In this document: piece after piece, positions 1-64,000 of the stretch
Layout: each line of letters starts with the position of its first letter
Numbering within the stretch: the stretch's first letter is position 1
DNA from: an uncultured virus (IMG/VR IMGVR_UViG_3300044612_003086)
Taxonomy: Duplodnaviria; Heunggongvirae; Uroviricota; Caudoviricetes
Virus record (IMG/VR): IMGVR_UViG_3300044612_003086
Coordinates: 1 to 64,000 of that record
DNA: 64,000 bases
Direction: 5' to 3' (one strand)
Notes under the pieces: generated by a model
Database searches by the model: none
What the model was told of the DNA's origin: nothing
The model's input: only the letters and a program-made list of their open reading frames with translations
Position numbers and translations under genes: made by a program

Positions 1-127
1 TAGCTCTGGTTGAATCGTGTTCGCCCCAGTTCTCGTACTCGATTCGAGACCGTTCCTGTCTGTCTCGTTTCTTGTTAGCGCGACGCTTGCCAGCTGAGTA
101 GATAATTGCTGCGCGTATCAGGCCCAT
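1..127 (-). CDS. hypothetical protein, partial (runs off left end)
   Basis: ATG at 127 with AGGAGA RBS; frame open to the window edge. Confidence 0.5.
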   Translation of the reverse strand, partial: MGLIRAAIIYSAGKRRANKKRDRQERSRIEYENWGEHDSTRA

Positions 128-137
128 GTCTATCTCC

Positions 138-464
138 TTACGGTTCTAATATGCCCAAGGGGTCGTTTTGATTTATGTAATATTCGGTGTCTTTACAGTA
201 ATCGGAACTGCGTGTGCTAAATGATTTCTGTGAGCACCAATCCTCTTTGAAATCACCAACAAAAAACCAAAAAGCCCAATACAGCGGCAATGCAAAGAAA
301 AAGAAAAATATAAATATTGAATAAGTTCTTGTAGACGTTTGGTCAAGGGCTGAATCAATAATTCCGCGACCGCCTAGTGGGGTGTGGTTATAAAGCGCGC
401 TACCGCCACGCCAGCTTAATAGTGCAGCTACCACCAAGCACGAGCCAAAATACACAATGCCCAT
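138..464 (-). CDS. hypothetical membrane protein
   Basis: 108 aa ORF with two hydrophobic segments, co-oriented with neighbours. Confidence 0.6.
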   Translation of the reverse strand: MGIVYFGSCLVVAALLSWRGGSALYNHTPLGGRGIIDSALDQTSTRTYSIFIFFFFFALPLYWAFWFFVGDFKEDWCSQKSFSTRSSDYCKDTEYYINQNDPLGILEP

Positions 465-513
465 CTTCCACCACCGTCATCTTTCTAGTAACTTTTTTAA
501 ATTGCTTTTTTAT

Positions 514-1182
514 TTATACCGTGAGCTCGAGGTTAAACCAACCTCGTTCCCACATAATTCCAATTGCTGAGTAGCCGACAATATCGGTGTATGTGTCTGA
601 GATTGATTCGTTGTTAGGCGCAGCAGACTGCAGCATTAAGTTCTTTAATCTTGCAATTTTGTCATGCACGCGCACGAGGAGACCATGGCGTCCAAATCTT
701 GAAATATTATGGTGACCGTAGTCGTGCTGCTTGCGAATCAAAGTTTCGGTTATTTGTTCCCGAATCATCCAGCTGTCGAAGACTTCGGTACCGCTAGCAC
801 TCAAATTTTCCATTTTTTTGTAGTTGCTGCCGGCCGCAGCATCTGGCAAAAAACTTCCATTTTTCATTCCTCCAGAAGCAGCAATCGCCCCCAGCATTTT
901 CCACTCTTCTGCCCAATACATCTGGTCAGCTTCGAACCATTTCGAAGTATTAATCATTCCCTCGAATTGGATGTCGAGGTGACCTTGGAAAAGGAGGAAC
1001 GTCTCGAGCTCGGAATTCAATTTTTCATAATTTTCTGAGGAGATTAGTGTGATTCTGGATTCTCCGCGGTCGGCCATGATGGCTGCCGTTGAGTCAAAAA
1101 TCGAAGAAACACAAACCTTGGCAGCATCTTGCCATCTTCTGGGTTCAAATGGTCCCTCGGTATCAACAGCTGTGATTTGCAT
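514..1182 (-). CDS. DUF1599 / nucleotide-modification-associated (MazG-like helical) domain protein
   Basis: C-terminal RKQHDYG...LLVRVHDKIARLKNL...ESISDTYTDIVGYS matches the DUF1599 pattern; GGGAAA RBS. Confidence 0.7.
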   Translation of the reverse strand: MQITAVDTEGPFEPRRWQDAAKVCVSSIFDSTAAIMADRGESRITLISSENYEKLNSELETFLLFQGHLDIQFEGMINTSKWFEADQMYWAEEWKMLGAIAASGGMKNGSFLPDAAAGSNYKKMENLSASGTEVFDSWMIREQITETLIRKQHDYGHHNISRFGRHGLLVRVHDKIARLKNLMLQSAAPNNESISDTYTDIVGYSAIGIMWERGWFNLELTV

Positions 1183-1228
1183 AATTTCCCTTTTCTTTTA
1201 ATTTAAAACCAGGCGTCTTCCACCACCG

Positions 1229-1744
1229 TCATTCAGATTCATTGGAATCCAGCAATGATTCCCATTTATCTGGTGGGTTGGCTGCCAGCTCCAGCCTAAC
1301 AATTTCCACTAGCTTTTCCAATTCGTTCATCCAGGCAACATCACCGATACCAGTGAGCCCCGCGTTTTCTTCCAACAAATCAACTGTTTTAATCTTCGAG
1401 CGAATGAATTCATCAGAAAATGCCGCAATGATGTTCTTGTCATTTGCTCCCGGCATGAGGACAGGACCTTCCCGTCCATCGAGTGATGACTTTGGTGCAT
1501 GAATTGCGGTAATTGCATATGTGCCCTCAGTGAAGACGAAGATGACATTGTGTTGATTTTTTGTTGTTTCTTGGATTTGAGTCTGGAGCTCTTTGGCTAG
1601 CTCTGGGTCGACATTGTTTTTGGACAATACTTCGGCCAGCTCTTTCTTGCCCTTGTCCCCGTGTCCTAGTTCAATCCATTCCTTTTGATTCTTTTTCTCT
1701 TCCATGGTGATGCACCCCTTGCTTGTTTGGTGCGTCAATGACAT
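1229..1744 (-). CDS. hypothetical protein
   Basis: 171 aa ORF; start may be the downstream ATG at 1705 (AAGGGG RBS). Confidence 0.7.
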   Translation of the reverse strand: MSLTHQTSKGCITMEEKKNQKEWIELGHGDKGKKELAEVLSKNNVDPELAKELQTQIQETTKNQHNVIFVFTEGTYAITAIHAPKSSLDGREGPVLMPGANDKNIIAAFSDEFIRSKIKTVDLLEENAGLTGIGDVAWMNELEKLVEIVRLELAANPPDKWESLLDSNESE

Positions 1745-1969
1745 CGCAGGTTGCCATGGCGCTTTATATACAATTGTAGATATGGAAAAATTTGCCTGAT
1801 TTGCTCATGCATTTATCCACGTCGTATACGTTAGCCGCCACGTGGGATAAAAGCAAATCTATTTAAAAATATTTCCAAGATAAAAAAATCTTTTTTCTTC
1901 CACCACCGCGGCCGGCTGCAGCTCCGCGTTAATTGTAAAAAAATCAATTTATTTACTTGTCACCCCTGG

Positions 1970-1983
1970 CGAACATATGTTCG
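1970..1983. promoter_or_regulatory. LexA (SOS) box, Gram-positive/actinobacterial type
   Basis: Perfect CGAAC-ATAT-GTTCG, 2 bp upstream of a TATCGT -10 element and 15 bp upstream of the ATG at 1999. Confidence 0.65.
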
Positions 1984-1998
1984 TCTATCGTTACAAGT

Positions 1999-2373
1999 AT
2001 GGACAACAACACCAAATTCAATACCTACATCAAGGCACTTGAGCAATACATTGCACGAGAAGGAAATTCAAAAGTTCCGGCAATTCATGTTGAAAATTTT
2101 GAAGAAAAAGATGTAACTCTTGGAGCTTGGGCTGGATACATTCGCCAGAGATTTCGCAAAGGTCAATTGAGTCAGGAAAGAATTGACATAATTTCACAAA
2201 TTTCCCAGTGGCAGTGGGGCCCGTTTCAACCGGGTCCAGCAACTGACTCAAAAAGAAATGAAGTAATTCGCAACATGCGGACCGAGGGTAAGTCCCTTCG
2301 GGAAATTGCAGATGAGTTTGATTTGAGCCGGCAGCGGGTCCATCAAATTGTTAAAAAATTAAAGATTTCTTAA
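1999..2373 (+). CDS. helicase-associated (HA) domain + sigma70 region-4-like HTH DNA-binding protein
   Basis: ALEQYIAREGNSKVP...LGAWAGYIRQRFRKGQLSQERI (HA pattern) followed by GKSLREIADEFDLSRQRVHQI (HTH); probably leaderless. Confidence 0.8.
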   Translation: MDNNTKFNTYIKALEQYIAREGNSKVPAIHVENFEEKDVTLGAWAGYIRQRFRKGQLSQERIDIISQISQWQWGPFQPGPATDSKRNEVIRNMRTEGKSLREIADEFDLSRQRVHQIVKKLKIS

Positions 2374-2423
2374 ATCCAGGAAAGTCTTCCACCACCGTCA
2401 AGTTCCTAGGAGCTCAGAAGAAC

Positions 2424-2717
2424 ATGCCTTCCAAAAATACTCAAAAAATTGGAAATTCTTTTCCTCGTCCGCTGCCGAACCCAATTTCTGGCGGGGCTCC
2501 AACGGTAAATGGGGGCATGAAGGCAATTCTTGCGATTCTGAATCTTGTGTTTGTGTCGGTCATGCTCGGCTCGGTTCTGTATCTTGCTCTGCGTGTCGTG
2601 AGCGTGGACGGCAGTGGAGTGAGTATCACACTCTCTCTGTGGCGTTGCGTGGTGCTGGCGTTGTTCTACACGCTGTGGCGACTTGTCGTTACTGCACTCT
2701 TGCGTGTGCGTGACTAA
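2424..2717 (+). CDS. hypothetical membrane protein
   Basis: 97 aa, two TM-like segments, AGGAG RBS. Confidence 0.55.
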   Translation: MPSKNTQKIGNSFPRPLPNPISGGAPTVNGGMKAILAILNLVFVSVMLGSVLYLALRVVSVDGSGVSITLSLWRCVVLALFYTLWRLVVTALLRVRD

Positions 2718-2879
2718 CAACTTATCTAGTAAGTAGATACGAGCGAATCGCATGCACTTATCTAGTTCATGTGTATTGACTAGATAAGTACCAGTGGTGA
2801 TACTGACTAGATAAGTACCGAGTGTGATACACGCAATACAAGTAAGCAGAATCATTATCAGCACTTATCTAGTCCTTTC

Positions 2880-3101
2880 TCAAACAATTTCTAAGTCAAG
2901 TTCAGCGAGTGAACTCAACTGCGAAATGAAGTCAATACCTTCGTTCCACAGTAGATTCTCGTAGTCCTCACTTGCTTTCTTTGGTGTGTACGAGCCTGTC
3001 GTAATTTCGTCCAGTATTCCAGTCAAATAATGAATCGCATGTTTCAGGCTGTCTTGCAGTTCGCTCAATGCTTCCTGCACTGCTTCATCGGGTGTGTCCA
3101 C
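2880..3101 (-). CDS. hypothetical protein
   Basis: 73 aa acidic ORF; AAAGGA RBS, GTG start overlapping the 11-mer. Confidence 0.7.
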   Translation of the reverse strand: MDTPDEAVQEALSELQDSLKHAIHYLTGILDEITTGSYTPKKASEDYENLLWNEGIDFISQLSSLAELDLEIV

Positions 3102-3139
3102 TTATCTAGTCCTTTCACTTATCTAGTAGGTATTGGGAG

Positions 3140-3293
3140 TGCCTAGCCCTCTCGTAGAGCGTTAGAAACGGAAAGTGTATCGCTTGGTATTCAGAGCGAC
3201 ACACGCTCGCCGAGAGAGCGTAGGCAAGTCGTACACGGTTCTCCCCAACTGTGTACGCCAAGAGTGGGGGCTGGCTCTCACCAACCCCCACCC
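3140..3293 (-). ncRNA. candidate structured RNA (three consecutive hairpins)
   Basis: Long imperfect stem 3140-3226 plus hairpins 3230-3257 and 3262-3293; most mismatches become G-U pairs on the minus strand. Confidence 0.45.
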
Positions 3294-3311
3294 GAGGACT
3301 TATCTAGTCAC

Positions 3312-4853
3312 TCAAGCGAGTGGGATTTTGCCCATGTGTCTGCGCCACACATCACGGAACATCGCTGGATAGACACTCCGTGCCGTTCCACCGTTGCTCA
3401 ATGACTTGAGTTGCTTTATCGCTTCCTCAACATGAGGAACAACGATGTAGTTGTTCTTGCGAGCGTAGGTGAGACACTGCATAGCGAGTGAATCGTGGAA
3501 ACTGTCGTTCACGCCACACACTCCACCGTCTGTTACCCAAACAAGAGGAGTGCGAGAATCTTTGCGATTCTTTACGCCCCACTGAATTGCTGGATAGTCC
3601 ACGCCGTTGCCGTGTCCGTAGTCAATTCCTTCCACTGTCTCAACCATGCGTCCTTTGTCGCCAACGACCCATGCGTTATGACCACGACTACCTCTGTCGG
3701 AGTAGAGCAACACAGTAGCCCCAGGGGCATGCTCAATAATTTCGGCAATTTGTTCTGTCGTGAACGACATAGAACCACTTGCGTCAATAACGACCATGCC
3801 ACCACTGCCACGCACCTTTCGGTCAAACACTCGCATAGCAGGGTCGGTCATCATGCGTTGCATACGGCGAGGTCTGCGACCTGCGTTTGTTGCAATACGC
3901 TTCTTACCGATACCACCTTTGCTGTAGCGAGGCATTGGCATACGCTCAAGACGAAGTTCGCCCCATTTCGGAGTGCCAGTGGTGATAGCAGACGGAGTTA
4001 TGTCCTTGAGTGGATTTCCGTCCTTGTCGCCTTCACCTTCCTTGCCTTCACCTTCGTTGCTGTGGGCTTTGGACTTATCTAGTGAGTTACCTTCGCCCTC
4101 GCCACCAGCCTTGCTCTTGCTCGGCTTTGGTTGCTTCCGTTCCTTTGGTGGTGGGAACGAAGCGAGCCTGTCCACCCACTCGGCGAGTTGTTCCGTGTAG
4201 GTGAATCCGAACGGCGCAAGTCCGTTGTGAACTGTCGTGTTAGCCAAGTGACCAGTGCGATGAGCCTTCTTCATCTCACGCACGGCTCGCTTGCCAATGT
4301 CTAGCAGTTGGTCGCCCCATGCACGATTCACTCTGCGAACGCCGTTGAGAAATTGCTTGTGTCCAGCACTTCCAGCAGTTCCAACGCACATAGCAACTGC
4401 CATTGCCCAGTCGTTAGTTTCTGCGCAACGCTGTCCACTTGCGAGTTCGCTTCCGTCAGCAAGGTGTTTCTTTACATCTATCCCTGCCTGTTGGCAGAGA
4501 AAGTTCACACGAAGTTCCTCAACGACAGTGAGTGCTGTAGCCGAAGCCATTTCACGCTTGACCCACTCTGCCATTTGTGCCGAATCAGGCGACACCTTTG
4601 CGTGCATGAGTTCGTGCGCACGAATCGCCCGAGCCTTGTCGTCATTGTCCGTTGGTGCGAACATGATTTTGTTAGTCACATCGGTCATTGGCTCGCCACG
4701 CACGGCTTGGCAGTGTTCTACTGTCCAAACTCCGTGTGCTTGGTCACGCCGACCGAGAAGGGTTGCCTCGGCTTTGGCGTTACCCCGAGTGGACTTATCT
4801 AGTCCACTCGGGAACGCCTTGCCAGCAACATGCTTGCCAGCAGGTTGAGACAT
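3312..4853 (-). CDS. HExxH metallopeptidase-like + vWA (MIDAS) domain protein, partner of the adjacent AAA+ ATPase
   Basis: HELMH, VVIDASGSM and VWVTDG motifs; low-complexity linker; overlaps the AAA gene stop. Confidence 0.8.
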   Translation of the reverse strand: MSQPAGKHVAGKAFPSGLDKSTRGNAKAEATLLGRRDQAHGVWTVEHCQAVRGEPMTDVTNKIMFAPTDNDDKARAIRAHELMHAKVSPDSAQMAEWVKREMASATALTVVEELRVNFLCQQAGIDVKKHLADGSELASGQRCAETNDWAMAVAMCVGTAGSAGHKQFLNGVRRVNRAWGDQLLDIGKRAVREMKKAHRTGHLANTTVHNGLAPFGFTYTEQLAEWVDRLASFPPPKERKQPKPSKSKAGGEGEGNSLDKSKAHSNEGEGKEGEGDKDGNPLKDITPSAITTGTPKWGELRLERMPMPRYSKGGIGKKRIATNAGRRPRRMQRMMTDPAMRVFDRKVRGSGGMVVIDASGSMSFTTEQIAEIIEHAPGATVLLYSDRGSRGHNAWVVGDKGRMVETVEGIDYGHGNGVDYPAIQWGVKNRKDSRTPLVWVTDGGVCGVNDSFHDSLAMQCLTYARKNNYIVVPHVEEAIKQLKSLSNGGTARSVYPAMFRDVWRRHMGKIPLA

Positions 4854-5581
4854 TATTTCACCCCGTCAATGGCGAGTGCGTCAAGAATCTGACGGGAACG
4901 GTCGCCGAAAGTGAGTGAGCATGCTCGTTCCATGCCAACGCTCGCACGGAGTTTGTCCAATGCGATGAACGCACGAAGTGAGATACGGTCGTCACCAGCG
5001 TCAGCCATGCGAACGGCGTACTTGCGCAAGTCAGGAGACAAGCGAAGCAGTGCGCTCGGGTGTGGCTCGTTGATACGAATACGAATCGGGAAACGGTCAG
5101 CGAGTGCTGTTGGCAACTCACCCATGTTCTCAATGTTCGTGGTCATAATTGCCGAGAATCCACCGAGAGGACGAATCACTTCGCCAGTTTCAGGATGCTC
5201 AAACGAAGCAGATTCAGGTGAATCCAACATCGCCAAGAGTGTTGCGAACACATCGCCCGAAGCCTTATCTACTTCGTCCACGATGAGTCGTCCACCCTCT
5301 GTTCCGTTGCCCTTCCATGCCTTGAGAGCCGAACCGTCCAGCCACATGAAGCCACCTTTGCCGTTCGGCATGAAGCCACCTGTAACATCCATGTTCGTCA
5401 TGTCCTCGGTGCAGACCAGTCGGAACGCACCAGCGTCCACTTTGCCGAGCGTCATGCCAGCGTAGGTCTTTCCGATACCTGATGGACCGTAGAGGATTAC
5501 TCGGTCTATCCCTGCGTTGAGGCAGTCCTCAAGTGCTTTCCAGCACTCGGGGAGAGCCGTTGTTTCTGTCTGTGCAACCAT
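4853..5581 (-). CDS. MoxR/CbbQ/CobS-like AAA+ ATPase
   Basis: Walker A GPSGIGKT, Walker B LIVDEVDK, sensor MTTN, ALADRF. Confidence 0.88.
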   Translation of the reverse strand: MVAQTETTALPECWKALEDCLNAGIDRVILYGPSGIGKTYAGMTLGKVDAGAFRLVCTEDMTNMDVTGGFMPNGKGGFMWLDGSALKAWKGNGTEGGRLIVDEVDKASGDVFATLLAMLDSPESASFEHPETGEVIRPLGGFSAIMTTNIENMGELPTALADRFPIRIRINEPHPSALLRLSPDLRKYAVRMADAGDDRISLRAFIALDKLRASVGMERACSLTFGDRSRQILDALAIDGVK

Positions 5582-5888
5582 TGGTATTTCTCCGTTTCTA
5601 GTAGTTGGGTTGGTTGTCGTGTACCACTGTAGCGACCCGACAGCAGATTTATCTCGCCACTTATCTAGTTAGTTCATACCACTTATCTAGTCAGTCCACT
5701 TATCTAGTTAGTTTCACTCGGACACTTATCTAGTTAGTTCCAGCCACTCGGTAATCGTTCGGCAACTTGCACCCGACCACCCCGTGCCTCGCCAACTTAC
5801 ACCCGACCACCCCGAGCCTCGCTTCCTTTGGAAGCCCCGCGGACTTATCTAGTTAGATACAGAATTATTAGATTTTTGACTTATCTAG

Positions 5889-6368
5889 TTAGTCAGGTCG
5901 CTTGGCGATAGAGATTCGGTACAAGCCACGCTTGACCTTGATGAACTCTGGAGTTTCGTTCACGAACCCGAGTGTCGTCTGATACGAGAATCCACACTGC
6001 TCAACCAGTTGCTCGGTGGTGAACTCTTTACCGTCTTGGGTCTTTGCCCACTCCATAAACGCACCCCATTTGTCCTTGCGTTTTTCAGGCTTCTGCATTG
6101 CTTCCCTCTGGACTTCCTTGCCACAGTATGTCTGAATAATGTGGTCGGCGATGTGGGGAAGCACGGAGTAAGAGTTCAGGTAAGAAAGCACATTTTTGCT
6201 TCCACCTTCCCTTTGCCATAATTGCAGTACATGTAGCCCACGAATCAGTTCGCTGGCATTGGACGCTTGTTCTTTGGGAATCCGATACATCGTTCCGAAT
6301 TCTTTTTCCATTTCCTTCCACATCTCTTTGTGGATTCCGTCAATGAATTCATCAGTCAGTTTTTTCAT
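5889..6368 (-). CDS. hypothetical protein, possible C-terminal winged HTH
   Basis: 159 aa; AAAGG RBS; own promoter element at 6414-6441. Confidence 0.7.
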   Translation of the reverse strand: MKKLTDEFIDGIHKEMWKEMEKEFGTMYRIPKEQASNASELIRGLHVLQLWQREGGSKNVLSYLNSYSVLPHIADHIIQTYCGKEVQREAMQKPEKRKDKWGAFMEWAKTQDGKEFTTEQLVEQCGFSYQTTLGFVNETPEFIKVKRGLYRISIAKRPD

Positions 6369-6732
6369 GGCTACCTTTCTAGCGGAACTTTATCCCGACT
6401 TGCCCGTCACTCCAGATTATCTTTTGGTAGGCAGACTTATCTGGTACGGCAACGCAAGAAAGTTATTTTTTTGACCACCTGACATCGAGGGCACTTCCTT
6501 TCCACCACCGTCAATTAGATTCACCACCCCCCGGGAATTAAATTTGTCAAATTTTTCATTTTTTTGCACGTTCTGGCGGCCGGCTGCGGCGGCTCTGGAT
6601 TTCTGGATTTTTTGGCAGCGAAACGCGGGGCTTACATGGTGAATCGGGTGCATAAAGAAAGAGGGTGGGTTTGACCCCACCCCCTGACTTATCTAGTTAG
6701 TTATCGGACTTATCTAGTAACTAGATAAGTGG

Positions 6733-7131
6733 CTACTGGTTCTTGAGAAAATCCTCAATGTCGGGAATCGTCTCTTTGGCTATTTCCCGTGCTTCCGAAT
6801 AAGCCATAGCGTCCATAATCAAGTCGTCCAGCATGTCTGCCAATGCACGGTCGTCCTCTGTGAGCAATGGTCCATCAGGACTTGGCACAAGAAACTTTAG
6901 CGCCTCATCCTTCTCCTTGTCGGGGAGTTGTGCAATTTCTTGCACCTGCGAGAAACTGAATCCCATTCGGTGACCATGATTCTGATAAACAAACAGTGCC
7001 TCGGTCAATGTCTGCAATGCGTCAAATCCGAATCTGATAAACGGATTCTCGGTGGGAAACTCGGTGTTATCAGAGAACACTTTTTTCATTATTTCTTGCA
7101 TTTCTTCATCATGGTTTTGTTGTTCGCTCAT
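6733..7131 (-). CDS. hypothetical protein
   Basis: 132 aa ORF, GAGG RBS. Confidence 0.7.
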   Translation of the reverse strand: MSEQQNHDEEMQEIMKKVFSDNTEFPTENPFIRFGFDALQTLTEALFVYQNHGHRMGFSFSQVQEIAQLPDKEKDEALKFLVPSPDGPLLTEDDRALADMLDDLIMDAMAYSEAREIAKETIPDIEDFLKNQ

Positions 7132-7280
7132 TTCACTTCCTCTTTCTGTTTGTCGTTGGTTATTAGCGAACGCAGGTCAAGCAACATGTCGGTCATTTCC
7201 GATGAAGCAACTAAGTCTCTGCCCGAGCAGTGACGAATCATTGTGTCCACCAGTTCGGTTGCTGTAAGTGTTTGGGTCAC
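7128..7280 (-). CDS. small hypothetical protein (50 aa, not in ORF track)
   Basis: GTG start in the 11-mer after AAGGGA; stop overlaps the next ATG (ATGA). Confidence 0.6.
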   Translation of the reverse strand: MTQTLTATELVDTMIRHCSGRDLVASSEMTDMLLDLRSLITNDKQKEEVK

Positions 7281-7284
7281 TTAT

Positions 7285-7989
7285 CTAGTTCCCTTCTTTG
7301 TCGTTGTCGGCTTCGGTGAGCAAGGTGTGAAACGCCTTTGCCTTTATTGCCATTTTCAGGTATGAAATCGTCTGAAGCATGGCATTGGTGAAACGAGCCT
7401 CAGCCATTTCGCTGTTCTCATCTGTCAGGTGAACAATGTCAGTGTCCACATCATCAAACATCGGTACACCTTGGTCGTCATAGGTGTAGGTGCTTGCGCT
7501 CATGTAAATCTTGTCCTGTTCCCAGTCCACGCCACTTACTACAAGACCCTCACGAACATCGGTGAAAGGGTTGTTTTGGAACTCATCTTTCAGCGATTCT
7601 CTTTCACTGTCACGGTCGGCTGGAGTCGTCAGGTCTGTGAAGCGACGCATGTAACCCTCAACAGCAACAAAGATGAAGTTCACTGGTGCTGTAGGCAAGT
7701 GACCAACAGCGTCAATGTAAGCGTCGTATGGGTCGCCTTTGTGAATCAGTGGAAGCATGGCAACATCGTATTGGCGTTCCAAGCCCAACTGCTTTGTGTA
7801 TTGACTTGCTGATTCAGCCAATTCATCATCTGTATCATCAGACTGGTGAATACGACCAATGATGAGCATTGGTGGGGTGTCGCTCATCGCAACCTCTTTG
7901 CACATTTCTTTTTTTGCATACTTGTTTCGGCGCATTACATCGCCGAGAATCTTTAGTATGTCGTTTGAGATTACTTGCTGTTCGCTCAT
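7285..7989 (-). CDS. hypothetical protein
   Basis: 234 aa, AAGGAG RBS, promoter element at 8020-8047; stop TAG supplied by the 11-mer. Confidence 0.75.
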   Translation of the reverse strand: MSEQQVISNDILKILGDVMRRNKYAKKEMCKEVAMSDTPPMLIIGRIHQSDDTDDELAESASQYTKQLGLERQYDVAMLPLIHKGDPYDAYIDAVGHLPTAPVNFIFVAVEGYMRRFTDLTTPADRDSERESLKDEFQNNPFTDVREGLVVSGVDWEQDKIYMSASTYTYDDQGVPMFDDVDTDIVHLTDENSEMAEARFTNAMLQTISYLKMAIKAKAFHTLLTEADNDKEGN

Positions 7990-8096
7990 GGCGTTTCTCC
8001 TTTGGTGGTAAGTACCAACACTGTATCTATTAGTAAGCAGACTTATCTAGTGAGTATGGGTGGGGTGTCCACTCCCCACCCATTTCACATCAGGCA

Positions 8097-8321
8097 TTAT
8101 TTTGCAATAATGTCTTGGGCGTTCACTTTCATCGCTTCGCACAACAATAGAAATGTCGTCATGCTTGGCGAGAAATGTCCGTTCTCAATGCGATTCACCG
8201 TTTTACGGTCAATGCCAGCCTTATTCGCCAGCGTTTCTTGTGACCACTCACGCTCAAGTCTTTCGTTCTTGAGTCGCTCTGCGATTCGCATTGTCTTTTT
8301 CTCAATGGCTGTAAGTGCCAT
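8097..8321 (-). CDS. XRE/Cro-family HTH transcriptional regulator
   Basis: WSQETLANKAGIDRKTVNRIENGHFSPS; AAGGAG RBS. Confidence 0.9.
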   Translation of the reverse strand: MALTAIEKKTMRIAERLKNERLEREWSQETLANKAGIDRKTVNRIENGHFSPSMTTFLLLCEAMKVNAQDIIAK

Positions 8322-8355
8322 GTCTTTCTCCTTTGTTTCTTGGTTGATTTTGGGT

Positions 8356-9123
8356 TTAGGACTTATCTAGTAAGTAATCGTCATACTGACTGAACGATAG
8401 TTTCTCCTTTCGCCTCTGATTAGAACGAATCCACGACACGATGAGTTGCATCGCCTTGTCGCACGAATCAACCATTTCATCGTCACGGTTTGCTCGCCAC
8501 TCACTCTGTGCTTCCCAGTATTCGTCCATTTGTTCATCGGTATCTTGGGGCATGCCCTCTATCTCCGAATCCATTTCGGTTACACCTTCGCCCTCAACAA
8601 TGAGTTCGCCATTGTGGATTACAACCCAACCAGCAAAGAACTCGGCTTCTTCCGTGAACACGACACCGAATACAAGTTTCGGGAACTGCTTTGAGATACG
8701 AGCGATAAGACCGTTACACGGCGACCATGCTGACTGGTAATACATTGAGACAGAACCCTTGTTGTAGTCGTCATCAGATACGCCAACATCACCTGCGCCC
8801 CACTTGCTTCCCCATACGGCGTTGGCATAGTCGTACCAGTCCTTGTAGCCGTACTTATCTAGGTTGTCTTGCATTTGCTTTTTGTGTTCAGCCTGTTTGT
8901 CCTCGGGAACTGAACCCGAAACCGTGTTCATCAACGCCTCGGGAATCGGGTCAAGGTGGTTGAGTGAATCAACTTCTACTTCTTTTTCACCAGTGGCTAC
9001 CCATTTGCCGTCTTGGATTTCTCCAGTCTTTTGCAATTCCTTTATCTTGAGTGATTTCAGGAATCGCTTGAGTTCAGGTTTCGGACCTGACACCTTCATT
9101 GTGTTACTGCACCAGTTTGGCAT
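8356..9123 (-). CDS. DUF1281/YubB-like ferredoxin-fold protein
   Basis: MPNWCSN start, WYDY...WGSKW, YQSAWSP motifs; AAAGGG RBS. Confidence 0.75.
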   Translation of the reverse strand: MPNWCSNTMKVSGPKPELKRFLKSLKIKELQKTGEIQDGKWVATGEKEVEVDSLNHLDPIPEALMNTVSGSVPEDKQAEHKKQMQDNLDKYGYKDWYDYANAVWGSKWGAGDVGVSDDDYNKGSVSMYYQSAWSPCNGLIARISKQFPKLVFGVVFTEEAEFFAGWVVIHNGELIVEGEGVTEMDSEIEGMPQDTDEQMDEYWEAQSEWRANRDDEMVDSCDKAMQLIVSWIRSNQRRKEKLSFSQYDDYLLDKS

Positions 9124-9401
9124 GCTCGCCCTTTCGTCTAGTAGTGGTACGACCCACTCTAGCCCCACACCAGCAGATTTATCAACCTGACTTATCTAGT
9201 CAGCATGTTCTTCCACCACCGTCAATGTCTTGATGTGTTCTCAACCCGACCCGACTTTCACCCGACCCACCCGTGAGCCGACCCAACTTCTTGCCGACCA
9301 CCCCGAACCAGCCCCACCCCATCACTTACCGTGTAAGCCCCGCGTCCCACTGTTTAGCCGGGGCTCAAAGGGTCGAGCTGGTTTAATTTGGTTGGACTTA
9401 T

Positions 9402-9731
9402 CTAGTCAGTAATGATTTCGTCTGCGTAAACGAGTTGTGTTTCGCTGACACGCCAGCCGTTCTGATGGTCCGTCCATGCGTACTTGATAAGTGCCGTCCA
9501 CTTATCTAGGTAGTCATAAATCTCATCATCGGGAATCCCATAGTCGTCAAAATACGAAGTGTCGTTCGGGTCTGGCGAGAAAGAGAAATAGACAAATGAG
9601 CGACCCTCTGGAAACTCCACTCTGCACTTGCTGCCGATGAGAATCAGACCACGAGCCTTTATTGCGAGCATGGTCAGAAAGAGCCGAATCGTAACCCATA
9701 GGGGAACGAAGAACTTATCTAGTAGGTTCAT
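9402..9731 (-). CDS. hypothetical protein
   Basis: 109 aa, overlaps upstream gene; stop inside the 11-mer. Confidence 0.6.
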   Translation of the reverse strand: MNLLDKFFVPLWVTIRLFLTMLAIKARGLILIGSKCRVEFPEGRSFVYFSFSPDPNDTSYFDDYGIPDDEIYDYLDKWTALIKYAWTDHQNGWRVSETQLVYADEIITD

Positions 9732-9957
9732 ACGCCATCTCGTTTACGTCTTTGCCGAGAAGTTGGTCTGTAGTCAGCCGAATTATTGAGCGCACAATGT
9801 CGTCACTTGTTATGCCCCACGAATCAAGAGCCCACGCCAATAAAGTTCCATTTGCTAAATCACCACAAATTGCTTCTATTGCTTGAGCCCGTGTCGTGGC
9901 AAGGAAGTAGTAGTTCTCCCACAAAATCTTGTCTAAATCTTCAGGCGTCAGAACCAT
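9715..9957 (-). CDS. hypothetical protein
   Basis: 80 aa, AAGGAG RBS. Confidence 0.65.
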   Translation of the reverse strand: MVLTPEDLDKILWENYYFLATTRAQAIEAICGDLANGTLLAWALDSWGITSDDIVRSIIRLTTDQLLGKDVNEMAYEPTR

Positions 9958-10223
9958 TTCTCTCCTTTCACGGAAACAGTAGTCCGTACCACCCCAGTTT
10001 CGGTAGCAGAAACCACGACTGGAGTCAGCACCTTGTATGCGTTTATCCAGTACTTAGACCGTTCAGCAGACCTGACCCATTTCGCCCTTTCTTCATCGGT
10101 CATGTATTCCCACTCATCGGGCATTTCATTGGTGGGGATACTCCACTCCTCAATTATTTCTTCTTCTTCGTGTTTCACAATTTGTGCGCTCGCACGGACT
10201 GTGATGTGAACATGGGCAGTCAC
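9948..10223 (-). CDS. hypothetical protein
   Basis: 91 aa; AAAGGA RBS + GTG start in the 11-mer. Confidence 0.65.
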   Translation of the reverse strand: MTAHVHITVRASAQIVKHEEEEIIEEWSIPTNEMPDEWEYMTDEERAKWVRSAERSKYWINAYKVLTPVVVSATETGVVRTTVSVKGEKWF

Positions 10224-10236
10224 TTATCTAGTCCTT

Positions 10237-10737
10237 TCAGTACCAGCAGGTAGAGCCGTCTGCCTCATCGGCAGTCCAACGAAGCCACCAAATCGCATAA
10301 CGAATCTGAGGAATCAAATCCTCACCGTTCACGATGAACTCTGGAGAATCCTGAATCTTTTCGTTCAGAAACCATTCCATTTGGTTGGCAGTTGCTCGGC
10401 AACTCTCTGGAGACTTCTCCGTACCTTCCTCATTGTCGCCATAGAAATCGTATTCGCTAATGCCAAGAGCGTCAATGAGGTAGTTCCCCCACTTACCCCG
10501 ATACCAGCACGGAGTTCCGAACATGCCGTACACAGCACCTTCGGTCATGCCACTTGCCTTGACTGCTGTCTGATACGGGCATGCGTTGCGATTAGCAGTT
10601 TCCTCACAGGAAATGCTTTCCACGAACTCACCGTCTTGTCCACGAATCGGCTGACCTTCCTTGTCCAGTCGCCTCACCATTACTGCCGTGCCTTTGGACT
10701 TGCACGGGTAGTTCTTCGGTATGTTGTCTAATCCCAT
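10237..10737 (-). CDS. hypothetical protein (MGLD-start phage family)
   Basis: 166 aa, AAGGGG RBS, promoter element at 10769-10796. Confidence 0.75.
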   Translation of the reverse strand: MGLDNIPKNYPCKSKGTAVMVRRLDKEGQPIRGQDGEFVESISCEETANRNACPYQTAVKASGMTEGAVYGMFGTPCWYRGKWGNYLIDALGISEYDFYGDNEEGTEKSPESCRATANQMEWFLNEKIQDSPEFIVNGEDLIPQIRYAIWWLRWTADEADGSTCWY

Positions 10738-11073
10738 TTTCTTCCCCTTTGGTTTAGTAGGTGATTACACGATACATGTGTACGAGCAGACTTATCTAGT
10801 AATCCTTTCCACCACCGTCAAACAGTTAGAGCCAGCAAACGACATTCCCCCGACACGCCCGAACTTTGCGCACTTTTCCCCGACCACCCCCGTTGCTCGC
10901 AAAAAAATCCATTTTTTATCACTTCCCGTGTGAGCCCCGGCTCATGGTCGGGGCGCGGGGCTTCCATCGTCGGAAGCGAACTTATCTAGTAAGTATTCGG
11001 GTCGGCACTTATCTAGTAAGTATCCAGCCAGCCCGACCCACCGTTGGCAAGTGGGTCAGACTGACTAGATAAG

Positions 11074-11385
11074 TCACTCGGCTTCGGCGATACCAGCCCT
11101 GCCCTCGTAGCCACGAACAGCGTTAGAGATTTGCCCGTAATAGTCACCGTTCTCGCAGTACCAGCCTTCGGGTCGTGCGATGAGTGTCCACACCACGAAC
11201 GGCGAGTAGGTGTCGTTCGGCAAGTGGCACAGCACTGTCCACGAAGCGTACAGACCGTCACCAGCGACATTACGCAAGTGATACGCAAGCACCAAACCGT
11301 CATTGGCGTTAGTAAGCACCAGCCCCACTTTGGGGGCTGGTGACTTATCTAGTGAGTTGATGTGGTGAATAGTTGCTTCACTCAT
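11074..11385 (-). CDS. hypothetical protein
   Basis: ATG overlapping the end of the upstream gene. Confidence 0.6.
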   Translation of the reverse strand: MSEATIHHINSLDKSPAPKVGLVLTNANDGLVLAYHLRNVAGDGLYASWTVLCHLPNDTYSPFVVWTLIARPEGWYCENGDYYGQISNAVRGYEGRAGIAEAE

Positions 11386-11848
11386 TGGGAAGTTCACCGT
11401 TGGCGAAGTAGTTATCCATTTGCTCATCGGTCATACCGATTACCTTTGGTGCGAAGTTCTCATCATCGCTCGCCCAGTCGGTGAGCCAATTTGCGTACTC
11501 ACCGTCAGTGCGAACGGTCTTGACGAGATTTGCGAATTGCTCACTCCATACGAACGCAGGAACATCGTGGTTCTCTCCGTCATACTCGCCCTGCTCGTTG
11601 AGCGCACCGATTACCACGCAGTCACCTGCCAGTGGTCTGCCGAACAGTGCCGAAGCGACTGCGTTCATTGGCAAGCCGATGAGCAAGCCTTCATCGTTGA
11701 TGTAACCAACAATGCCCAAGTTTCCCTCGTTCACGCTGTCAAACCAACCACCTACGATTTCGTTGATGGCGATGTGAGCCGTGTCCTCGTCAAGAAAGAG
11801 TGGCAAGCACTCTCCCTCGCTTGTGATGTGTAATGCCTTTGTTGCCAT
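11378..11848 (-). CDS. DUF3846-like protein
   Basis: EIVGGWFDSV...YINDEGLLIGLPMN...LAGDCVVIG pattern. Confidence 0.75.
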   Translation of the reverse strand: MATKALHITSEGECLPLFLDEDTAHIAINEIVGGWFDSVNEGNLGIVGYINDEGLLIGLPMNAVASALFGRPLAGDCVVIGALNEQGEYDGENHDVPAFVWSEQFANLVKTVRTDGEYANWLTDWASDDENFAPKVIGMTDEQMDNYFANGELPNE

Positions 11849-11943
11849 TGTTCTACCCCCTTCGGGTCTAGGTATTTATTACGATTTCATCGTAATAGTG
11901 GGTGGGCAGACTTATCTAGTAAGTCCACCCACCCACTGAACGA

Positions 11944-12354
11944 CTAAGCGACTTTGCTCGCCTTGCTTGCTGGCTTGACTGCGCCCTTCGCTGGCTTCAC
12001 CAGCACTCGGACATAGTTCGTGATTTCCACGACTGACTTGATTACCTTGTTTGGTATTTCGCCCTTGTCCACTGCGCTATCCCACGCCTTCGTGTCCACG
12101 CTTGGCTTCGTCACCTTACGGAACAGAGCAGGACTGACTGACTTGCGCAACTTATCTAGTGAGAAAGACCTGCGCTCGCTCGGCGTGACCGAGAGAGTGA
12201 TTTCGTCTTGCGTGAAGTCGTTGATGCCGTTCTCGGCGAACACTGCGACAAGAGTTTCTCTTGCCACTTCGTGCGCCTGCTCGGCTTGTTCTTTCGCTGT
12301 GAGAGCGTTTAGGAACGCTTCCACTGCTTGCTTGACTTGGGTTTCTGTAGCCAT
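11944..12354 (-). CDS. hypothetical protein
   Basis: AAGGAG RBS before MATETQ; promoter element at 12395-12422. Confidence 0.75.
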   Translation of the reverse strand: MATETQVKQAVEAFLNALTAKEQAEQAHEVARETLVAVFAENGINDFTQDEITLSVTPSERRSFSLDKLRKSVSPALFRKVTKPSVDTKAWDSAVDKGEIPNKVIKSVVEITNYVRVLVKPAKGAVKPASKASKVA

Positions 12355-12721
12355 TGGTTTAGTCTCCTTTGTGTTGGGTGGTGGCTTGCGCACCACCCTA
12401 CACCCGTGAGAGCAGATTTACCAACATCGCTAGACAGATTTCTGAACTTGCCCCCGACACGCCCGATTTCCACTTGCCCCCGACCACCCCGTGCGCCCAT
12501 TATTCTTGCCCTATGCGCCCTTTCCTTGTAAGCCCCGGCAGCCAGCCCTTCCAACGGGGCTCAGAAGGTTGGATAGAGGAAAGGCTGGCACTTATCTATG
12601 AAATGACAGCCGAAGCGAACAGACTGATAGCAATAGCCGAAGCAAGCAACGCCGAAGCGAAAGCCCTGCTCGCTCGTAGTCGCTTCTCGCTCGTCAGGGA
12701 CTTATCTAGTTAGATAAGTGA

Positions 12722-12757
12722 AACGGGTGGCTCACCATTTCTGGCAAGCCACCCGTT
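12722..12757 (-). terminator. hairpin, probable intrinsic terminator
   Basis: AACGGGTGGCT...AGCCACCCGTT inverted repeat downstream of 12786-13211. Confidence 0.55.
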
Positions 12758-12785
12758 ACTTTCGGTGGTTTAGTGGGAAAGGGGG

Positions 12786-13211
12786 TTAGAGATACTTCGC
12801 CACCGAGTTGTAGGTGCTTGCGCTCACCAACTGCTCGTCTGTGAGTTTCAGCACACGAATTGCCTGTGAGATTTCCTCTTTTTCACGCTTGAACTCGTGT
12901 TCGCTGTAACCCGTAGGGCGTTCAGGCTCGGCTGGGAGTGCGCCTGCTGGAAGCAGAACGCTGACGCTGAACGATACTTTGCCCTTGTGCTTGCGGTCAC
13001 GGGAGTACCAATAGTTCTTGCTGGCTTCCTCAATTTCGCCTTTTCCTGCTTTGATGAGTTTCAGGACAGCGAGGTTGTACGCCTCAACTGCCTTTTCGTA
13101 GGCAAGTTCCTCTTTCTCTTGGTTCTTGTACCGAGCCTCACGCTCGGCAAGAGCCTTCTCTAAGTGAGAGATGAGAACACTCACCTTCACCTTGACTTTG
13201 ACTGTGGACAT
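12786..13211 (-). CDS. hypothetical protein
   Basis: AAGGAG RBS before MSTVKVK; promoter element at 13258-13285. Confidence 0.75.
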   Translation of the reverse strand: MSTVKVKVKVSVLISHLEKALAEREARYKNQEKEELAYEKAVEAYNLAVLKLIKAGKGEIEEASKNYWYSRDRKHKGKVSFSVSVLLPAGALPAEPERPTGYSEHEFKREKEEISQAIRVLKLTDEQLVSASTYNSVAKYL

Positions 13212-13534
13212 TATTGCTCTCCTTGTTCGGGGTCTAGTTGGTATCCGAACACCACCCACGCTACGAACACGACAGCAGACTTATCTCCACTTATCTAGTC
13301 AGTTCAGTTTCCTTTCCACCACCGTCAATAAGTTGAGGACAGATGTTGGTCGCCGTTTCTTTCAGCGCAAACTTTCGCCCGACCACCCCGAAGCGCACTC
13401 ACTTCGCTTCACTCGCCTGCTTACCGTGTAAGCCCCGTGGTTTTTTGTTTTATTGAGCGAAGCGGGGCTCAAACCGTTGAGTGAGTGTTTGGCAACTTAT
13501 CTAGTGAGTGTGTGTGGACTTCGGACTTATCTAG

Positions 13535-13834
13535 TTAGTTATCGTCTATCGGCAGGTCTATCGCCTGTCCTGCGTGTATAGTCGTGCCGTACTTATCTAC
13601 TAAGTAATCGGCAACCTGCGTGATTTCGCCAGTACACTCTGTCTCTGCGATACTCCATAGCGTGTCACCCTCTCTAACGATTATCGTTGCTTCCGAGCAA
13701 GCGTAATCGGGCTGATTTGCTGTGTGAGTGGCAAGCAACGCAATGATAATAACTGCGATTATTGCGAACGCTCTGAACTTACGAGCAAGCATACGGTAGT
13801 GCTGGTCATACTTATCTAGTTCATTATTTCTCAT
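13535..13834 (-). CDS. membrane-anchored LysM domain protein
   Basis: TM segment then IIVREGDTLWSIA...IHAGQAIDLP. Confidence 0.8.
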   Translation of the reverse strand: MRNNELDKYDQHYRMLARKFRAFAIIAVIIIALLATHTANQPDYACSEATIIVREGDTLWSIAETECTGEITQVADYLVDKYGTTIHAGQAIDLPIDDN

Positions 13835-14095
13835 CAGTAACCCCCTGTATTTGGTTTCTCCAACTCTAACTCGTATCGGGCAGATTTATCTGACTTTCTC
13901 CCGACCACCCCGACGCTCCAATAAACGCAATAAACGCAACGCTACGCAGGGAGCCCCGGCTCCTCGCAGGCCGTGCTCGCCACCATGCTCGCAGGACTTA
14001 TCTAGTTAGATAGATAAGTGTCGGCAATGGAATAAGCCCGACACACTCTCGCAAGTATGTCGGGCTCGTCCGTGTCGGATGAGACGTGCTAGGTA

Positions 14096-14392
14096 CTACT
14101 CGTTATCCTCGCCGTACAGTTCCAAGTGTGCTTGCCAGTCAATGAATTGGCTTAGGTGCAATCCCTCTACAAGCGCATGAGTTGGGCAGGTTGCCTGCCC
14201 ACGCCATAGGATGCCTGCAGGCAGGTCAATCTCCACGTCCCAGTCGGCTTGCTGTGCGTTTGCGATTGCAACCTTGCACGGCTCCACCATGACGGCTGGA
14301 ATTGCTGGATAGTGATTGCTTGCTAGGTGCCAGCGAAGTGCAGTATCCATGTCTGCCACTTCTAGCATCCCTTCTAGTGAGTATCGTCCCAT
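14096..14392 (-). CDS. hypothetical protein
   Basis: 98 aa, AGGGGG RBS, promoter element at 14432-14459. Confidence 0.7.
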   Translation of the reverse strand: MGRYSLEGMLEVADMDTALRWHLASNHYPAIPAVMVEPCKVAIANAQQADWDVEIDLPAGILWRGQATCPTHALVEGLHLSQFIDWQAHLELYGEDNE

Positions 14393-14462
14393 TAGTAACC
14401 CCCTGTGTGTTGTGTGATTAGGACAAGTACCACGATAGTACCTGCCGTGCAGACTTATCTAG

Positions 14463-14744
14463 TTAGTCTGGCAGTCCGTAATAAGTCTCGTACTGTGGCT
14501 CGCATACTGCCTGCCAGCAATCGTTGCACCATTCACGCTCGCCATCCTCGTCTATGCGCCAGTACGTGATTAGCGACATACCTTCACGCCAACCTATCTC
14601 CGTACTGCAACGCTCGCAGGTACGTTCACCTACTCGCAAGTCTTTACCCTCGTAGTCGGCGTAGTTCAGTTCGCTGATAAGTACGGGCTCGTATTCAGGG
14701 ATACGTGTTATCCAGTTATCCAGTGCCTGTGTATCTAGTCTCAT
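14463..14744 (-). CDS. hypothetical Zn-finger-like protein
   Basis: CERC...CNDC; GAGG RBS. Confidence 0.65.
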   Translation of the reverse strand: MRLDTQALDNWITRIPEYEPVLISELNYADYEGKDLRVGERTCERCSTEIGWREGMSLITYWRIDEDGEREWCNDCWQAVCEPQYETYYGLPD

Positions 14745-15195
14745 AACTCTTACCTCGCTTAGTGATTGGATTAGTTCCTACTGATTACGGTATGGCGCAG
14801 TGGGCAGACTTATCTAATTAGTTCCACCCTCACTCTCGGCACTTGCCCCCGACCACCCCGACGCTCCACACCTGCTCGCTTGCGTTGGAAGCCCCGGGTT
14901 TCGCCGACTTCTGCGGGGCTTACAAGGTGCGAGCCGTTGGCTGGCATACGGGTATGTCGGGGGGAAGTTCGGCTCTTGCTCGGAGTGACTTCGTGGCTAG
15001 CGCACACGGCTATCGCCGTGCTTGCTCTCGGAGTGAACGCCTGACCGTCACGGTGGAGTTCGGTGCTTGCGTGAACTGACTAGATAAGTCGTATCGCTTG
15101 CGTGACGATGAACTAACTAGATAAGTCCATAAACGACTAAGCCCACCACGCAGGGGGTGCGTGGTGGGCTAGTCGGCTTGACCGAACGAACTTAT

Positions 15196-15636
15196 CTAGT
15201 TCGTATTCTTTCGTGCCTTGGCGAACAAGTTGTGTACTGCGTCAGCGAGCGAGCCTCTCGCTTGACCTTCATCGGTAACAACGCTGTCTGGCTCATCGGA
15301 GAAACGAAGCACACTCGCCACACTTTGACGGCTTGCCAAGACGAACAAGCGAACACGCCTACGCTGTGGGTGCTGGCTCGGTGCTACTTCCTCATCATCG
15401 TCATCGGTGATAGGTGAAGCCCAACCACAAGTGACCAATGCGATGAAGTCCGAAGCATTGGCTACTGCCACGCTTTCGTCACTTTCTAGGAGTTCATACA
15501 CATCGCCGTGTGTTCCAGCAATAGCGTACTCGCCGTACTTCGTGACGGAGTAAAGTTGGGCTTGACTAATCTCATAGCCAAGTTTGGTGTCGTTGAGACT
15601 TTGCTCAACTTCGGTGGCTAGGTCTATGGCTTTCAT
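15196..15636 (-). CDS. hypothetical protein
   Basis: AAGGGG RBS before MKAIDL; stop inside the 11-mer. Confidence 0.7.
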   Translation of the reverse strand: MKAIDLATEVEQSLNDTKLGYEISQAQLYSVTKYGEYAIAGTHGDVYELLESDESVAVANASDFIALVTCGWASPITDDDDEEVAPSQHPQRRRVRLFVLASRQSVASVLRFSDEPDSVVTDEGQARGSLADAVHNLFAKARKNTN

Positions 15637-16146
15637 TGAGTTCCCCTTTCGTGGGATTAGTAGATACTCATACGATAACGGTGGGTGGGCAGACTTATCT
15701 AGTGAGTTCACACTTATCTAGTTATTCCACACGCCACGAAGCCATTGACCGTTTGCGTTGCCTGCCACTTCCACCCGACCTACCCGTTGCGCCACGCCCA
15801 CCCCACCCCCCCGACGCTGGAAGCCCCGCAGGGGCTGACGCCCCCCGGGGCTCCCAAAGGGAGCGAGGGCTGGGTGGTCACGGGGTAGTCGGCGCGAAGT
15901 TCGCTTTCGGTTGCTCTCTCGTGGTCTATGCTTCGCTTCGTGGTGGGCAACATACGGCTCGTTGCGAGTGGGGCTTCTTATCCTTTCTGACCCTACCCTG
16001 CTCAACCGTAATGGGTCTTTCGCTCGTAACGGAGTGGTTTACCGAGACAGCCGAGACTGCTCACCACAACTAACTAGATAAGTGACTAGATAAGTGGGGG
16101 CGTGGTCTTATCTAGTCAGTCATAGAACTAACTAGATAAGTGTCGC

Positions 16147-16449
16147 TCACTCGCTCTCGCAAGCACCACACAGAATGTCAGCACCTGCCCAGTCACCGAC
16201 ATAAGTACCGTGCTTGCAGTACAGGCTTTCCTCGTAGTCGTGTTGCAAGCGCACACGGGCTTCGTAGTTCGCTTCGTACTCGTCATAGTGCTTGTCACAA
16301 CGGGCGAACATAATCGCCGTGCCGTTGCTACGGAAACGCATGGGCAACGCATAGCGAAACTCAACGACACCTTCGCACGGGCTATTTGGGTGTTCGCCGA
16401 GACAGTCAAGGTGAGTGAGTTCAGGCGTGGTTACTTCGTGTTCGCTCAT
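16147..16449 (-). CDS. hypothetical Cys-rich protein
   Basis: 100 aa, AAGGAG RBS, TAATG coupling with the upstream gene. Confidence 0.65.
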   Translation of the reverse strand: MSEHEVTTPELTHLDCLGEHPNSPCEGVVEFRYALPMRFRSNGTAIMFARCDKHYDEYEANYEARVRLQHDYEESLYCKHGTYVGDWAGADILCGACESE

Positions 16450-16772
16450 TAGTAGTCGTCTCCTTCGTATGGGTTGTCGTCATAATTTGGCTCGCTGTAA
16501 TAATCTGCGTACCTATCCTCATACGCTTTGATAATTGGTGCTTCCTCGTTCCAATGCGAGTAGTCGCTAAGTGATGAATGACGCTCATTACTACGACCAC
16601 TGCTTTGCTTGCGCTCCTCGTAGTAGCACTTCTCGCACCACAGGTTGTCGTGCTTGTCCACAATGAAACCAAACGGCAAATCAGTTCGCTCATTCAGTTC
16701 TGACCAGTTTGCAGGCTCGTCACAATGCACACACTCGGTCATGCAGGTATCGGCTTCGTATTCAGTACTCAT
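16449..16772 (-). CDS. hypothetical Zn-finger-like protein
   Basis: CVHC...CEKC; AAGGGG RBS. Confidence 0.65.
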   Translation of the reverse strand: MSTEYEADTCMTECVHCDEPANWSELNERTDLPFGFIVDKHDNLWCEKCYYEERKQSSGRSNERHSSLSDYSHWNEEAPIIKAYEDRYADYYSEPNYDDNPYEGDDY

Positions 16773-16832
16773 AGTTCCCCTTTCGTTGGTACTGGTAATG
16801 GTATCGGCGTGTTGGCAGACTTATCTAGTTAG

Positions 16833-17315
16833 TTAGACACGCTTGGCGCACACGCTCCCGATACCTGCTCGCACGGACTTCTCGTTCGTTAGGTCTGCTC
16901 CACACACACAGCACACACCTGCGAGTGCCCCTATCTCTTGCGCTTGCTCAATGGTCATACGGTCACTTGCAGATAGTTCGTAAATAGCACCTGCTTCGTA
17001 CACGAAACGCTCGGACTTCGTGCTTGCTTCGGGAACGAAACGCATAGCGTAGAAACTTCCACGCTTGGACTGCTTCACACGAAACACACCTTGCGAATTG
17101 CGATACATACCGACTTCAGTTACAGGGTTCACACTTGCTCGCTTACCTGACTTGTCTTGCTCTATCTGTCGCAATACTGCCGAGAGTTGCTTCTCGGTAA
17201 TCACTCCGTGTCGCTCCCAGTAATTGAGAACGCTCGCAAGAAATTGGCTCTTATGCGAATTAGCAACAAGGTAATCCCTTGCTCTATCTGTATCGGTTGT
17301 TGGCACTTGGCTCAT
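16833..17315 (-). CDS. DUF6011-like Zn-ribbon protein
   Basis: C-terminal CCVCGADLTNEKSVRAGIGSVC. Confidence 0.75.
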   Translation of the reverse strand: MSQVPTTDTDRARDYLVANSHKSQFLASVLNYWERHGVITEKQLSAVLRQIEQDKSGKRASVNPVTEVGMYRNSQGVFRVKQSKRGSFYAMRFVPEASTKSERFVYEAGAIYELSASDRMTIEQAQEIGALAGVCCVCGADLTNEKSVRAGIGSVCAKRV

Positions 17316-17654
17316 CAGTATCCCTTTCGTAGTATCCCTGTAATCAGCATAACCCACATCACGCAGACTTATCTAGTATCTATTTACGCTTGCTCGCTCG
17401 CTGGACTTATCTAGTAAGTTCACGCCACCTTCACCTTGCGCCCTTCGCCTTCTCTCCCAGTCGCACTTCTCGCCCGACCCCACCCGACCCACCCACTTGC
17501 GCCCGACCCACCCGTTGCGCCTTCACTTCTCCCCCGACCCACCCCGTGTGGGAGCCCCGCTACCCGACCGGTCTTCCGGGTGACCTGACCGGTTTATACC
17601 GGGGCTTCTGTGGGCCATGGCCCGCAGGGGACTGAACCCCTGCGAGCTGCTGGC

Positions 17655-17879
17655 TCAGCGAGCCTTGGCCTTCCGGCGTGTGTCGCTGTCGAGATACCAC
17701 CACAGCGAGCCATCGCTGTAGCCGAGCTGCTCAAGCTCTGCAGCAACTAAAGCCGAATTGGCCCGATGCCGCTGCAGCTCTTCGTCACCATCGCCGACTT
17801 GTGTCGGGCAGAAAATGATTGCTCGAAGGATTGCCTCTTTCTGAGCTTCTGTCAGCCTCCACACAATCTCTCTTTTCAC
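17655..17879 (-). CDS. hypothetical protein
   Basis: AAGGGG RBS; promoter element at 17915-17942. Confidence 0.55.
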   Translation of the reverse strand: MKREIVWRLTEAQKEAILRAIIFCPTQVGDGDEELQRHRANSALVAAELEQLGYSDGSLWWYLDSDTRRKAKAR

Positions 17880-18114
17880 ATTGTCCCCTTTCGTTCGTGG
17901 CTTGCGCCAAGCGAAGCCTAGTAACAGGAGGGCAGAGTTATCTCGCGCGCAGCAGGAGCCCCGTGTTTTGTGTCTCGGTTATTCTCAACGGGGCTTCTTT
18001 GATGCGAGGAATGTTTTTCGCATCGGGGTGGTCGGCAAAAAGTTTGGCTGTTGTTGGAATGATGTTTGCTCTCGCTACGATGTTTGCAACCTACTAGAAA
18101 CGGAGAAATTGATA

Positions 18115-18534
18115 ATGACCAAAACCACGACTTCGCTAATTGGAAAGCGTATTCGTCTTGTCCGAACGAATGACCCGTACACGAAACTTGTTGCTGGCGA
18201 CCTCGGAGTGATTACGAATGTGCGTGACGATTTATGGGGCGCCAGCATCGTGAGTGTTGATTGGGATAGTGGAAGCAGTCTCTCGCTAATTGAGGGTGAG
18301 GATTCTTTCACGATTATTAGTGAGCGTGAACAATTCGCAACAGCGTTAGAGAACTTCGTGCAATCCACACTGGAACTCTCGCTCGCTTGGGAGCGTCTTG
18401 ACGAACAATTCGCCGAGTATCTGAACACTTTGGACTGGGGTTTCACTTCATCGCTTGATGAGTATGTCCACGAACTCTCGCATCTGCGCCACAAGGTGCT
18501 GGACGCTATTCGTCAGTCTGCCAAAGAGAACTAG
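18115..18534 (+). CDS. DUF4314 domain protein
   Basis: GKRIRLVRTNDPY...GDLGVI...VDWDSGSSLSLIEGED; GGAG RBS; stop inside the 11-mer. Confidence 0.8.
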   Translation: MTKTTTSLIGKRIRLVRTNDPYTKLVAGDLGVITNVRDDLWGASIVSVDWDSGSSLSLIEGEDSFTIISEREQFATALENFVQSTLELSLAWERLDEQFAEYLNTLDWGFTSSLDEYVHELSHLRHKVLDAIRQSAKEN

Positions 18535-18556
18535 ATAAGTCGGCAGAACAATAGTT

Positions 18557-18582
18557 CTCCCCCCGATTTCTCGGGGGGAGAG
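18557..18582. terminator. hairpin between convergent genes
   Basis: TCTCCCCCCGA-TTTC-TCGGGGGGAGA flanked by two 11-mers. Confidence 0.65.
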
Positions 18583-18596
18583 ACTAACTAGATAAG

Positions 18597-19058
18597 TCAG
18601 TCACCAGAGTAATTTTTGGACTCTGTGGTTTCTCCATCTAGACCACACTTGGAGCACTTGTGGTAGTTCGTTGCCGAAAAAGTGCCCAACACCGTGTTGT
18701 AGTGATGGACGATGAAGCCGACTTGTTGCCAATTGTGACCAAGCAATGCTTGGCGTAGCCAGTAGTTCTTATCGGAGTATTTCCGATAGAGCCGACCTAC
18801 ATACCACAATTGCTTTTGACTTAGTTCGCCTTTCTTGGCGTACTGGTCGGCAAGGCTTTTGACGAACTCAGCGTCATTCCCCTCTATCGTTGAGAGACGA
18901 ACCAATTGCTCATCAAGTGTCGCTGACTGTGACCAAGCCTCTGGCGCTTCCACAGCGTGGCAATAGGTGTGTCTTGCCGAACGGCGTTGCTCGCTCGCTT
19001 GGTCGGAAAGGTCGGCAGGAATTTCCCCCGACCATCTGTCTGTAATGGTGCTCATCAT
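18597..19058 (-). CDS. hypothetical protein
   Basis: 153 aa; shares F-x-x-S-(L/V)...G-x-(L/I)-(S/T)-x-KQL segment with 16833-17315; C-terminal CSKC. Confidence 0.65.
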   Translation of the reverse strand: MMSTITDRWSGEIPADLSDQASEQRRSARHTYCHAVEAPEAWSQSATLDEQLVRLSTIEGNDAEFVKSLADQYAKKGELSQKQLWYVGRLYRKYSDKNYWLRQALLGHNWQQVGFIVHHYNTVLGTFSATNYHKCSKCGLDGETTESKNYSGD

Positions 19059-19415
19059 GCTCCCCCTCTGGGGGAGACCATCTCCCCCGACAGAACCATC
19101 GTACCCAATGTGGGGCAGACTTATCTAGTCAGTTTAGATTTTGCTCACACTTATCTAGTCGGTTCATGGAACGACACGACACCGACAAAAGAACAGACAG
19201 AGAGAGCAGGTGCTCGGTCGGCAGACTTGCCCCCGACCCACCCGAACAGAAGGCGCAGCACACACTGTGTGAGCCCCGGCTAGGAACGCTTGCAGCGAAA
19301 GCTGCGGGGCTTACAGCGTTTTGGTGGCTGTCGAAACAGCCATGCCATCGGGGTAGTCGGCAGAAAGTGGAAAAAAGATTTGCTTTTTTATTGCAGTACC
19401 AGTAATGTGAAGAAC

Positions 19416-20042
19416 ATGATTACTGAACTAAACCCTGAACTACTGGAATACACCGAGACGCATGATGTATTCGGAACGATTATTCGTCACCCATTGGTGA
19501 TGTGGATAGGACCAGTAACAGACATTGACCTAATAAATAATCTTCTTGATAACAAGCGCAAGGCAACGGAAGAAGCACTAGATAAGTGTGAATGGTCACG
19601 ATTTATTTATTTGCATGAGCGTCCATATCGTTTTGATGCTTTACACTTTGTTCTCAACACTTTTGATGAAATTACTGATGATGAGTATTGGTCACTTGTT
19701 TCGGATGTATGGATAGACACGGAGAACGCTTGGCAGAATGTTGGTTCGTGGACAGAACTATTCGGAAGTGACCGTGCTTCACAACACTCGCTGATGAATG
19801 AAGAAGAACTGAAACTATTCGCATCGCTTGACGACACGCTGACAATTTATCGTGGATGCCGTAAGGATGTAAACGAAGAAGGTTTATCGTGGACGCTTGA
19901 CAGAAGTAGGGCGAAGTGGTTCGCTGACCGTCACGGTCACGATGATAGGACGTTGCTTACGAGAGAGATAAGCAAGAGTGAAGTAATCGCAGTGTTTACA
20001 CGCAGAGGCGAAGAAGAAGTAATCGTACTTCCGTATTACTAA
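19416..20042 (+). CDS. putative ADP-ribosyltransferase-fold protein (R-S-E type)
   Basis: LTIYRG, GLSWT and GEEEVIV in the expected order. Confidence 0.6.
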   Translation: MITELNPELLEYTETHDVFGTIIRHPLVMWIGPVTDIDLINNLLDNKRKATEEALDKCEWSRFIYLHERPYRFDALHFVLNTFDEITDDEYWSLVSDVWIDTENAWQNVGSWTELFGSDRASQHSLMNEEELKLFASLDDTLTIYRGCRKDVNEEGLSWTLDRSRAKWFADRHGHDDRTLLTREISKSEVIAVFTRRGEEEVIVLPYY

Positions 20043-20116
20043 CTAGATAAGTGTCCAGATAAATCTGCTCGTCATTTATTACCATTATTAGTACCTACTA
20101 CCGAAAAGGGGAAAAT

Positions 20117-20539
20117 ATGTTGGTAACAGATGTAATCGTGAGAAGCAGGGGAACAGCGTTCTCAATAGCGCACAAATTTCAGCAAGGCGAAAAAATTGCC
20201 TTTCGCCAAGAAGGCGACAAAGATGTATTTCTCGTAGATACCGTACTTGTTTCTAATGACGGCAATTCGGTTTATGTTGACGGCACTTGGCTTGATGCAG
20301 AGAACGATTATGAATTCGGTGGAGAGTGGGATAACGAATTTGATTCCCGTGATGCAATTTTTGTTTCGTTCGTAGAAGTAGTAAAGCGTGAGCCTCGCAA
20401 TTGGACGGAGTGCTTGCCTGCTGAATACAACAATGGCACTTACGCTTGGACGGAAGAAGTGGTCTGGGATGCAATTGCAGAATTTCACGGAGTAGATGTT
20501 TCCGAAATTGCTGACGGTGACCTTGCTTCTTATCTATGA
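20117..20539 (+). CDS. hypothetical protein
   Basis: 140 aa, AAGGGG RBS, promoter element at 20058-20085. Confidence 0.7.
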   Translation: MLVTDVIVRSRGTAFSIAHKFQQGEKIAFRQEGDKDVFLVDTVLVSNDGNSVYVDGTWLDAENDYEFGGEWDNEFDSRDAIFVSFVEVVKREPRNWTECLPAEYNNGTYAWTEEVVWDAIAEFHGVDVSEIADGDLASYL

Positions 20540-20558
20540 ACTAGATAAGTAATGAAAG

Positions 20559-20598
20559 ACCCACTTATCTAGTGAATAACTAGGTGAGTGGGTTTTTT
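20559..20598 (+). terminator. intrinsic terminator whose stem contains the 11-mer
   Basis: ACCCACTTATCTAGT-GAATA-ACTAGGTGAGTGGGT followed by a T-run. Confidence 0.7.
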
Positions 20599-20778
20599 CG
20601 TATGCGTAACTAACTAGATAAGTGCATTGAGTTGGTTACTGCTACCGCAGCCCCGCCTTTCGTCGGTTTTTATGACATTGACTTATCTAGTAAATAGAAA
20701 AGCCCCCATCAGTTCCTGCGAGGACCGATGGGGGCGATTCGTACTGGGTGGAAATCGGGGGAAATCACCCAGCGAGCT

Positions 20779-21705
20779 TTAGAGACGTATGTATCCAGTC
20801 TCTGCCGGCTGTGTAACTGGCTTGATTGCTGCAACTGTCGTGTTCGTAACACTCTCGCGACGCAGCTTCATTGAGTCACGCACCTGACGCTTCTGTTCGA
20901 GCACATCGACGAGAGCAGCGAGCGATGCGTTCATCTCGCCCTTGCTAGTCGGGGTGTACTGTCCGTAGAGGTTAAAGGTGCCGTCCGGCAAGGCTTCCTG
21001 GCTCGTAGTGAACTGCGAGAGGTCAAACCCGTAGCGAGTACTCCATTTCCAACGGAACGTAAAGAACTCCTCGTTAGCCTTTGCTCCACTGCGCAACAAG
21101 ACGCGAGAATTTGGGTGCTTGAGGACTTCGAGGAACAGCTCTTCAGTCTCGTTCATTGGGTACTTGATGACGTGATTCAGAGAGCCAGGCTTTGTTTTGG
21201 TTGCCTTCCCCATCCTGGTTGAGGTGACTGTCAACCCTGATTCGACAGCAGACTTGATGGTTTGCAGCTTCTCACGAATTTGCTTAACCTTGCGGCCACC
21301 AGGGATTGTCAGTGCTCCACCCGTGAAGCGTGCATAGTGCTCAATCTCGCCAGCCTCATTAGCGCGTGTGACGATTTCGATGCCTTTTGCAATGCTTCGC
21401 AGTGGGCCATTGCCACCACGCTTCTTTGACTTCTTGACGAGGAACCACTCATTCGGAGAATCGAGAAGTGTCATAATAACAACTTCGATGTTCGTCAATC
21501 GTGGGACTGCCTTGCTTGAGGTGCGACCAGTGGCCGACGATGGTGGTGCCATCTTTACTGGTAGTGGTGCCATCCCACTAATAACCTTTGCCATTTTGAC
21601 AATGGTTTGCTGGTCTACGTTAGAGGCACTCGATGTAAGTGTCTCAATGAGTTGTGCCTGTCCGGCACCGGACGGGGACTTACCCCGATGCTTTGTTGTC
21701 GCCAT
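20779..21705 (-). CDS. hypothetical basic protein
   Basis: 308 aa, AAGGAG RBS. Confidence 0.75.
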   Translation of the reverse strand: MATTKHRGKSPSGAGQAQLIETLTSSASNVDQQTIVKMAKVISGMAPLPVKMAPPSSATGRTSSKAVPRLTNIEVVIMTLLDSPNEWFLVKKSKKRGGNGPLRSIAKGIEIVTRANEAGEIEHYARFTGGALTIPGGRKVKQIREKLQTIKSAVESGLTVTSTRMGKATKTKPGSLNHVIKYPMNETEELFLEVLKHPNSRVLLRSGAKANEEFFTFRWKWSTRYGFDLSQFTTSQEALPDGTFNLYGQYTPTSKGEMNASLAALVDVLEQKRQVRDSMKLRRESVTNTTVAAIKPVTQPAETGYIRL

Positions 21706-21811
21706 GGTTGGCTCCTTCTAGTTACTTGTCTCAGGTGGCTTATTGCCACTTGGGGACAGACTAGGGCTTGCCAATACGAGTTCACAACCTCCAACAAAGA
21801 TTTTTTTTATG

Positions 21812-21840
21812 TTGCATGGTGGCGTAAAGATGACTAATAT
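21812..21840 (+). promoter_or_regulatory. sigmaA-type promoter
   Basis: TTGCAT-17-TAATAT upstream of the histone-like gene. Confidence 0.5.
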
Positions 21841-21898
21841 TGCCTCCGACCGATGTGAAGCGCTCACAAAGGCAAACAAACAACTAGGAGATAGCTAA

Positions 21899-22177
21899 AT
21901 GGCTACAAAGAAAAAAGCTGCACCAAAGAAAGCAGCAAAGAAAAAGCCGGCCAAGAAAACTGCAAAGAAAGCAGTAAAGAAAGCAGTAAAGAAGAAGCCA
22001 GCAAAGAAAGCCGTCAAGAAGGCAACCAAGAAGACAGCAAAGAAAGCAAAGACGGTCAAGAAGGCTGCCAAGAAGGCAGTTCGGATGCCAGCTCCTGCTC
22101 GCAAGAAGCTAAAGAAAGCTATTGCTAATAACTCATCAATTATCGACGGTCCAATCGTCGACAACGCGCAGAAGTAA
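21899..22177 (+). CDS. histone H1-like Lys/Ala-rich DNA-binding protein
   Basis: Repeated KKAAKK/KKPAKK; AGGAG RBS. Confidence 0.8.
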   Translation: MATKKKAAPKKAAKKKPAKKTAKKAVKKAVKKKPAKKAVKKATKKTAKKAKTVKKAAKKAVRMPAPARKKLKKAIANNSSIIDGPIVDNAQK

Positions 22178-22183
22178 TTACGC

Positions 22184-22489
22184 ATGTCTCGCCTGCGAAT
22201 AGAAAGAACAGAGATGTCTCAAATCGGTGAGCCCTCACAGCCTTCGTCAAAGGCGAAGACAAGCACAATCAGCTTCGACGAGTGGCTCCACATCGGTCTA
22301 GAAAATGACTGGTGTGGACCACCCGTATGCTCAATACATGACGGTATCCCAATGAGCGAAGCTGAAGAAGAGGAATTTCAGGAAGGTGACCCGTGTGTGC
22401 ACATCATTCGTTTGTACGAAGATGAAGAGCAAAAGAAGTTGGTAGAAGACTTCCACTCGCCATCCAATTGGCGTAAACCACTTATCTAG
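22184..22489 (+). CDS. hypothetical protein
   Basis: WCGPPVCSIHDGIP...DPCVHIIRLY; stop TAG inside an 11-mer. Confidence 0.7.
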   Translation: MSRLRIERTEMSQIGEPSQPSSKAKTSTISFDEWLHIGLENDWCGPPVCSIHDGIPMSEAEEEEFQEGDPCVHIIRLYEDEEQKKLVEDFHSPSNWRKPLI

Positions 22490-22666
22490 TTAAGTTCACC
22501 CACAGCACTTATAACGGCCACGACGAGGTGGTCTTTGGCTTGTTTTGGCTTCTGATACAGGAACAGCACGACGAGTGAAATTTGGTGCTTCTGTTTCCTG
22601 CTCTTGTTTTTTCTTTTTAGCCATACCCTATTTTCTCATAGGGAAGCAGCTCTATGGTGGAAGCGC

Positions 22667-22873
22667 CTAGAACAGGGCTATTTGGATACCACCAGTATCT
22701 TCTACTTGTTTGCAGTAGTTGTGCTTGTATTCGTGAAGCTCGTCAATAACTTCGGAAATTGTTGTCCCCTTGGCTTTAAGCCAAACAACAGCTTTACGTT
22801 CGCTAATCGAATCTTGTGGGCGCAACGGTAGACCACATACGCAACACGTGAACAACGGTGGGAGTGAAGCCAT
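22667..22873 (-). CDS. small Zn-finger-like protein
   Basis: CCVC...HNYC. Confidence 0.5.
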   Translation of the reverse strand: MASLPPLFTCCVCGLPLRPQDSISERKAVVWLKAKGTTISEVIDELHEYKHNYCKQVEDTGGIQIALF

Positions 22874-22879
22874 AATCTA

Positions 22880-23077
22880 TTACCACTTTCCTACTGGGCA
22901 TTCAGCCTCAATTAGTCTTGTTTTTAAATGCATGAAGCAACCACACACAGCGCACTGCTGCGTTTGGCGCAAGAATTCAGGGCATGCCTTGCAGATAGCG
23001 AAGCGCTCCTGTTGTTTCTTTTCGGTCGTGTAATTCTGTCGGCGCAGCAAGTGCCAGGGCATGTTTCGTCGTCTCAT
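22880..23077 (-). CDS. small Cys-rich protein (DUF6171-like)
   Basis: RFAICKACP...QCAVCGCFMHLKT...CPVGKW. Confidence 0.65.
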   Translation of the reverse strand: MRRRNMPWHLLRRQNYTTEKKQQERFAICKACPEFLRQTQQCAVCGCFMHLKTRLIEAECPVGKW

Positions 23078-23331
23078 AACTTAATCCCGACCACCCCGTG
23101 CCTTGCTATCAAATTTTAAAAATCCGTACAGAACTAGCAAGAGCAGCACGGAAACAATAACGCTGTTGGTATCCATGGACCCATGATAGCGATTTTCTCG
23201 CTTTTCATCAAGCTCACTGATAAACCTGCTTTCCTCGACTTAGGATTCACATCGCAGACCGGCAGGGCTCACACTCTCCTTTCGGTATCCAACACACGTG
23301 AGCCTTGTCGGTCCTCATTTTTATCTGTACA

Positions 23332-25269
23332 ATGTCCATCGTGAAGTTATTTTTAGACCACAACGAAATAATTCTTGATTTTCCATTTGATGCCGGCCAG
23401 GTTGAGGAAATAAAACGCATATCAGGTGCAAGGTGGGACAAGATTGGCCGTGTGTGGCGCTTACCAATTACGGCTATCAATGAAGGTCGTGAGTTTGCAT
23501 TGCGTCATAACTTTGAGGTCACTGTCGATGCTCTAAAGTTCTCCGTACCAATACCTGCTATAGGGCGCACCGGTGCTCGTGTGTATGTCGATAATGGTAT
23601 GGCGGTTATCCGTGTGCCTTATGAGCGAGTAATCATTAAGGCTATTAAACAAATACCTGGCATTACATGGGATAGCAAAATGCTTGCATGGAAAGCCCCC
23701 CTTACATCGATTACAAATATCATTACGTGGGCCAAATCTTTCGGCGTTACCGTAGACAATGAGCTAATGGACATGGCTGTACAAGTAGAGACAGAGATGA
23801 CTGAATTGATACAGGCATCACGCTCGGTAGACGCAGAGATACAGATACCTGAACTACAAGGCGCACTGCTGCCGTATCAGAAAGCTGGAGTTTCGTACGC
23901 TGCAAGAGCCCGTAGGACATTTATCGCTGACGACATGGGTCTCGGAAAGACACTGCAGGCGATGTCCACGCTCGAATACGTTCACGACAGTTACCCAGCA
24001 GTCGTTGTATGTCCACCAAGTCTCGTGCTTAACTGGGCGAGTGAATATTCGAAGTGGTATCCACATCGCAAGGTGGCCACTGTGACGAACCGTAAGTCAT
24101 TCCCTGACGCAGGCACATATGACGTTGTGGTAGTTGGATACAGCAATATCGCTACATGGGAGAAGCAACTATCCAAACATCGCTCGTACGTATGGGATGA
24201 AAGCCACTATCTAAAAACGCCCACCTCGCAGAGAACGAAAGCAGCAGTCAAGATAGCTCGTAGCGCACCAAAAGAAGGTCTCGTATTGTGTCTCACGGGA
24301 ACACCCGTAACGAACAGGCCGAACGAATACGCAAGCCAACTTGATGTACTGGGTCGCCTCAAGGACTTTGGTGGGTTGTGGGGTTTCTATCGACGCTATT
24401 GCGCTGCATACCAAGACAGTTTTGGTCAGTGGAATATCAGTGGACACTCACACCTAGACGAACTCAATGACAGGCTTCGTGGCACTTGCTACATACGCCG
24501 TACGAAAGACCAAGTGTTATCGGAGTTGCCACCCGTAGTCCATAGCAAATTGCTGGTAGAGGGCTCATCACAAGCGATGAAAGAATACAAGAAAGCAGAG
24601 AACGACATTATTCTCTACATCGCAGAGCGAGCCCGACAACTCGCCATAGAGCAGGGCAAGTCACAGCACGGCGCTGCCATATCAGCAATGATTAGGGCAG
24701 AAGCGAACGAACATTTAGTCCGTCTGTCGGTGCTTCGCCGTCTTGCTGCGAAAGCAAAGATGGAAGTCGCTCATGAGTGGATTACTGAACGTATAGAGGC
24801 CGGCCGTAAGGTCGTTGTCGCTGCACACCATCGAGACATCGTTGACGAAATCGCCCGTAAGTATGGAGACCTACGTATTCAGGGTGGAATGAAGGTTGAG
24901 GAAGTAGAGGAGAATAAACGCAAGTTTCAGCAGTTAACCGTAGATAAAGCACCCGTAATCGTGTTATCTATCCAGGCTGCCAAAACTGGACACACACTCA
25001 CTGCGTCAGAGGAGTGTTTATTCATAGAACTTCCGTGGACACCAGCAGACGTAGACCAGACATACTCACGCCTACATCGCATCGGACAACAAGGAAGCGT
25101 GACGGCAACTTATCTATTAACTAAAGACACCATTGATGAGGAGATTTATCAACTCATCGAGCGAAAGCGTTCGGTGGTAAATGCGTCAGTAGAAGGTGGG
25201 GAGTTCGCTAACGAGGATAGTGCCGTGCAACTTATTCTGAATTTACTCGGTAAAGCAGAACAGAACTAA
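23332..25269 (+). CDS. SNF2-family helicase with N-terminal HARP-like repeats
   Basis: ADDMGLGKT, DESH, LTGTP, Q-x-x-SRLHRIGQ; two N-terminal (A/T)-x-WD...W-x-x-P repeats. Confidence 0.92.
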   Translation: MSIVKLFLDHNEIILDFPFDAGQVEEIKRISGARWDKIGRVWRLPITAINEGREFALRHNFEVTVDALKFSVPIPAIGRTGARVYVDNGMAVIRVPYERVIIKAIKQIPGITWDSKMLAWKAPLTSITNIITWAKSFGVTVDNELMDMAVQVETEMTELIQASRSVDAEIQIPELQGALLPYQKAGVSYAARARRTFIADDMGLGKTLQAMSTLEYVHDSYPAVVVCPPSLVLNWASEYSKWYPHRKVATVTNRKSFPDAGTYDVVVVGYSNIATWEKQLSKHRSYVWDESHYLKTPTSQRTKAAVKIARSAPKEGLVLCLTGTPVTNRPNEYASQLDVLGRLKDFGGLWGFYRRYCAAYQDSFGQWNISGHSHLDELNDRLRGTCYIRRTKDQVLSELPPVVHSKLLVEGSSQAMKEYKKAENDIILYIAERARQLAIEQGKSQHGAAISAMIRAEANEHLVRLSVLRRLAAKAKMEVAHEWITERIEAGRKVVVAAHHRDIVDEIARKYGDLRIQGGMKVEEVEENKRKFQQLTVDKAPVIVLSIQAAKTGHTLTASEECLFIELPWTPADVDQTYSRLHRIGQQGSVTATYLLTKDTIDEEIYQLIERKRSVVNASVEGGEFANEDSAVQLILNLLGKAEQN

Positions 25270-25733
25270 TCGGTTTCGGAACTTGTTTCCGACTTACCCG
25301 TGGCACCCTGGGTGCGACCGTAAAATATTTCCTCTGCAATTAGTTTGGAATATTTCTTACGCAAGCGCCATATTTTCTTGTTCATTTCAGTCATCTCTTG
25401 GCTCATTCGAGCTTTGATTATTGCTTTGTCGTCATACACGCCGTGCCCATTAAATAGTGCGTCATGGATATCTGCGTCCTCAATGATGATGTCTGATATC
25501 CAACCGGCACGTTTGTCTATTGCCATCATTAATTCACACAAACCCTCTACGCCGAATTCATCGTGAATTCGATTTGCGATTATTGAGCAGAAGTGTGAAC
25601 GATACATATTTCTCGCTTTCTGCGAGTTAGACATGAACTCGGATATGAACAGCGCAAGTTCTTCCTTTGTCGGCATTTCTTCGCCATCATCACCGGCAAA
25701 TTCGTAAAAATCGTCTGCGCCGTCGTTATTCAT
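25266..25733 (-). CDS. hypothetical protein
   Basis: 155 aa, GAGG RBS. Confidence 0.7.
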   Translation of the reverse strand: MNNDGADDFYEFAGDDGEEMPTKEELALFISEFMSNSQKARNMYRSHFCSIIANRIHDEFGVEGLCELMMAIDKRAGWISDIIIEDADIHDALFNGHGVYDDKAIIKARMSQEMTEMNKKIWRLRKKYSKLIAEEIFYGRTQGATGKSETSSETD

Positions 25734-25781
25734 CTTGCCTCACTTTTCTATGGGCTTGACTAATAATACCCGTACTAGAAG

Positions 25782-26807
25782 TCAGACATTTGTTAATAGA
25801 TAAGTTTGAGTTTTTAGTTTTGTTCTCGTCACCCATGAGTTGTTGTCCATGGACGCGAGCGCGCGTTCATCGCGAGAAGCATCTCGGTAGTGGTCGAGAT
25901 ATTCGCCGATGGCGTTATAGATTGACCAGCCGTTGTACCCGTAGTTCTTTGCGTTGTTTTCGTTTTCATAAATAGCGCGAACTAGCGACAACACGTCATC
26001 ACGGTTCTTTCTCTGACGCTCTGTGCTATTTGGCTCTATCGGAAATGCTGTATTTAGGACTTTGTCAAGAACTTGTGTGCGTGCTGGAACTTTCACTGCC
26101 AGTAGTCGTTCGGCAGTAGCAGCAAAGTTGTTTGCCCATTCATTAGATATCGCAAGAACTTCATTCGCTTGCTCTATCGCTCTGTCTGCATTACGAGTGT
26201 GACGAGCAGTAAATACCCGTCGAGCGCTTTCTATGCCAAGCGTTACGGTATTTTGACATACGGCACGAATAGAAGTGTTGGCGAATGTAATTGCCGTCTT
26301 TCCATCGTGTCCATTGCGAACAAGTAAGTAGCGCGCTATTTGGTCATTCACGCCAGCAGGGTCTACGACTATCGCGCCCAAGTCAAGTGAAGCAAAGAAA
26401 CCTTTTCCATCGTGTAGAACACCGGCGGTATCTACAACTGCGTCTCCTTCGGAAGCACCCACGATGCTTAGCGCATAATCCAAACACTCTTTATTCTGCT
26501 GAACTACATAACGCGTTCCAACGGTGGCCAAACCGGTGAATGTGCCGTCAATGTTGACCCGTACGGTTGCACGACTGTCCGGCACGAGAATAGTTGTGCC
26601 ATCAGGGTTCCGTAGTGGTTCGCCATTGTCATCGCAAATTGCCACCCGTGTTGTGACTACATCGAAGTTCGCCTGTGAAGCTTCGAGCATTGCCTCTGCC
26701 GTTTGTAGCCCCTTCATTGGCGTTCCAAGCCTGTGCCACGGGATTTCTCTGTCGGCGTATGCCATTCTCGCTGTGCCGTCTTTATTGATTTCTAGTCCGT
26801 GTGCCAT
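25782..26807 (-). CDS. DUF932 / TIGR03299-like phage-plasmid protein
   Basis: MAHGLE...PWHRLG...YVVQQN...NGHDG...IRAVCQNT...ARHT. Confidence 0.85.
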   Translation of the reverse strand: MAHGLEINKDGTARMAYADREIPWHRLGTPMKGLQTAEAMLEASQANFDVVTTRVAICDDNGEPLRNPDGTTILVPDSRATVRVNIDGTFTGLATVGTRYVVQQNKECLDYALSIVGASEGDAVVDTAGVLHDGKGFFASLDLGAIVVDPAGVNDQIARYLLVRNGHDGKTAITFANTSIRAVCQNTVTLGIESARRVFTARHTRNADRAIEQANEVLAISNEWANNFAATAERLLAVKVPARTQVLDKVLNTAFPIEPNSTERQRKNRDDVLSLVRAIYENENNAKNYGYNGWSIYNAIGEYLDHYRDASRDERALASMDNNSWVTRTKLKTQTYLLTNV

Positions 26808-27012
26808 TTCGTGTCTTTCCTTCTCTCTCTTTTAGATAAATCTAACCGAGTATTGCCTGGTTCATTGTACACCGGGGCTCCAGAGGCAGGGGCAGTGGTT
26901 GGGGTTCGGTCTGTGGCGAGGGCGCACGGGTGGGTCGGCAGAAAGTCGGATAATTCTGCTCGTCAATGGTTATGATTTATTCAGGAACTAACGCTCGTGA
27001 AAGGGGCAACTA

Positions 27013-27291
27013 ATGAAGTTACTAGATAAGTGCGAAAACTGGTGTCAGGAACATTATCTCGGAACGATGAAGGCTCTGCTCGGCATTATCTCTGCCGTGC
27101 CGACTATCGGACTGTTCGGAGTGGTTCAGGCGTACTACAACAGCAACATCGGCGACCTGCTGACCTGTTTGTTCATCGTGGTAGGTGGAACGGTGATTAC
27201 CACCCTATTCGCTCTGACCGTGTACAACGAACATCAAGACGAACGCTACGGCTCTATTCGCCGTCACCCAGTCACGAAGCGAGTGCGCTAA
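27013..27291 (+). CDS. hypothetical membrane protein
   Basis: Two TM segments; AAGGGG RBS; promoter element at 26949-26976. Confidence 0.7.
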   Translation: MKLLDKCENWCQEHYLGTMKALLGIISAVPTIGLFGVVQAYYNSNIGDLLTCLFIVVGGTVITTLFALTVYNEHQDERYGSIRRHPVTKRVR

Positions 27292-27992
27292 TGACTACGA
27301 CAGCACTGGACACCCGTAGCGTGTTAGCAGAAATGCTAACAGAAAACACTGGAACGCACATCTTGGACAGTGGTGGCGCATACGGCAGGAACTGGGAACG
27401 AAACAATGGCAAGACGCTTGCCGATTTTGAGAACGAACCGACTGCGTGGGCTGACGGTTATGGCGTAGTGCTTTCAGTTTTTCACTTTCTTGCGAACCGT
27501 GTGGAGTTTCTGCCGAGTATCCAAGCCGAGTTAGATGATTTGGCACGGTGTATGCCTGATGAGGGCTGGTTGGCTATCGCCGAGACACTGGCTGAACGCT
27601 ACGACCCTAAGCCTCGTACTTGGAACACTTACAACGGCGAGGACAGTCTTTCGCAAACACTACAAGGCGTATCGTTCACCCGTAATGACGGTGAGACTGT
27701 GAGCCTTATTCAGATACACGGGGGCTGTGATGTTCGTGGTGGATACACGAAGCCTCGTGCTTTCCGTGTGACGGTGGAAATGGCTGACTGTTTCCCATAC
27801 GACCACAACTCTTATGAGTTGGAGTGTCCGACTGATAACGAACACTCTCTCTCGTATTTGGGTGAGTACATCGGTTGGCACGGGTCAAGCATTGACGCTG
27901 ATGAGTATCCGACATACGACAGCGAGAAGCGAACAGCGAACTGTGTGAAGTGTGGTTCGCCATTCATCGTTCACGCCTCTGAACCGTACTAG
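27291..27992 (+). CDS. hypothetical protein
   Basis: TAATG coupling; MLTENTGTHILDSGGAYGRNW, IHGGCDVRGGYT; stop inside the 11-mer. Confidence 0.75.
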   Translation: MTTTALDTRSVLAEMLTENTGTHILDSGGAYGRNWERNNGKTLADFENEPTAWADGYGVVLSVFHFLANRVEFLPSIQAELDDLARCMPDEGWLAIAETLAERYDPKPRTWNTYNGEDSLSQTLQGVSFTRNDGETVSLIQIHGGCDVRGGYTKPRAFRVTVEMADCFPYDHNSYELECPTDNEHSLSYLGEYIGWHGSSIDADEYPTYDSEKRTANCVKCGSPFIVHASEPY

Positions 27993-28225
27993 ATAAGTCT
28001 CAACGGTCACCCGTAGCCTCTGCGCTCTTATCCCCAACCCCCTTTCATCAAGGGCGTAGGGGTTACGGGGTTTCACTTATCTAGTGAGCATTACTCTGCT
28101 ACGGCGAGACTATGACTTACTAGATAAGTGTTCATCACAAGTGAGGGCAAAGTGCGAAGCACTGCGCCAGCCGGGGCTCCGAGCGTTTGAGTGTGGTTTG
28201 TGTTGTAACTAGATAAGATGATGAG

Positions 28226-28558
28226 ATGAACGAGAACACCTATCGAACAGCAAAGACAATTCTCATCGCTATCGCAATAACACTTGCGTCAGTATTCGCA
28301 TTTGGGTATTTGGAAAGACAGCAAGCAAGAGACAGTGAGTTCTTTTGTGATGGCACACCAGTCACTATCAAAGAAGGCGACACTCTCTATTGGATAGCCC
28401 GAACAAAGTGTGAAGGCAACACTATGGAAGTGGTGGACAGACTTGTCGCCCTGTACGGCACGACATTGACTATCGGTGACACCATCTATCTGCCGACACA
28501 CAACTCCTGTGAGTTGCGTATGACAGACGGTGGTCAAGTAATGGAAGAGTGTGCGTGA
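28226..28558 (+). CDS. membrane-anchored LysM domain protein (paralog of 13535-13834)
   Basis: TM segment then VTIKEGDTLYWIA...LTIGDTIYLP. Confidence 0.8.
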   Translation: MNENTYRTAKTILIAIAITLASVFAFGYLERQQARDSEFFCDGTPVTIKEGDTLYWIARTKCEGNTMEVVDRLVALYGTTLTIGDTIYLPTHNSCELRMTDGGQVMEECA

Positions 28559-28567
28559 TGAACTTAT

Positions 28568-28771
28568 CTAGTTCAGTATCTGTCCAACACTGACAACGAA
28601 AACTTCTCCACAGTAAAGCACACGGGCGTACTGTTTATCTGTGTCGTGGTATGAGATGAACTCTGCTTCCACAGCACCCGTAGTCATTCGGCGTGCCTTG
28701 TCTGAAACGATGTGACCGAACGACACTGGTATCAACAGCGTCTGACCTACGGTAAGTCCTTTGGTAATCAC
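28568..28771 (-). CDS. hypothetical protein
   Basis: 67 aa; start overlaps upstream stop; stop inside the 11-mer. Confidence 0.5.
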   Translation of the reverse strand: MITKGLTVGQTLLIPVSFGHIVSDKARRMTTGAVEAEFISYHDTDKQYARVLYCGEVFVVSVGQILN

Positions 28772-28956
28772 TAGATGCCGTATGTTCCGAGTTGAGTGCG
28801 CTCTGCTTGGCGCAAGACTTCGTAGATTTCGGAAACATGCGCTTCCGTGTGTTCATCATCAGCGAACAACCTGACTATCTGTAAGACACACTCCAAGCGA
28901 GCAACCTGCTGTGCCGTAAGTGTGATAGTGAGTTCTGCGTTTCGTGCTATTCCCAT
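28771..28956 (-). CDS. hypothetical protein
   Basis: AAGGGG RBS; promoter element at 28978-29005. Confidence 0.6.
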   Translation of the reverse strand: MGIARNAELTITLTAQQVARLECVLQIVRLFADDEHTEAHVSEIYEVLRQAERTQLGTYGI

Positions 28957-29004
28957 TGTGTTCCCCTTTCGGTATTGACCTTAGGGTAGGGCGAGCAGAC
29001 TTAT

Positions 29005-29412
29005 CTATTTACTATCTGTGACATCACGCCACTGACCATCAACGACCACCTGATAGTGCGCCCCCGACACTGGCACGAGTTCGCCATTAGCATTGCGTTC
29101 ATACTTGCCGAAGTTCTCAGTGGAACGCCATGCCCACTCACAGCACGGTGTTTCACTATCGCAGGGGTGTGTCCCCTTACCTATCGTCTCTGCCAATGCT
29201 GGGAACAGAGTAAGGAACTTCACTATGCAGTCGTGACACAGTATCCAACTACGGCTACGGCGATTACTAAACAGTACATCTACCTCATCAGTGAAGCCAC
29301 CATAGTAACCAAATAGGTCAAATGGTAAATCCCAACCGTTACTAGGTAGGTGCTTTTGTTCATCGCACTGGACATCGTAGTCACAACCTGAACAGCGAAC
29401 ATGGTTACTCAT
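29005..29412 (-). CDS. hypothetical Cys-rich protein
   Basis: CSGC...CHDC; promoter element at 29422-29449. Confidence 0.65.
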   Translation of the reverse strand: MSNHVRCSGCDYDVQCDEQKHLPSNGWDLPFDLFGYYGGFTDEVDVLFSNRRSRSWILCHDCIVKFLTLFPALAETIGKGTHPCDSETPCCEWAWRSTENFGKYERNANGELVPVSGAHYQVVVDGQWRDVTDSK

Positions 29413-29474
29413 AACATCTCAACGATAGTCGTATGCGAGCAGACTTATCTAGTACCCGTAGCACTTGGCGACTT

Positions 29475-29888
29475 CTATGACTGGCGTGTGTTGAGGCGAA
29501 GGTAGGCAGAGTAGGCGTAGTTGCGTTGGCGTTGGCGTTCGGCGTGTGCCCTCTCTGCGTCTGCTGGGGGCATACGGTCTATCTCATCATCAGTGGGTGC
29601 GAAGCCTATCTCCCTCTCTGCTTCTAGCATCAGTGACACAAGGCTAAGCGTGTGGGTGTCTGCGTACTCACCCGTAGCGATGTGGCAACCTTGTTCATCT
29701 AAGTCAAGTGCCAACAGTTCGCTTGCTACCTTTGAGATGAATACACCTGTGAGTTTCATCTGCGACAGGCGTTGGTGTGTGGTCAGGTGTTCGTTCGCTG
29801 TCCTCTTAGACCGAAGCAACTGTGTGTACATACTGTTGCTTGGAACGAAAGCGACAAACTCTGATGGGGTTGGCTCTTGTGTTGTCAT
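29475..29888 (-). CDS. hypothetical protein
   Basis: 137 aa ORF. Confidence 0.6.
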   Translation of the reverse strand: MTTQEPTPSEFVAFVPSNSMYTQLLRSKRTANEHLTTHQRLSQMKLTGVFISKVASELLALDLDEQGCHIATGEYADTHTLSLVSLMLEAEREIGFAPTDDEIDRMPPADAERAHAERQRQRNYAYSAYLRLNTRQS

Positions 29889-30593
29889 CTCATCTCTCTC
29901 TTGTGTTTGTGTGTGTCGTGTGTATGCGATGTGTATGAGCGAGGCTCTGCGTGGCTAAGCCCACACCAGACCCGAAACCCGACAGACCCGACAGTGCTGT
30001 TGGTTTTGTTGGCGTGTCGTGTTGCGTGTTGGATTACATCGGGTGTGTGGTCTCTCTCTCGGCGTGTGTCTTACTGAAACACTTGGATAAATCGTCTTGC
30101 TGTTTTTTGGGGTGTCGTATTCGGGTCGTGACTTATCTAGTGAGTTGTGTCGTTTTGTAATCAGCCAGAAACCATCGGCACACACTGCGAGAGACTGCTG
30201 TGTGTCCTCTGCGTGTGTGGACTTGTTGCCGACTACCCCGAGTACCGACACAAATTGCGAAAAATTGTTCGCAGTGTCGCCTCGCAGCACCTGTCTCTTG
30301 TAGCCCCGCGAAACTTTCTCGGTTGAGGCAGGGTGGGTGGGGGAGCAAAATCGCAAAAAATTCATCCCAGGTTTTTCACTTAAATTTATCCAATGCATAC
30401 AGCTCGGCCGCCAGTTTGCGGACTTTCTTCCAGTGTCTTGATTGTCTCCCATTTGCCCCCAGACAGCATGGGATGAGCCCTGTGAAGGACAAATGCATGA
30501 ATGCCCTGTCTTCGTATGCTTCAATCACGTCCGGTGAATCCGAGTACAAAGCGTCCTGTGTTTCTTTCACGGTTCAAGCGTATACTGAAATTC

Positions 30594-30824
30594 ATGCAAA
30601 CCCAATACCTGTCGTTTAATGATTTTCTTGCTGATGTCAGCATTAAGTATGAGCACCAGAAGAACGATAAATACCCACTTCGCTATGGGCAAATGTACTT
30701 CAACCTTCTGGAAGAATTCAGGCCGGCACTTGCTATCAAACTACGGGAATCACCATATGACCCGTACTACTCAGTACATGAGGAGATTCCAGAGACTCAC
30801 GCATTTGTTGAGTCGAACTGGTAA
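30594..30824 (+). CDS. hypothetical protein
   Basis: LRYGQMYFNLL...DPYY pattern; TATACT just upstream suggests a leaderless start. Confidence 0.6.
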   Translation: MQTQYLSFNDFLADVSIKYEHQKNDKYPLRYGQMYFNLLEEFRPALAIKLRESPYDPYYSVHEEIPETHAFVESNW

Positions 30825-31111
30825 CTAGCTGTTTGATTTCTTTTTTGCTAGTTGTGTTATTTGTATAACCTCAAACATTGAGCCCTTTTCCAGCAGCGAC
30901 TTAATCAGCGACTCACTAGAGAATCGTGCTATGTCGCCTCCTGTTGACTTCCTTACTGAAATCATAAAGCTCTCTTCGTTATTGGTTGTCACTTCTACTG
31001 TTCCTCCTATTAGTTCTCCGTGAATGGAGATTATTAAAGAGTGCCGGCATTTTTATTAGCATTTTCGGCACCCTAGATATATATAAAACATGTTCCGCAT
31101 TTAGGATAAAT

Positions 31112-31579
31112 TTATCTAATAAATATGTCAGCGCAGCATTTTTCACCGACATTAATTGTGAGTAATCCATAACCAATTGGTATTGATATCTCTACAAATT
31201 CCCGGGAAATTATTCCGCACAAATCACAGTCTGTGCTTTTCATCTGCTCGTGCAGCAGGGGCATGAAGTCCGGCAAACACATTGAACAGCATGCAACCTG
31301 AATTGCTGGCAGCAGTAAATGGTCAATTGTTGGTGGCACCGTATTGATGTGCGGACAGAATTTTTCTATTCTTTGGAGTAAGTCATCTAGTGCTTCGGCA
31401 ACTGCATCAGGCACATTGTCTCTTTGTACTGATTGGAATCCTCTTGGCAGCAGTTCTTCGTTGAGTTTGTCGGCTTGTTCAGCCTGTTTCTGTGTCAGCT
31501 CGGAGATGAATTTGTTCATTTCCTTTTCGCTGTCGAAATGTTTTCCATCGGGTGCGGATTTTCTAAAACGTGGGTCCAT
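31112..31579 (-). CDS. hypothetical Cys-rich protein
   Basis: 155 aa with several CxxC. Confidence 0.6.
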   Translation of the reverse strand: MDPRFRKSAPDGKHFDSEKEMNKFISELTQKQAEQADKLNEELLPRGFQSVQRDNVPDAVAEALDDLLQRIEKFCPHINTVPPTIDHLLLPAIQVACCSMCLPDFMPLLHEQMKSTDCDLCGIISREFVEISIPIGYGLLTINVGEKCCADIFIR

Positions 31580-31718
31580 TAGTGGATAAATCTATCTGAA
31601 GTAAATGCCATTTTCAAAAAAAAATTTTGGAGTGTTGCTATAGCAGTGATTGTATTTTTCATTACTTTTTGTTGGAAGTACCCGCGCCGGTCGCTCATAT
31701 TTTGAGTTTTCTTTGGCG

Positions 31719-31791
31719 TGCGCCCTCTGGGGTTCGAACCCAGGACCAACGGATTAAAAGTCCGGTGCTCTACCGGCTGAGCTAAAGGCGC
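31719..31791 (-). tRNA. tRNA-Lys(UUU)
   Basis: Cloverleaf, anticodon loop CTTTTAA, GGTTCGAA T-loop. Confidence 0.95.
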
Positions 31792-32076
31792 GAAAAACAC
31801 GCTATTTATTTCTTTTTCTTTTTCTTTTTTGATTGTTTCTGTATCTTGCGCGTAACAGAAAAAATATACACCCACATAGCAAAGCTCAAAACGAGCACAA
31901 TCTGCCAAGCTATAAAAAGAAAATTAGGCATTACTTCTCCAGTTTTTTAAGTTGGTTTTCCCTCAGCAGTCTATATGTGTCTGGGGATATGTCAAGCACC
32001 CATTTTCTTGTCGGATACTTGCGTGTCAGCCACGCCTTGTAGTCGGCCAGGGTTGGCGGAATGTCTGGGTGGGTGT

Positions 32077-32283
32077 TCATTTTTCTCCATTTATAAATGA
32101 TGCGTTGTATTCAGCATTTTTGTGGCGCCTTTGATACGAACAGTCTTCATGTTCGAGCTCGCAGTAACAGTCATAGTACGGAAACTTGGTTAAACACGTA
32201 TTACATACGGTCACATTTCCGTAATACGTGAATCCAGGTGGCTTTGTGGCGCTACAGCAGTAGTCGTCCTGTTCAGTAGTCAT
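32077..32283 (-). CDS. small Cys-rich hypothetical protein
   Basis: GAGGG RBS, overlaps upstream gene end. Confidence 0.5.
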   Translation of the reverse strand: MTTEQDDYCCSATKPPGFTYYGNVTVCNTCLTKFPYYDCYCELEHEDCSYQRRHKNAEYNASFINGEK

Positions 32284-32602
32284 GTCCCTCTAGGTCTATG
32301 TTGAATGCTTCATTTTCAAACGCTGTATAAGCATCTTTCCAAGTCTGCGGAACAGCGAAGTCTGGGTTTATCCTATCGCTGATTTGATTATTGTACAAAC
32401 ATTCTTCGGCGTAGTAGTTCCTGATTATCTTCTTTAGTCTATGTATTTCGTACGCCTGTTCAGCGATAATTCCCATAAGTTCATCGTTGACAGAGTCATT
32501 TGCTTTTATCACTTCTGCGGCTTTGGAGATTATTGACCCACCTCTACCATGTTGGAGTTTGCGAGCAATTGACTCAAGCTGTTCGATTATTTCATTAGCC
32601 AT
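32273..32602 (-). CDS. hypothetical protein
   Basis: 109 aa ORF. Confidence 0.6.
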   Translation of the reverse strand: MANEIIEQLESIARKLQHGRGGSIISKAAEVIKANDSVNDELMGIIAEQAYEIHRLKKIIRNYYAEECLYNNQISDRINPDFAVPQTWKDAYTAFENEAFNIDLEGHDY

Positions 32603-32736
32603 TAGCGGCTTTCTTTTCGTCCAGAATTTTTCCGCATACAGAACAGAAGATTACACCGCCTTTTTCGTTGCCAAGAAAGTGTTGCCAATTACCGCAGCGA
32701 TGAGGCATGCGAGATGTCAGCCAAATCCAGAAGTAT

Positions 32737-33012
32737 CTAATTTGTTCCATCTTCCCCCCAGTGTTGCTTGTCCAGCGTGGACATTAACTCATCGATTGCA
32801 CGCCACAGCTCTGGCCAGTCTCTGCGGAGCTTGGCCATCATGCGCCTGTGTCGCCTCGTATCATCGTCAATCCATGTGATTGCCATGCGAAATGCAAATA
32901 CTTTATGCAATAGCTCATGGTATTTTTCCTCAAGGTCGTCATACGCGAACATCAGAAGCTCATGTTCTGACTCAAACCCCTTGATTATGTTTTTCATTTT
33001 TTCTTTTTTCAT
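32737..33012 (-). CDS. hypothetical protein
   Basis: GAGGAGG RBS. Confidence 0.65.
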   Translation of the reverse strand: MKKEKMKNIIKGFESEHELLMFAYDDLEEKYHELLHKVFAFRMAITWIDDDTRRHRRMMAKLRRDWPELWRAIDELMSTLDKQHWGEDGTN

Positions 33013-33024
33013 TTTTCCTCCTCG

Positions 33025-33097
<73 letters not shown>

Positions 33098-33102
33098 TTT
33101 GA

Positions 33103-33384
33103 TTATAAATCTCTTGGCGGTATCGGTATTCCGCCTCCAGCCATTCTGAGGAATGTTTTTTCGTCAATAACCTCAAACGACCATGCGTCTTGAGTGAATC
33201 CATTATTTATTTCGTGCGGTCTTCTGTCAATCAACGAAATCAGTCTGCACCTAGCGATATTCCCGTCAATTTTAGTGTTTACGTACCATGTTTTTACTGG
33301 GTCTCTTGTTTGCCAAATAACATAAATGCAGTCATCGGTTTGGCCTGTTTTTGTTATTTTTCCAATTGTCCCTTTTTGTGACAT
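33103..33384 (-). CDS. hypothetical protein
   Basis: 93 aa ORF. Confidence 0.55.
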   Translation of the reverse strand: MSQKGTIGKITKTGQTDDCIYVIWQTRDPVKTWYVNTKIDGNIARCRLISLIDRRPHEINNGFTQDAWSFEVIDEKTFLRMAGGGIPIPPRDL

Positions 33385-33397
33385 GTTATTACCATTC

Positions 33398-33787
33398 TTA
33401 TTTCTCGACTACTTTATATTTTGCATAGTGCAGACTTTTTTCAGCATACTCGGGATTTAGCGTTTTACGCCATCCGCCGATAGATTCCATGAGCACACCA
33501 GGCTGTCCTGTTGCCTCGCACGTGCGAGCCGCAATCTCCTCATGTTTGGTGATTATTTCACTAAGCCTGACTGGCTCATGACATGACTCCGACACCTCGA
33601 TGTAATATCTCAACCCACCAAATTTTTGTTTCACTTGAAGGATTGTGTAATTTGGGTCTATCGCGAGAAGTTCTTTGTCGCAGTCAAGGACAATCTTGTA
33701 CCACCCCTCATCGACGTCGATGTTCTTCCACCACCCATCTTTTATTCTTTGGGCTAGTTCTCTTATTTCTATGCTTATGTTGTTCAT
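33398..33787 (-). CDS. hypothetical phage protein
   Basis: GWY...QVKQKFGGLRYY...TCEATG...GGWRKTL pattern common in phage hypotheticals. Confidence 0.75.
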   Translation of the reverse strand: MNNISIEIRELAQRIKDGWWKNIDVDEGWYKIVLDCDKELLAIDPNYTILQVKQKFGGLRYYIEVSESCHEPVRLSEIITKHEEIAARTCEATGQPGVLMESIGGWRKTLNPEYAEKSLHYAKYKVVEK

Positions 33788-33789
33788 AG

Positions 33790-33861
33790 TGGGAGCCGAG
33801 GGTCTCGAACCCTCCGCCTACTCGATGTAAACGAGTTGCTCTACCGCTGAGCTAGGCACCC
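33790..33861 (-). tRNA. tRNA-Val(UAC)
   Basis: Anticodon loop TTTACAT; one U-U mismatch in the acceptor stem. Confidence 0.9.
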
Positions 33862-33877
33862 TGCGTGTTCACCTTAG

Positions 33878-33952
33878 TGCCCCTGGTTGGAATTGAACCA
33901 ACGTGGACCGCTACGGTTTCTACACCTTATAAGAGTGAGCCGATACAGGGGC
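33878..33952 (-). ncRNA. D-armless tRNA-like RNA with UAU anticodon loop and long variable arm
   Basis: Acceptor GCCCCTG/CAGGGGC + A, T-arm GTTGG-TTCAATT-CCAAC, CACT-CTTATAA-GGTG arm, ACCG-TAG-CGGT hairpin, only about 8 nt in place of the D arm. Confidence 0.7.
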
Positions 33953-33957
33953 CAGTT

Positions 33958-34284
33958 TCACTTGAATAGCTCCACTGCCTCGGTTATTCGTTCACGCAAA
34001 GCACTCACGCTTCCAGACGACGACATTTTCCCTTGGAAAACACCTTTGTGGAAAAGAAGCAATGAAGGAATAGACATAATTTCGAAGTCCTTCGCTGTCG
34101 CCATATTGTCGTCTGTGTTGATTTTAACAAAATCTACTTTCTCACTGAATTCACCAGATAGTTCATCAAGAATTGGGGAAAGTTTTAAGCACGGTCCGCA
34201 CCATGGTGCCCAAAAATCTACAAGAACCAGCTTGTCTGATGAGTTGATAAATTCACTAAATGTTTGGTCGGTAAGTTCTAACAT
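33958..34284 (-). CDS. trxA: thioredoxin
   Basis: LVDFWAPWCGPC, IMSIPSL. Confidence 0.95.
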   Translation of the reverse strand: MLELTDQTFSEFINSSDKLVLVDFWAPWCGPCLKLSPILDELSGEFSEKVDFVKINTDDNMATAKDFEIMSIPSLLLFHKGVFQGKMSSSGSVSALRERITEAVELFK

Positions 34285-34294
34285 GATTTAAATA

Positions 34295-34753
34295 CTACTC
34301 CGTTTCATCGTAATTTTTGTCGTACATCATCTTAATTACATCTTCTGGGTAGATAAGAAAACCCTTTGCCGGGTTGTCATCTCCACCAAAATTTCTTTTT
34401 GTCTCAGGATTGAATTTATCAGGATGTTTCCTGAGAAAACGCTTTAGACGGGCTACCGATATTATTACGAACGAACCGTCCATTGCGTAAATGTATACCC
34501 ACCATTTTGCGGTTGTTACATTTATTCCGCTTGCTACCCAAACTTGCTCACCGTTTTCATCACGCGCACCGCGTGGATTTTGTTGCGTTTCCACAACCAT
34601 TCTGCCATTGCGATATCTATCGCTTTTTACTTCAAATTCCCCACCGGAGAGTGATTCAAGAAACTGAGAAATCAGTTTCTCTCCTTCCTGCCCATACGCC
34701 AGGTCGGATTTAAAATCAAATGTTCTAGCTGGTAAATCCCAAGAGTCTTTCAT
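34295..34753 (-). CDS. hypothetical protein, possible PD-(D/E)XK nuclease fold
   Basis: FEVKSD...GRMVVE...SGINVTTAKWW. Confidence 0.6.
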   Translation of the reverse strand: MKDSWDLPARTFDFKSDLAYGQEGEKLISQFLESLSGGEFEVKSDRYRNGRMVVETQQNPRGARDENGEQVWVASGINVTTAKWWVYIYAMDGSFVIISVARLKRFLRKHPDKFNPETKRNFGGDDNPAKGFLIYPEDVIKMMYDKNYDETE

Positions 34754-34795
34754 TCCTGAAAGAATACTAATTCAGCGATGGAATAACAACCGTTA

Positions 34796-35398
34796 CTACA
34801 TTCTCCAGTTGGCTAATCCGCCCTTACTATTGTTCATAATGTAACGAGCCATCATTAAATTGCAGTGCACTGTCTTAAGCCCTTGCATTCGGTTTTCGAC
34901 AGCATTGTCCCCGCATACATTTTTTACTGCCGAGTACCAACTGGAATTGATTTGCAACAATCCCGTATCGTATGAGCCGTCCTTGTTTAGAGCGTAGGTC
35001 ATGTTGCCAGCGGCATCCCACTTCGCATTTTGTGCTTTCGGGCGACAACCCGACTCCCTCCACGCAATGTATGACCATGTTTGTATTGGGTAAAGACCAT
35101 AAGCTTCGAAAACTGGCTCAAGCTTTGGGCAGCGCTTACTCGGGTCGCTTGGAACTTCTTTCCTGTGCCCCTCGTGGTCGCTTTTCACTGGTGGGAACTG
35201 CGGCAAGCTTCGCTTGGCCCTAAACCCTGGGTCGGCTTCCCTGACCTCTTGGTTTGCGGCCCACACCGGATTTTCAACTAACACCTCCTCAACCGATAAA
35301 TTGACCGAAGTGTTTGCTGTTTCCGTTGTGTTTGTCGGAATTCCAACTCCAGCTATAAAAAGGAGTATAGAAAATCCCCATCCAATAAATGTGTTCAA
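34796..35398 (-). CDS. secreted lytic transglycosylase/lysozyme-like protein
   Basis: Signal peptide; IAWRESGC catalytic-Glu motif; DTGLLQIN. Confidence 0.8.
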   Translation of the reverse strand: MNTFIGWGFSILLFIAGVGIPTNTTETANTSVNLSVEEVLVENPVWAANQEVREADPGFRAKRSLPQFPPVKSDHEGHRKEVPSDPSKRCPKLEPVFEAYGLYPIQTWSYIAWRESGCRPKAQNAKWDAAGNMTYALNKDGSYDTGLLQINSSWYSAVKNVCGDNAVENRMQGLKTVHCNLMMARYIMNNSKGGLANWRM

Positions 35399-35552
35399 TT
35401 GCTTCTCCTGTTGTCGGCGGATAAGACGTGGCGTTTAGTAAAAAGCCAATATTTGGTTTGCTTTGGTCACCCCGCCAGGGGCACTATTAATTATAACAGT
35501 TTGATTACGCCAGCTGCAACCGCGTAGCAACCAATAAAAATAAGGGTTTTAT

Positions 35553-35786
35553 CTATTGAAAGTTATCTGGTCCAAGAATCTCAAAAACAGCAAGCACTTT
35601 ACCCTGTGGCGTCGGACCGATAATAATTTCAAATTGCATTGACCGAAGTATCAGTTCGGCTATGTCTTCCGCTTGTCGTTTTGCGTCTGCAGCATCTTGC
35701 TCATCATTTTGTTTAACGGAAATATAATTTAAAATCACTTCCGCTAAATGGTCAATGACCGTGAGTCTAGATACTGGTTCTGACAT
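35553..35786 (-). CDS. hypothetical protein
   Basis: 77 aa ORF. Confidence 0.55.
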   Translation of the reverse strand: MSEPVSRLTVIDHLAEVILNYISVKQNDEQDAADAKRQAEDIAELILRSMQFEIIIGPTPQGKVLAVFEILGPDNFQ

Positions 35787-35788
35787 GG

Positions 35789-35817
35789 TTGACAGGCTAC
35801 ACCAGTTGGGCTAGGGT
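35789..35817 (+). promoter_or_regulatory. sigmaA-type promoter for ssb
   Basis: TTGACA-17-TAGGGT. Confidence 0.65.
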
Positions 35818-35848
35818 GACACGCAATATCAACCCAGTAGGAGAAGAA

Positions 35849-36331
35849 ATGAACCTAGCGCCAATAACAGTAATTGGGAACGTCACGGCGGACCCAGAGC
35901 TCACCTACACGCAAAGCGAGCAGGCCCGCCTGTCGTTTTCTGTAGCAGTTAACCACATCTGGTACGACCAGAAAAACGAAAAGCAGGAAAAGGTCAGCTA
36001 CCACAACGTAACAGCGTGGAGATACCTTGCTGAAAACACTGCACGAGTAATCGAAAAGGGCATCGGCGTCGTTGTTTATGGACGACTAGAGCAGCGCTCA
36101 TATGATGACAAGGACGGCAACAAGCGTTCAATCACGGAGATTGTCGCAGAAGACATTGGCGTACTGACTCGCTCAATTGAGACGATTACTCGTCGTGTTG
36201 GAAAGAATTCTGGTGAGGGCCAGCCTCAGCAGTCTGGCTCGCGTCAGTCGTCTCAGCAGACTGGAGCACGTCGCGCGCGACCAGCAACCGCCGCAGTGGG
36301 CGCCCCATCGGACGAACCAGAGCCATTCTGA
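35849..36331 (+). CDS. ssb: single-stranded DNA-binding protein
   Basis: ITVIGNVTADPEL, VVVYGRLEQRSY, acidic ...EPF tail; AGGAG RBS. Confidence 0.95.
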   Translation: MNLAPITVIGNVTADPELTYTQSEQARLSFSVAVNHIWYDQKNEKQEKVSYHNVTAWRYLAENTARVIEKGIGVVVYGRLEQRSYDDKDGNKRSITEIVAEDIGVLTRSIETITRRVGKNSGEGQPQQSGSRQSSQQTGARRARPATAAVGAPSDEPEPF

Positions 36332-36360
36332 GCCCAACCCCGAGATTCGGGGAAAAGTTT

Positions 36361-36406
36361 AAGCGCCTGTTAATTTGCGCCAGGGAGCGTAAAACAGGCG
36401 CTTTTT
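36361..36406 (+). terminator. intrinsic terminator
   Basis: AAGCGCCTGTT...AACAGGCGCTTTTT. Confidence 0.6.
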
Positions 36407-36520
36407 CTATGCCCAAAATCAGTTTCTGACTCTAGAAAAAATAGTCAGAAAAAGGTTGCAATCTTAAAAATCAGACATTAAGTTTGTTGCCACCTAGACC
36501 ACAGCCAAGGAGGTAGTGGA

Positions 36521-36760
36521 ATGTCAGAATACAGCAAGCTCAAAGAAAAAGGAATGGGACGCGGTCGTCCACGTCACACAGAAGAGCAGAAAGTTCAGTC
36601 AGCAGCATTGAATACAATGCGTCAGGAAGCACGTCGACGTGCGCATTTGGTTCTCAAAAGTCGTCATATCGATGAATATAACGATATCTACGAGGCTGAA
36701 TTGGGCGCGATGCAGTCAACTGAAACTACATCACGTCGCGTAAAGCGCACGCGCAAATAA
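36521..36760 (+). CDS. small basic protein with AT-hook-like GRGRPR
   Basis: AGGAGG RBS; TTGCAA-17-TAAGTT upstream. Confidence 0.7.
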   Translation: MSEYSKLKEKGMGRGRPRHTEEQKVQSAALNTMRQEARRRAHLVLKSRHIDEYNDIYEAELGAMQSTETTSRRVKRTRK

Positions 36761-36781
36761 GTTTGAGCTGAGTTGGTGGGG

Positions 36782-36964
36782 CTAAATTTGCTCGTCCAAC
36801 TCAGCTTTTCTTATTCTTTTTTCAGCGTTTGGACTAAGGTCAAGTAGAAACCTTCTTGCCCAGGTTCTTTTTTCGTTATCAGTCATTTCCCAGAAGTTCT
36901 CTGGCAACTTTTTAATTCGTTGAAGAGGTGCATCAGCCATTATCTTCTTCGCCTTTATCGTCAT
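36782..36964 (-). CDS. hypothetical protein
   Basis: Short ORF in an overlapping gene string. Confidence 0.45.
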   Translation of the reverse strand: MTIKAKKIMADAPLQRIKKLPENFWEMTDNEKRTWARRFLLDLSPNAEKRIRKAELDEQI

Positions 36965-37124
36965 TGACTAATTCGCCAGTTTTAAAACGCTTGTTTTTTG
37001 ACATATGTTCCATGATTGCTACAAGGTCCATGTGGTTTTCATAACTTGATGTCCTCATGCGGCCGTCAGCGTCTGCTATTTGGGCAAGCTGCTCTATCGA
37101 TGCTTCAAATCCAGGTGTCGTCAT
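36933..37124 (-). CDS. hypothetical protein
   Basis: Start abuts the upstream stop. Confidence 0.5.
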   Translation of the reverse strand: MTTPGFEASIEQLAQIADADGRMRTSSYENHMDLVAIMEHMSKNKRFKTGELVNDDKGEEDNG

Positions 37125-37328
37125 TTATCTTCCATCCCTAATCTTGTTAATCCTAGTTGATGAATGTTTATGTGTTTTTTTCTTTGCTGAACCATACTCT
37201 ATTTCTAGCCATTCATCAAAATCTTCGTACGCACCGGGGGTGTCCCTGATGTAGCGCTCGTACTCTTTAAGCAATTCGACGTATTCATCGTCGTCTTCAT
37301 CAAATCTTCTACCCATAACTAAAATCAA
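37125..37328 (-). CDS. hypothetical protein
   Basis: Acidic/basic 67 aa ORF. Confidence 0.55.
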   Translation of the reverse strand: MILVMGRRFDEDDDEYVELLKEYERYIRDTPGAYEDFDEWLEIEYGSAKKKTHKHSSTRINKIRDGR

Positions 37329-37828
37329 TCAGCCTTCGATGACCTTGCGCGTTTTCCCGCAGATGAAGCGGCTTCTGTGTTTTTTACAAATTGTCGGCCA
37401 GAACGACTGCCTAATAGCTTTTTTCTATTTGTTGCTGCTCGCTGAGCTGGGGTAAGTCTTGACCACGCTTTTGCTGGGAGATATCTACGCATTCCACCAG
37501 GACGATTTGCTGGTTTTCCGTCTGATGTTCTCCATTTTTCTTTAGTCCATTTCTTTAGAGAGCGTTGACGTTTTTTAAGTCCACCCCTGTATCCGCCACC
37601 GGCTTTTTCATACTCAATGGCAAGTAGTTGGGCTTTACGCGCAGACCACTGTCCTGGTTTCCCGCCTTTTGAGCCGGCCATAATTCTGTTTTTTATTTTT
37701 TCGCGGAGTTGCGGTTTTGTGTAAGACATGTTTGCAGCCTTAGCCAAGATGACAGGAGCTTCGCCGACAAATGTATTGATTGACTCTTCCACCCACGCAG
37801 CTGTTGAATCTGAATTTCGCGTTCTCAT
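37325..37828 (-). CDS. DUF5872-like basic protein
   Basis: YTKPQLREKIK...GSKGGKPGQWSARKAQLLA...GGGY...SLKKWTKEKW. Confidence 0.75.
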   Translation of the reverse strand: MRTRNSDSTAAWVEESINTFVGEAPVILAKAANMSYTKPQLREKIKNRIMAGSKGGKPGQWSARKAQLLAIEYEKAGGGYRGGLKKRQRSLKKWTKEKWRTSDGKPANRPGGMRRYLPAKAWSRLTPAQRAATNRKKLLGSRSGRQFVKNTEAASSAGKRARSSKAD

Positions 37829-37853
37829 ATCGATACCTATATTATTGCACTTT

Positions 37854-40800
37854 TTATGAAGATTTTTTCTTAGTGTTTTTTATGGGCAATCGTGGCTGTC
37901 CTTCATCGCCTGACTCAAAAGCAAGTAGGGCCTTTCTGAACCGTTCAATTGTTTCCCTAGTAATTGTTTGGCCGCCATCGCCGCCGGTATCAATAAAGGC
38001 AGGACTCAGGTCATCTGCCCCAGACTCGAGCAACTCCCACAGAACGTTCAGGTTGGTTACGGCTTTTTGGTTTTCCTGCCCACCCAAATCCCTGGCTCGC
38101 GGAAGGAATTGCGCTGTTGGGTAAATATCGGTTACATCAAGATAAAGAGTTCCGTCATCCACCCATCCGCCGATAGCGACTCTTTCTGCTCCATCCGATG
38201 GGTTGTTGAATACTTCAGGTCCGTGAAAGTCCAGCCATGCAACGAATGTGTCAATAAGTTCTTCTGTTGGCTCTCCATCCGGAGTGAAGTCTGCAGAAGC
38301 TGGAAAAATCATTCCTTTTTTATTTCTTGCTACTGCTATACCATTTTTTATGTCGTCCATTGTGTCTAGCTCGACAGTAAAACCGCCTTGGAATCCTTTT
38401 TGCAGAGTCTTTCTTGCCAGTAGGCGTTTCTCTGGGGTTTCAGCATATTTGACCTCAACCTGTGATGCTATTTGCCGTATCTGCTCTGGAGAGTACTTAA
38501 CTCTTTTTTTCTTCACAGTAGCTCCAGATGAAAGGCGTGGCGCACTGCTTGAATTTCGTTCCTGAGATTTTTCTGCCAGATTTCCCCACGGTTCTGTATT
38601 GCCGTCAACAAACAGTATTGAATAAACATCTTCACGCAGTTTTTTATTTAGCGCATATGTCTTCAACTTATCATTTGGGTGAAGTATCGCAACTACTGCC
38701 TCAGCAAATGCTTCAGCTTTATTTGTATTACCGTAAGAAGAGAGCGTCATCGGACTATCTGTAACCGAATTTATGTCAACCCCGTCAGAGAATCTGGCCA
38801 TCATGTCAGGATTCATAATTACATCGTTATACTCGGACGCAACCTGCAGCGCTTGCGCGTAACGCTTATCCTGAGGGTCACCAGAACCAAAATAATGGCG
38901 ATTTTTTGGCTTGCCAGCTAGTTCGACGTCTTTTAGTGCTCGGAAATGCAACCAATGTCCCCACTCATGGGTTATGACTCCAGCTATTGATTTGTCAATA
39001 GTGTTATCACGGCTCGTTACGAGTCTCGTCGGGTCCATGGTCACGTTTTCGCGTGCTGTGTCTAGCGAATTTGATTCCCTGTCGATAATCAGTCTTCGGT
39101 TAAAGGATACGGAATTAAGGAATGGAGTTGTCCTGGCGCGAACATATGGGTCTTTTGAACCGATTCCGCGAACACTCTTTATTTGTTCAAGTTTTGACGA
39201 AACCTGAGGCAAGCTTTCATACGCCCTCGAAGCATCAGCTGTTTGCATGTAGAAAACGGGAGCACCGTGTGTCTCAAATGCCCACTTTAGTTTTGGATTT
39301 GATTCGACAGCTTGCTCAACAGCGTTACGCACAGCTTCAACTGCTTCGGGGGAGAAATCTATATCATCCCATGGATTGTTTTTAAAATACTCGTCATGGA
39401 CGGCGTTGAATTTTTTTACGTATTCTTCAGAGTCTCGTCCTCCTGGCGCAAAATCATCAATAAGCATTTCAAAGTATTGCTCTTTTGATGTTGGGACGAG
39501 CAATTCAGACATTTGTCTTGGAGTCATGCCCTTTAGCCAGTTCGACTTGCTTCTGCGAACATTTCCGCCAAGTTCACTTTGGTCTCCGTATTTATATTTT
39601 TTCAATTGATGCGCTTTTATATCTGGCTGATTCATTTTGAGTATTGGACGCTCGCCTCCAGACGAAAGACGGTTAGAGGTTCGTCTATTTTTCCTGCCAC
39701 CACGCGATAGGAGGCGATTAACCACAGTCCTTGGAGCTGACTGCTGGCTCTTGCGCTTGATGTCACGCTTCATTAAAATAGTGACGCCTTCTCCGGCTCT
39801 AAATAGCTCATCGGCTTCTTCAAAATCAACAAGCTGTTCTGCTGTTGCATTTGTTTTGAATTTTCCGTTTTTTGATTTTTCGTAGAGCGATGTTATTCTC
39901 TTCTTTTCTTCGTCCGTAAACCAGTTTCGTGATGAATCATTTACCGCATTATCTATTACTTCTATAAATTTTTGCTGCTCGCCCTGCGACGCCCATGTAA
40001 AGCCATTTCTAGCCCAGTGTGTTGCGCCCATATAGTCGCCTTGTTTCCCAGACTGAGCGGAAGCCAATATTGTTTCTGCATCAATCTCTCTGTAAACAGC
40101 CTCGTTTCTGGCGTTGAAAATGCTCGCTATTCCATTGCCTCGAGCTGGGGCACCGACGGATAGTGAATCATGGACAATTATCTTATTTCTTCCATTGATT
40201 ACAATTGTTCTGATTGAATCAGCAATTACCAGTTGGCCTTCGTTTTGCCCTTTTTCGAAGTCCTCCATATCTCCAATTCCGTCCCAACGTTCCCGCCGTG
40301 GAATTCCTGCTTGAGTAAGTCGTTTTACCGCGTCCTTGTCTTTTGTTTCAATGGTGAATTTCAAGCTCACGCTTGTGGATGGCCGCTTTTTCACGCCTTC
40401 CATAATTCCATCGACCCCAAGGGCTTCACTTGCTTCTTCGAATTCTTCTTCGTCCATTTTCTGTACGACGACGTCTGTCGGTGAAACAACAACATCAAAT
40501 GTTCTACCAAGATTTATTTTTTCTCCGTTTGTTGCCGTGACTATAACGTCGTTTCTTGTCGTTATTTCACCAGAAAACATATCTTTCGCTGCTGACTTTA
40601 TTGATTCTTTGAGGGCTTTTCTTTCTTCGCTATCCGCGAGAACCTCTTCTTCGAATACATCGTATTCAATACCCTGAATTTTCTGAAATGAGGAATATCT
40701 TGGGTCATCTTTGGTAATCCACTCATCTTCTTTTTGGAGTTCGTCATTCAGCATCAGCGCAGAGAAACTCTCTACTCCTGCTCGCTGTTCGTTTGATAGG

Positions 40801-43800
40801 TAATTTTCCTCACTTACGACTGAATCGTAAATTTTACCTGAAGACAAACCGCGTATTTCATTAATTCTTTCCAACAAGCGATTATCTTCATTGATGTCAT
40901 ATTCTTCTGCAAGAATTTTACGAATTTTTCGTGCGTAGTTGTATCTCCTTCTAAATAAAGCACGAAGTTGTTTATCTTTTTCTTCATCACTTCTTCTAAG
41001 TGAGTTCGTACTAATATCCCGTATTGAGTCATATGCCAAAATAGGATTGTGAACTTCTATTTCATAAGAATAAGTTGTACGCGTATTGCCATCTCTGTCT
41101 TTGACTTCTTTTTGTATATCCCTGAGTACGTATCCAAATTCTTTAATTGAATCATCATCGCTAATCGCTTGAAATAAAATCCCACTGTCAGGTTTGAGTG
41201 AGGTCTCAATCCGCCCGCCATCATATTCAACTGCAGCTTTTGGAAGTTTGAATGTTTTTGGCTGAATTGCTCCGTCTTGCCCAGATGACAAGGAGTTGCG
41301 TTTATCTGGGTCATAACCCCACTCGAGCCATGAGTCACCGTTGGTGTAGATGTCTTTTGCTTTGACGCGTTTTTTGATTATTTCATAGTCCCCACGAAGA
41401 ACTCCCTCACCGTGCTCAACTGCATACTGTCGTACGGGGGTCACCCAGTCACCTGGATTTATTGATACAAGCTCAGATTCTTCCTGATTGCGTAGAGCAT
41501 CTAGCTCAGATGCAAGTTTGTCGTAATAGTCGCTGTGATGGAGGTTTGTTGATACACCACGAGGTACCCGACCATATTGGAGAATGTATTTCTGCTGTTT
41601 TTCGAGTCTTAGTATTTGCTCATCCCTCGATATCGGAACAGCCCTATACACGGTCACATCGGCATTCGGTTTATTTCTGAAACGACGAACCACATCTACT
41701 GCGGCTGCGTCAAAACTGTCATTACCCGTTCCGTAGTAGCGGATACTTGAGGAGGAATAAACATCATCTGGGTAAACACCAGTCAAATTGTGAAGTGGTG
41801 CTCCAGAATCTGCATCTGGGGCCATATGCATTCCTCTGTAGTCGCCATCATCTCCAGATGAAAGACGGCGATACTCAGCGACATCTTGTTCGAATTTATC
41901 TACCGCTGCTGCAAATTTTGCATTATTTGAATTGAACTTTGCATCCCTTTTGTCTTTGTCCAAAACGTCAGTTGACCAACCATTAATGATGGCTCCATCG
42001 ATAATCGCCGACATGACAAGACCGGTTGCTTCAGCATCTGCATCTGCCGTATGGTGTTTTTCACCTAAATCAACATTGAGGTATTTGGTTATGGCGGCAA
42101 GTCCATTGGACGGCTTCTTGTTCCCGTCTGCATCAAGAACGAATGGGCCGTCGTCTGTTTCTGGCGTCCAACGAGGAAGGGCCATATCTGAAATTTCTTT
42201 AGTGTCTAGGTAGCCCTTGGGTCTCCATGTAATGCCTGATTGAGATAGTGCCAGTTCGAGGACGTCTTTGTCAAATGATGCGTTTTGTACGCCGAATATT
42301 GCATCATCTCCAGCAAACTCGGCAAGTCGTTCATGTGCCTTTTTGATAGATGTTTGGGTTTTTAACCACTCATCTGTCAGCGGATTGCCATCTATGTCCT
42401 TGAGGTTCGCGCGAGACCATTCACCAAGAGATTCTTCTGGGTCCATGAAAATATTGATGCTGTCAATTATTTTTCCGTCTTTCATCTTCACAGCACCAAA
42501 CTGTGTTGGTTGGCCATTGGAAGAAGGTTTGCGGAATTCATCAAATACCAGACCAGTCGTCTCGTAATCAAAGAAAATTATTTCTCGATTTTTGTACTTG
42601 TCCTTAAATTCCTGCCATGTTTTAGCATCGCCAAATTCTTGCTCTGCTCCGCCAATAAAAGCACCGTATGTTGGTTTTCTAGGATAAGAAGGCCTGTCTG
42701 AGCCGCTAGACAAACGCTTTGAGTAGTCAATCGGTTCGTTTATGTCAGCTAGAAGCTCATCAATGTCTACATATCCCCTTTCATCATGCATTTTGACAAT
42801 TCTTGGAGTCATCGCAAACAATATGTCGTCATAATCAGTCTGGCTGAAACCCTGAGGCTTCGAGAGTCCGGCAATCGGCTTGTTTTTTCCTAGTACTTGC
42901 CACTCCCCACCAGGACCAAGGATGTCGGTAATGTCATGACCCCATTTTCCTACACCAAACCATGATGTGCCTCTACGATGTCGTGCTGTTGCTAAATCCT
43001 GCAACCATAATGTGCGTATTTCCTTTATCATCGAGGAAAAGGCTTCAGTTGGATATCTGTCGAGATATCCAGAATATTTTGTAGCAGCTTGATACAGACC
43101 AGAGTGAGTAGACATAAAGTTCTTGTCATCACCAAGTGCAGCCAATACCGACTGCATCTCTGATGCTGCTTTTTCTTCGACTCCTAGATTTAACTCGACC
43201 TCACTGATAATCCCGTCAAGATTAAATGCATTGCCTTTTCTGGCATTTATGTCAGATATTCTCAGGCTGTCACCAACTTCCCAGCCTTTTGTAAATTTAT
43301 CGTCAGAAGCAAATGCCACGTACGGACTACCAATGATGTTCGCAATAGCTCTAACTTCGTCTTGATTCTCAATTACTGAAGACTCATCATTTGCGCGAAG
43401 CTTTTGCAATAATGAGCGATATGCTTTGACTTTGACTGACGTTGAAGCAAAATCACGGCGTAAATTTCGTGACTGTGTCTCATTTAGCTCGCGTGTATTA
43501 CCTAGTATCTGTCCAGAGCCAATTCCTCCACCTTTTGTGCGTTCAGGTATGAATATTCCATCATCTAGTTCTGCTACTCCATGATGAATAAAGTACGCGT
43601 TAGTTGGTGTTGGTGAAATAAAAAGGTTATCTTGTTCTTGCTGACTCAGAGACCTTATCGAATCAGCTTCGCTTTTAAGAACTGCAATTTTTTCTTTTGG
43701 TATTTCTTCAACATCTAGAACATTTTGTTCATCTCGTATTTTTTTGCGATTTTCTTCAAATTCTTGAATTCGTAGGCTTTCTTCAGCAAGATAAAGTTTT

Positions 43801-44471
43801 TCTTTTGCTTCCGTAACCCTACTTGACAGGGCTTTTTTAATTTCGCTTTCCCGTTGCGCAGGGTCGTTAATGTTTCTACTATCGAGGTCTTGCTCGATGA
43901 GTGCTACGTGTTCTTCACGTGTTTGATTTGCTGGATTTATTCCAGGTTTATCAATATCGATGGTGTCGACTGGCTCGTTGCTTCTTGAATTACCGCTAAG
44001 AACGACACCGTTATCTTTTCCTGTCCAATTCCCGGACCGCTCTAATTCGGCAATTGCAGCCCTTAGCCCTTCAACTCTTTTACGAGCCACAGCAACTCTT
44101 TCTTCTACTGGGCTGGTTTGTTCTGTTGTGTTTGCCTGCCCAGAAGAGAGTCGCACGGCTTGTCGAACCGCCTGGGTTTCATCGTTTGTGCCTATAAACC
44201 TTGGACGCGTTGTGCCCTCATCGACCCACCCGTCTGCATCCGGGTCGAAATTACTGCCGGTTGGTTTTCTGCTTCCTGGCACCCCTCCTGTTGGAACATC
44301 AATGTCTCCACGACGACGCCTACGTCCGCCTCCAACATTTGGCCTATCAATAAGACGACTGCCCACATACGAGGCAAGGCGACGACCAATGGCCTTGGTT
44401 TCCTGCTCTAGCTCTCTACCTTTTCGGGAAAGCTCAAACGGAATCTCAAATTCCTCATCTGCGTTAGACAT
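37854..44471 (-). CDS. 2205-aa polyvalent multi-domain protein (DEDDh exonuclease, ART-like, GNAT-like, zincin peptidase-like domains)
   Basis: FFDYETTG...QNASFD...HTADADA (DEDDh); VTVYRAVP...INPGDWVT (ART-like); ARGNGIAS...HWARNGF (GNAT-like); HEWGH...YGNTNKAEAFAE (zincin). Confidence 0.85.
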   Translation of the reverse strand: MSNADEEFEIPFELSRKGRELEQETKAIGRRLASYVGSRLIDRPNVGGGRRRRRGDIDVPTGGVPGSRKPTGSNFDPDADGWVDEGTTRPRFIGTNDETQAVRQAVRLSSGQANTTEQTSPVEERVAVARKRVEGLRAAIAELERSGNWTGKDNGVVLSGNSRSNEPVDTIDIDKPGINPANQTREEHVALIEQDLDSRNINDPAQRESEIKKALSSRVTEAKEKLYLAEESLRIQEFEENRKKIRDEQNVLDVEEIPKEKIAVLKSEADSIRSLSQQEQDNLFISPTPTNAYFIHHGVAELDDGIFIPERTKGGGIGSGQILGNTRELNETQSRNLRRDFASTSVKVKAYRSLLQKLRANDESSVIENQDEVRAIANIIGSPYVAFASDDKFTKGWEVGDSLRISDINARKGNAFNLDGIISEVELNLGVEEKAASEMQSVLAALGDDKNFMSTHSGLYQAATKYSGYLDRYPTEAFSSMIKEIRTLWLQDLATARHRRGTSWFGVGKWGHDITDILGPGGEWQVLGKNKPIAGLSKPQGFSQTDYDDILFAMTPRIVKMHDERGYVDIDELLADINEPIDYSKRLSSGSDRPSYPRKPTYGAFIGGAEQEFGDAKTWQEFKDKYKNREIIFFDYETTGLVFDEFRKPSSNGQPTQFGAVKMKDGKIIDSINIFMDPEESLGEWSRANLKDIDGNPLTDEWLKTQTSIKKAHERLAEFAGDDAIFGVQNASFDKDVLELALSQSGITWRPKGYLDTKEISDMALPRWTPETDDGPFVLDADGNKKPSNGLAAITKYLNVDLGEKHHTADADAEATGLVMSAIIDGAIINGWSTDVLDKDKRDAKFNSNNAKFAAAVDKFEQDVAEYRRLSSGDDGDYRGMHMAPDADSGAPLHNLTGVYPDDVYSSSSIRYYGTGNDSFDAAAVDVVRRFRNKPNADVTVYRAVPISRDEQILRLEKQQKYILQYGRVPRGVSTNLHHSDYYDKLASELDALRNQEESELVSINPGDWVTPVRQYAVEHGEGVLRGDYEIIKKRVKAKDIYTNGDSWLEWGYDPDKRNSLSSGQDGAIQPKTFKLPKAAVEYDGGRIETSLKPDSGILFQAISDDDSIKEFGYVLRDIQKEVKDRDGNTRTTYSYEIEVHNPILAYDSIRDISTNSLRRSDEEKDKQLRALFRRRYNYARKIRKILAEEYDINEDNRLLERINEIRGLSSGKIYDSVVSEENYLSNEQRAGVESFSALMLNDELQKEDEWITKDDPRYSSFQKIQGIEYDVFEEEVLADSEERKALKESIKSAAKDMFSGEITTRNDVIVTATNGEKINLGRTFDVVVSPTDVVVQKMDEEEFEEASEALGVDGIMEGVKKRPSTSVSLKFTIETKDKDAVKRLTQAGIPRRERWDGIGDMEDFEKGQNEGQLVIADSIRTIVINGRNKIIVHDSLSVGAPARGNGIASIFNARNEAVYREIDAETILASAQSGKQGDYMGATHWARNGFTWASQGEQQKFIEVIDNAVNDSSRNWFTDEEKKRITSLYEKSKNGKFKTNATAEQLVDFEEADELFRAGEGVTILMKRDIKRKSQQSAPRTVVNRLLSRGGRKNRRTSNRLSSGGERPILKMNQPDIKAHQLKKYKYGDQSELGGNVRRSKSNWLKGMTPRQMSELLVPTSKEQYFEMLIDDFAPGGRDSEEYVKKFNAVHDEYFKNNPWDDIDFSPEAVEAVRNAVEQAVESNPKLKWAFETHGAPVFYMQTADASRAYESLPQVSSKLEQIKSVRGIGSKDPYVRARTTPFLNSVSFNRRLIIDRESNSLDTARENVTMDPTRLVTSRDNTIDKSIAGVITHEWGHWLHFRALKDVELAGKPKNRHYFGSGDPQDKRYAQALQVASEYNDVIMNPDMMARFSDGVDINSVTDSPMTLSSYGNTNKAEAFAEAVVAILHPNDKLKTYALNKKLREDVYSILFVDGNTEPWGNLAEKSQERNSSSAPRLSSGATVKKKRVKYSPEQIRQIASQVEVKYAETPEKRLLARKTLQKGFQGGFTVELDTMDDIKNGIAVARNKKGMIFPASADFTPDGEPTEELIDTFVAWLDFHGPEVFNNPSDGAERVAIGGWVDDGTLYLDVTDIYPTAQFLPRARDLGGQENQKAVTNLNVLWELLESGADDLSPAFIDTGGDGGQTITRETIERFRKALLAFESGDEGQPRLPIKNTKKKSS

Positions 44472-44532
44472 CTACAAAATGATACCACTTACATAAAACT
44501 CAATAAAAATGAATTTACGTGGTGTTAAGACT

Positions 44533-44895
44533 TTACTGAAGTCTTGTGTTGCATTTTGTGCAGGTTACGGACCATGGATACCGCTTAACCATACTTGGCG
44601 GGTGCTGGCAATCCAGGGCTCGTGTGGCGCGCTCGTTAAGGCAGTTTCGTATCCACGCAGAAAGGGATAGTTGCTCCTCGGATGAGGCTTGTTTCCAGCG
44701 CTCTCTTTCTGCTTCTGTGGTTCGGATGAGAACGGACTTATCGATTGGGGCGTCGTCTTCTTTTGCAACAGGAGCAATAGTTGGACTGATTGTGTCAGCA
44801 ACTTTTTTCATTGCCGCCATCATATTTGAAGCGCTTATATCTTCACTCGTCAAAATCTTTATCTGCTTCTTCACCGTAATCCTCCTCGGATTCAT
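44533..44895 (-). CDS. hypothetical protein, RHH-like + Cys motif
   Basis: VLIRTTEAERERWK...LSAWIRNCL; CTKC. Confidence 0.55.
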   Translation of the reverse strand: MNPRRITVKKQIKILTSEDISASNMMAAMKKVADTISPTIAPVAKEDDAPIDKSVLIRTTEAERERWKQASSEEQLSLSAWIRNCLNERATRALDCQHPPSMVKRYPWSVTCTKCNTRLQ

Positions 44896-45529
44896 CCAGA
44901 CCTGAAAGCTCGACTAATTCGGCATCAATTATGTCCGAACTATCTGTCCCTAGAAGAGACTTTACTGTACTTTCGGGCAACACGCCGGATATAGCCATCA
45001 GTTCCAAAAGTTTTTTTGCTTCGGACTCTGGGTCAAAACCAATCGCCGGTCTTTCAACTCCTGGCTGGCCGGCAATAACTGCTCGTATATTCGTATTGTT
45101 GTTGACATCCATTTGCACATTGACGTTCGTCTGTTCCATGCCAAGGAGTTTTGTCCTCCTGTCCATGATTGATAAAACCTGCTGAATAGCCTTGAGGTCT
45201 GGCTCAATTTGAATTTCCGTGCCATCCTCCTGAACCTCCCTGCGATGTTGCGTCATTGGCCAAATCGCCTGCTGTAGGTTGTCCAGCCGCTCGAGCTCAA
45301 GCCGAAGAACTTCGGGGTAAGCAAGAATTGCTTCCTTGTTCATTTTTTCCAATTGGCGCTGAACTGAACGAGTGACAGATGATGTGGATACCCCGAATCT
45401 TCTGGCTATTTCCTGCACTGACGTTCCAGCCTGGCGCATCTTAAAGATGCGTATATCGCGCTCGTTCAGAAATTCACGAGTCGTTATCGGCTTTGTTTTA
45501 TCATCACTCATGTTGTTGTCTTCATCCAC
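44843..45529 (-). CDS. HTH protein, possibly terminase small subunit-like
   Basis: MRQAGTSVQEIARRFG HTH; ELERLDNLQ...MDRRTKLLG. Confidence 0.6.
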   Translation of the reverse strand: MDEDNNMSDDKTKPITTREFLNERDIRIFKMRQAGTSVQEIARRFGVSTSSVTRSVQRQLEKMNKEAILAYPEVLRLELERLDNLQQAIWPMTQHRREVQEDGTEIQIEPDLKAIQQVLSIMDRRTKLLGMEQTNVNVQMDVNNNTNIRAVIAGQPGVERPAIGFDPESEAKKLLELMAISGVLPESTVKSLLGTDSSDIIDAELVELSGLDESEEDYGEEADKDFDE

Positions 45530-47304
45530 TCTATCACTTCGAATGGGAAGCGTTTTCCGCGTTTCATCTTCAGCGGCCAGTGGCGTTCATCGCGAGCACC
45601 TCTAAAGTGCTTAACGTCATAGACGTAATCGCCACCAGCAGTTGGGTCTGGTTGCAGGGACAAGCCAAATTCTGGCCAGCGCGACCAAACTGCAGAACCG
45701 AATGGACGCAAATCCCTTGACGTAGAACTTGTACCAAGTGGGGCATGGTGCTCAATCCATAGAGCGCAACCATAAACAACGCGAATTGTGTCCAAGTATT
45801 TAGCCACTTCAATGGCGATTGATTCAGAAGTTCTCCCACCTGGGTCAAGAAATGCCTTATATAGCGGCCCTATCACGAGAAGCTGTGGCCTAACTTGGTC
45901 TAGCGCATCTTCAAGGATTGCCCTGTCTGCTGCCTTGAGCAAGTCCATTCCTGATGGTTTGGAAAGCAGGTGTGCGTCGATGCTGTCAGTTCCTGCGTGG
46001 GACATGGCCTGGAGAGCAATTGAGCGTGATGTTCTTCGGATGATTCGTTCTGGGTTTTCTAGGTCAACGGTAAGCGTTGTGATTCTTGGCATTTGCTGAA
46101 AAGAAAAAGGATTTATTCCAGCAGCCGTAAGAATTCCAACCTGACGTGCAAGCATGGTTTTACCAACACCTTCTGCGGCTACGACTATCACTCTTTCGCT
46201 TTTTTCTAATAACCCAGGAATAACCCATTCATATGTGTCGCCAGTGGTTTCACTAAGAAATTCATTCCACTGAACAAGACGACCAGTATCCAGAACAAAG
46301 GACACAGTTGAAGAAGCAATGATTAGATTGCTCTTTGCAATTTTTTGTTTTGCATTTAGGTCGGTTCGCGCAATCAGTTCGCTTAGCTTCTCAATTGCGG
46401 CATCTTCTGGAGTTTGGGGCGACTCAACTTCAACCTCTTCAAAATCAATTTGCTCAAAATCTTGATTTTCCGCGTCCTCGAAAATTGGCAGCAATCCATC
46501 GATTGAGCCACCACTCGACATGTGGTCAGTAATATCCTTGTGTGATGGGCAAACCCATGCCTGCGCGCTGCATCCAGCTGCAGAAAGTGTCTCCACTACT
46601 TCATTGGCGTGTTTTACCCCAATTTCATCATTGTCGGCGATGACCTCTACAACGGCTCCAGCCAGTGCCTCTGTGTGGATGTCGAGCCATTTACCAGCAC
46701 CGCCAGGCATTGTTGTTGCAACAATCCCCATGTCAATGAGCGTGTTGGCATCCTTTTCCCCCTCAACAACCCAAATTGGCACACCATTTTTCTTGGCTTC
46801 AAGAACTGCTGGCAAATTGTAAAGAACTTTCGGCGTATCGCCGAGAGCATAAACCCAGCCATTTCGCCCATCTGGCTTTCTCTGACTGAATGACTTCTTG
46901 CCATTTTCATCGACGTATCTAACTTTTTGAAATAGCAACTGATGATTTTCATCAACAAAGTCATACGACTCGACAAAAGTCAACTTCGGTTTCTGTGTGG
47001 GTATTGGTTTTTTTTCTGTCTTTATTGGCTTGTCTGTTGCAGCATTTCTGATGACGGGTTTTGAATCCTGCGGCATTAAGTCCGAAACGCGCAAACCAAC
47101 CGAACTGCAAATTTCATCAACATTGCACGACATTGCGCGGTGGCAAGTAACTAGAACACGGCCGTCGTTCCCCTCCGAGACAGATAAGGACGGGTTTGAG
47201 TCGTCGTTTCTGCACGGACAGCGAGCAACCCATCCGGTGCTTGTTTTACGGACGCCATCAAGCAGTCCGAGAAAATTTTCTACTGGGTCGGATATTTGGG
47301 TCAT
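45508..47304 (-). CDS. DNA primase-helicase (Zn-binding + TOPRIM + RepA/AAA_25 helicase)
   Basis: ARCPC...PSLSV...CH; VVEGEKDA, IADND; AAEGVGKT. Confidence 0.9.
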   Translation of the reverse strand: MTQISDPVENFLGLLDGVRKTSTGWVARCPCRNDDSNPSLSVSEGNDGRVLVTCHRAMSCNVDEICSSVGLRVSDLMPQDSKPVIRNAATDKPIKTEKKPIPTQKPKLTFVESYDFVDENHQLLFQKVRYVDENGKKSFSQRKPDGRNGWVYALGDTPKVLYNLPAVLEAKKNGVPIWVVEGEKDANTLIDMGIVATTMPGGAGKWLDIHTEALAGAVVEVIADNDEIGVKHANEVVETLSAAGCSAQAWVCPSHKDITDHMSSGGSIDGLLPIFEDAENQDFEQIDFEEVEVESPQTPEDAAIEKLSELIARTDLNAKQKIAKSNLIIASSTVSFVLDTGRLVQWNEFLSETTGDTYEWVIPGLLEKSERVIVVAAEGVGKTMLARQVGILTAAGINPFSFQQMPRITTLTVDLENPERIIRRTSRSIALQAMSHAGTDSIDAHLLSKPSGMDLLKAADRAILEDALDQVRPQLLVIGPLYKAFLDPGGRTSESIAIEVAKYLDTIRVVYGCALWIEHHAPLGTSSTSRDLRPFGSAVWSRWPEFGLSLQPDPTAGGDYVYDVKHFRGARDERHWPLKMKRGKRFPFEVIEWMKTTT

Positions 47305-47308
47305 TTGG

Positions 47309-47677
47309 TCACTTGAGATTCATTCCTGGAATAAGAATTATCGGTTCACGCGGAACCAATTGTATTTTCATTCTACGTCGCAAAGTCTTCCGTTGTCGCT
47401 CGGTTGTACCAGCCCAGATACCGTACTTTTCGTGGTAAATGCTGTATGCAAAACACTGTTCTATTTTTGCGCATTCATTGCAAATTTCAATAGCGAGCTT
47501 GGTGTTGTCTCGAGACTCGATATAGCTTTCCTTGAAATCATCGCTCTCTCGGTCAGCGTGTGGAAAGAAAATGTTTGGGCTGTAATTTTTGCATGCGCCA
47601 TCAGTCGGCGGTCTATCCACTCGTACTGGAATTTCACTTTGCGTATATGGATAGCTTGGCACTGTTCCCCCAATCAT
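47309..47677 (-). CDS. whiB: WhiB-family transcriptional regulator
   Basis: AC...FFP...ICNEC...QC...YGIWAGTTERQR. Confidence 0.9.
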   Translation of the reverse strand: MIGGTVPSYPYTQSEIPVRVDRPPTDGACKNYSPNIFFPHADRESDDFKESYIESRDNTKLAIEICNECAKIEQCFAYSIYHEKYGIWAGTTERQRKTLRRRMKIQLVPREPIILIPGMNLK

Positions 47678-47702
47678 GAACTATAAATTGATGGGAGTGA
47701 TG

Positions 47703-48113
47703 TTAGCGGGTGTCAACCAATCTTGTCACGTCTCTGGCGGAAAGAAATATTGTCGCACTGCGAATAACCAGTTGACCAGATATATCTTCTGAAAGAACAT
47801 CTACAGCGTCTACGGGAATCGAGAATCTTGTTGCTAGCGCGGCTCGCGTGCGTTCAATTTTTACTTCGTCGTCAGCAAGGGCTTCATCTTCGGTTCTTAT
47901 CACCCGAGGTCCGACGAGCGCGCGAATCTCACTGGCTTTTTGTTCAGCGCGCAAACACCACGCACAAGCTAATTCTCCAGTTGATGCTGCACGTTTACGT
48001 ATCTCAGTATGACCACATACTAGGACGTGATGATACGAAACATGACCCCAAGCACCGACTCTTTTTATTTCGGCTATTTTGCGTCTTGGTGAGCGCCTAC
48101 GCTCGGATGTCAT
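47703..48113 (-). CDS. hypothetical protein
   Basis: 136 aa, CGH...CAWC. Confidence 0.6.
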   Translation of the reverse strand: MTSERRRSPRRKIAEIKRVGAWGHVSYHHVLVCGHTEIRKRAASTGELACAWCLRAEQKASEIRALVGPRVIRTEDEALADDEVKIERTRAALATRFSIPVDAVDVLSEDISGQLVIRSATIFLSARDVTRLVDTR

Positions 48114-48131
48114 TAAGACTCGGTCTGAAAA

Positions 48132-48419
48132 TTATTTAAAAAGCTTTCGCAAGAAGCTCTTTAGCCAATTTTTTGCCTTAGTTGTATCGACTTCAACCTT
48201 GTCTGGAACTGACTGTTCAATTTTTTCTTCAATGGCATCCCATGCCTTCATGAATTCATCTGTGTCAGCAAGATACGAGGAGGCAGAATCCTTTATCTTG
48301 ACTGCAGCTTTCGATGCTGACGTCTTTTTCGCCGCAGGCTTTTTGGCTGCTGGCTTTTTCTTGGCCGGAGCCTTCTTAGCTGCGGCTTTTTTTGCTGTTG
48401 GTTTTTTGTTCGTTGTCAT
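48132..48419 (-). CDS. Lys/Ala-rich histone-like protein
   Basis: KKAAAKKAPAKKKPAAKK N-terminus. Confidence 0.65.
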   Translation of the reverse strand: MTTNKKPTAKKAAAKKAPAKKKPAAKKPAAKKTSASKAAVKIKDSASSYLADTDEFMKAWDAIEEKIEQSVPDKVEVDTTKAKNWLKSFLRKLFK

Positions 48420-48521
48420 GGAACAGACTCTAGTGCATAAATCGAGTCCGCGGTGAAAGGGGTATTTTATTCAAAAAACATATTTACGGTTCAACTTTTT
48501 AATAATGATTAGTATTTCGAT

Positions 48522-49160
48522 GTGGAGCAATACGTTGACGATTTCGGCAAGATGGCCTTAGCCCTGACGTCGGCCCAGTTGGCTAAAGATGTTGCCATTT
48601 CCGAGCACGGAATCGGAGAGGACGTGGCTACACACTTTCTTGGATGGTCTCCAAAGTACTTAATGCTTATTGCCCAGATGAAGCAGTCTGTCACCAATCT
48701 CCCACACGAAATAAAATTTGAAAAGTGTAAAGAATTATGCGAGTTAATGCGAAAATACTGGGGTATTGCGTCGCTGACGATGGTGGCTGAGGGGTACTGC
48801 TCCTACGACGCAGCACAGACCAAAGGGTCCAGTCTTGCAGCCGCATTCGTGGACAGGGACAACTCTGTGTCTGAGTGCATAACGATAAGCCATGCCTCTA
48901 TTGACGATTCAGACTCGGTAACGCCGGTTTCGATGGTCGCCGCACCATATTCCGTTTCAATAGGTAAAAAAGTTGATTGGGCAGAAATGCTCTTTTACCC
49001 AGAAAAAGCAGACAAATACCTAAAACAGGCGAAATATCCGCAGATGATAAGAAATTCGTTAATGGGGAACGTGGTCGATGAAGTGAGCCAGGGGCAAATC
49101 ATGCGGGTTAGGGATGAAATAGACGAACTTGGCTTTTTAATTCAAGATTTTACTGTTTAA
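48522..49160 (+). CDS. hypothetical protein
   Basis: 212 aa ORF. Confidence 0.7.
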   Translation: MEQYVDDFGKMALALTSAQLAKDVAISEHGIGEDVATHFLGWSPKYLMLIAQMKQSVTNLPHEIKFEKCKELCELMRKYWGIASLTMVAEGYCSYDAAQTKGSSLAAAFVDRDNSVSECITISHASIDDSDSVTPVSMVAAPYSVSIGKKVDWAEMLFYPEKADKYLKQAKYPQMIRNSLMGNVVDEVSQGQIMRVRDEIDELGFLIQDFTV

Positions 49161-49182
49161 ATATTAGGTATAATTAAATATT

Positions 49183-49512
49183 ATGGGAGCTTTTTACGAT
49201 AGTCCTGCATTTGGAGACGGCTCCAAGGGGGAAGTAGAAATAATTGCAGGCGTAAAGATTCACCGAGCGAGCCGTCAACCATGCCCAGTTTGTGGTCATC
49301 CGACCGGTGATTGTAGTGGAGAATCTGGGCCACCAAAAACTATTTTTGGTTACAACACGAATTCATCACTAGATGACAATTTGACTTTTTATGTTGAAGA
49401 AGATTATGTTGAGGAACACGAAATAGCACCAGGCGTTACAACGAAAACAATAATTTATCGAGCTGGACAACACATTCCATTAAATACAGCAAAAGAGCTC
49501 GGACTAATTTAA
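49183..49512 (+). CDS. hypothetical protein
   Basis: CPVCGHPTGDC. Confidence 0.65.
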   Translation: MGAFYDSPAFGDGSKGEVEIIAGVKIHRASRQPCPVCGHPTGDCSGESGPPKTIFGYNTNSSLDDNLTFYVEEDYVEEHEIAPGVTTKTIIYRAGQHIPLNTAKELGLI

Positions 49513-49610
49513 TTTTTTCCACGACGCTGGACCATTTCAGTATTTTTTTTTCGGCTACACTCTTTTCTCTTATACGCTCACCGCACCACACAGTAAGGAA
49601 TTAAATTAAA

Positions 49611-51539
49611 ATGTCTATTCTTGACCCATCTTTCATCGCAAGTTACGCAGATAAAAAAACACCATGGGGTTTCGGTGGTTTGGGCGAGGTTGTATACCTG
49701 CGCACATACAGCCGCCCAGTCGATGGAACTGGTCGCAATGAGACGTGGACCGAAACAATTACCCGCGCAATTAATGGCGCAATTGAAATTGGCGTTCCAT
49801 TTACGCCAGAGGAAGCAGAAAAGCTTTTTGACCACATGTTCAACCTGCGTTGCTCGCTTTCTGGGCGTGCTCTTTGGCAACTTGGCACACCGCTTGTCAA
49901 GAAGTTCAATGCAACTTCTTTGAATAATTGTTACTTCACAAATATTGAATCGATTGAAGATTTTGAATTGCTGTTTGAATACCTGATGCTGGGTGGCGGC
50001 GTTGGATTCTCGGTAGAGCGCTCGAAGATTCACGAGCTACCAAAAGTTAAGCCAGGCGTCGTCATCACTCACGAGCGGTCAAATGACGCAGACATTATCG
50101 TTCCTGACTCTCGTCAAGGATGGAAGCGACTCCTTCATGCAGTTCTTAAGTCATACTTTGATACTGGCAAGTCTTTTTCATACTCGACAATTTTAATTCG
50201 TGAATATGGCGCGCCATTGAAGACGTTCGGCGGTACCGCATCTGGTCCAGGCGCATTAATTGACGGAGTTGCCGACATATGCAAGGTAATGCAGAATCGC
50301 GAGGGCAAGAAGCTTCGTTCAATTGACGTGCTCGACATTTGCAACATCATTGGTCGCATCGTTGTTTCTGGTTCATCACGTCGTTCAGCACAGATTGCAA
50401 TTGGTGACCCAGACGACGTTCTGTTTATTCGAGCAAAGAACTGGTCAACTGGCAGCGTTCCAGCGTGGCGTGCTAACTCCAACAACTCCATCTATGCAGA
50501 TGCGTACGAAGAAATCATGACAGAACTCTGGAAGGGTTACGACGGCTCAGGCGAGCCATACGGTCTTGTTAATCGCAAGCTTGCAAGGAATTATGGCCGA
50601 CTAGGCGAAAGAATGGTCGACAATAGCATTGAGGGCTTCAATCCGTGTGCGGAAATTGCCCTCGCAGATGGCGAGTCATGCAATCTAGCCACAATATTTT
50701 TGCCAAATGTCGAATCACTTGAACAGCTAAAAGAAATATCAATGTTGCTATACAAGGTGCAGAAACAGATAACCAGGCTTGACTACCCATACGCAAAGAC
50801 AACCGAGATTGTTCGCAAGAACGCAAGACTCGGCCAGAGCGTCACTGGAATCTTGCAGGTGGAGCAGGAAAAGATTGAGTGGCTTGATAAGGCGTATATA
50901 AATCTCCGTGAATTTGATAAAAAGTACTCGGCAGAAAATAATTGGCCAGAATCGGTTCGCCTTACAACAGTTCAGCCATCTGGTACCTTGGCGCTGCTCC
51001 CAGGCAACACGCCTGGTATACATCCAGGATTTGCGCAGTACTACATCCGACGTGTGCGCTTTGGTTCATCAGACCCATTGGTCGATGGTTGCCGTAAGCG
51101 CGGTTATAAAGTTCAGTGGGATATCGGAATTGACGGTCGCGAAGACCACACTAAATATGTGGTTGATTTTCCGTGCGAATCGCCAGAGGGCGCAGTTCTT
51201 GCCGCAAGCATGACAGCAGTTGAGCAGCTTGAATGGGTGAAGAAGATGCAAACCGTATGGGCAGACAACGCTGTGTCCGTAACCGTCTACTATCGCAAGG
51301 AAGAGCTCGATTCAATCAAAGAATGGTTATCCAAGAACTACGACAAGGGCGTCAAATCGGTGTCGTTTCTTTTGCACAGCGACCACAACTTCCCGCTTCC
51401 GCCATACGAAGAAATCACCAAAGAGGAATACCAAAAACTGATATCAAAAATAGATTTTTCAATTCCTTTGGTGCAAAATTCCTTTGACGGACTGCTTGCG
51501 CTTGATGATTGTGCTACTGGTGCTTGTCCTGTAAAGTAA
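49611..51539 (+). CDS. nrdJ: class II (B12-dependent) ribonucleotide reductase
   Basis: VYLRTYSR, SGRALW, LNNC, RRSAQI, NPCAEI, TTVQPSGT, C-terminal CATGACPVK; no beta subunit adjacent. Confidence 0.93.
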   Translation: MSILDPSFIASYADKKTPWGFGGLGEVVYLRTYSRPVDGTGRNETWTETITRAINGAIEIGVPFTPEEAEKLFDHMFNLRCSLSGRALWQLGTPLVKKFNATSLNNCYFTNIESIEDFELLFEYLMLGGGVGFSVERSKIHELPKVKPGVVITHERSNDADIIVPDSRQGWKRLLHAVLKSYFDTGKSFSYSTILIREYGAPLKTFGGTASGPGALIDGVADICKVMQNREGKKLRSIDVLDICNIIGRIVVSGSSRRSAQIAIGDPDDVLFIRAKNWSTGSVPAWRANSNNSIYADAYEEIMTELWKGYDGSGEPYGLVNRKLARNYGRLGERMVDNSIEGFNPCAEIALADGESCNLATIFLPNVESLEQLKEISMLLYKVQKQITRLDYPYAKTTEIVRKNARLGQSVTGILQVEQEKIEWLDKAYINLREFDKKYSAENNWPESVRLTTVQPSGTLALLPGNTPGIHPGFAQYYIRRVRFGSSDPLVDGCRKRGYKVQWDIGIDGREDHTKYVVDFPCESPEGAVLAASMTAVEQLEWVKKMQTVWADNAVSVTVYYRKEELDSIKEWLSKNYDKGVKSVSFLLHSDHNFPLPPYEEITKEEYQKLISKIDFSIPLVQNSFDGLLALDDCATGACPVK

Positions 51540-51551
51540 TAGGCCACGCAG

Positions 51552-51628
51552 GCGTTGGTAGCTCAATCGGATAGAGCAACAGACTTCTAATCTGTAGGTT
51601 GTAGGTTCGAGTCCTACCCGACGCGCCA
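51552..51628 (+). tRNA. tRNA-Arg(UCU)
   Basis: Anticodon loop CTTCTAA; encoded CCA. Confidence 0.95.
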
Positions 51629-51643
51629 TCAAACACATCAATC

Positions 51644-52342
51644 ATGGAGGCTGCAATGGAAGTGAAAGAAAGAAAAATTGATGAGTTTGGGTTTGTGCGT
51701 CTAGACGCACATATGGCCGACGATATGTCGGTTGTCAATGCAGCACGTGTATCTTTTGCACGACACCAAGAGGAGCTTGATGAAGCAGCAAAAGGATTGA
51801 TAAATTTCTTAATGCGCGAAAGACATGGCACTCCTTTTGAGCACAATGCATTTAGATTCCATATTAAGTGTCCAATATTTGTTGCTAGGGAATGGTTTAG
51901 GCACAGAATAGGTTCATTTAATGAATTTTCAGCTCGATACAGTATGGTCAACGATGAGTTTTTCGTTCCTGCAGAGCACGATGTGAGAACTCAGGTTGGA
52001 AAACCGGGCGCATACCACTTTGACCCCGTTGAAAAAGATGTCGCCGATAGAACTATTGAAAGAATTAAAAATATAAACGAAATGGCGTACGGCACCTACA
52101 AGGAATTGATTAATGACGGCGTTGCAAAAGAGCTTGCACGAACAGTTTTGCCAATGGGAATGTACACACAGTTTTATTGGACGGTAAATGCTCGCTCGTT
52201 AATGAATTTTTTATCTCTTCGTCTAGACAAGTCTGCACAGGTGGACATTCGCCGATATGCAACATGTGTTGAAATTGTTTTGGCTCAAACTATGCCTGTC
52301 ACGTATAAGGCATGGGTTGAAAATGGAATGGTATGTCCATAG
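51644..52342 (+). CDS. thyX: flavin-dependent thymidylate synthase
   Basis: HGTPFEH, REWFRHRIGSFNEFSARY; start may be 51656. Confidence 0.95.
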   Translation: MEAAMEVKERKIDEFGFVRLDAHMADDMSVVNAARVSFARHQEELDEAAKGLINFLMRERHGTPFEHNAFRFHIKCPIFVAREWFRHRIGSFNEFSARYSMVNDEFFVPAEHDVRTQVGKPGAYHFDPVEKDVADRTIERIKNINEMAYGTYKELINDGVAKELARTVLPMGMYTQFYWTVNARSLMNFLSLRLDKSAQVDIRRYATCVEIVLAQTMPVTYKAWVENGMVCP

Positions 52343-52374
52343 TTGATTGAAGGTGTAAAAATTAACCATATTTT

Positions 52375-52450
52375 TGGCGAGTAGCTCAGTTGGCAGAGCA
52401 AGGGACTGTTAATCCCTGGGTCGTAGGTTCGAGCCCTACCTCGCCAGCCA
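52375..52450 (+). tRNA. tRNA-Asn(GUU)
   Basis: Anticodon loop CTGTTAA; encoded CCA. Confidence 0.95.
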
Positions 52451-52513
52451 TTATGTGGATTATTTAATTGTTTCCGATAGGGTACATCTAAACCACAAAT
52501 TTAAAGGAAAATC

Positions 52514-53290
52514 ATGAGAAACATGAAGAAGATAGTTGTAGTTGCCGCCCTTTTGTTTGCAACGCTCGGCTCTAGTGAGGCAACCGCTCAAGATTGCGGC
52601 GAATACACAGAAGCTCCATCATCATTGGCCCCCTCAATGATTACGATTATTGATACAGAAGTTGGAACCGATGCATATCAACGATTGGTTGCTTACAGTA
52701 ATGGTGGGCACAAGGCTCTGGGAATGGCGATTGCTGGTTTCTATAACTACCTTGATAAGTGCCAGTACGTAGGCATTGGCATCGGAGACGGAAGTGGTGG
52801 TAATGGCTTTCGCCCGAATTACACACTAGCTATTTGGTACGAAGGTATTGATTTGTCCGTGGCTCGTTCTGCTATTTACTCCCTTATTGGAGCCAGCGCG
52901 AATCCAGTTGTGAGTAATGGTGATTGCAATATCTCATGTGACGGAACGACTGGTCGTCAGTTTGATGGCACCATTGCTACTTCCACCACTACGACGAACA
53001 TTCCCGAGACGACCACCACTACGACGACAATTATTCCGCAAGTTATTGTGCCCGTTGCTCCTCCAAGGCCAGCAGAAGAATTAGATGTTGCTCCAGTTGA
53101 AGTACCAACAGTCCCAAGTGAAGCACCAGTAATCGTTGAAACAACGACAACCACCTCCCTTGCTTCCATGCAAGTAATTGAGTCTGTTTCATTGAGTGTT
53201 GCTACTGCAAACAAGGAAGTTGCCAGCAATAAGAAGACTTTGCCCCCTAAGAAGAAGGCAAAGAAGGTGGTTGTTCAGCGCCGAAAATAA
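52514..53290 (+). CDS. secreted protein with Thr/Pro-rich linker and basic tail
   Basis: Signal peptide, poly-Thr tracts. Confidence 0.75.
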   Translation: MRNMKKIVVVAALLFATLGSSEATAQDCGEYTEAPSSLAPSMITIIDTEVGTDAYQRLVAYSNGGHKALGMAIAGFYNYLDKCQYVGIGIGDGSGGNGFRPNYTLAIWYEGIDLSVARSAIYSLIGASANPVVSNGDCNISCDGTTGRQFDGTIATSTTTTNIPETTTTTTTIIPQVIVPVAPPRPAEELDVAPVEVPTVPSEAPVIVETTTTTSLASMQVIESVSLSVATANKEVASNKKTLPPKKKAKKVVVQRRK

Positions 53291-53300
53291 CATAGGCGTC

Positions 53301-53390
53301 GGAGCGGTGGCAGAGAGGCTTATTGCACCTGTCTTGAAAACAGGAGTCCGTTTGCGCGGACCGGGGGTTCAAATCCCTCCCGCTCCTCCA
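53301..53390 (+). tRNA. tRNA-Ser(UGA)
   Basis: Anticodon loop CTTGAAA, long variable arm, CCA. Confidence 0.95.
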
Positions 53391-53396
53391 TATCCA

Positions 53397-53469
53397 GTCT
53401 GGGTAGCCCAATGGCAGAGGCACGGCGCTTAGGACGCCGCCAGTGAGAGTTCGAGTCTCTCTCCAGACA
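53397..53469 (+). tRNA. tRNA-Leu(UAG), short variable loop
   Basis: CGGCG-CTTAGGA-CGCCG arm; 5-nt variable region CCAGT. Confidence 0.88.
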
Positions 53470-53486
53470 CTATATTTTTAAGGGCT

Positions 53487-53558
53487 GCCCTTGTAGCTCA
53501 GTGGTAGAGCACCTCACTTGTAATGAGGTGGCCGTGGGTTCGACTCCCACCGAGGGCT
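53487..53558 (+). tRNA. tRNA-Thr(UGU)
   Basis: Anticodon loop CTTGTAA. Confidence 0.95.
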
Positions 53559-53581
53559 CTACTTTTTGCTAGGTTCTATTT

Positions 53582-54364
53582 ATGTCCGTAAAAATCATCA
53601 AAAATGTCGATATCGGCAATATTCCGCCTACCCCGGCGATTCCGATTATTGATGATGCTCGGACCCCGGAAGCCACATCCAACCTTATTGAAATCGCTGG
53701 ATTCCACGGATATCCAGTAAGTTACCGACAAGAACAGGGTGGGCGACTGATTCAGAATATTGTCCCTGTGCATAAAAACGAAAACCAACAAATATCTACG
53801 TCGTCAAAAGTTGAATTATATCTTCATACCGAGACGGCTTTTCACCCGTATAAGCCAACACATGTAATTTTGATGTGTTTACGCGGCGACGAAACAGCAC
53901 TGACAACATACTCCTCCCTTGACGACATAGTCTCCGAGCTTTCTGAAGAGCAGATAAATGTTCTCCGAACTCCAAACTTCACAACTTCATTGGATGACAG
54001 CTTCATGATGGATGGGGAACCGGATTTTACTCTCGGAATAACTCCTCTTTCTCGCGACAAAGCCGGCCATGATGTATTCACATTTGATTGGGCGTTAATG
54101 AGAGGTAAGACCACAGAAGCGCAATCGACTCTTTCCGCTGTTCGTGATGCAATATCAAAGACCACAAAAGAAGTGGCGCTCAAGTCTGGTGAAGTTATGG
54201 TTATAGACAACAGAGTTGCTGTACATGGCAGAAAGCCGTTTCAACCAAAATATGATGGGAGCGATAGGTGGGTGAAGCGAATCCTAACCATAGATAGACT
54301 TCCGCCAAGAAAATACATGGACGAACATGTAATTGATTTCGATTTTGAAGAGGAGGCGATGTGA
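53582..54364 (+). CDS. TauD/clavaminate-synthase-like Fe(II)/2-oxoglutarate dioxygenase
   Basis: LHTE metal motif, IDNRVAVHGR, DRWVKR. Confidence 0.85.
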   Translation: MSVKIIKNVDIGNIPPTPAIPIIDDARTPEATSNLIEIAGFHGYPVSYRQEQGGRLIQNIVPVHKNENQQISTSSKVELYLHTETAFHPYKPTHVILMCLRGDETALTTYSSLDDIVSELSEEQINVLRTPNFTTSLDDSFMMDGEPDFTLGITPLSRDKAGHDVFTFDWALMRGKTTEAQSTLSAVRDAISKTTKEVALKSGEVMVIDNRVAVHGRKPFQPKYDGSDRWVKRILTIDRLPPRKYMDEHVIDFDFEEEAM

Positions 54365-54422
54365 GCCTTAAAGAAATAGGTCTCTCCGAAGATTTCGATT
54401 TTTTGCGCACACGTTTTTCAGC

Positions 54423-54725
54423 ATGGACCAGAAGACTACGGGTTTATTAGTGCATCCACAATATACCACTAGCATGTATCCAATAACGATAAGGCAATCT
54501 CGTTATGGTGGGACATATGAGGGCGGCGAGTGGTATGCGTATCACGGAGACATAGAGCTCGCACAGGGGTATTACGACTACATTGACGGCGATGACTGCG
54601 ACGCTCTGGATTTTTGGGATTCGGACGACTCAAAATTTTTTGGTATTGGCGACACGCCGAACCAGGCACTCGAGGATATGTTGGACAGAAATCCAGTTAT
54701 TCGTACATCTCCCGATTGGGAATAG
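54423..54725 (+). CDS. hypothetical protein
   Basis: SRYGGTYEGGEW...GIGDTPNQAL; true start may be upstream. Confidence 0.6.
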   Translation: MDQKTTGLLVHPQYTTSMYPITIRQSRYGGTYEGGEWYAYHGDIELAQGYYDYIDGDDCDALDFWDSDDSKFFGIGDTPNQALEDMLDRNPVIRTSPDWE

Positions 54726-54827
54726 ACAGGTCTTTTCTCATTCTGAGAAATGTTTTTAGCATTACCGCGACTATTACCGGAGCAAATACAACTGCAGAAA
54801 CAAACCGGCAGCCCTTCTTGATGTCAA

Positions 54828-55154
54828 TCACCTAAAATCACCACTCCCACTTATCGCCCCACGCTCTTTCCTGTCGGCAAGTTTCGCAAGATTCTCATGA
54901 GCTACATTATCCAGCGTGACATTTAGCTCAAGCGCTAATTGAGAAACATACCAAAGAACATCCCCTAGCTCTGATGCTAATTCAAACCGCTTTTCTTCCG
55001 TCAGGTGTGAATCATAATCACGAATGACTTTCTTTAGTTTTCCCGCTACTTCCCCAGCCTCGGAGCAGAGACCAAGAGCTAAGTATTCGAGTGCTTTGCC
55101 CTTTGGGTAGATTGCAGTAGAGCTGGTTCGATGTTGGTAGTCGTTAAAATCCAT
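54828..55154 (-). CDS. mazG: MazG-like nucleotide pyrophosphohydrolase
   Basis: LGLCSEAGEVA...ELGDVLWY...NLAKL. Confidence 0.9.
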   Translation of the reverse strand: MDFNDYQHRTSSTAIYPKGKALEYLALGLCSEAGEVAGKLKKVIRDYDSHLTEEKRFELASELGDVLWYVSQLALELNVTLDNVAHENLAKLADRKERGAISGSGDFR

Positions 55155-55384
55155 GATGGGGCCTATCTATTTTTATGATACTTAACTTTGTTGTATTCAT
55201 TTTAGTGATTGCAATGCAATAATGATTGCCATGACAGCACTAATAATACTTGGGTTTTTGGGCATTGTTGCCGGAATATTTCACCTTTTTCTAGTTAGGT
55301 CGGTAGACCAGTACACCGCCTATGGTCAGGGCGGCACATTCCGCGAGTGGAATGAATTCGAGCGACAGAAGCTCAATTTCTAGA

Positions 55385-55993
55385 CTACTTAACGTATATT
55401 CCAAGTCTTTCCAGCTCTGTGCCCTCATCGCTAATAAACCTATAACCATCTGGCTTTGGGTCTGGCTCGTCTTTCCATACAGGAATCATTGAATTGTTCC
55501 CATATGCAAAGTCCGGATTTTCTCGCAGGTGAATTTCGATTAGTTTGCCGCCAATAAACTCGCAGTTGATTGTTCTGTACTGAAGCGGGATTAACCCTAT
55601 GAACTGCGGCAGAGGGTGCCATTTATCTGTTTTTTCCCATTTGGTGAATCTCTGATAGGGGCGCTCTGAATGCTTTGTCCCAACTGTTTTGAGGATTGGC
55701 TGATATCCCTTGTAGTCGATGCTTAGATGTTCTCCCTCAAAAACCTCACACCAGAACTCGCCTGGATGAAGAAGTTCTGTGGTTTTTTCTTCTATGTATA
55801 TTTTTCTTGCTTTTTCGCCCATACCCTCGATGTTCATCACGGGCTTCACGAAGTACTCACCCGGCTTCGGAACGGGGGTTCCACGTGGGCCACAGATATG
55901 TCCGGAGAGCCTGGAAACAATTAACTTGTCAAATACCCAGAGGTGTTTTGGGTCGCAGTTAAGCCATGCTTTTGCTTCTAGTGATTGCTCCAC
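55385..55993 (-). CDS. hypothetical protein, ATP-grasp-like
   Basis: YFVKP, FWCEVFEGEHLSIDY, INCEFIGGKLIEIHLR. Confidence 0.6.
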   Translation of the reverse strand: MEQSLEAKAWLNCDPKHLWVFDKLIVSRLSGHICGPRGTPVPKPGEYFVKPVMNIEGMGEKARKIYIEEKTTELLHPGEFWCEVFEGEHLSIDYKGYQPILKTVGTKHSERPYQRFTKWEKTDKWHPLPQFIGLIPLQYRTINCEFIGGKLIEIHLRENPDFAYGNNSMIPVWKDEPDPKPDGYRFISDEGTELERLGIYVK

Positions 55994-55995
55994 AT

Positions 55996-56241
55996 TTACG
56001 GCTCAATAAAGATGCACTCACCAGGGCACTCTTCGGCAGCTTCAATTACGTCAGATAGTCTTTCGTCTGCGAAAGAAGCCATTCCTTCCGCTCCTTCCGG
56101 GTTCCCCACAGCGGCCGCATAAATCTTGTCCCCTTCGCGCACATACGCAAGACCGTCTGGCATCATGTGAAAAACATCTGGGGCTATCTCTGCGCATAGT
56201 CCATCTCCAGTACATAGGTCTTGGTCAATCCATACTCTCAT
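55996..56241 (-). CDS. ferredoxin (single-cluster, actinobacterial type)
   Basis: IDQDLCTGDGLCAEIAPDVF...AAEECPGECI. Confidence 0.9.
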   Translation of the reverse strand: MRVWIDQDLCTGDGLCAEIAPDVFHMMPDGLAYVREGDKIYAAAVGNPEGAEGMASFADERLSDVIEAAEECPGECIFIEP

Positions 56242-56570
56242 TGCGCAGTTTCTTGTCCGCAGTAAATCTTTGCTTCATGGAGAACTTCGAACCACTTCTC
56301 ATCTATGTTCGCGCCGAATTGACTCAGTTCCATGAACAGTCGGTCACCAAGGCCCTTGTCTGACATGTCCTTAAACAATGCAAAGAACTCATGACTCTTC
56401 GTGCTTAGGTGTATATCCTTGCGCGTGAATGGATGTGTAATTCTTATGTGCGCAGCATTAAGCATTGGAGTGCAAATGTTGTATTCAGAGTTTTTTGCAG
56501 TTGTAAATGCAATCTCTTCGCTGTTCTTTTCCTCACGAACAACTTTTTTCTTCGGGGGTGCTCCAGCCAT
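56238..56570 (-). CDS. hypothetical protein
   Basis: GGAGG RBS; stop overlaps the ferredoxin start. Confidence 0.65.
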   Translation of the reverse strand: MAGAPPKKKVVREEKNSEEIAFTTAKNSEYNICTPMLNAAHIRITHPFTRKDIHLSTKSHEFFALFKDMSDKGLGDRLFMELSQFGANIDEKWFEVLHEAKIYCGQETAQ

Positions 56571-56628
56571 TACTTATCCTCCGTAATCGGTCCGCCGGTA
56601 ACCCATGCCCGGCATGATGTTTCACTTT

Positions 56629-56916
56629 TCACAGTTGCTCCTCGCTATCTGGGATGCCATTGCCGTTTTTGTCTTCAGCATTTCTTCCAGTGGAAATCAT
56701 CAGTCCTGCAAGTGTTCCAGTTATGAAAGTCGCGACGCTCGAAAGCACGCTAAAAAACATTTTATCGTTTTCTGCTTGAGCTCCTATCGGCTGCGTAACG
56801 AATACGAGAGCGTACAAAACACCTATAGTTGTTAGTGTTAAAACTGCAGCAAGTACGCACCCAACAACAAACTTAAGACGAGCATCAAGGTCCGCTGGTG
56901 TGAGTCGTGGTTTCAT
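56629..56916 (-). CDS. two-TM membrane protein
   Basis: Two hydrophobic helices; C-terminal DKNGNGIPD. Confidence 0.7.
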   Translation of the reverse strand: MKPRLTPADLDARLKFVVGCVLAAVLTLTTIGVLYALVFVTQPIGAQAENDKMFFSVLSSVATFITGTLAGLMISTGRNAEDKNGNGIPDSEEQL

Positions 56917-56936
56917 ATTTTAATTAACCCTCCTGA

Positions 56937-57467
56937 TTAATCAAGGTTGGAAAAAGAACGGACTGGGCGCACAAAGTACAATTGGTCCTTACTAACGTTG
57001 TAGCCACTAGACCCACTAGCACCAAAAATCTGCACATGTGCGGTTTCGTATGTGAAGTTCATTCCTGGAACACCTTGGGTTGAACTCCAGTATGCGCTAC
57101 CATCATCAAAGCCTCCAACCATGTCTCGATGGGCGTATAGCTGGGCCATCTCGTCATCGGAAGGCAGGAACCAATCTGTAAATCCATTCCATGAATAACT
57201 AGTGCAATATGCTGCTGCGCAGTTGTCCTTTGTATTTCCACTCATTGACGCAATAAGTTTTGTATTGCTTTCTCCTGTGCCAATTTTGTTTCCCGAAGCA
57301 CCAGAATCTCCGTATCCAGAAGACCAGGGTATTTGGACGAAATCGGGATTTCTGCATGGACCTGCTTCAAACCACAAACCAGTAGTATTTCCATGTGTGG
57401 TCGGATTGATAAAAATAACTCCACCCGCAGGTCCTTTATCACCGATTCTTAAATGTTCTATTTTCAT
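56937..57467 (-). CDS. DUF1566/Lcl-like C-type-lectin-fold protein
   Basis: IGDKGPAGGVIF, DWFLPS..E...LY, YWSST, VRPVRSF. Confidence 0.75.
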   Translation of the reverse strand: MKIEHLRIGDKGPAGGVIFINPTTHGNTTGLWFEAGPCRNPDFVQIPWSSGYGDSGASGNKIGTGESNTKLIASMSGNTKDNCAAAYCTSYSWNGFTDWFLPSDDEMAQLYAHRDMVGGFDDGSAYWSSTQGVPGMNFTYETAHVQIFGASGSSGYNVSKDQLYFVRPVRSFSNLD

Positions 57468-57682
57468 GGCGCCGTTGTTACCTCTGGTGAAATCGTATCT
57501 ACGCTTATTTCGTTCGGGTCCCATCCAAGCAGCGTTTTTGTGCACGCTCCATCTACCTCGCATATTGGCGGCTTACATTCACTCTTGCCCCAGTTTTCAG
57601 GGTCTTGACATTCATATCGGTACTTACCGTCATAGCCGCAAGAAGCAATAAGAAGTGCAGAAACAAGAATTAACCTTTTCAT
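57464..57682 (-). CDS. small lipoprotein-like protein
   Basis: LIASC lipobox; YRYECQDPENW...CKPPIC. Confidence 0.7.
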   Translation of the reverse strand: MKRLILVSALLIASCGYDGKYRYECQDPENWGKSECKPPICEVDGACTKTLLGWDPNEISVDTISPEVTTAP

Positions 57683-58080
57683 TTTGTCTTGAATTCATTC
57701 CAGGTTTTGTCACCCACACCAAAATATTCACGAGCAAAACCAGATTGGATAATGTCTTTGTTTAAACAAGCAGTTGTGGGGTCATCTATTTTGTCTGATG
57801 AGTAAATTCTTGCCAAAACTCTTCCATATTTATCATTTTTGTCTGGAATAGTGTTTACAAAAACCCATTTATGACCATCAAGCCAGTCCTTGGTAAAAGA
57901 CTTTGCCTTAAGCCCAAGTTCTTTTTCCTTGAGGTCTTTGGTGCGTGACTCTGGTGTATTAACGCCATATAGACGAACACGAATTTTATGATGGACACTA
58001 AATCCAAGGTCAATCATTAGGTCGACCGTGTCTCCATCAACTACATTGAGTACCGTTGCCCCATACCAGAATCGTTCCAC
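57679..58080 (-). CDS. thermonuclease (SNase-like)
   Basis: VVDGDTVD, RVRLYGVNTPES, DKYGRVLA. Confidence 0.9.
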   Translation of the reverse strand: MERFWYGATVLNVVDGDTVDLMIDLGFSVHHKIRVRLYGVNTPESRTKDLKEKELGLKAKSFTKDWLDGHKWVFVNTIPDKNDKYGRVLARIYSSDKIDDPTTACLNKDIIQSGFAREYFGVGDKTWNEFKTK

Positions 58081-58092
58081 GACAAGTTATCC

Positions 58093-59508
58093 CTACTTGC
58101 TGTTCTTTGGATTTAGGCGATTCATTATCGCATCTTGGCCCGGAAACTTGGGACCCATAACGCGTCCTGTTTCTGGCTTCTTTTCTACTCGCGGACCTGG
58201 TGCGATTGTTGGTGGCTGTGGCCTATCAGCTCCTGGTCTTTTTGATGAAGGAGTTCCAGGATTTGGTTTTTGTCCTGGTGGGTACTTCTTTCCAGGACTC
58301 GGAATACGGTCTGCTGGCTTGCTTGGTTGAGGCCTACTTGGGCTTGGGTATCTGTCGGCTGGCTTGGTGTCTTTTGGCTCCGGTTTTTGCCCAGGAGGAT
58401 ACTTTTTCCCTGGACTTGGATATCTGTCGGCAGGCTTCTGGTCCCTTGGTTTGGATGGTGACGGCTTTTGCCCTGGTGGGTATTTCTTTGGCGGGTCTGG
58501 ATACCTATCTGCAGGCTTCTGGTCACGTGGTTTTGAAGGAGATGGCTTCTGTCCCGGAGGTGATGATGGTCCCTTTGGAAGACCGTCAGCAGATGGCTTA
58601 CCATCTGCCCCTCTTAGAACCTTGTCGAAAGCTGCTCTAGCTCTTGCACGAGCATCTCTTTCTTCCTTGCTTCTATCCTCAACACGTCGATTCATTTTTA
58701 TTCCCTGAAGCTTTAGCTGCTGACGAACAAATTTTCTTCTCTGCGCTTCATAGTTCGCATCGCTTGAGCGTTGATATGGTTTTCTTTGCTCTTGTGGAGT
58801 GCCATCGAAAATCATTCCATCGCTGTCGTGGTCTACGGCTTCCGCTGGATTTGTTCCGGTAGGAGCAGCGCCGCCAGCGCGTTGGCCAATTGACATTCCA
58901 AGAGCGGCTTTGTACTCATAATCTTCAAGTTCATCTGACTTCTTCTTTGAGTTTTGGTAACGCTCAAGAAGTCTTTTCCCTTTTGCAGCAAGCGCTGCTG
59001 CATCTTCCATATTTTTGGGAACTGGTTCCCCCCATGCTGCAGCAGAAAGAGCAAGTCTTGTTGCTCTTCCTTTTTCGTCTTTCATTGGTCCACGTGGGTT
59101 GGTGAAAAATCTAGTAAGGAATGAACCCTTGCGACGCATTTTTTCCGGTGTATCAGCTGGGCCTCTTACTCCTGGCTTTAGATTTGCGCCTTCTGTTCTC
59201 TTGAAGAACGCTCTACCAGCAGCTGTCAAACCACCCTTTGGGTCTTTGAGTGGTTTTTTCCCGCCCTTTGTTTTTATGTATTCAGGAATTGCCGAGATTT
59301 GTTCCTCGGATGGGAATTCGAATTGACCGACACGATTAGAACCGTAATACTCATCGAATATCGGCATGAAATCTTCTGATTTAAGTTCGATTAGCGTTTC
59401 ATCAATTAGCTGCTCGAGCTCATCTTGTTCTTGGATATTGTTCGCTATTTGCTCTAATTCGGCAAAAAGCTCTTCATCGCTTTTGATTTGTGACATCGCA
59501 TCTTCCAT
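58093..59508 (-). CDS. hypothetical protein with DUF6321-like domain and Pro/Lys-rich repeats
   Basis: DPKGGLTAAGR...NLKPGV...RRKGSF; repeated KPADRYP..KKYPPGQKP. Confidence 0.75.
   Translation of the reverse strand: MEDAMSQIKSDEELFAELEQIANNIQEQDELEQLIDETLIELKSEDFMPIFDEYYGSNRVGQFEFPSEEQISAIPEYIKTKGGKKPLKDPKGGLTAAGRAFFKRTEGANLKPGVRGPADTPEKMRRKGSFLTRFFTNPRGPMKDEKGRATRLALSAAAWGEPVPKNMEDAAALAAKGKRLLERYQNSKKKSDELEDYEYKAALGMSIGQRAGGAAPTGTNPAEAVDHDSDGMIFDGTPQEQRKPYQRSSDANYEAQRRKFVRQQLKLQGIKMNRRVEDRSKEERDARARARAAFDKVLRGADGKPSADGLPKGPSSPPGQKPSPSKPRDQKPADRYPDPPKKYPPGQKPSPSKPRDQKPADRYPSPGKKYPPGQKPEPKDTKPADRYPSPSRPQPSKPADRIPSPGKKYPPGQKPNPGTPSSKRPGADRPQPPTIAPGPRVEKKPETGRVMGPKFPGQDAIMNRLNPKNSK
58265..58560 (-). 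repeat. coding tandem repeats (KPADR-x-P-x-P-x-KKYPPGQKP)
   Basis: Four KPADR units, with PPGQKP repeated four times, and synonymous codon variation. Confidence 0.8.
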
Positions 59509-59546
59509 GGTTCAATTTTCGCACAGATATGAAACTATAAAAGAAA

Positions 59547-59592
59547 CAACCCCCGGTTTCACCGTTTTCACGATTACTCCCGGGGGTTATTT
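59547..59592 (-). terminator. hairpin after the capsid gene
   Basis: AACCCCCGG...CCGGGGGTT inverted repeat with a T-rich tail on the minus strand. Confidence 0.55.
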
Positions 59593-59625
59593 CAACTCAA
59601 ACTGGATAACCAGTTATTGGATTAA

Positions 59626-60975
59626 TCAGCTTGGCTCGTTGTCGAAGTCAACTTTGACGAATGCTTCTGGACGCTTGACAGCAAGGGCGAGTCTCTGCTC
59701 GGCCAAGATGACGATTGCGTTGCGCACGAAGAAGTCTGAGTGCTGTTCCGAAATTCGGATTGAAGCCTCTTCTCTGTCGTACAGCTGAGCACCGGTACCG
59801 AATGCACCGACCAGGGCTGTTCCCTCAGCGATTGCCGGGGTGTCAACGACTGGCATTCTCCAAACGCGTGGCTCGCCACCCATTGCCACTGACACAGCGA
59901 CCAAGTACTGGCCGTTTGTATCCTTGGTCAATTCGATGTCTTCCCAGTCGTTCGGGTGCAACACGATGCCGGATGGCTCGTAGTAAGCAAGGAACGAGAG
60001 GGTTGCGGCACGACGAATTGCATCAGCCTTTGTGTCTGGAACTGGTGTGTCTGCACCGTCTGACCATGCGTACTCCTGAATGTTTGGAGTCTGAAGAACA
60101 CCAAGAAGGTTTTCGCCAGTTCCATCGCCATTCAAAATCTGCGAGTCTTCTAGGAGACGCAGACCGTACATGAGTTCGTTGTCGATGATTGAACGTAGCT
60201 GTGGCTCATCGGCGAGGACGTTGCGGTGTGCAGCTTCCCAGTGTGCCAATGTGCGAACAGGAGCCTGCTCACCAACGAATGCGAACGATGACTGCGGCTT
60301 GATACCGAAGTTGCCACCAGAACGCTCAGCAACTGAAGATGCCGAGTTAACACCATGGCCAGCCTGAAGGGTTGTGAAACCGAGCTGACGGAAGTATTCG
60401 ATTACTGCTGCAGATGTTCTGCGAACTGGGAACAGGTCGCGAACACGCTTTGTACGCATTGGAGGAAGAACCATGGCATCGCGCTGAACGTTTCCGAAGC
60501 TGCCGAGGCGGCTGTCTGTAACTAGCGTTGTTGGCAATGCTGAGTAAACGTCCTTTACGTTGTAAGCGGTCAATGAAGCAGCGACTTGCCATGGTGCAAC
60601 CATGTTTGCGCCGTTACGGCCACCATTGAGTGTCTTGAACTCAGGTGACTCGATAAACATTTGACCGATTGACTTGATTTCGCGTGAGCTCAATTGACTG
60701 AGGTCTGCAGCTGCTGCAGCATAGCTTGAAGCTACTGCTTCTCCCTGTGGCTGTGATGACCATGAGTCAACATCGCCCATTGTCTGAAGGTCAGCGAGCA
60801 GTGACTTAATTGACTTAATGTCCTGCATGTTCTTGTCGAATGCTGACTTCTGCTCAGAAGAAACAACTACTGTGCCTTCCTCGATTTTGAATGAGTCCGC
60901 AATGGCTTTATTGTCTGCCATTTTGGTGCGAAGAGCTGACTGCAGCTCTTCAATTCTTGCTTTGTCTTGTGACAT
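59626..60975 (-). CDS. major capsid protein, HK97 fold with N-terminal delta domain
   Basis: VRDLFP, VRTLAHW, LEDSQILNGDGTGENLLGVL, VLHPNDW, FVRNAIVILAEQRLALAVKRPEAF. Confidence 0.95.
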   Translation of the reverse strand: MSQDKARIEELQSALRTKMADNKAIADSFKIEEGTVVVSSEQKSAFDKNMQDIKSIKSLLADLQTMGDVDSWSSQPQGEAVASSYAAAAADLSQLSSREIKSIGQMFIESPEFKTLNGGRNGANMVAPWQVAASLTAYNVKDVYSALPTTLVTDSRLGSFGNVQRDAMVLPPMRTKRVRDLFPVRRTSAAVIEYFRQLGFTTLQAGHGVNSASSVAERSGGNFGIKPQSSFAFVGEQAPVRTLAHWEAAHRNVLADEPQLRSIIDNELMYGLRLLEDSQILNGDGTGENLLGVLQTPNIQEYAWSDGADTPVPDTKADAIRRAATLSFLAYYEPSGIVLHPNDWEDIELTKDTNGQYLVAVSVAMGGEPRVWRMPVVDTPAIAEGTALVGAFGTGAQLYDREEASIRISEQHSDFFVRNAIVILAEQRLALAVKRPEAFVKVDFDNEPS

Positions 60976-61133
60976 GATTTGCTCCGTATTGGAATTTGAA
61001 GGGTTGAATTACTGCTTACGTCGTGGCTTAGGTAAGCACCCAGCCCTCGTAATATCAAAAATAACAGATGGTTTACATTCTTTAGTGCAACTAATAAAGT
61101 TTTATACAAAAGTGTGTAAATAGTAATTGCTAT

Positions 61134-61874
61134 TTATTTTTGACTGAGTTCCTCAGAAATTGCGTGCTTTTTCTTTAGGTTGCTCTTGCCACCGGAACGA
61201 AAAACAGTACGAACGGCGTTCATTATTTCTCGGCTTCTGGTTCTCTCCGCATTTCTTCTTCCCAGCGAAGTTGAGCCGGTTCTATTTGCGTAATCGGTCA
61301 TATTTGTGCAAGGCATCCAAACTGTTCTTCCGTTTTTGCTAACTCTCCTGCTTACGCCAATGCAACCGATTTGCCTAGCTCTTGACCGAGCTGAGTCTGG
61401 GTCCATGAACACATCTGTGTCATCTTCCCTTACGTATTGAGGGCCCTGAAGAGCTTTGCCGCTTACCGGGACACAGTTTGGGACCATGCTCCCATTTTTC
61501 CCAGGTTTCATTCCAACCTGTTTGTATCCAGGCCAACATGGACTGGATTCCGCTTTTCCAGCAAAATTCCCAGACACCAATCCACCGCCGTCGATTGTTT
61601 CTATTCCTCGAATCGGCATCTCGTTCAAGTTTTCCCAATTATCTATTCTTCGTTTTTTCTTTTTCTTTCCAGTGCTTCTTCCGGCAGCTTTTCTTTCTCC
61701 GGCAACAACGGTTCTCCATTTACTTGTTTCAGCAATATCTGATAGACGCTCAAGCTCACCCATTGATGCACATGGCATCCAGTTGCCATCTTTATCCTTG
61801 TGCGCCCCAAAGCAACCCATTTCACGCGCAATTGCAAGTGCGTCAAGCTTCTTGACCAAGTCTGGTTTTTTCAT
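61134..61874 (-). CDS. hypothetical protein with duplicated A-R-x-x-GC-x-G...WMPC module
   Basis: AREMGCFGAH...WMPC and ARQIGCIGVS...WMPC; central PCWPGYKQVGMK...PNCVP. Confidence 0.7.
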   Translation of the reverse strand: MKKPDLVKKLDALAIAREMGCFGAHKDKDGNWMPCASMGELERLSDIAETSKWRTVVAGERKAAGRSTGKKKKKRRIDNWENLNEMPIRGIETIDGGGLVSGNFAGKAESSPCWPGYKQVGMKPGKNGSMVPNCVPVSGKALQGPQYVREDDTDVFMDPDSARSRARQIGCIGVSRRVSKNGRTVWMPCTNMTDYANRTGSTSLGRRNAERTRSREIMNAVRTVFRSGGKSNLKKKHAISEELSQK

Positions 61875-62614
61875 ATCTTCCTGCCAAGTTTTGACTGCAG
61901 TGCAGCGATGAGTCTTTGATTTCCCTCTGGGACTATTGGCTCGCGCTTTGATTCAACAAGGAATTCAGCGTGCCTATTTGCGCGCCGTGAAGGTGATTCT
62001 GGATTTGCCGTTTTTTCGGCAACGTGTGCTCTCACTATTGCTTTTTGTCCGATTCTTTCAACTATCCGATTGATTGCAATAGACGCAAGACTATTAGCCT
62101 CTCTTGAAATTAGTTGTCCAGATTTTTTATCAAATCCAATTTTTTGATTATTTTTTATAGAACTAAATACTTCTGAGCGCCTAGCTGAAGATGAGAACAA
62201 CCTTGCCTTGAAGTCAACTATGTTGATTTTTTCAATAGGGCTCTTGAATTTATCAATCCCCCTGCTAGACGGGGAACGAAATCCATTGGTTTTTGTCTCT
62301 GATGGAAATCTTGAAGCGTTCAGTATTTTCTTCTGTGATGTCACGATTGGGGTAGATGGAACGATTACTTCTGGAGAATCAAAATTTATTCCATCAACTA
62401 TTCTCTGTACCGAAGAGTTAATTTCCTTGAAATCAGTTGCAACAAATCCAGCAGGAAGTGATTTTGTTGCGTACGACTCACGCGAAACAACACCATCTAT
62501 TAGGCTGTTTCCGAATTCGGTTAGTGATTTAACAATAAACTTTGAATCATCATCAATAGCTATGGCATGCGGCATATTGCGCAGCGCATCTTTTATTATG
62601 GAAATACGTTTCAC
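61871..62614 (-). CDS. hypothetical protein
   Basis: 247 aa; start and stop overlap neighbours. Confidence 0.7.
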   Translation of the reverse strand: MKRISIIKDALRNMPHAIAIDDDSKFIVKSLTEFGNSLIDGVVSRESYATKSLPAGFVATDFKEINSSVQRIVDGINFDSPEVIVPSTPIVTSQKKILNASRFPSETKTNGFRSPSSRGIDKFKSPIEKINIVDFKARLFSSSARRSEVFSSIKNNQKIGFDKKSGQLISREANSLASIAINRIVERIGQKAIVRAHVAEKTANPESPSRRANRHAEFLVESKREPIVPEGNQRLIAALQSKLGRKI

Positions 62615-64000
62615 TTGCCACCTCCGGAAATGAGACTTCGAAGTACTTGTTTTTGATTTTGTAGTACGTCAAGTCTTGAATTGAACAGTTTAGAAATAAT
62701 GTTTAAGTGAATTTTTTCCCCATCAGACATCCCATACCCATTCATGTCGGATACAAATTTTTTTGAGTTAAAACTTCTTGCCCGATTAATCATTTGTGAC
62801 AAAAGTTTCATAAAAAGAACTCTTTGCTCTGCTCTTAGTTTTTGATAATAGTCAGAATATGCTGGAGTGAGTTGTGCGCCATAAAAATCATTGAGACGCA
62901 TCTTCATTCTTTTTGTTATTTCTATTTTTGAGAGGTCAATCAATCCTGATGTGGTGTTATCTGCCAATACCGCCCTGGTTCCATCAGCTGTATCTATTGG
63001 ATAAATTGAGGATGCTGGTCTTGAGCGCTGGTCTGTCAAGAAGTCGCTTACAAGCATTCTTGCAACATCCGCAATATCAAGGTTTTCAAATTTTTGATTC
63101 GGGTTGAATACGCCACCAGGCACAGCAGACTCCACGTCCTGTCTCAGATACATTCTTTTATCGTTTGGTTTTCCAACAAATATCACATCCGGAGACTCCA
63201 TGCCCAGATGCTGCTGGAGGTCTGACGCAAATCTCTCCGCTAGGTGCTGATAGTTTTTTGGCTTTTCGTAAACGAAATACTTTTGAGCCCCAGACTCAAC
63301 CGCTGATATTGAATTTGATATTTTCTCCTTGCGGACTAATTGTTGATTTGCTAGAAGTTTTGCGAGAACGATAGGTGTAATTCGTGAAAAACTACCTCCG
63401 TCTGCAATGAAACTTATTGCATCATCAAGATTGTTTATTAGCTTTCCTCTCCCGGAAAGTGAAACCGTAGTTCGCGAGGTGCCCTGTTCTTCTTTTGGCA
63501 ATTTCTGTAGTTTTCGCTTACCAAATAGCTTCTTTGCCCAGGCTGTTGTCCCATCAATTATTTCATTAGGATTTTTGATTCCATCAAACGATTCGGAATA
63601 CTGAATACCATCGCCTATTTCGTCGGCAACATTTCTCAGCCTTGCTCCTGGGTCTTTGCTGTTATTTATTTTTTGTGCTGAATTGACTACTCTTCCAAGT
63701 TTTCTTCTCTCGCCAACAGAGAGATTTCTGGCCTTAGACAGGCTTATTGTTGAACCACCAGGTAGAACATAAATCAAACTTTTAATTCCAGTATTGGAAA
63801 GAAGTCCAAGCTCTTCTCCGCCGAGGTCGGATGAAGAAAGAGTCGACATAAGGTAGTAGGCGCCTTCCATGTCCCTGTTATCCGGGATAGCTCTCAGCAC
63901 CTTCGTTGGAACTACTGGTTCCAGAACGAATCCATCACGCCTAACCATTCTCCTGGCTTTAGTGTTGGACGACAGGTTGAATTGACCGATTTCTTTTATG
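62611..64000 (-). CDS. large hypothetical protein, partial (open to right edge); C-terminus resembles a degenerate HipA/PI3-4-kinase-like fold
   Basis: No stop upstream of 63948; LAERFASDL..HLGMESPDV...DFLTDQRSR...LADN. Confidence 0.65.
   Translation of the reverse strand, partial: IKEIGQFNLSSNTKARRMVRRDGFVLEPVVPTKVLRAIPDNRDMEGAYYLMSTLSSSDLGGEELGLLSNTGIKSLIYVLPGGSTISLSKARNLSVGERRKLGRVVNSAQKINNSKDPGARLRNVADEIGDGIQYSESFDGIKNPNEIIDGTTAWAKKLFGKRKLQKLPKEEQGTSRTTVSLSGRGKLINNLDDAISFIADGGSFSRITPIVLAKLLANQQLVRKEKISNSISAVESGAQKYFVYEKPKNYQHLAERFASDLQQHLGMESPDVIFVGKPNDKRMYLRQDVESAVPGGVFNPNQKFENLDIADVARMLVSDFLTDQRSRPASSIYPIDTADGTRAVLADNTTSGLIDLSKIEITKRMKMRLNDFYGAQLTPAYSDYYQKLRAEQRVLFMKLLSQMINRARSFNSKKFVSDMNGYGMSDGEKIHLNIISKLFNSRLDVLQNQKQVLRSLISGGGK

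What the first reader, a model, noticed from the sequence alone, without database searches (positions are those of the whole stretch)
5626..29449. Non-canonical promoter class GATAARTCTGC-N11-TANNNT, 20 copies, overlapping the 11-mer
Seen: 20 elements have GATAA(G/A)TCTGC (rare single variants), exactly 11 variable bases, then TANNNT (TACAGT, TAGAGT, TATCGT, TACGAT, TACCAT, TATGAT and others). Each lies just upstream of a gene start, on either strand as needed, with no evident TTGACA-like -35. In about half, the 11-mer overlaps the upstream box (ACTAGATAAGTCTGC). Core genes instead use ordinary -35/17/-10 promoters (35789, 36456, 21812). Established: TANNNT is the actinobacterial housekeeping -10, and T4 middle promoters pair a host -10 with a MotA box near -30. 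Inference: a phage factor redirects host RNA polymerase by replacing -35 recognition with a box near -29. The shared GATAAG core suggests that one protein, or two competing ones, switch these promoters.
Basis: partly seen in the sequence, partly recalled or inferred. Interest (0 to 1): 0.88.

Follow-up and report, generated by a model that had tools for sequence, protein, structure and literature searches.

The report
Repeated early-gene promoters of an actinophage
An uncultured lake phage of actinobacteria starts 21 short gene cassettes from copies of one promoter whose upstream box mixes a signal shared by the whole phage family with a few bases private to this lineage, so an unidentified factor besides the host's standard promoter reader probably controls them.

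Summary
GATAARTCTGC-N11-TANNNT (up to 1 mismatch) occurs 21 times, against 0.04 expected. All copies lie at 5.6-29.5 kb and there are none elsewhere in the 133.9-kb genome. Each points at a start codon 9-58 nt downstream.

Related uncultured phages resolve the box into layers. A family-wide core, AAG-YCTG, sits exactly 12 nt from TANNNT in 9 of 9 lineage groups. A weak -35-like T(T/A)G lies 18 bp from the -10. A few lineage-private bases remain; here the GATA part, which coincides with the 3' part of an 80-copy 11-mer.

The geometry matches T4 MotA boxes and the actinobacterial PafBC "-26 element", but the sequence matches neither.

No phage sigma, RNA polymerase, WYL or MotA/AsiA-like protein was found. 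The HA-HTH and XRE proteins have invariant recognition helices and remain candidates only. There are no data on transcription start sites.

The claim of "no -35" is overstated, and a phage factor is plausible but unproven. I class this as a new variant of a known kind, of moderate interest.

The parts
5626..5653 (-). Box promoter 1 (GATAAATCTGC-N11-TACAGT). It drives gene 4853-5581 (AAA ATPase). A separate 11-mer lies 16 nt upstream.
   Evidence: orthologous promoter in L172
6414..6441 (-). Box promoter 2 (GATAAGTCTGC-N11-TAATCT). It drives gene 5889-6368.
   Evidence: ortholog in L172
8020..8047 (-). Box promoter 3. It drives gene 7285-7989. The 11-mer overlaps the box.
9156..9183 (-). Box promoter 4 (GTTGATAAATCTGC). 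It drives gene 8356-9123 and then the XRE HTH gene 8097-8321. The downstream gene (MPNWC...) keeps a promoter of this type in at least 5 other lineages.
10769..10796 (-). Box promoter 5. It drives gene 10237-10737.
11889..11916 (-). Box promoter 6. It drives gene 11378-11848.
12395..12422 (-). Box promoter 7 (variant GGTAAATCTGC). It drives gene 11944-12354.
13258..13285 (-). Box promoter 8. It drives gene 12786-13211.
13863..13890 (-). Box promoter 9. It drives gene 13535-13834.
14432..14459 (-). Box promoter 10. It drives gene 14096-14392.
14787..14814 (-). Box promoter 11. It drives gene 14463-14744.
15672..15699 (-). Box promoter 12. It drives gene 15196-15636.
16798..16825 (-). Box promoter 13. 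It drives gene 16449-16772.
17346..17373 (-). Box promoter 14. It drives gene 16833-17315.
17915..17942 (-). Box promoter 15 (variant GATAACTCTGC). It drives gene 17655-17879.
19098..19125 (-). Box promoter 16. It drives gene 18597-19058.
20058..20085 (+). Box promoter 17. It drives gene 20117-20539.
23219..23246 (+). Box promoter 18 (variant GATAAACCTGC). It drives the SNF2-type helicase ORF 23305-25269 through a 58-nt leader without an obvious ribosome-binding site. Part of the leader is conserved in relatives.
26949..26976 (+). Box promoter 19 (variant GATAATTCTGC). It drives gene 27013-27291.
   Evidence: ortholog in L126 keeps box, spacing and T-A---T while the spacer diverged
28978..29005 (-). 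Box promoter 20. It drives gene 28771-28956.
29422..29449 (-). Box promoter 21. The ATG lies 9 nt after the -10, so the message to gene 29005-29412 is nearly leaderless.
1999..2373 (+). Candidate trans factor (inferred only): a 124-aa HA-domain plus sigma-70 region-4-like HTH protein. Its own promoter carries a perfect LexA-type palindrome.
   Evidence: HTH helix invariant in 40 of 40 relatives
8097..8321 (-). Candidate trans factor (inferred only): a 74-aa XRE/Cro-type HTH protein, encoded in the cassette driven by promoter 4.
   Evidence: recognition helix RKTVNRIEN identical in 6 of 6 lineages although the proteins are only 50-68% identical

Best explanation
These are 21 copies of one promoter type. 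They drive the short cassettes of mostly unknown small genes at 5.6-29.5 kb, probably the early or host-takeover block, in a roughly 134-155-kb myovirus of Actinobacteria.

The TANNNT is read by region 2 of the host's primary sigma factor. If TANNNT is placed at -12 to -7, the 11-base box lies at -34 to -24 and has three layers:
1. A family-wide frame, G(-34) and AAG-YCTG (-31 to -25), kept exactly 12 nt from the -10 in every related lineage examined.
2. A weak -35-like T(T/A)G at -36 to -34, 18 bp from the -10.
3. A few lineage-private bases (-35, -33, -32, and -24 onward). Here they read A, AT and C, and they make the box overlap the genome's 80-copy 11-mer ACTAGATAAGT.

The distance to the -10 is invariant. 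So whatever reads the core is most likely part of the initiation complex: an adaptor or class-II-type activator working with sigma, as MotA/AsiA do in T4 or PafBC does in mycobacteria. It is less likely to be a free-standing operator protein.

Shown: the motif, its statistics, its gene context, and its conservation and layering across relatives. Inferred: promoter activity, the sigma involved, the existence of the adaptor and its phage origin.
For: - Statistics and anatomy: 21 hits against 0.04 expected. TANNNT sits at exactly N11 in 19 of 19 strict boxes. All 21 are followed by a start codon 9-58 nt later on the same strand.
- Confinement to one block of the whole genome.
- Relatives: AGYCTG-N12-TANNNT is present at 2-10 copies per 10-17 kb in 10 of the 18 loci examined, against 0.03-0.37 in shuffles. 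It is followed by a ribosome-binding site and ATG.
- A spacing scan from N8 to N16 peaks sharply at N12 in 9 of 9 lineage groups.
- Orthologous promoters (4 pairs with L126/L172, and the MPNWC gene in at least 5 lineages) keep box, spacing and T-A---T while spacers diverge.
- Each lineage has its own invariant bases around the shared core. Host sigma alone does not explain this.
- A complete relative, G008, has the same layout: 21 hits at 102-130 kb plus 2 outside that span (140 and 146 kb), and 56 copies of its own 11-mer at 92-131 kb.
- Canonical TTGnnn-17-TAnnnT promoters serve other genes of the same phage. So the box class is a distinct class.
- The geometry equals that of the MotA box, 12 +/- 1 bp from the -10 (PMC2988021), and of the PafBC -26 element at -23 to -28 (PMC8635444).
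- An actinobacterial host is supported by a WhiB gene and by capsid similarity to Brevibacterium and Gordonia phages.
Against: - There are no transcription start or expression data. The two RNA libraries that hold the phage gave only short contigs.
- No candidate adaptor was identified. No sigma region 2, WYL, RNA polymerase, MotA or AsiA family was found among 81 + 66 + 5 ORFs or in six-frame searches. However, the record is only 89% complete and ORFs under 45 aa were not scanned.
- A -35-like hexamer at 18 bp exists (TAGATA here; TTGGCA, TTGTCA and TAGACA in relatives). Unaided host polymerase may therefore suffice.
- If this is the early block, dependence on a phage-made activator needs an earlier source of that protein. 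None was shown.
- The within-genome invariance of the private bases could in part reflect copy-and-paste spread of cassettes.
Confidence: 0.5

Rival explanations
1. Host RNA polymerase with its primary sigma reads these promoters unaided. The box would be an odd -35 (T[A/T]G... at 18 bp) plus a spacer sequence that favours strong initiation. These would then be simply strong constitutive early promoters.
For: - The hexamer 18 bp from the -10 is nnGATA (TAGATA in 13 of 21).
- Relatives show good actinobacterial -35 forms (TTGGCA, TTGTCA, TTGGGA, TAGACA) at 17-18 bp.
- G at -34, the key base of TTG, is present in 21 of 21.
- Several lineages add TGG just before the -10, which is an extended -10 form.
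- Early genes must be read by unmodified host enzyme.
- No phage factor was found.
Against: - TCTG at -28 to -25 is invariant (21 of 21 apart from one C variant) and is conserved across the family at a fixed distance. Sigma region 4 is not known to read bases there.
- Bases at -33/-32 are invariant within a genome but differ between lineages (AT, GG, GC, TA). A shared, highly conserved host sigma does not predict this.
- The general sigma-70 consensus scan flagged only 1 of the 21 (9183).
- The phage's canonical promoters use TTGnnn at 17 bp.
Confidence: 0.25
2. The box is chiefly an operator. A phage repressor, either the reader of the 11-mer or an early-shutoff protein such as the XRE HTH made from cassette 4, binds GATAAGTCTGC and silences all 21 promoters together. 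This would resemble the 'stoperator' system of Cluster A mycobacteriophages, where an asymmetric site overlaps the -35 of the early promoter (recalled, no call).
For: - The 11-mer ACTAGATAAGT occurs 80 times at 2.7-30.1 kb, against 0.66 expected. It lies mostly on the gene strand and between genes or on stop codons.
- It overlaps 12 of the 21 boxes and lies just upstream of 4 more.
- Each related lineage has its own version of the repeat, as immunity specificities do.
- An XRE-type HTH is encoded inside the block.
- The neighbouring HA-HTH gene carries a LexA-type box, which hints at a switch that senses DNA damage.
Against: - An operator need not keep an exact distance to the -10, yet the spacing is exact in 19 of 19 boxes here and peaks at one value in 9 of 9 lineage groups.
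- Five promoters have no 11-mer nearby yet keep GATAA-TCTGC.
- In L183 the 11-mer is like the window's, but the box is of the GGGAAG type. So the two signals are separable.
- No repressor with lineage-variable recognition residues was found. The XRE helix is invariant.
- This rival does not exclude the main explanation for the TCTG core.
Confidence: 0.2
3. The promoters are read by an alternative sigma factor, either from the host or encoded in the missing 11% of the phage record, whose -35 element is the box.
For: The motif has a two-block architecture with fixed spacing. GATAAG lies 16 bp from TANNNT, within the range of sigma-70-family spacers.
Against: - A degenerate TANNNT is the mark of primary-type sigmas (PMC8635444).
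- The family-wide conserved part (YCTG) lies only 12 bp from the -10, too close for a -35 contact.
- No sigma region 2 appears in any frame of the 133.9-kb record.
- Only a lone region-4-like HTH is present.
Confidence: 0.05

Closest known systems
T4 middle promoters (MotA box plus sigma-70 -10; sigma appropriation by AsiA and MotA), PMC2988021
   Same: Both combine a host-type -10 with a phage-specific box that sits where the -35 would be. The MotA box lies 12 +/- 1 bp from the -10 and is centred at -30. Here the box ends 11 bp, and the YCTG core 12 bp, from TANNNT. Both exist as many copies per genome and serve pre-replicative genes.
   Different: The box sequence is unrelated: (a/t)3TGCTTtA against GATAARTCTGC. 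No MotA or AsiA family member was detected. The host is actinobacterial. Here a weak -35-like TAG/TTG remains. The dependence on a phage protein is shown for T4 but not here.
PafBC-dependent promoters of Actinobacteria (sigma adaptation; -26 element plus canonical -10), PMC8635444
   Same: The host phylum is the same. Both pair a canonical tA(N3)T -10 with a specific element at -23 to -28 and have no clear -35. The invariant TCTGC lies at -28 to -24.
   Different: PafBC reads a strictly conserved GTC triplet. In the recA scaffold this triplet lies 12 nt from the -10 (supplement table). The phage has CTG at that place, and its (G/A)TC is 2 nt further upstream, with G in only 13 of 21. No WYL protein is encoded in the phage.
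Promoter-early stem-loop (PeSL) cassettes of T4-type phages, PMC2839356 (abstract read)
   Same: Both are many near-identical early promoters punctuating a plastic region of small, mostly unknown genes. The repeats could serve as recombination points for cassette shuffling.
   Different: PeSLs are strong canonical sigma-70-like promoters joined to terminator hairpins. Here complementarity flanking the box is not above control (5.62 against 5.26 +/- 0.26), and the upstream element is not a canonical -35.
Stoperators and the operator at the early promoter of Cluster A mycobacteriophages (L5 gp71); recalled, no paper read here
   Same: Both have an asymmetric short site repeated tens of times, oriented with transcription, differing between related phages and overlapping the -35 region of early promoters. 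The 11-mer here behaves this way.
   Different: That system is a repressor system of temperate phages with an identified repressor. Here no repressor or integrase was identified. The promoter core (YCTG at a fixed distance) is a separate signal from the repeat.

Membership tests
T4-type middle promoter (sigma appropriation) | Host primary-sigma -10 element present | tested here: met
   TANNNT is present in 21 of 21 elements.
T4-type middle promoter (sigma appropriation) | Specific box about 12 +/- 1 bp upstream of the -10, in place of the -35 | tested here: met
   The box ends 11 bp from the -10 in 21 of 21. The YCTG core lies 12 bp away in 9 of 9 lineage groups. The reference value comes from PMC2988021.
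T4-type middle promoter (sigma appropriation) | MotA box sequence (a/t)(a/t)(a/t)TGCTTtA | tested here: not met
   The box is GATAARTCTGC.
T4-type middle promoter (sigma appropriation) | Phage encodes MotA and AsiA homologues | tested here: not met
   Pfam scans of 81 + 66 + 5 ORFs reported no such family. ORFs under 45 aa were not scanned and the record is 89% complete.
T4-type middle promoter (sigma appropriation) | Activity depends on phage-made proteins | not testable with these tools
   There is no culture and no start-site data.
PafBC (RecA-independent) promoter / sigma adaptation | Canonical -10 plus a specific element at -23 to -28, and no consensus -35 | tested here: inconclusive
   TCTGC lies at -28 to -24, which fits. 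However, a weak -35-like hexamer at 18 bp is present.
PafBC (RecA-independent) promoter / sigma adaptation | Strictly conserved GTC triplet 12 nt upstream of the -10 | tested here: not met
   That place holds CTG in 21 of 21. RTC lies 14 nt upstream, with G in 13, A in 6, and C and T in 1 each.
PafBC (RecA-independent) promoter / sigma adaptation | WYL-domain activator | tested here: not met
   No WYL match in any frame of the phage record at E up to 1. The host genome is unknown.
Canonical primary-sigma promoter (-35 / 17 +/- 1 / -10) | -35 hexamer close to TTGACA at 16-18 bp | tested here: inconclusive
   TAGATA (4 of 6 matches) lies at 18 bp in 13 of 21, and nnGATA in 20 of the 21 (nnGGTA in promoter 7). 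Only 1 of 21 passed the tool's consensus scan. Relatives have TTGGCA, TTGTCA or TAGACA.
PeSL cassette (T4-type phages) | Promoter joined to a terminator stem-loop | tested here: not met
   The best stems across the box average 5.62 pairs, against 5.26 +/- 0.26 in 500 permutations.
Stoperator/operator system (Cluster A mycobacteriophages) | Asymmetric site repeated many times, oriented with transcription and overlapping the early promoter's -35 | tested here: met
   There are 80 copies, 59 on the - strand where most genes lie. The site overlaps 12 of 21 boxes. The family features themselves are recalled, not read.
Stoperator/operator system (Cluster A mycobacteriophages) | Cognate repressor encoded by the phage, co-varying with the site | tested here: inconclusive
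   The two HTH proteins found have invariant recognition helices. A whole-genome comparison of G008 with G001 gave no outlier, but G001 lacks part of the block.

The most novel reading that the evidence does not exclude
A family of large lake actinophages carries its own 'sigma adaptor'. This would be a phage protein that docks on the host's primary-sigma polymerase and reads a -26/-30 element (AAG-YCTG) at about 20 promoters per genome. It would be the first MotA/AsiA- or PafBC-like reprogramming system found in phages of Actinobacteria. The best candidate is the conserved HA-domain plus sigma-region-4-like protein. Its own leaderless gene sits behind a perfect LexA box, so the whole early block would be wired to the host's DNA-damage state.
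Probability: 0.15. Interest if true: 0.8.

Novelty: new variant of a known kind. Interest (0 to 1): 0.5.

Why it matters
In Actinobacteria many promoters have only a -10, and it has been proposed that adaptors at the -35 side are widespread (PMC8635444, passages). A phage family that places a fixed element at -30 to -25 in about 20 promoters per genome gives a clean natural set of sites, with natural variants across lineages. These could be used to find such an adaptor and to test how an actinobacterial polymerase is reprogrammed.

It also gives a practical marker for annotating transcription units in a large group of uncultured lake phages. Finally, it suggests how their blocks of small unknown genes are switched as one regulon.

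Tried and rejected
1. Hairpin idea. Some boxes sit between inverted repeats (for example 11916, 14459, 16825). Over all 21, the best stems are not above a permutation control (5.62 against 5.26 +/- 0.26). Rejected as a general feature.
2. Scan of viral contigs with the exact 28-nt pattern. It gave 118 stretches, and all but one of the 80 listed were single chance hits. Not useful.
3. DNA similarity to deposited phages, in near and distant modes. No match.
4. RNA evidence. Two metatranscriptome runs hold 5-10% of the words of an 10-kb stretch. When laid on the window they gave only 180-260-nt contigs inside genes, with no ends and no strand. Nothing can be said about starts or expression.
5. 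PafBC reading. The geometry fits, but the GTC triplet is not at the required place.
6. Phage-encoded sigma region 2, WYL, MotA/AsiA or RNA polymerase. None found.
7. HA-HTH structure. The model is good (pLDDT 84), but there is no significant match among solved structures (best E 0.37) and only weak sequence matches.
8. Complex prediction of HA-HTH with region 4 of a mycobacterial primary sigma used as a stand-in. No verdict (score 0.00). This counts neither for nor against binding.
9. The 158-aa protein (1229-1705, - strand) encoded divergently from HA-HTH looked like a possible co-varying reader in one three-way comparison. Its identities do not follow the repeat type, and it is acidic with no known domain. 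Dropped.
10. Whole-genome comparison of G008 (11-mer like the window's) with G001 (different repeat) to find a protein that follows the repeat type. No outlier was found, and G001 lacks part of the early block.
11. The palindrome GAACATATGTTC as a second operator class. There is only one perfect copy in the window.
12. Literature. Searches for TANNNT + phage + promoter, phiC31 + early promoters, and actinophage/freshwater/promoter/WhiB found no description of this motif. The whiB-actinophage paper PMC10914622 (passages) does not treat promoters. Subscription journals are not covered, so older actinophage promoter work could not be checked.

Full report
**What the window is.** The window is the first 64 kb of a single-contig virus record of 133,891 bp with 46% G+C. 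CheckV estimates the record as 89% complete.
- It encodes a tail sheath, baseplate, terminase and major capsid protein.
- The capsid protein is 46-49% identical to those of Brevibacterium phage Cantare and a group of Gordonia phages.
- A WhiB-family gene lies at 47309-47677 on the - strand. This family is typical of Actinobacteria and their phages.
- No deposited phage is similar at the DNA level.
- Contigs of two RNA libraries labelled freshwater metagenome match the window at 99% or more. In X1 this was 8 of 14 laid contigs.
- The region 5.6-29.5 kb is a run of short genes, most without any family.

**The observation.** The motif is there and is far beyond chance.
- GATAARTCTGC-N11-TANNNT with up to one mismatch occurs 21 times, against 0.04 expected. 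No shuffle reached more than 1.
- The strict box GATAA.TCTGC occurs 19 times, and every copy has TANNNT at exactly 11 nt.
- Three further box-like copies in the block have a mismatch inside TCTGC and no TANNNT. Four box-like hits elsewhere in the genome also lack it.
- Information content is maximal at G, T, A, A of GATAA, at TCTGC and at T, A, T of the -10. It is near zero in the spacer and flanks.
- All 21 copies face a start codon of an ORF of 61 aa or more, 9-58 nt (median 35) downstream. Of these, 19 have a purine-rich ribosome-binding stretch.
- A general sigma-70 consensus scan is not enriched over shuffles in this region. It picks up only one of the 21.

**Relatives.** A DUF932 protein of the block and the HA-HTH protein each retrieved dozens of related viral contigs. 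Protein identities ranged from 100% down to 65%.
- Contigs of the same lineage carry the same box and 11-mer.
- Of the 38 loci, I examined 18 for AGYCTG-N12-TANNNT. Ten had 2-10 copies, against 0.03-0.37 in shuffles. Eight had none.
- Those eight belong to more distant lineages. Two of these lineages visibly have their own versions:
  - cTAGACATCTG-N13/14-TAnnnT. Here TAGACA is a 5-of-6 match to a -35 at 17-18 bp.
  - TTGTTG...TAATAAGCC-n-TAcatT followed after 6 nt by ATG, which would give leaderless messages.
- In nine lineage groups, a scan of spacings N8 to N16 between (R/T)(R/T)YCTG and TANNNT peaks sharply at N12. Examples are 23 against 2-8 in the window, 12 against 0-2 in G001 and 17 against 0-5 in G002.
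- The same gene keeps the promoter in different lineages, for example the gene beginning MPNWC. Four orthologous pairs between the window and its nearest diverged relatives keep box, spacing and T-A---T while the 11-nt spacer is almost wholly different.
- A complete relative, G008 (156 kb), has 21 such sites at 102-130 kb, plus 2 outside that span at 140 and 146 kb, and 56 copies of its own 11-mer at 92-131 kb.

**Anatomy of the box.** Take TANNNT as -12 to -7. The window's box then spans -34 to -24. Aligned on YCTG, the lineages read as follows:

| Lineage | Sequence up to and past YCTG |
|---|---|
| window | T A G A T A A G TCTG C |
| G001, L184 | T T G G G A A G TCTG (A/T)CCC |
| L183 | T T G G G A A G YCTG TCC |
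| G002 group | T T G G C (T/A) A G TCTG TACC |
| L173 | T (T/A) (T/G) (G/A) T A A G TCTG AACC |
| L176 | T T G T A G T TCTG TACC |
| L144 group | A T C G C T A G TCTG |

- G(-34) and AAG-YCTG (-31 to -25) are family-wide.
- T(T/A)G at -36 to -34 looks like the start of a -35 hexamer with an 18-bp spacer.
- Positions -35, -33 and -32, and the bases just after YCTG, are fixed within a genome but differ between lineages.
- In this lineage the private bases make the box overlap the 11-mer ACTAGATAAGT. That 11-mer occurs 80 times (up to 1 mismatch) at 2.7-30.1 kb, against 0.66 expected. It overlaps 12 of the 21 boxes and lies 14-17 nt upstream of 4 more.
- The two signals are separable. L183 has an 11-mer like the window's but a GGGAAG-type box. 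Also, five of the window's promoters have no 11-mer nearby and still keep GATAA-TCTGC.

**How it most likely works.** The degenerate TANNNT is the -10 of the actinobacterial primary sigma (PMC8635444, passages). The exact distance between the core and the -10 holds in every copy and every lineage. A free-standing operator need not keep register.

The core at -30 to -25 is too close to the -10 for sigma region 4. It lies where two known adaptor systems act:
- The T4 MotA box, 12 +/- 1 bp from the -10 (PMC2988021).
- The PafBC -26 element at -23 to -28 (PMC8635444).

Some bases are invariant within a genome but differ between relatives. This argues for a reader that evolves with the phage rather than the host's conserved sigma. 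Copy-and-paste spread of cassettes could mimic that pattern. However, orthologous promoters carry each lineage's own box while their flanks and spacers are not homogenised. Selection by a trans-acting reader is therefore the simpler account.

I put about 0.5 on 'primary sigma plus a docked adaptor or activator, probably phage-encoded'. I put 0.25 on unaided host polymerase, 0.2 on a mainly repressive operator and 0.05 on an alternative sigma. The operator reading can coexist with the first for the 11-mer part.

**Membership.** The element is not a MotA box by sequence, and no MotA or AsiA homologue was seen. It is not a PafBC promoter either.
- PafBC reads a strictly conserved GTC.
- In the published recA scaffold that GTC lies 12 nt from the -10 (supplement).
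- The phage has CTG there in 21 of 21, and its (G/A)TC lies two bases further up, with G in only 13 of 21.
- No WYL protein is encoded.
- It is not a PeSL cassette in the strict sense, because no hairpin accompanies it (PMC2839356, abstract).

It works like these systems in geometry, but it belongs to none of them.

- The HA-HTH is a 124-aa protein with a helicase-associated domain and a sigma region-4-like HTH. It is present in all lineages, and its helix-turn-helix SLREIAD.FDLSRQRVHQI is the same in 40 of 40 loci apart from one residue.
- The XRE-type protein of cassette 4 has an invariant recognition helix in 6 of 6 lineages, although the proteins are only 50-68% identical overall.
- Either protein could read the invariant core. 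Neither can read the private bases.
- Structure prediction and searches gave nothing specific for the HA-HTH. A complex prediction with sigma region 4 gave no verdict.
- Two attempts to find a protein that follows the repeat type failed.

**Prior knowledge.** Three literature searches found no description of this motif. The library does not cover most subscription journals.

Earlier notes of this scan describe the same class on a sibling genome of about 155 kb and reached the same two-signal reading (e1-5739395). I re-derived that reading independently here. Other notes describe lineage-private boxes in a 160-kb relative (e1-5645127), a leaderless version (e1-5943526, which resembles what I saw in L140) and PafBC-like boxes in a 101-kb lake phage (e1-5999416). 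I tested the PafBC motif on this window and it is not met.

**Verdict.** This is a real, well-defined and family-wide phage promoter class with a -26/-30-type element and an unidentified reader. I class it as a new variant of a known kind. Interest is moderate (0.5). It would rise sharply if a phage-encoded adaptor for the actinobacterial primary sigma were demonstrated.

Noticed in passing
window 2720-30141: The 11-mer ACTAGATAAGT occurs 80 times with up to 1 mismatch (0.66 expected). It lies mostly on the gene strand. About 40 copies are between genes and 16 lie on stop codons by my crude gene calls, and some form inverted pairs. Each related lineage has its own version (AGGTGTAGGTAAG, CTAATAGATAACT, ACTAAAGGATAATG, GGTAGATAAGTC, AATAGATAAGT, AGTAGATAAGT). 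It resembles stoperators, and its reader is unknown.
   Followed up: partly
window 1955-2001 (upstream of the HA-HTH gene 1999-2373): A perfect 14-bp palindrome CGAACATATGTTCG sits 2-4 nt before a TANNNT. The palindrome equals the Gram-positive LexA operator consensus given in PMC8270828. The TANNNT is followed after 6-7 nt by the ATG, which implies a leaderless message. The arrangement is conserved, with zero to two changes in the palindrome, in 9 of the 16 related loci printed and probably 2 more. This suggests that the gene is under host SOS control.
   Followed up: partly
window, 5' leaders of the 21 cassettes: ACTA, often as CTACTA(A/G), occurs in 11 of 21 leaders, about 8-15 nt before the ribosome-binding stretch. 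Shuffles give 2.8 +/- 1.5. Leaders in relatives show the same motif.
   Followed up: partly
window 23247-23304 and relatives L126, L129, L133, L136: The long leader between promoter 18 and the SNF2-type helicase ORF holds a stretch conserved across lineages (...GGCTGACGGGTCAC... in relatives, GACCGGCAGGGCTCACA here). There is no obvious ribosome-binding site. It may be an RNA element.
   Followed up: no
window 35789-35848, 36456-36520, 21812-21898: Canonical TTGnnn-17-TAnnnT promoters precede the SSB gene and two other genes. So the phage uses at least two promoter classes.
   Followed up: partly
window about 21745-21790, - strand: There is a relic-like copy of the G001-type box (CTAGTCTGTCCCC). 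It is followed after 12 nt by AATAAG instead of TANNNT.
   Followed up: no
G000 116.9-129.3 kb (loci L159, L160): A run of at least nine 2OG-Fe(II) oxygenase-family genes sits with two glutathione-peroxidase-like genes and an aspartyl/asparaginyl hydroxylase-like gene.
   Followed up: no
G000 74948-83335 (locus L157): A 2794-aa protein combines an ArdC N-terminal domain, a zincin-like metallopeptidase and a UvrD-type helicase. A neighbouring 2457-aa ORF (65789-73165) has no family at all.
   Followed up: no
loci L152-L156 and L140: More distant relatives have their own multi-copy promoters. One is cTAGACATCTG-N13/14-TAnnnT followed by a near-invariant leader ...ATCTCAAGAAAGGGGATA. The other is TTGTTG...TAATAAGCC-n-TAcatT-N6-ATG, which would give leaderless messages.
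   Followed up: partly
relatives L173, L176, G001, L183, L184: Most promoters in these lineages have TGG directly before TAnnnT (an extended -10 form, TGn) and CC about 6 nt further up. The window's lineage lacks this.
   Followed up: no

Follow-up and report, generated by a model that had tools for sequence, protein, structure and literature searches.

What does a four-residue word, LSSG, do when it recurs seven times in a single phage protein? The question is raised by a 2205-aa cassette polyprotein (P0001), whose open reading frame was called at 37854..44471 on the minus strand of the window, the 64,000-nucleotide stretch of viral DNA analysed here. The plus-strand reading of this interval is riddled with stops, and counterparts at 95-100% identity are present on 12 IMG/VR viral loci. 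A motif scan placed LSSG, always on the minus strand, at aa 108-111 (44139..44150), 587-590 (42702..42713), 870-873 (41853..41864), 1061-1064 (41280..41291), 1209-1212 (40836..40847), 1602-1605 (39657..39668) and 1980-1983 (38523..38534). The residue ahead is R in five copies, S in one (1060) and G in one (1208); these positions, preceding residues and differing codons are as the initial annotation had described them. The composition of P0001 predicts 0.065 LSSG against the 7 observed, and 5000 shuffles gave a mean of 0.064 and a maximum of 2. Because the codons for L, S, S and G vary among the seven copies, the motif is conserved at the protein level. When all six frames of the window were scanned, LSSG occurred outside P0001 only three times, each time in a short frame of 81-113 aa, two of these matches being antisense to a longer ORF.

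LSSG marks true module borders, and cassettes have been shuffled, gained and lost precisely there. The motif is present 3-11 times in 31 of 45 homologues of P0001, against 0.06-0.21 expected. Diverged homologues gave 3776 BLAST HSPs with one another; 55.5% of these start no more than 6 aa from a tag or from the N-terminus, compared with 4.8% of random positions, and 993 begin precisely on the L of LSSG. Behind a conserved leader of about 105 aa, the exonuclease, zincin, GNAT-fold and other cassettes are reordered: P0001 reads A-G-C-E-S-D-B-K, P0010 reads A-E-D-C-B-F.. and P0028 reads A-B-..-D-C, and P0003, 99% identical to P0001, lacks exactly one cassette (S). Positions -8 to +8 around the tag contain a hydrophobic fraction of 0.15-0.17 against a background of 0.29 (147 non-redundant sites from P0001, its homologues and two sister giants). 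In AlphaFold models the tags of P0001 fall at the edges of folded units, in low-confidence linkers: in module B, pLDDT stays under 50 at both ends (residues 1-6, LSSGGE, and 366-378) and averages 88 in the core between them, and in a model of aa 860-1610 pLDDT drops below 50 around aa 1209 and 1602, with module D between them at 65-93. The proposal that LSSG delimits domains was thus borne out both by shuffling in homologues and by the per-segment models.

All segments lie on the minus strand. Leader A (aa 1-107; 44151..44471) comes first in LSSG-bearing homologues, holds a DPDADGWVDEGT motif (DxDxDG-like) and has no Pfam match; its HMM matches 32 of 32 LSSG-bearing polyvalent proteins, P0001 included, and none of 14 without LSSG. 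Cassette G (aa 108-586; 42714..44150) belongs to a module family found in 15 proteins, had no credible Pfam match and yielded nothing usable in Atlas. Cassette C (aa 587-869; 41865..42713) is the DEDDh 3'-5' exonuclease that had been predicted, matching Pfam RNase_T (E 4.9e-10, 40.6 bits, cut-off 24); it is located anywhere from aa 102 to 2255 across homologues, and LSSG immediately precedes it wherever a homologue uses LSSG. Cassette E (aa 870-1060; 41292..41864) had been read as ART-like, which was not upheld: there was no ART family match, nor any other Pfam match, and just a weak Atlas lead (0.75-0.76). It matches phrog_2579 (E 3e-30), labelled ParB C-terminal domain in PHROG; its model is of low confidence (pLDDT 28-58), and in P0046 the homologous stretch lies beside ART-PolyVal and outside it.

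Cassette S (aa 1061-1208; 40848..41291) is the one missing exactly from P0003. Cassette D (aa 1209-1601; 39669..40847) has no Pfam GNAT match, and the GNAT-like domain proposed for this region is supported at the level of fold in its C-terminal half (about aa 1290-1577): all top 50 VIA-align rows are GNAT acetyltransferases (Z 7.0-9.1), the best being 2vzy_A (Z 9.1, rmsd 3.1, 130 aligned). Cassette B (aa 1602-1979; 38535..39668) is, as predicted, a zincin metallopeptidase, with HEWGH at aa 1835-1839 and AEAFAE downstream. Its AF2 model is confident (mean pLDDT 88, pTM 0.89), across 20 sequences H234, E235, H238, E319 and E323 each reach at least 90% conservation, and its best structural neighbours are all zincins: the anthrax lethal factor catalytic domain (Z 8.7, rmsd 5.2, 182 aligned), then Pro-Pro endopeptidases (Z 6.3-6.5). 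The C-terminal cassette K (aa 1980-2205; 37857..38534) has no Pfam match; module families K and H are found in 20-23 proteins. The initial annotation counted eight effectors, but the first segment is a conserved leader that also occurs in a protease-fusion protein, and is not an effector.

The signal is not confined to P0001: LSSG is this genome's form of a boundary code that extends over the whole genome and differs by lineage. Of 20 related phage genomes, 19 are dominated by a single motif class, with 12-29 sites per genome against 0-5 for any other class, the classes being [LF]SSG, GSKSTT, GLAS, G[LM]RS, GMAS and [ST]G[AKR]M. The class motif marks the giants of the head block, the cassette polyprotein and often the N-terminus of the tape measure, whose aa 15-60 carry the genome's own motif in 11 of 19 genomes and a foreign one in 1 of 19. 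The genome of P0001 encodes two further LSSG giants, G2458 (2 LSSG) and G2954 (6 LSSG, plus FSSG and MSSG); its portal and scaffold-like proteins have no tag. In other lineages the same spot ahead of the exonuclease cassette is occupied by GSKSTT, SG[AK]MS, GMRS, LSGS or GLASS.

A candidate reader of this code is encoded nearby. G2954 adjoins the portal gene, starts with Peptidase_S78 (38 bits, cut-off 21) and includes a copy of the P0001 leader, its aa 537-637 being 63% identical (64/101) to Leader A. S78 is present in 20 of 20 related genomes. In 13 it forms one protein with tag-bearing cargo; among the seven S78 proteins that stand alone, three carry their own genome's motif at aa 323-347. 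Columns near the presumed catalytic His and Ser in sequence differ between code classes: at column 128 the [LF]SSG class has K/Q, the M-type F/V and the others I/S/T, and column 59 holds D or E. Genomes with unrelated codes share 71-84% identity in the S78 catalytic domain, which would leave specificity to a few residues only. The covariation of S78 with the code goes with clade, and since the S78 gene lies next to the giants, linkage confounds it.

The capsid offers a further possible substrate. The major capsid protein (59626..60975, minus strand), an HK97 gp5 homologue with a delta-like N-terminal domain (PDB phmmer E 5e-53), has an LSS tripeptide at aa 95-97 (window 60685-60693) that ends a variable linker directly before the conserved KSIG block. 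All 10 [LF]SSG genomes have L[ST]S at this delta/mature junction; 4 of 5 M-type genomes have [MF]G there, and those with GLAS or G[LM]RS have LGS. In the genome of P0001 it reads LSS-R, LSSG being absent; a PSSM scan did not pick the junction for non-LSSG codes, G014 has an M-type code yet LTS at the junction, and alignment to HK97 gp5 puts the equivalent cut near aa 148, not aa 97.

These observations are consistent with the tag being a proteolytic processing site of an S78-cut, virion-delivered cargo polyprotein, a reading whose chances we judge to be about even. P0001 would be cargo of a large myovirus, probably with an actinobacterial host; it is built of a conserved leader at its N-terminus and, behind it, seven autonomous cassettes (an exonuclease, a GNAT-fold enzyme, a zincin and four others), with [R/S]-LSSG immediately ahead of each, presumably within a short flexible linker. 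The leader would target the chain to the assembling head and be removed at the first tag; the HK97-type S78 head-maturation protease would cut at or adjacent to each tag, the scissile bond perhaps being L-S-S↓G, in line with the assemblin-type pattern Leu/Val-x-Ala↓Ser. One gene product would thereby yield separate enzymes, ejected with the DNA into the next host. Sources available in part place large polyvalent proteins in virions (for example phi24B gp47) and describe head proteases that process ejection proteins at a motif, as does SPN3US gp245 (PMC10052503); in the available portion of that account the substrate cuts all remove N-terminal propeptides, with no polyprotein dissection. Tape-measure tags are not expected for a protease acting solely inside proheads.

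The tag could also be a cleavage site whose cutter is a phage zincin rather than S78: the HEWGH module B in cis or trans, the HExxH domain of RCPxGTP-type giants (here G2458) or MPTase-PolyVal. Such an enzyme might work in the cytoplasm or, once ejected, on whatever leaves the virion; tags in the tape measure suit a protease that is soluble or ejected better than one confined to proheads. Module B, with its confidently modelled zincin fold, shares this fold, HExxH and a downstream Glu with the sequence-specific M34 endopeptidases that are its nearest structural neighbours, anthrax lethal factor and PPEP-2/3, which cut defined sequences in extended linkers; the match is borderline (Z 8.7 and 6.3-6.5, Foldseek E 0.04), and no sequence-family membership was found, Pfam Peptidase_Mx (E 0.014) falling below cut-off. 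Module B accompanies the leader in 32/32 LSSG polyvalents and 0/14 others, HExxH lies about 330-350 aa past the RCPxGTP motif in 16 of 16 pattern-matched giants, in a context that varies by clade, and zincins are far more diverged than S78, as expected for changing specificity. MPTase autoprocessing of polyvalent proteins was, in the part of the article available, already proposed by Iyer et al. 2017 (PMC5512222). Against these points, HExxH is missing altogether from many tag-bearing giants (for example G005, 3462 aa; G007, 3927 aa; G009, 2429 aa), which excludes general self-processing in cis; G004 uses GLAS despite remote B-like modules, the complete genome G014 lacks MPTase-PolyVal, and no link was found between any zincin and the capsid junction pattern. 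The initial annotation named the internal zincin or a head protease as cutter. A head protease gene does exist, just outside the window; the internal HEWGH zincin is unlikely as the general cutter because the complete genome G012 has 20 [LF]SSG sites without module B and because LSSG marks two other giants of the P0001 genome that lack B. Taken over all candidate zincins, we regard this explanation as rather unlikely.

We consider it improbable that the tag is not cleaved at all and is a conserved linker element with some other role, P0001 acting as a single intact multi-enzyme chain. That role could be as a hinge, as a site for modification at Ser, or as a signal by which long unfolded chains are docked or threaded during packaging or ejection. 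N4 vRNAP and ArdC/TraC1 are transferred unprocessed, according to the available part of Iyer et al. 2017 (PMC5512222), and every lineage variant is rich in Ser, Thr and Gly, like phosphorylation or glycosylation sites; M-type codes ([ST]G[AKR]M), however, include at most one Ser or Thr. A hinge requires neither an invariant four-residue word nor covariation over at least three unlinked proteins, and the hydrophobic-then-small residues, the removable-looking leader followed by a tag and the protease fusion are marks of protease substrates. That a host protease or kinase reads the tag after injection, with codes differing as hosts differ, is very improbable: the marked set (head cargo, polyvalent protein, tape measure) matches what enters the host, and the code changes among otherwise similar phages (capsid protein 73-82% identical) as host switches predict, but code class goes with phage clade, as drawn from the portal and a 683-aa head protein, and in most genomes a likeness to the code is seen at the capsid junction, a sequence that stays outside the host.

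Two known kinds of system are involved here, polyvalent proteins and head-protease cargo processing. The T4 gp21 head protease processes internal proteins with capsid-targeting sequences. Together with SPN3US gp245, as far as the available account goes, it shares with the present system a phage head protease and a short motif in several virion proteins, and the likeness may extend to removal of an N-terminal piece and ejection of cargo into the host. Whereas those enzymes belong to the T4 gp21 type and cleave after Glu, the candidate here is an HK97-type S78; the chains here have 7-11 sites each, which would dissect a polyprotein, whereas SPN3US propeptides are N-terminal; and, unlike in T4/SPN3US, portal and scaffold-like proteins lack the motif and the tape measure often has it. 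With the polyvalent proteins of Iyer et al. 2017 (PMC5512222), in the part of that text available, P0001 shares unrelated enzymes (nuclease, acetyltransferase fold, zincin) in one phage polypeptide and a proposed delivery with DNA and processing by a peptidase. That part describes no inter-domain sequence signal ('linker' occurs 0 times), whereas the borders in P0001 bear an explicit, lineage-switching code at which cassettes are shuffled; assemblin-like peptidases are C-terminal there, and S78 is N-terminal in G2954. A sister giant has ArdC-N, MPTase-PolyVal and a UvrD helicase.

The herpesvirus assemblin precursor has release and maturation sites with the consensus hydrophobic-x-small↓small. 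Assemblin, which Iyer et al. 2017 (PMC5512222) cite as ref. 56 in the text available, resembles the present system in fusing the protease to a protein that travels with it, in a site pattern compatible with L-S-S↓G and in having a site after the catalytic domain, as do 3 of 7 separate S78 proteins; it has two sites and no enzyme cargo, as against dozens of sites here. RNA virus polyproteins are alike only in how they work, with a protease supplied by the virus and a single translation product whose functional units are set apart by a repeated protease site; here the genome is that of a dsDNA phage, the units are accessory enzymes and not a replication core, cassettes are shuffled between relatives, and the code is common to other virion proteins.

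The polyvalent protein (P0001) is encoded by a single minus-strand ORF of 2205 aa at 37854-44471; a plus-strand reading of the same interval was ruled out by its many stops. LSSG begins at aa 108, 587, 870, 1061, 1209, 1602 and 1980, preceded five times by Arg and once each by Ser and Gly, and the codons differ among the seven copies, all as the initial annotation had described. Composition predicts 0.065 copies rather than the seven observed, and 5000 shuffles gave a mean of 0.064 and a maximum of 2. In a six-frame scan of the window, LSSG occurred in no other plausible gene, the three further matches lying in frames of 81-113 aa. Over 147 non-redundant tag sites from the protein, its homologues and two sister giants, position -1 was held mainly by S (51), R (35), G (14), K (12) and A (11), position +4 was A, K or R, and hydrophobic residues were depleted in the eight positions on either side. 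The tags lie outside folded cores in AlphaFold models of the segments. The observation of a recurring LSSG is confirmed, and is much stronger than could be seen from the one protein.

We searched a collection of 5.8 billion proteins and obtained 45 homologues of 1856-3781 aa. LSSG occurs 3-11 times in 31 of them, against 0.06-0.21 expected, and is absent from the other 14. We compared the homologues, the query and two LSSG-bearing sister giants from the same genome all-vs-all, keeping HSPs below 80% identity, of at least 100 aa and from queries with at least three tags (n=3776). With near-duplicates counted in and the four shared tag residues themselves attracting HSP ends, 55.5% of HSP starts fell within six residues of a tag or N-terminus, compared to 4.8% of random positions; 993 of the 3776 began exactly at the tag Leu, and HSP ends peaked 3-4 residues into the following tag.

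Cutting the proteins at LSSG gave 293 pieces, which at 75% reciprocal coverage formed recurrent cassette families in differing orders, so the domain shuffling looked for at the tag is present. Clustering at 50% coverage put everything in one cluster because lost tags fuse cassettes. A leader, A, followed by cassettes G-C-E-S-D-B-K makes up the polyprotein (A-G-C-E-S-D-B-K), and homologues P0010, P0012 and P0028 read A-E-D-C-B-F-N-.-H-W, A-C-B-.-I-D-E-J-L-M and A-B-.-Q-W-D-C-.., respectively. The start of the exonuclease cassette (..PSYPRKPTYG..) lies a few residues past a tag at locations ranging from aa 102 to 2255 among homologues. In P0003, which is 99% identical to the query, exactly the 148-aa cassette S is missing and the junction reads ..DKRNS-LSSG-KIYDS... 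A tblastn search of the whole polyprotein against named phages returned no full-length relative, only single-cassette matches below 60% identity.

Segment A (aa 1-107) takes the first position in LSSG-bearing homologues, and an HMM of this leader matched 32 of 32 LSSG-bearing polyvalents, query included, and none of the 14 homologues without LSSG. A further copy, 63% identical and followed by FSSG, lies at aa 537-637 of the sister giant G2954, and the protease-linked giants of related genomes G002, G011 and G012 have one at aa 533-620. As G2954 is a fusion with the S78 head protease, the common leader is an indirect hint that the polyprotein may be packaged and enter the host with the DNA. G001, a related genome with a GSKSTT motif, has its own leader, common to three giants, which retains KAIG..L and a DxDxDG-hydrophobic-V..E.T..RP pattern. 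Just downstream of the capsid gene, a 471-aa protein (58093-59508, minus strand) has a DHDSDGMIFDGT motif resembling the DxDxDG loop of the leader and a long proline-rich C-terminal part with KPADRYPSPGKKYPPGQKP-type repeats.

One 2205-aa chain unites an RNase_T exonuclease, a GNAT fold and a zincin fold, the multiple activities that characterize polyvalent proteins. Cassette C (aa 587-869) had been called a DEDDh exonuclease, and Pfam RNase_T scores 40.6 bits on the segment and 34.8 on the whole protein against a gathering score of 24. Apart from this match, searching all eight segments against Pfam at E up to 5 yielded sub-threshold noise, and within the same limit the polyprotein had no family-specific polyvalent domain (MPTase-PolyVal, ART-PolyVal, LPD). 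The zincin assignment of cassette B (aa 1602-1979) is also supported: the model is confident (pLDDT 88, pTM 0.89), the HExxH is conserved, and in an alignment of 20 sequences H234, E235, H238, E319 and E323 each reach 90% conservation or more. Its best structural neighbors are all zincins, at middling Z scores, led by the catalytic domain of anthrax lethal factor (1yqy_A; Z 8.7, rmsd 5.2, 182 aligned) and the Pro-Pro endopeptidases PPEP-3 and PPEP-2 (Z 6.5 and 6.3). Foldseek found nothing for B at E <= 0.001 (best E 0.039), and a PDB sequence search gave no usable match.

The predicted GNAT-like domain falls in the C-terminal half of cassette D (aa about 1290-1577), where the best 50 VIA-align rows, matching model residues 426-720, all belong to acetyltransferases with the GNAT fold, at Z 7.0-9.1 and an rmsd of about 3 A. 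The Pfam Acetyltransf models did not match aa 1209-1601 at E up to 5, and Pfam GNAT matches in homologues lie in other cassettes (I, Q). The ART-like domain proposed for cassette E (aa 870-1060) was not confirmed: there was no Pfam match, and PHROG places the segment in a family labelled 'ParB C-terminal domain'. Atlas gave weak ART leads (0.75-0.76), and an E-like stretch of homologue P0046 (1060-1200) adjoins an ART-PolyVal domain (1213-1364) but lies outside it. Models of E and S are poor, with pLDDT 28-58 for E. Cassettes G, S and K (aa 108-586, 1061-1208 and 1980-2205) have no credible family match, and an Atlas search with G returned nothing.

G000, a phage record of 133,891 bp whose first 64 kb form the window, encodes terminase, portal, HK97-type capsid protein, tail sheath and tail tube. 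Its capsid protein (59626-60975) has a coiled-coil-like N-terminal domain and is homologous to HK97 gp5 (E 5e-53). Both sister giants lie outside the window. G2954 (74948-83812, minus strand), downstream of the terminase and portal genes, carries in order a Peptidase_S78 domain (aa 31-174), the leader copy, ArdC-N, MPTase-PolyVal (115 bits) and a UvrD-type helicase, with six LSSG tags plus FSSG and MSSG; its S78 domain, the HK97-type head-maturation protease, scores 38 bits against a cut-off of 21 and matches the PHROG 'head maturation protease' at E 1.1e-25. In G2458 (65789-73165), RLSSG occurs twice, alongside an RCPxGTPxANQFTD motif and HEFSH. Giants of the G2458 type share the N-terminal motif RCP[AP]GTPxANQFTD, and this motif and the HExxH region match no Pfam or PHROG family. 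We take a 1570-aa protein of G000 (101817-106529, outside the window), by its position after the sheath, tube and chaperone genes, to be a candidate tape measure.

We compared G000 with 19 related IMG/VR records, leaving out G003 (99% identical), G010 (a 63-kb fragment without an S78 match), G021 and G023. A single dominant motif class was found in 19 of the 20 genomes. It is [LF]SSG in ten (G000, G002, G011, G012, G013, G015, G016, G019, G020 and G022), [IV][ST]G[AKR]M, or M-type, in five (G005, G006, G007, G014 and G018), GSKS[TS]T in G001, GLAS[ST] in G004, G[LM]RS[SR]T in G009 and RGMASR in G017; in G008, S78 is present and no code was detected. Each genome has 12-29 sites of its own class vs 0-5 of any other, and 80-100% of the sites fall in proteins of 1000 aa or more, these proteins accounting for 22-52% of residues. 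The local motif substitutes in place for the tag preceding the exonuclease cassette. In G022, FSSG (19 sites) outnumbers LSSG (7), so the first tag position tolerates Phe. GLHT of G014 was rejected as a code since it is a tandem repeat of one fiber-like protein.

Of the tape-measure homologues in 19 genomes, 13 contain the local motif, usually at aa 21-46 with a second occurrence at aa 568-853, and within aa 15-60 the own class occurs in 11 of 19 genomes, with a foreign class motif in only one. Several other genomes have one-letter tag variants at the conserved site, such as LASG in G016 and FASG in G000, where the FASG of the tape-measure candidate (..MERRFASGRTIEN..) stands where relatives have LSSG or FSSG. 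The signal changes in step across proteins that are not linked, which points to a single trans-acting factor, and the reading of the tag as a trans-read boundary code is well supported.

We infer that the tag is cut, and of the two cutters suggested by the initial annotation, the head protease and the internal zincin, the former is now the leading candidate. S78 was found in 20 of 20 genomes, fused to tag-bearing cargo in 13 and as a separate protein of 468-881 aa in seven, three of which have the local motif at aa 323-347. The capsid junction, the border between the delta domain and mature capsid protein, also varies. L[ST]S stands directly before the K[ST]IG block in all ten [LF]SSG genomes (62 of 80 capsid loci overall), the junction being L[ST]S and not LSSG; four of five M-type genomes have [MF]G there, those with GLAS and G[LM]RS have LGS, the GMAS genome has SAS and G001 has ATS. 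No tag was found in portal or scaffold-like proteins. We take the His of VVWGH and the Ser of EWSIGY to be the catalytic residues of S78, as in HK97 gp4, and a few columns near them split the code classes; class-specific residues stand at alignment columns 39, 59, 128 and 139.

Several observations weigh against this candidate. The S78 catalytic domain keeps 71-84% identity whatever the code, the covariation of columns with code is clade-wise and linked, the HK97-equivalent capsid cut would lie near aa 148, and sites in the tape measure are odd for an enzyme confined to the prohead. An eight-column PSSM scan of capsid junctions (scores 4.1, 8.0, 4.9 and -2.9) supported the LSSG class alone and missed the junction for other codes. 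G014, furthermore, combines the M-type code with an LTS capsid junction. A capsid/protease recombinant was rejected as the explanation, as the G014 portal is 72-74% identical to those of M-type genomes; G014 simply belongs to the M-type clade and has an LTS junction.

Next to S78, the HExxH domain of the RCPxGTP-type giants remains a candidate as a putative tag cutter: HExxH lies ~330-350 aa downstream of RCP[AP]GTPxANQFTD in each of the 16 giants that the pattern picked out, in diverged sequence. Module B, the internal zincin, does track LSSG among homologues, being present in 32 of 32 LSSG-bearing proteins vs 0 of 14 without, but the complete genome G012 has the code without B, and G004 has B-like modules, albeit remote ones, with the GLAS code, which together weaken the identification of B as the LSSG protease. 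MPTase-PolyVal as universal cutter was ruled out by its absence from the complete genome G014. The idea that every giant cuts itself with its own zincin fitted G000 and G001 and was rejected on the wider set, in which many tag-bearing giants lack HExxH.

Processing by MPTase has been proposed for polyvalent proteins, and assemblin-like peptidases have been placed at their C-termini (Iyer et al. 2017, PMC5512222). In the parts of that survey drawn on here no boundary motif is named and the peptidase is C-terminal, whereas in G000 an explicit tag stands between cassettes and the S78 of G2954 is N-terminal. Relative to the survey as cited, our analysis adds a signal that explicitly marks the borders, a head protease fused at the N-terminus and evidence for cassette exchange at the signal. 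A 2026 preprint places a 2811-aa polyvalent protein in phi24B virions, and in SPN3US a head protease cuts at a motif, with substrate cuts removing N-terminal propeptides (PMC10052503). Full-text literature searches on LSSG in phages and on polyvalent proteins in connection with proteases or virions turned up no description of the code and no proteome for this group of phages (subscription journals lie outside this coverage).

Should the tags prove to be cut sites, a single gene would give rise to up to seven separate enzymes in the first minutes of infection, and the cassette-and-tag layout would explain how phages re-assort their counter-defense tool kits. More tentatively, and with the balance of probability somewhat against it, the tag may belong to a switchable 'ejectosome code', in which the phage's own protease would read a signal of 4-6 residues on every protein that leaves the virion, the signal doubling as a joint for cassette swaps. 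Such a code would mark head-cargo giants, the effector polyprotein and the tape measure, and would have been rewritten on five or more occasions between close relatives, simultaneously at 12-29 sites in a genome and along with a few protease residues. It would offer a natural example of co-evolving protease and substrate sets and would allow the set of proteins that an uncultured phage injects to be read from sequence alone, the tag serving to list what such a phage packs and injects. Because the code has repeatedly changed wholesale among close relatives while the protease stayed almost the same, the family is tractable for studying how protease specificity and dozens of substrate sites change together.

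The phage family, with 435 capsid-gene matches in IMG/VR, appears common in freshwater metagenomes. The nearest cultured capsid relatives are from Brevibacterium phage Cantare (49%) and Gordonia phages (46-49%), and the window has a WhiB-like regulator gene (47309-47677, minus strand; PHROG E 5.7e-14); together these suggest an actinobacterial host. The head region of Cantare has no similar layout. In the window, ribonucleotide reductase and thymidylate synthase lie in a plus-strand block (48522-54725) that breaks the long series of minus-strand genes leading from the head genes to the polyprotein.

The GLHT protein of G014 (8605-13110, 1501 aa) comprises 14 tandem repeats with GLHT(A/S)PR in a Ser/Gly/Thr/Ala-rich unit and is probably a fiber unrelated to the code. 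Giants of 994-1245 aa outside the head block in G004, G011, G012 and G007 have collagen-like GATGPTG repeats and no code sites, and are presumably tail fibers. Upstream of the capsid gene of G000, a 246-aa protein (61134-61874, minus strand) has two DUF3721 repeats (Pfam E 3.8e-13). The DUF3721 domain also occurs in a 2853-aa giant of G001 (28984-37545), which has three HExGH motifs as well as pentapeptide repeats (Pfam E 2.7e-21).
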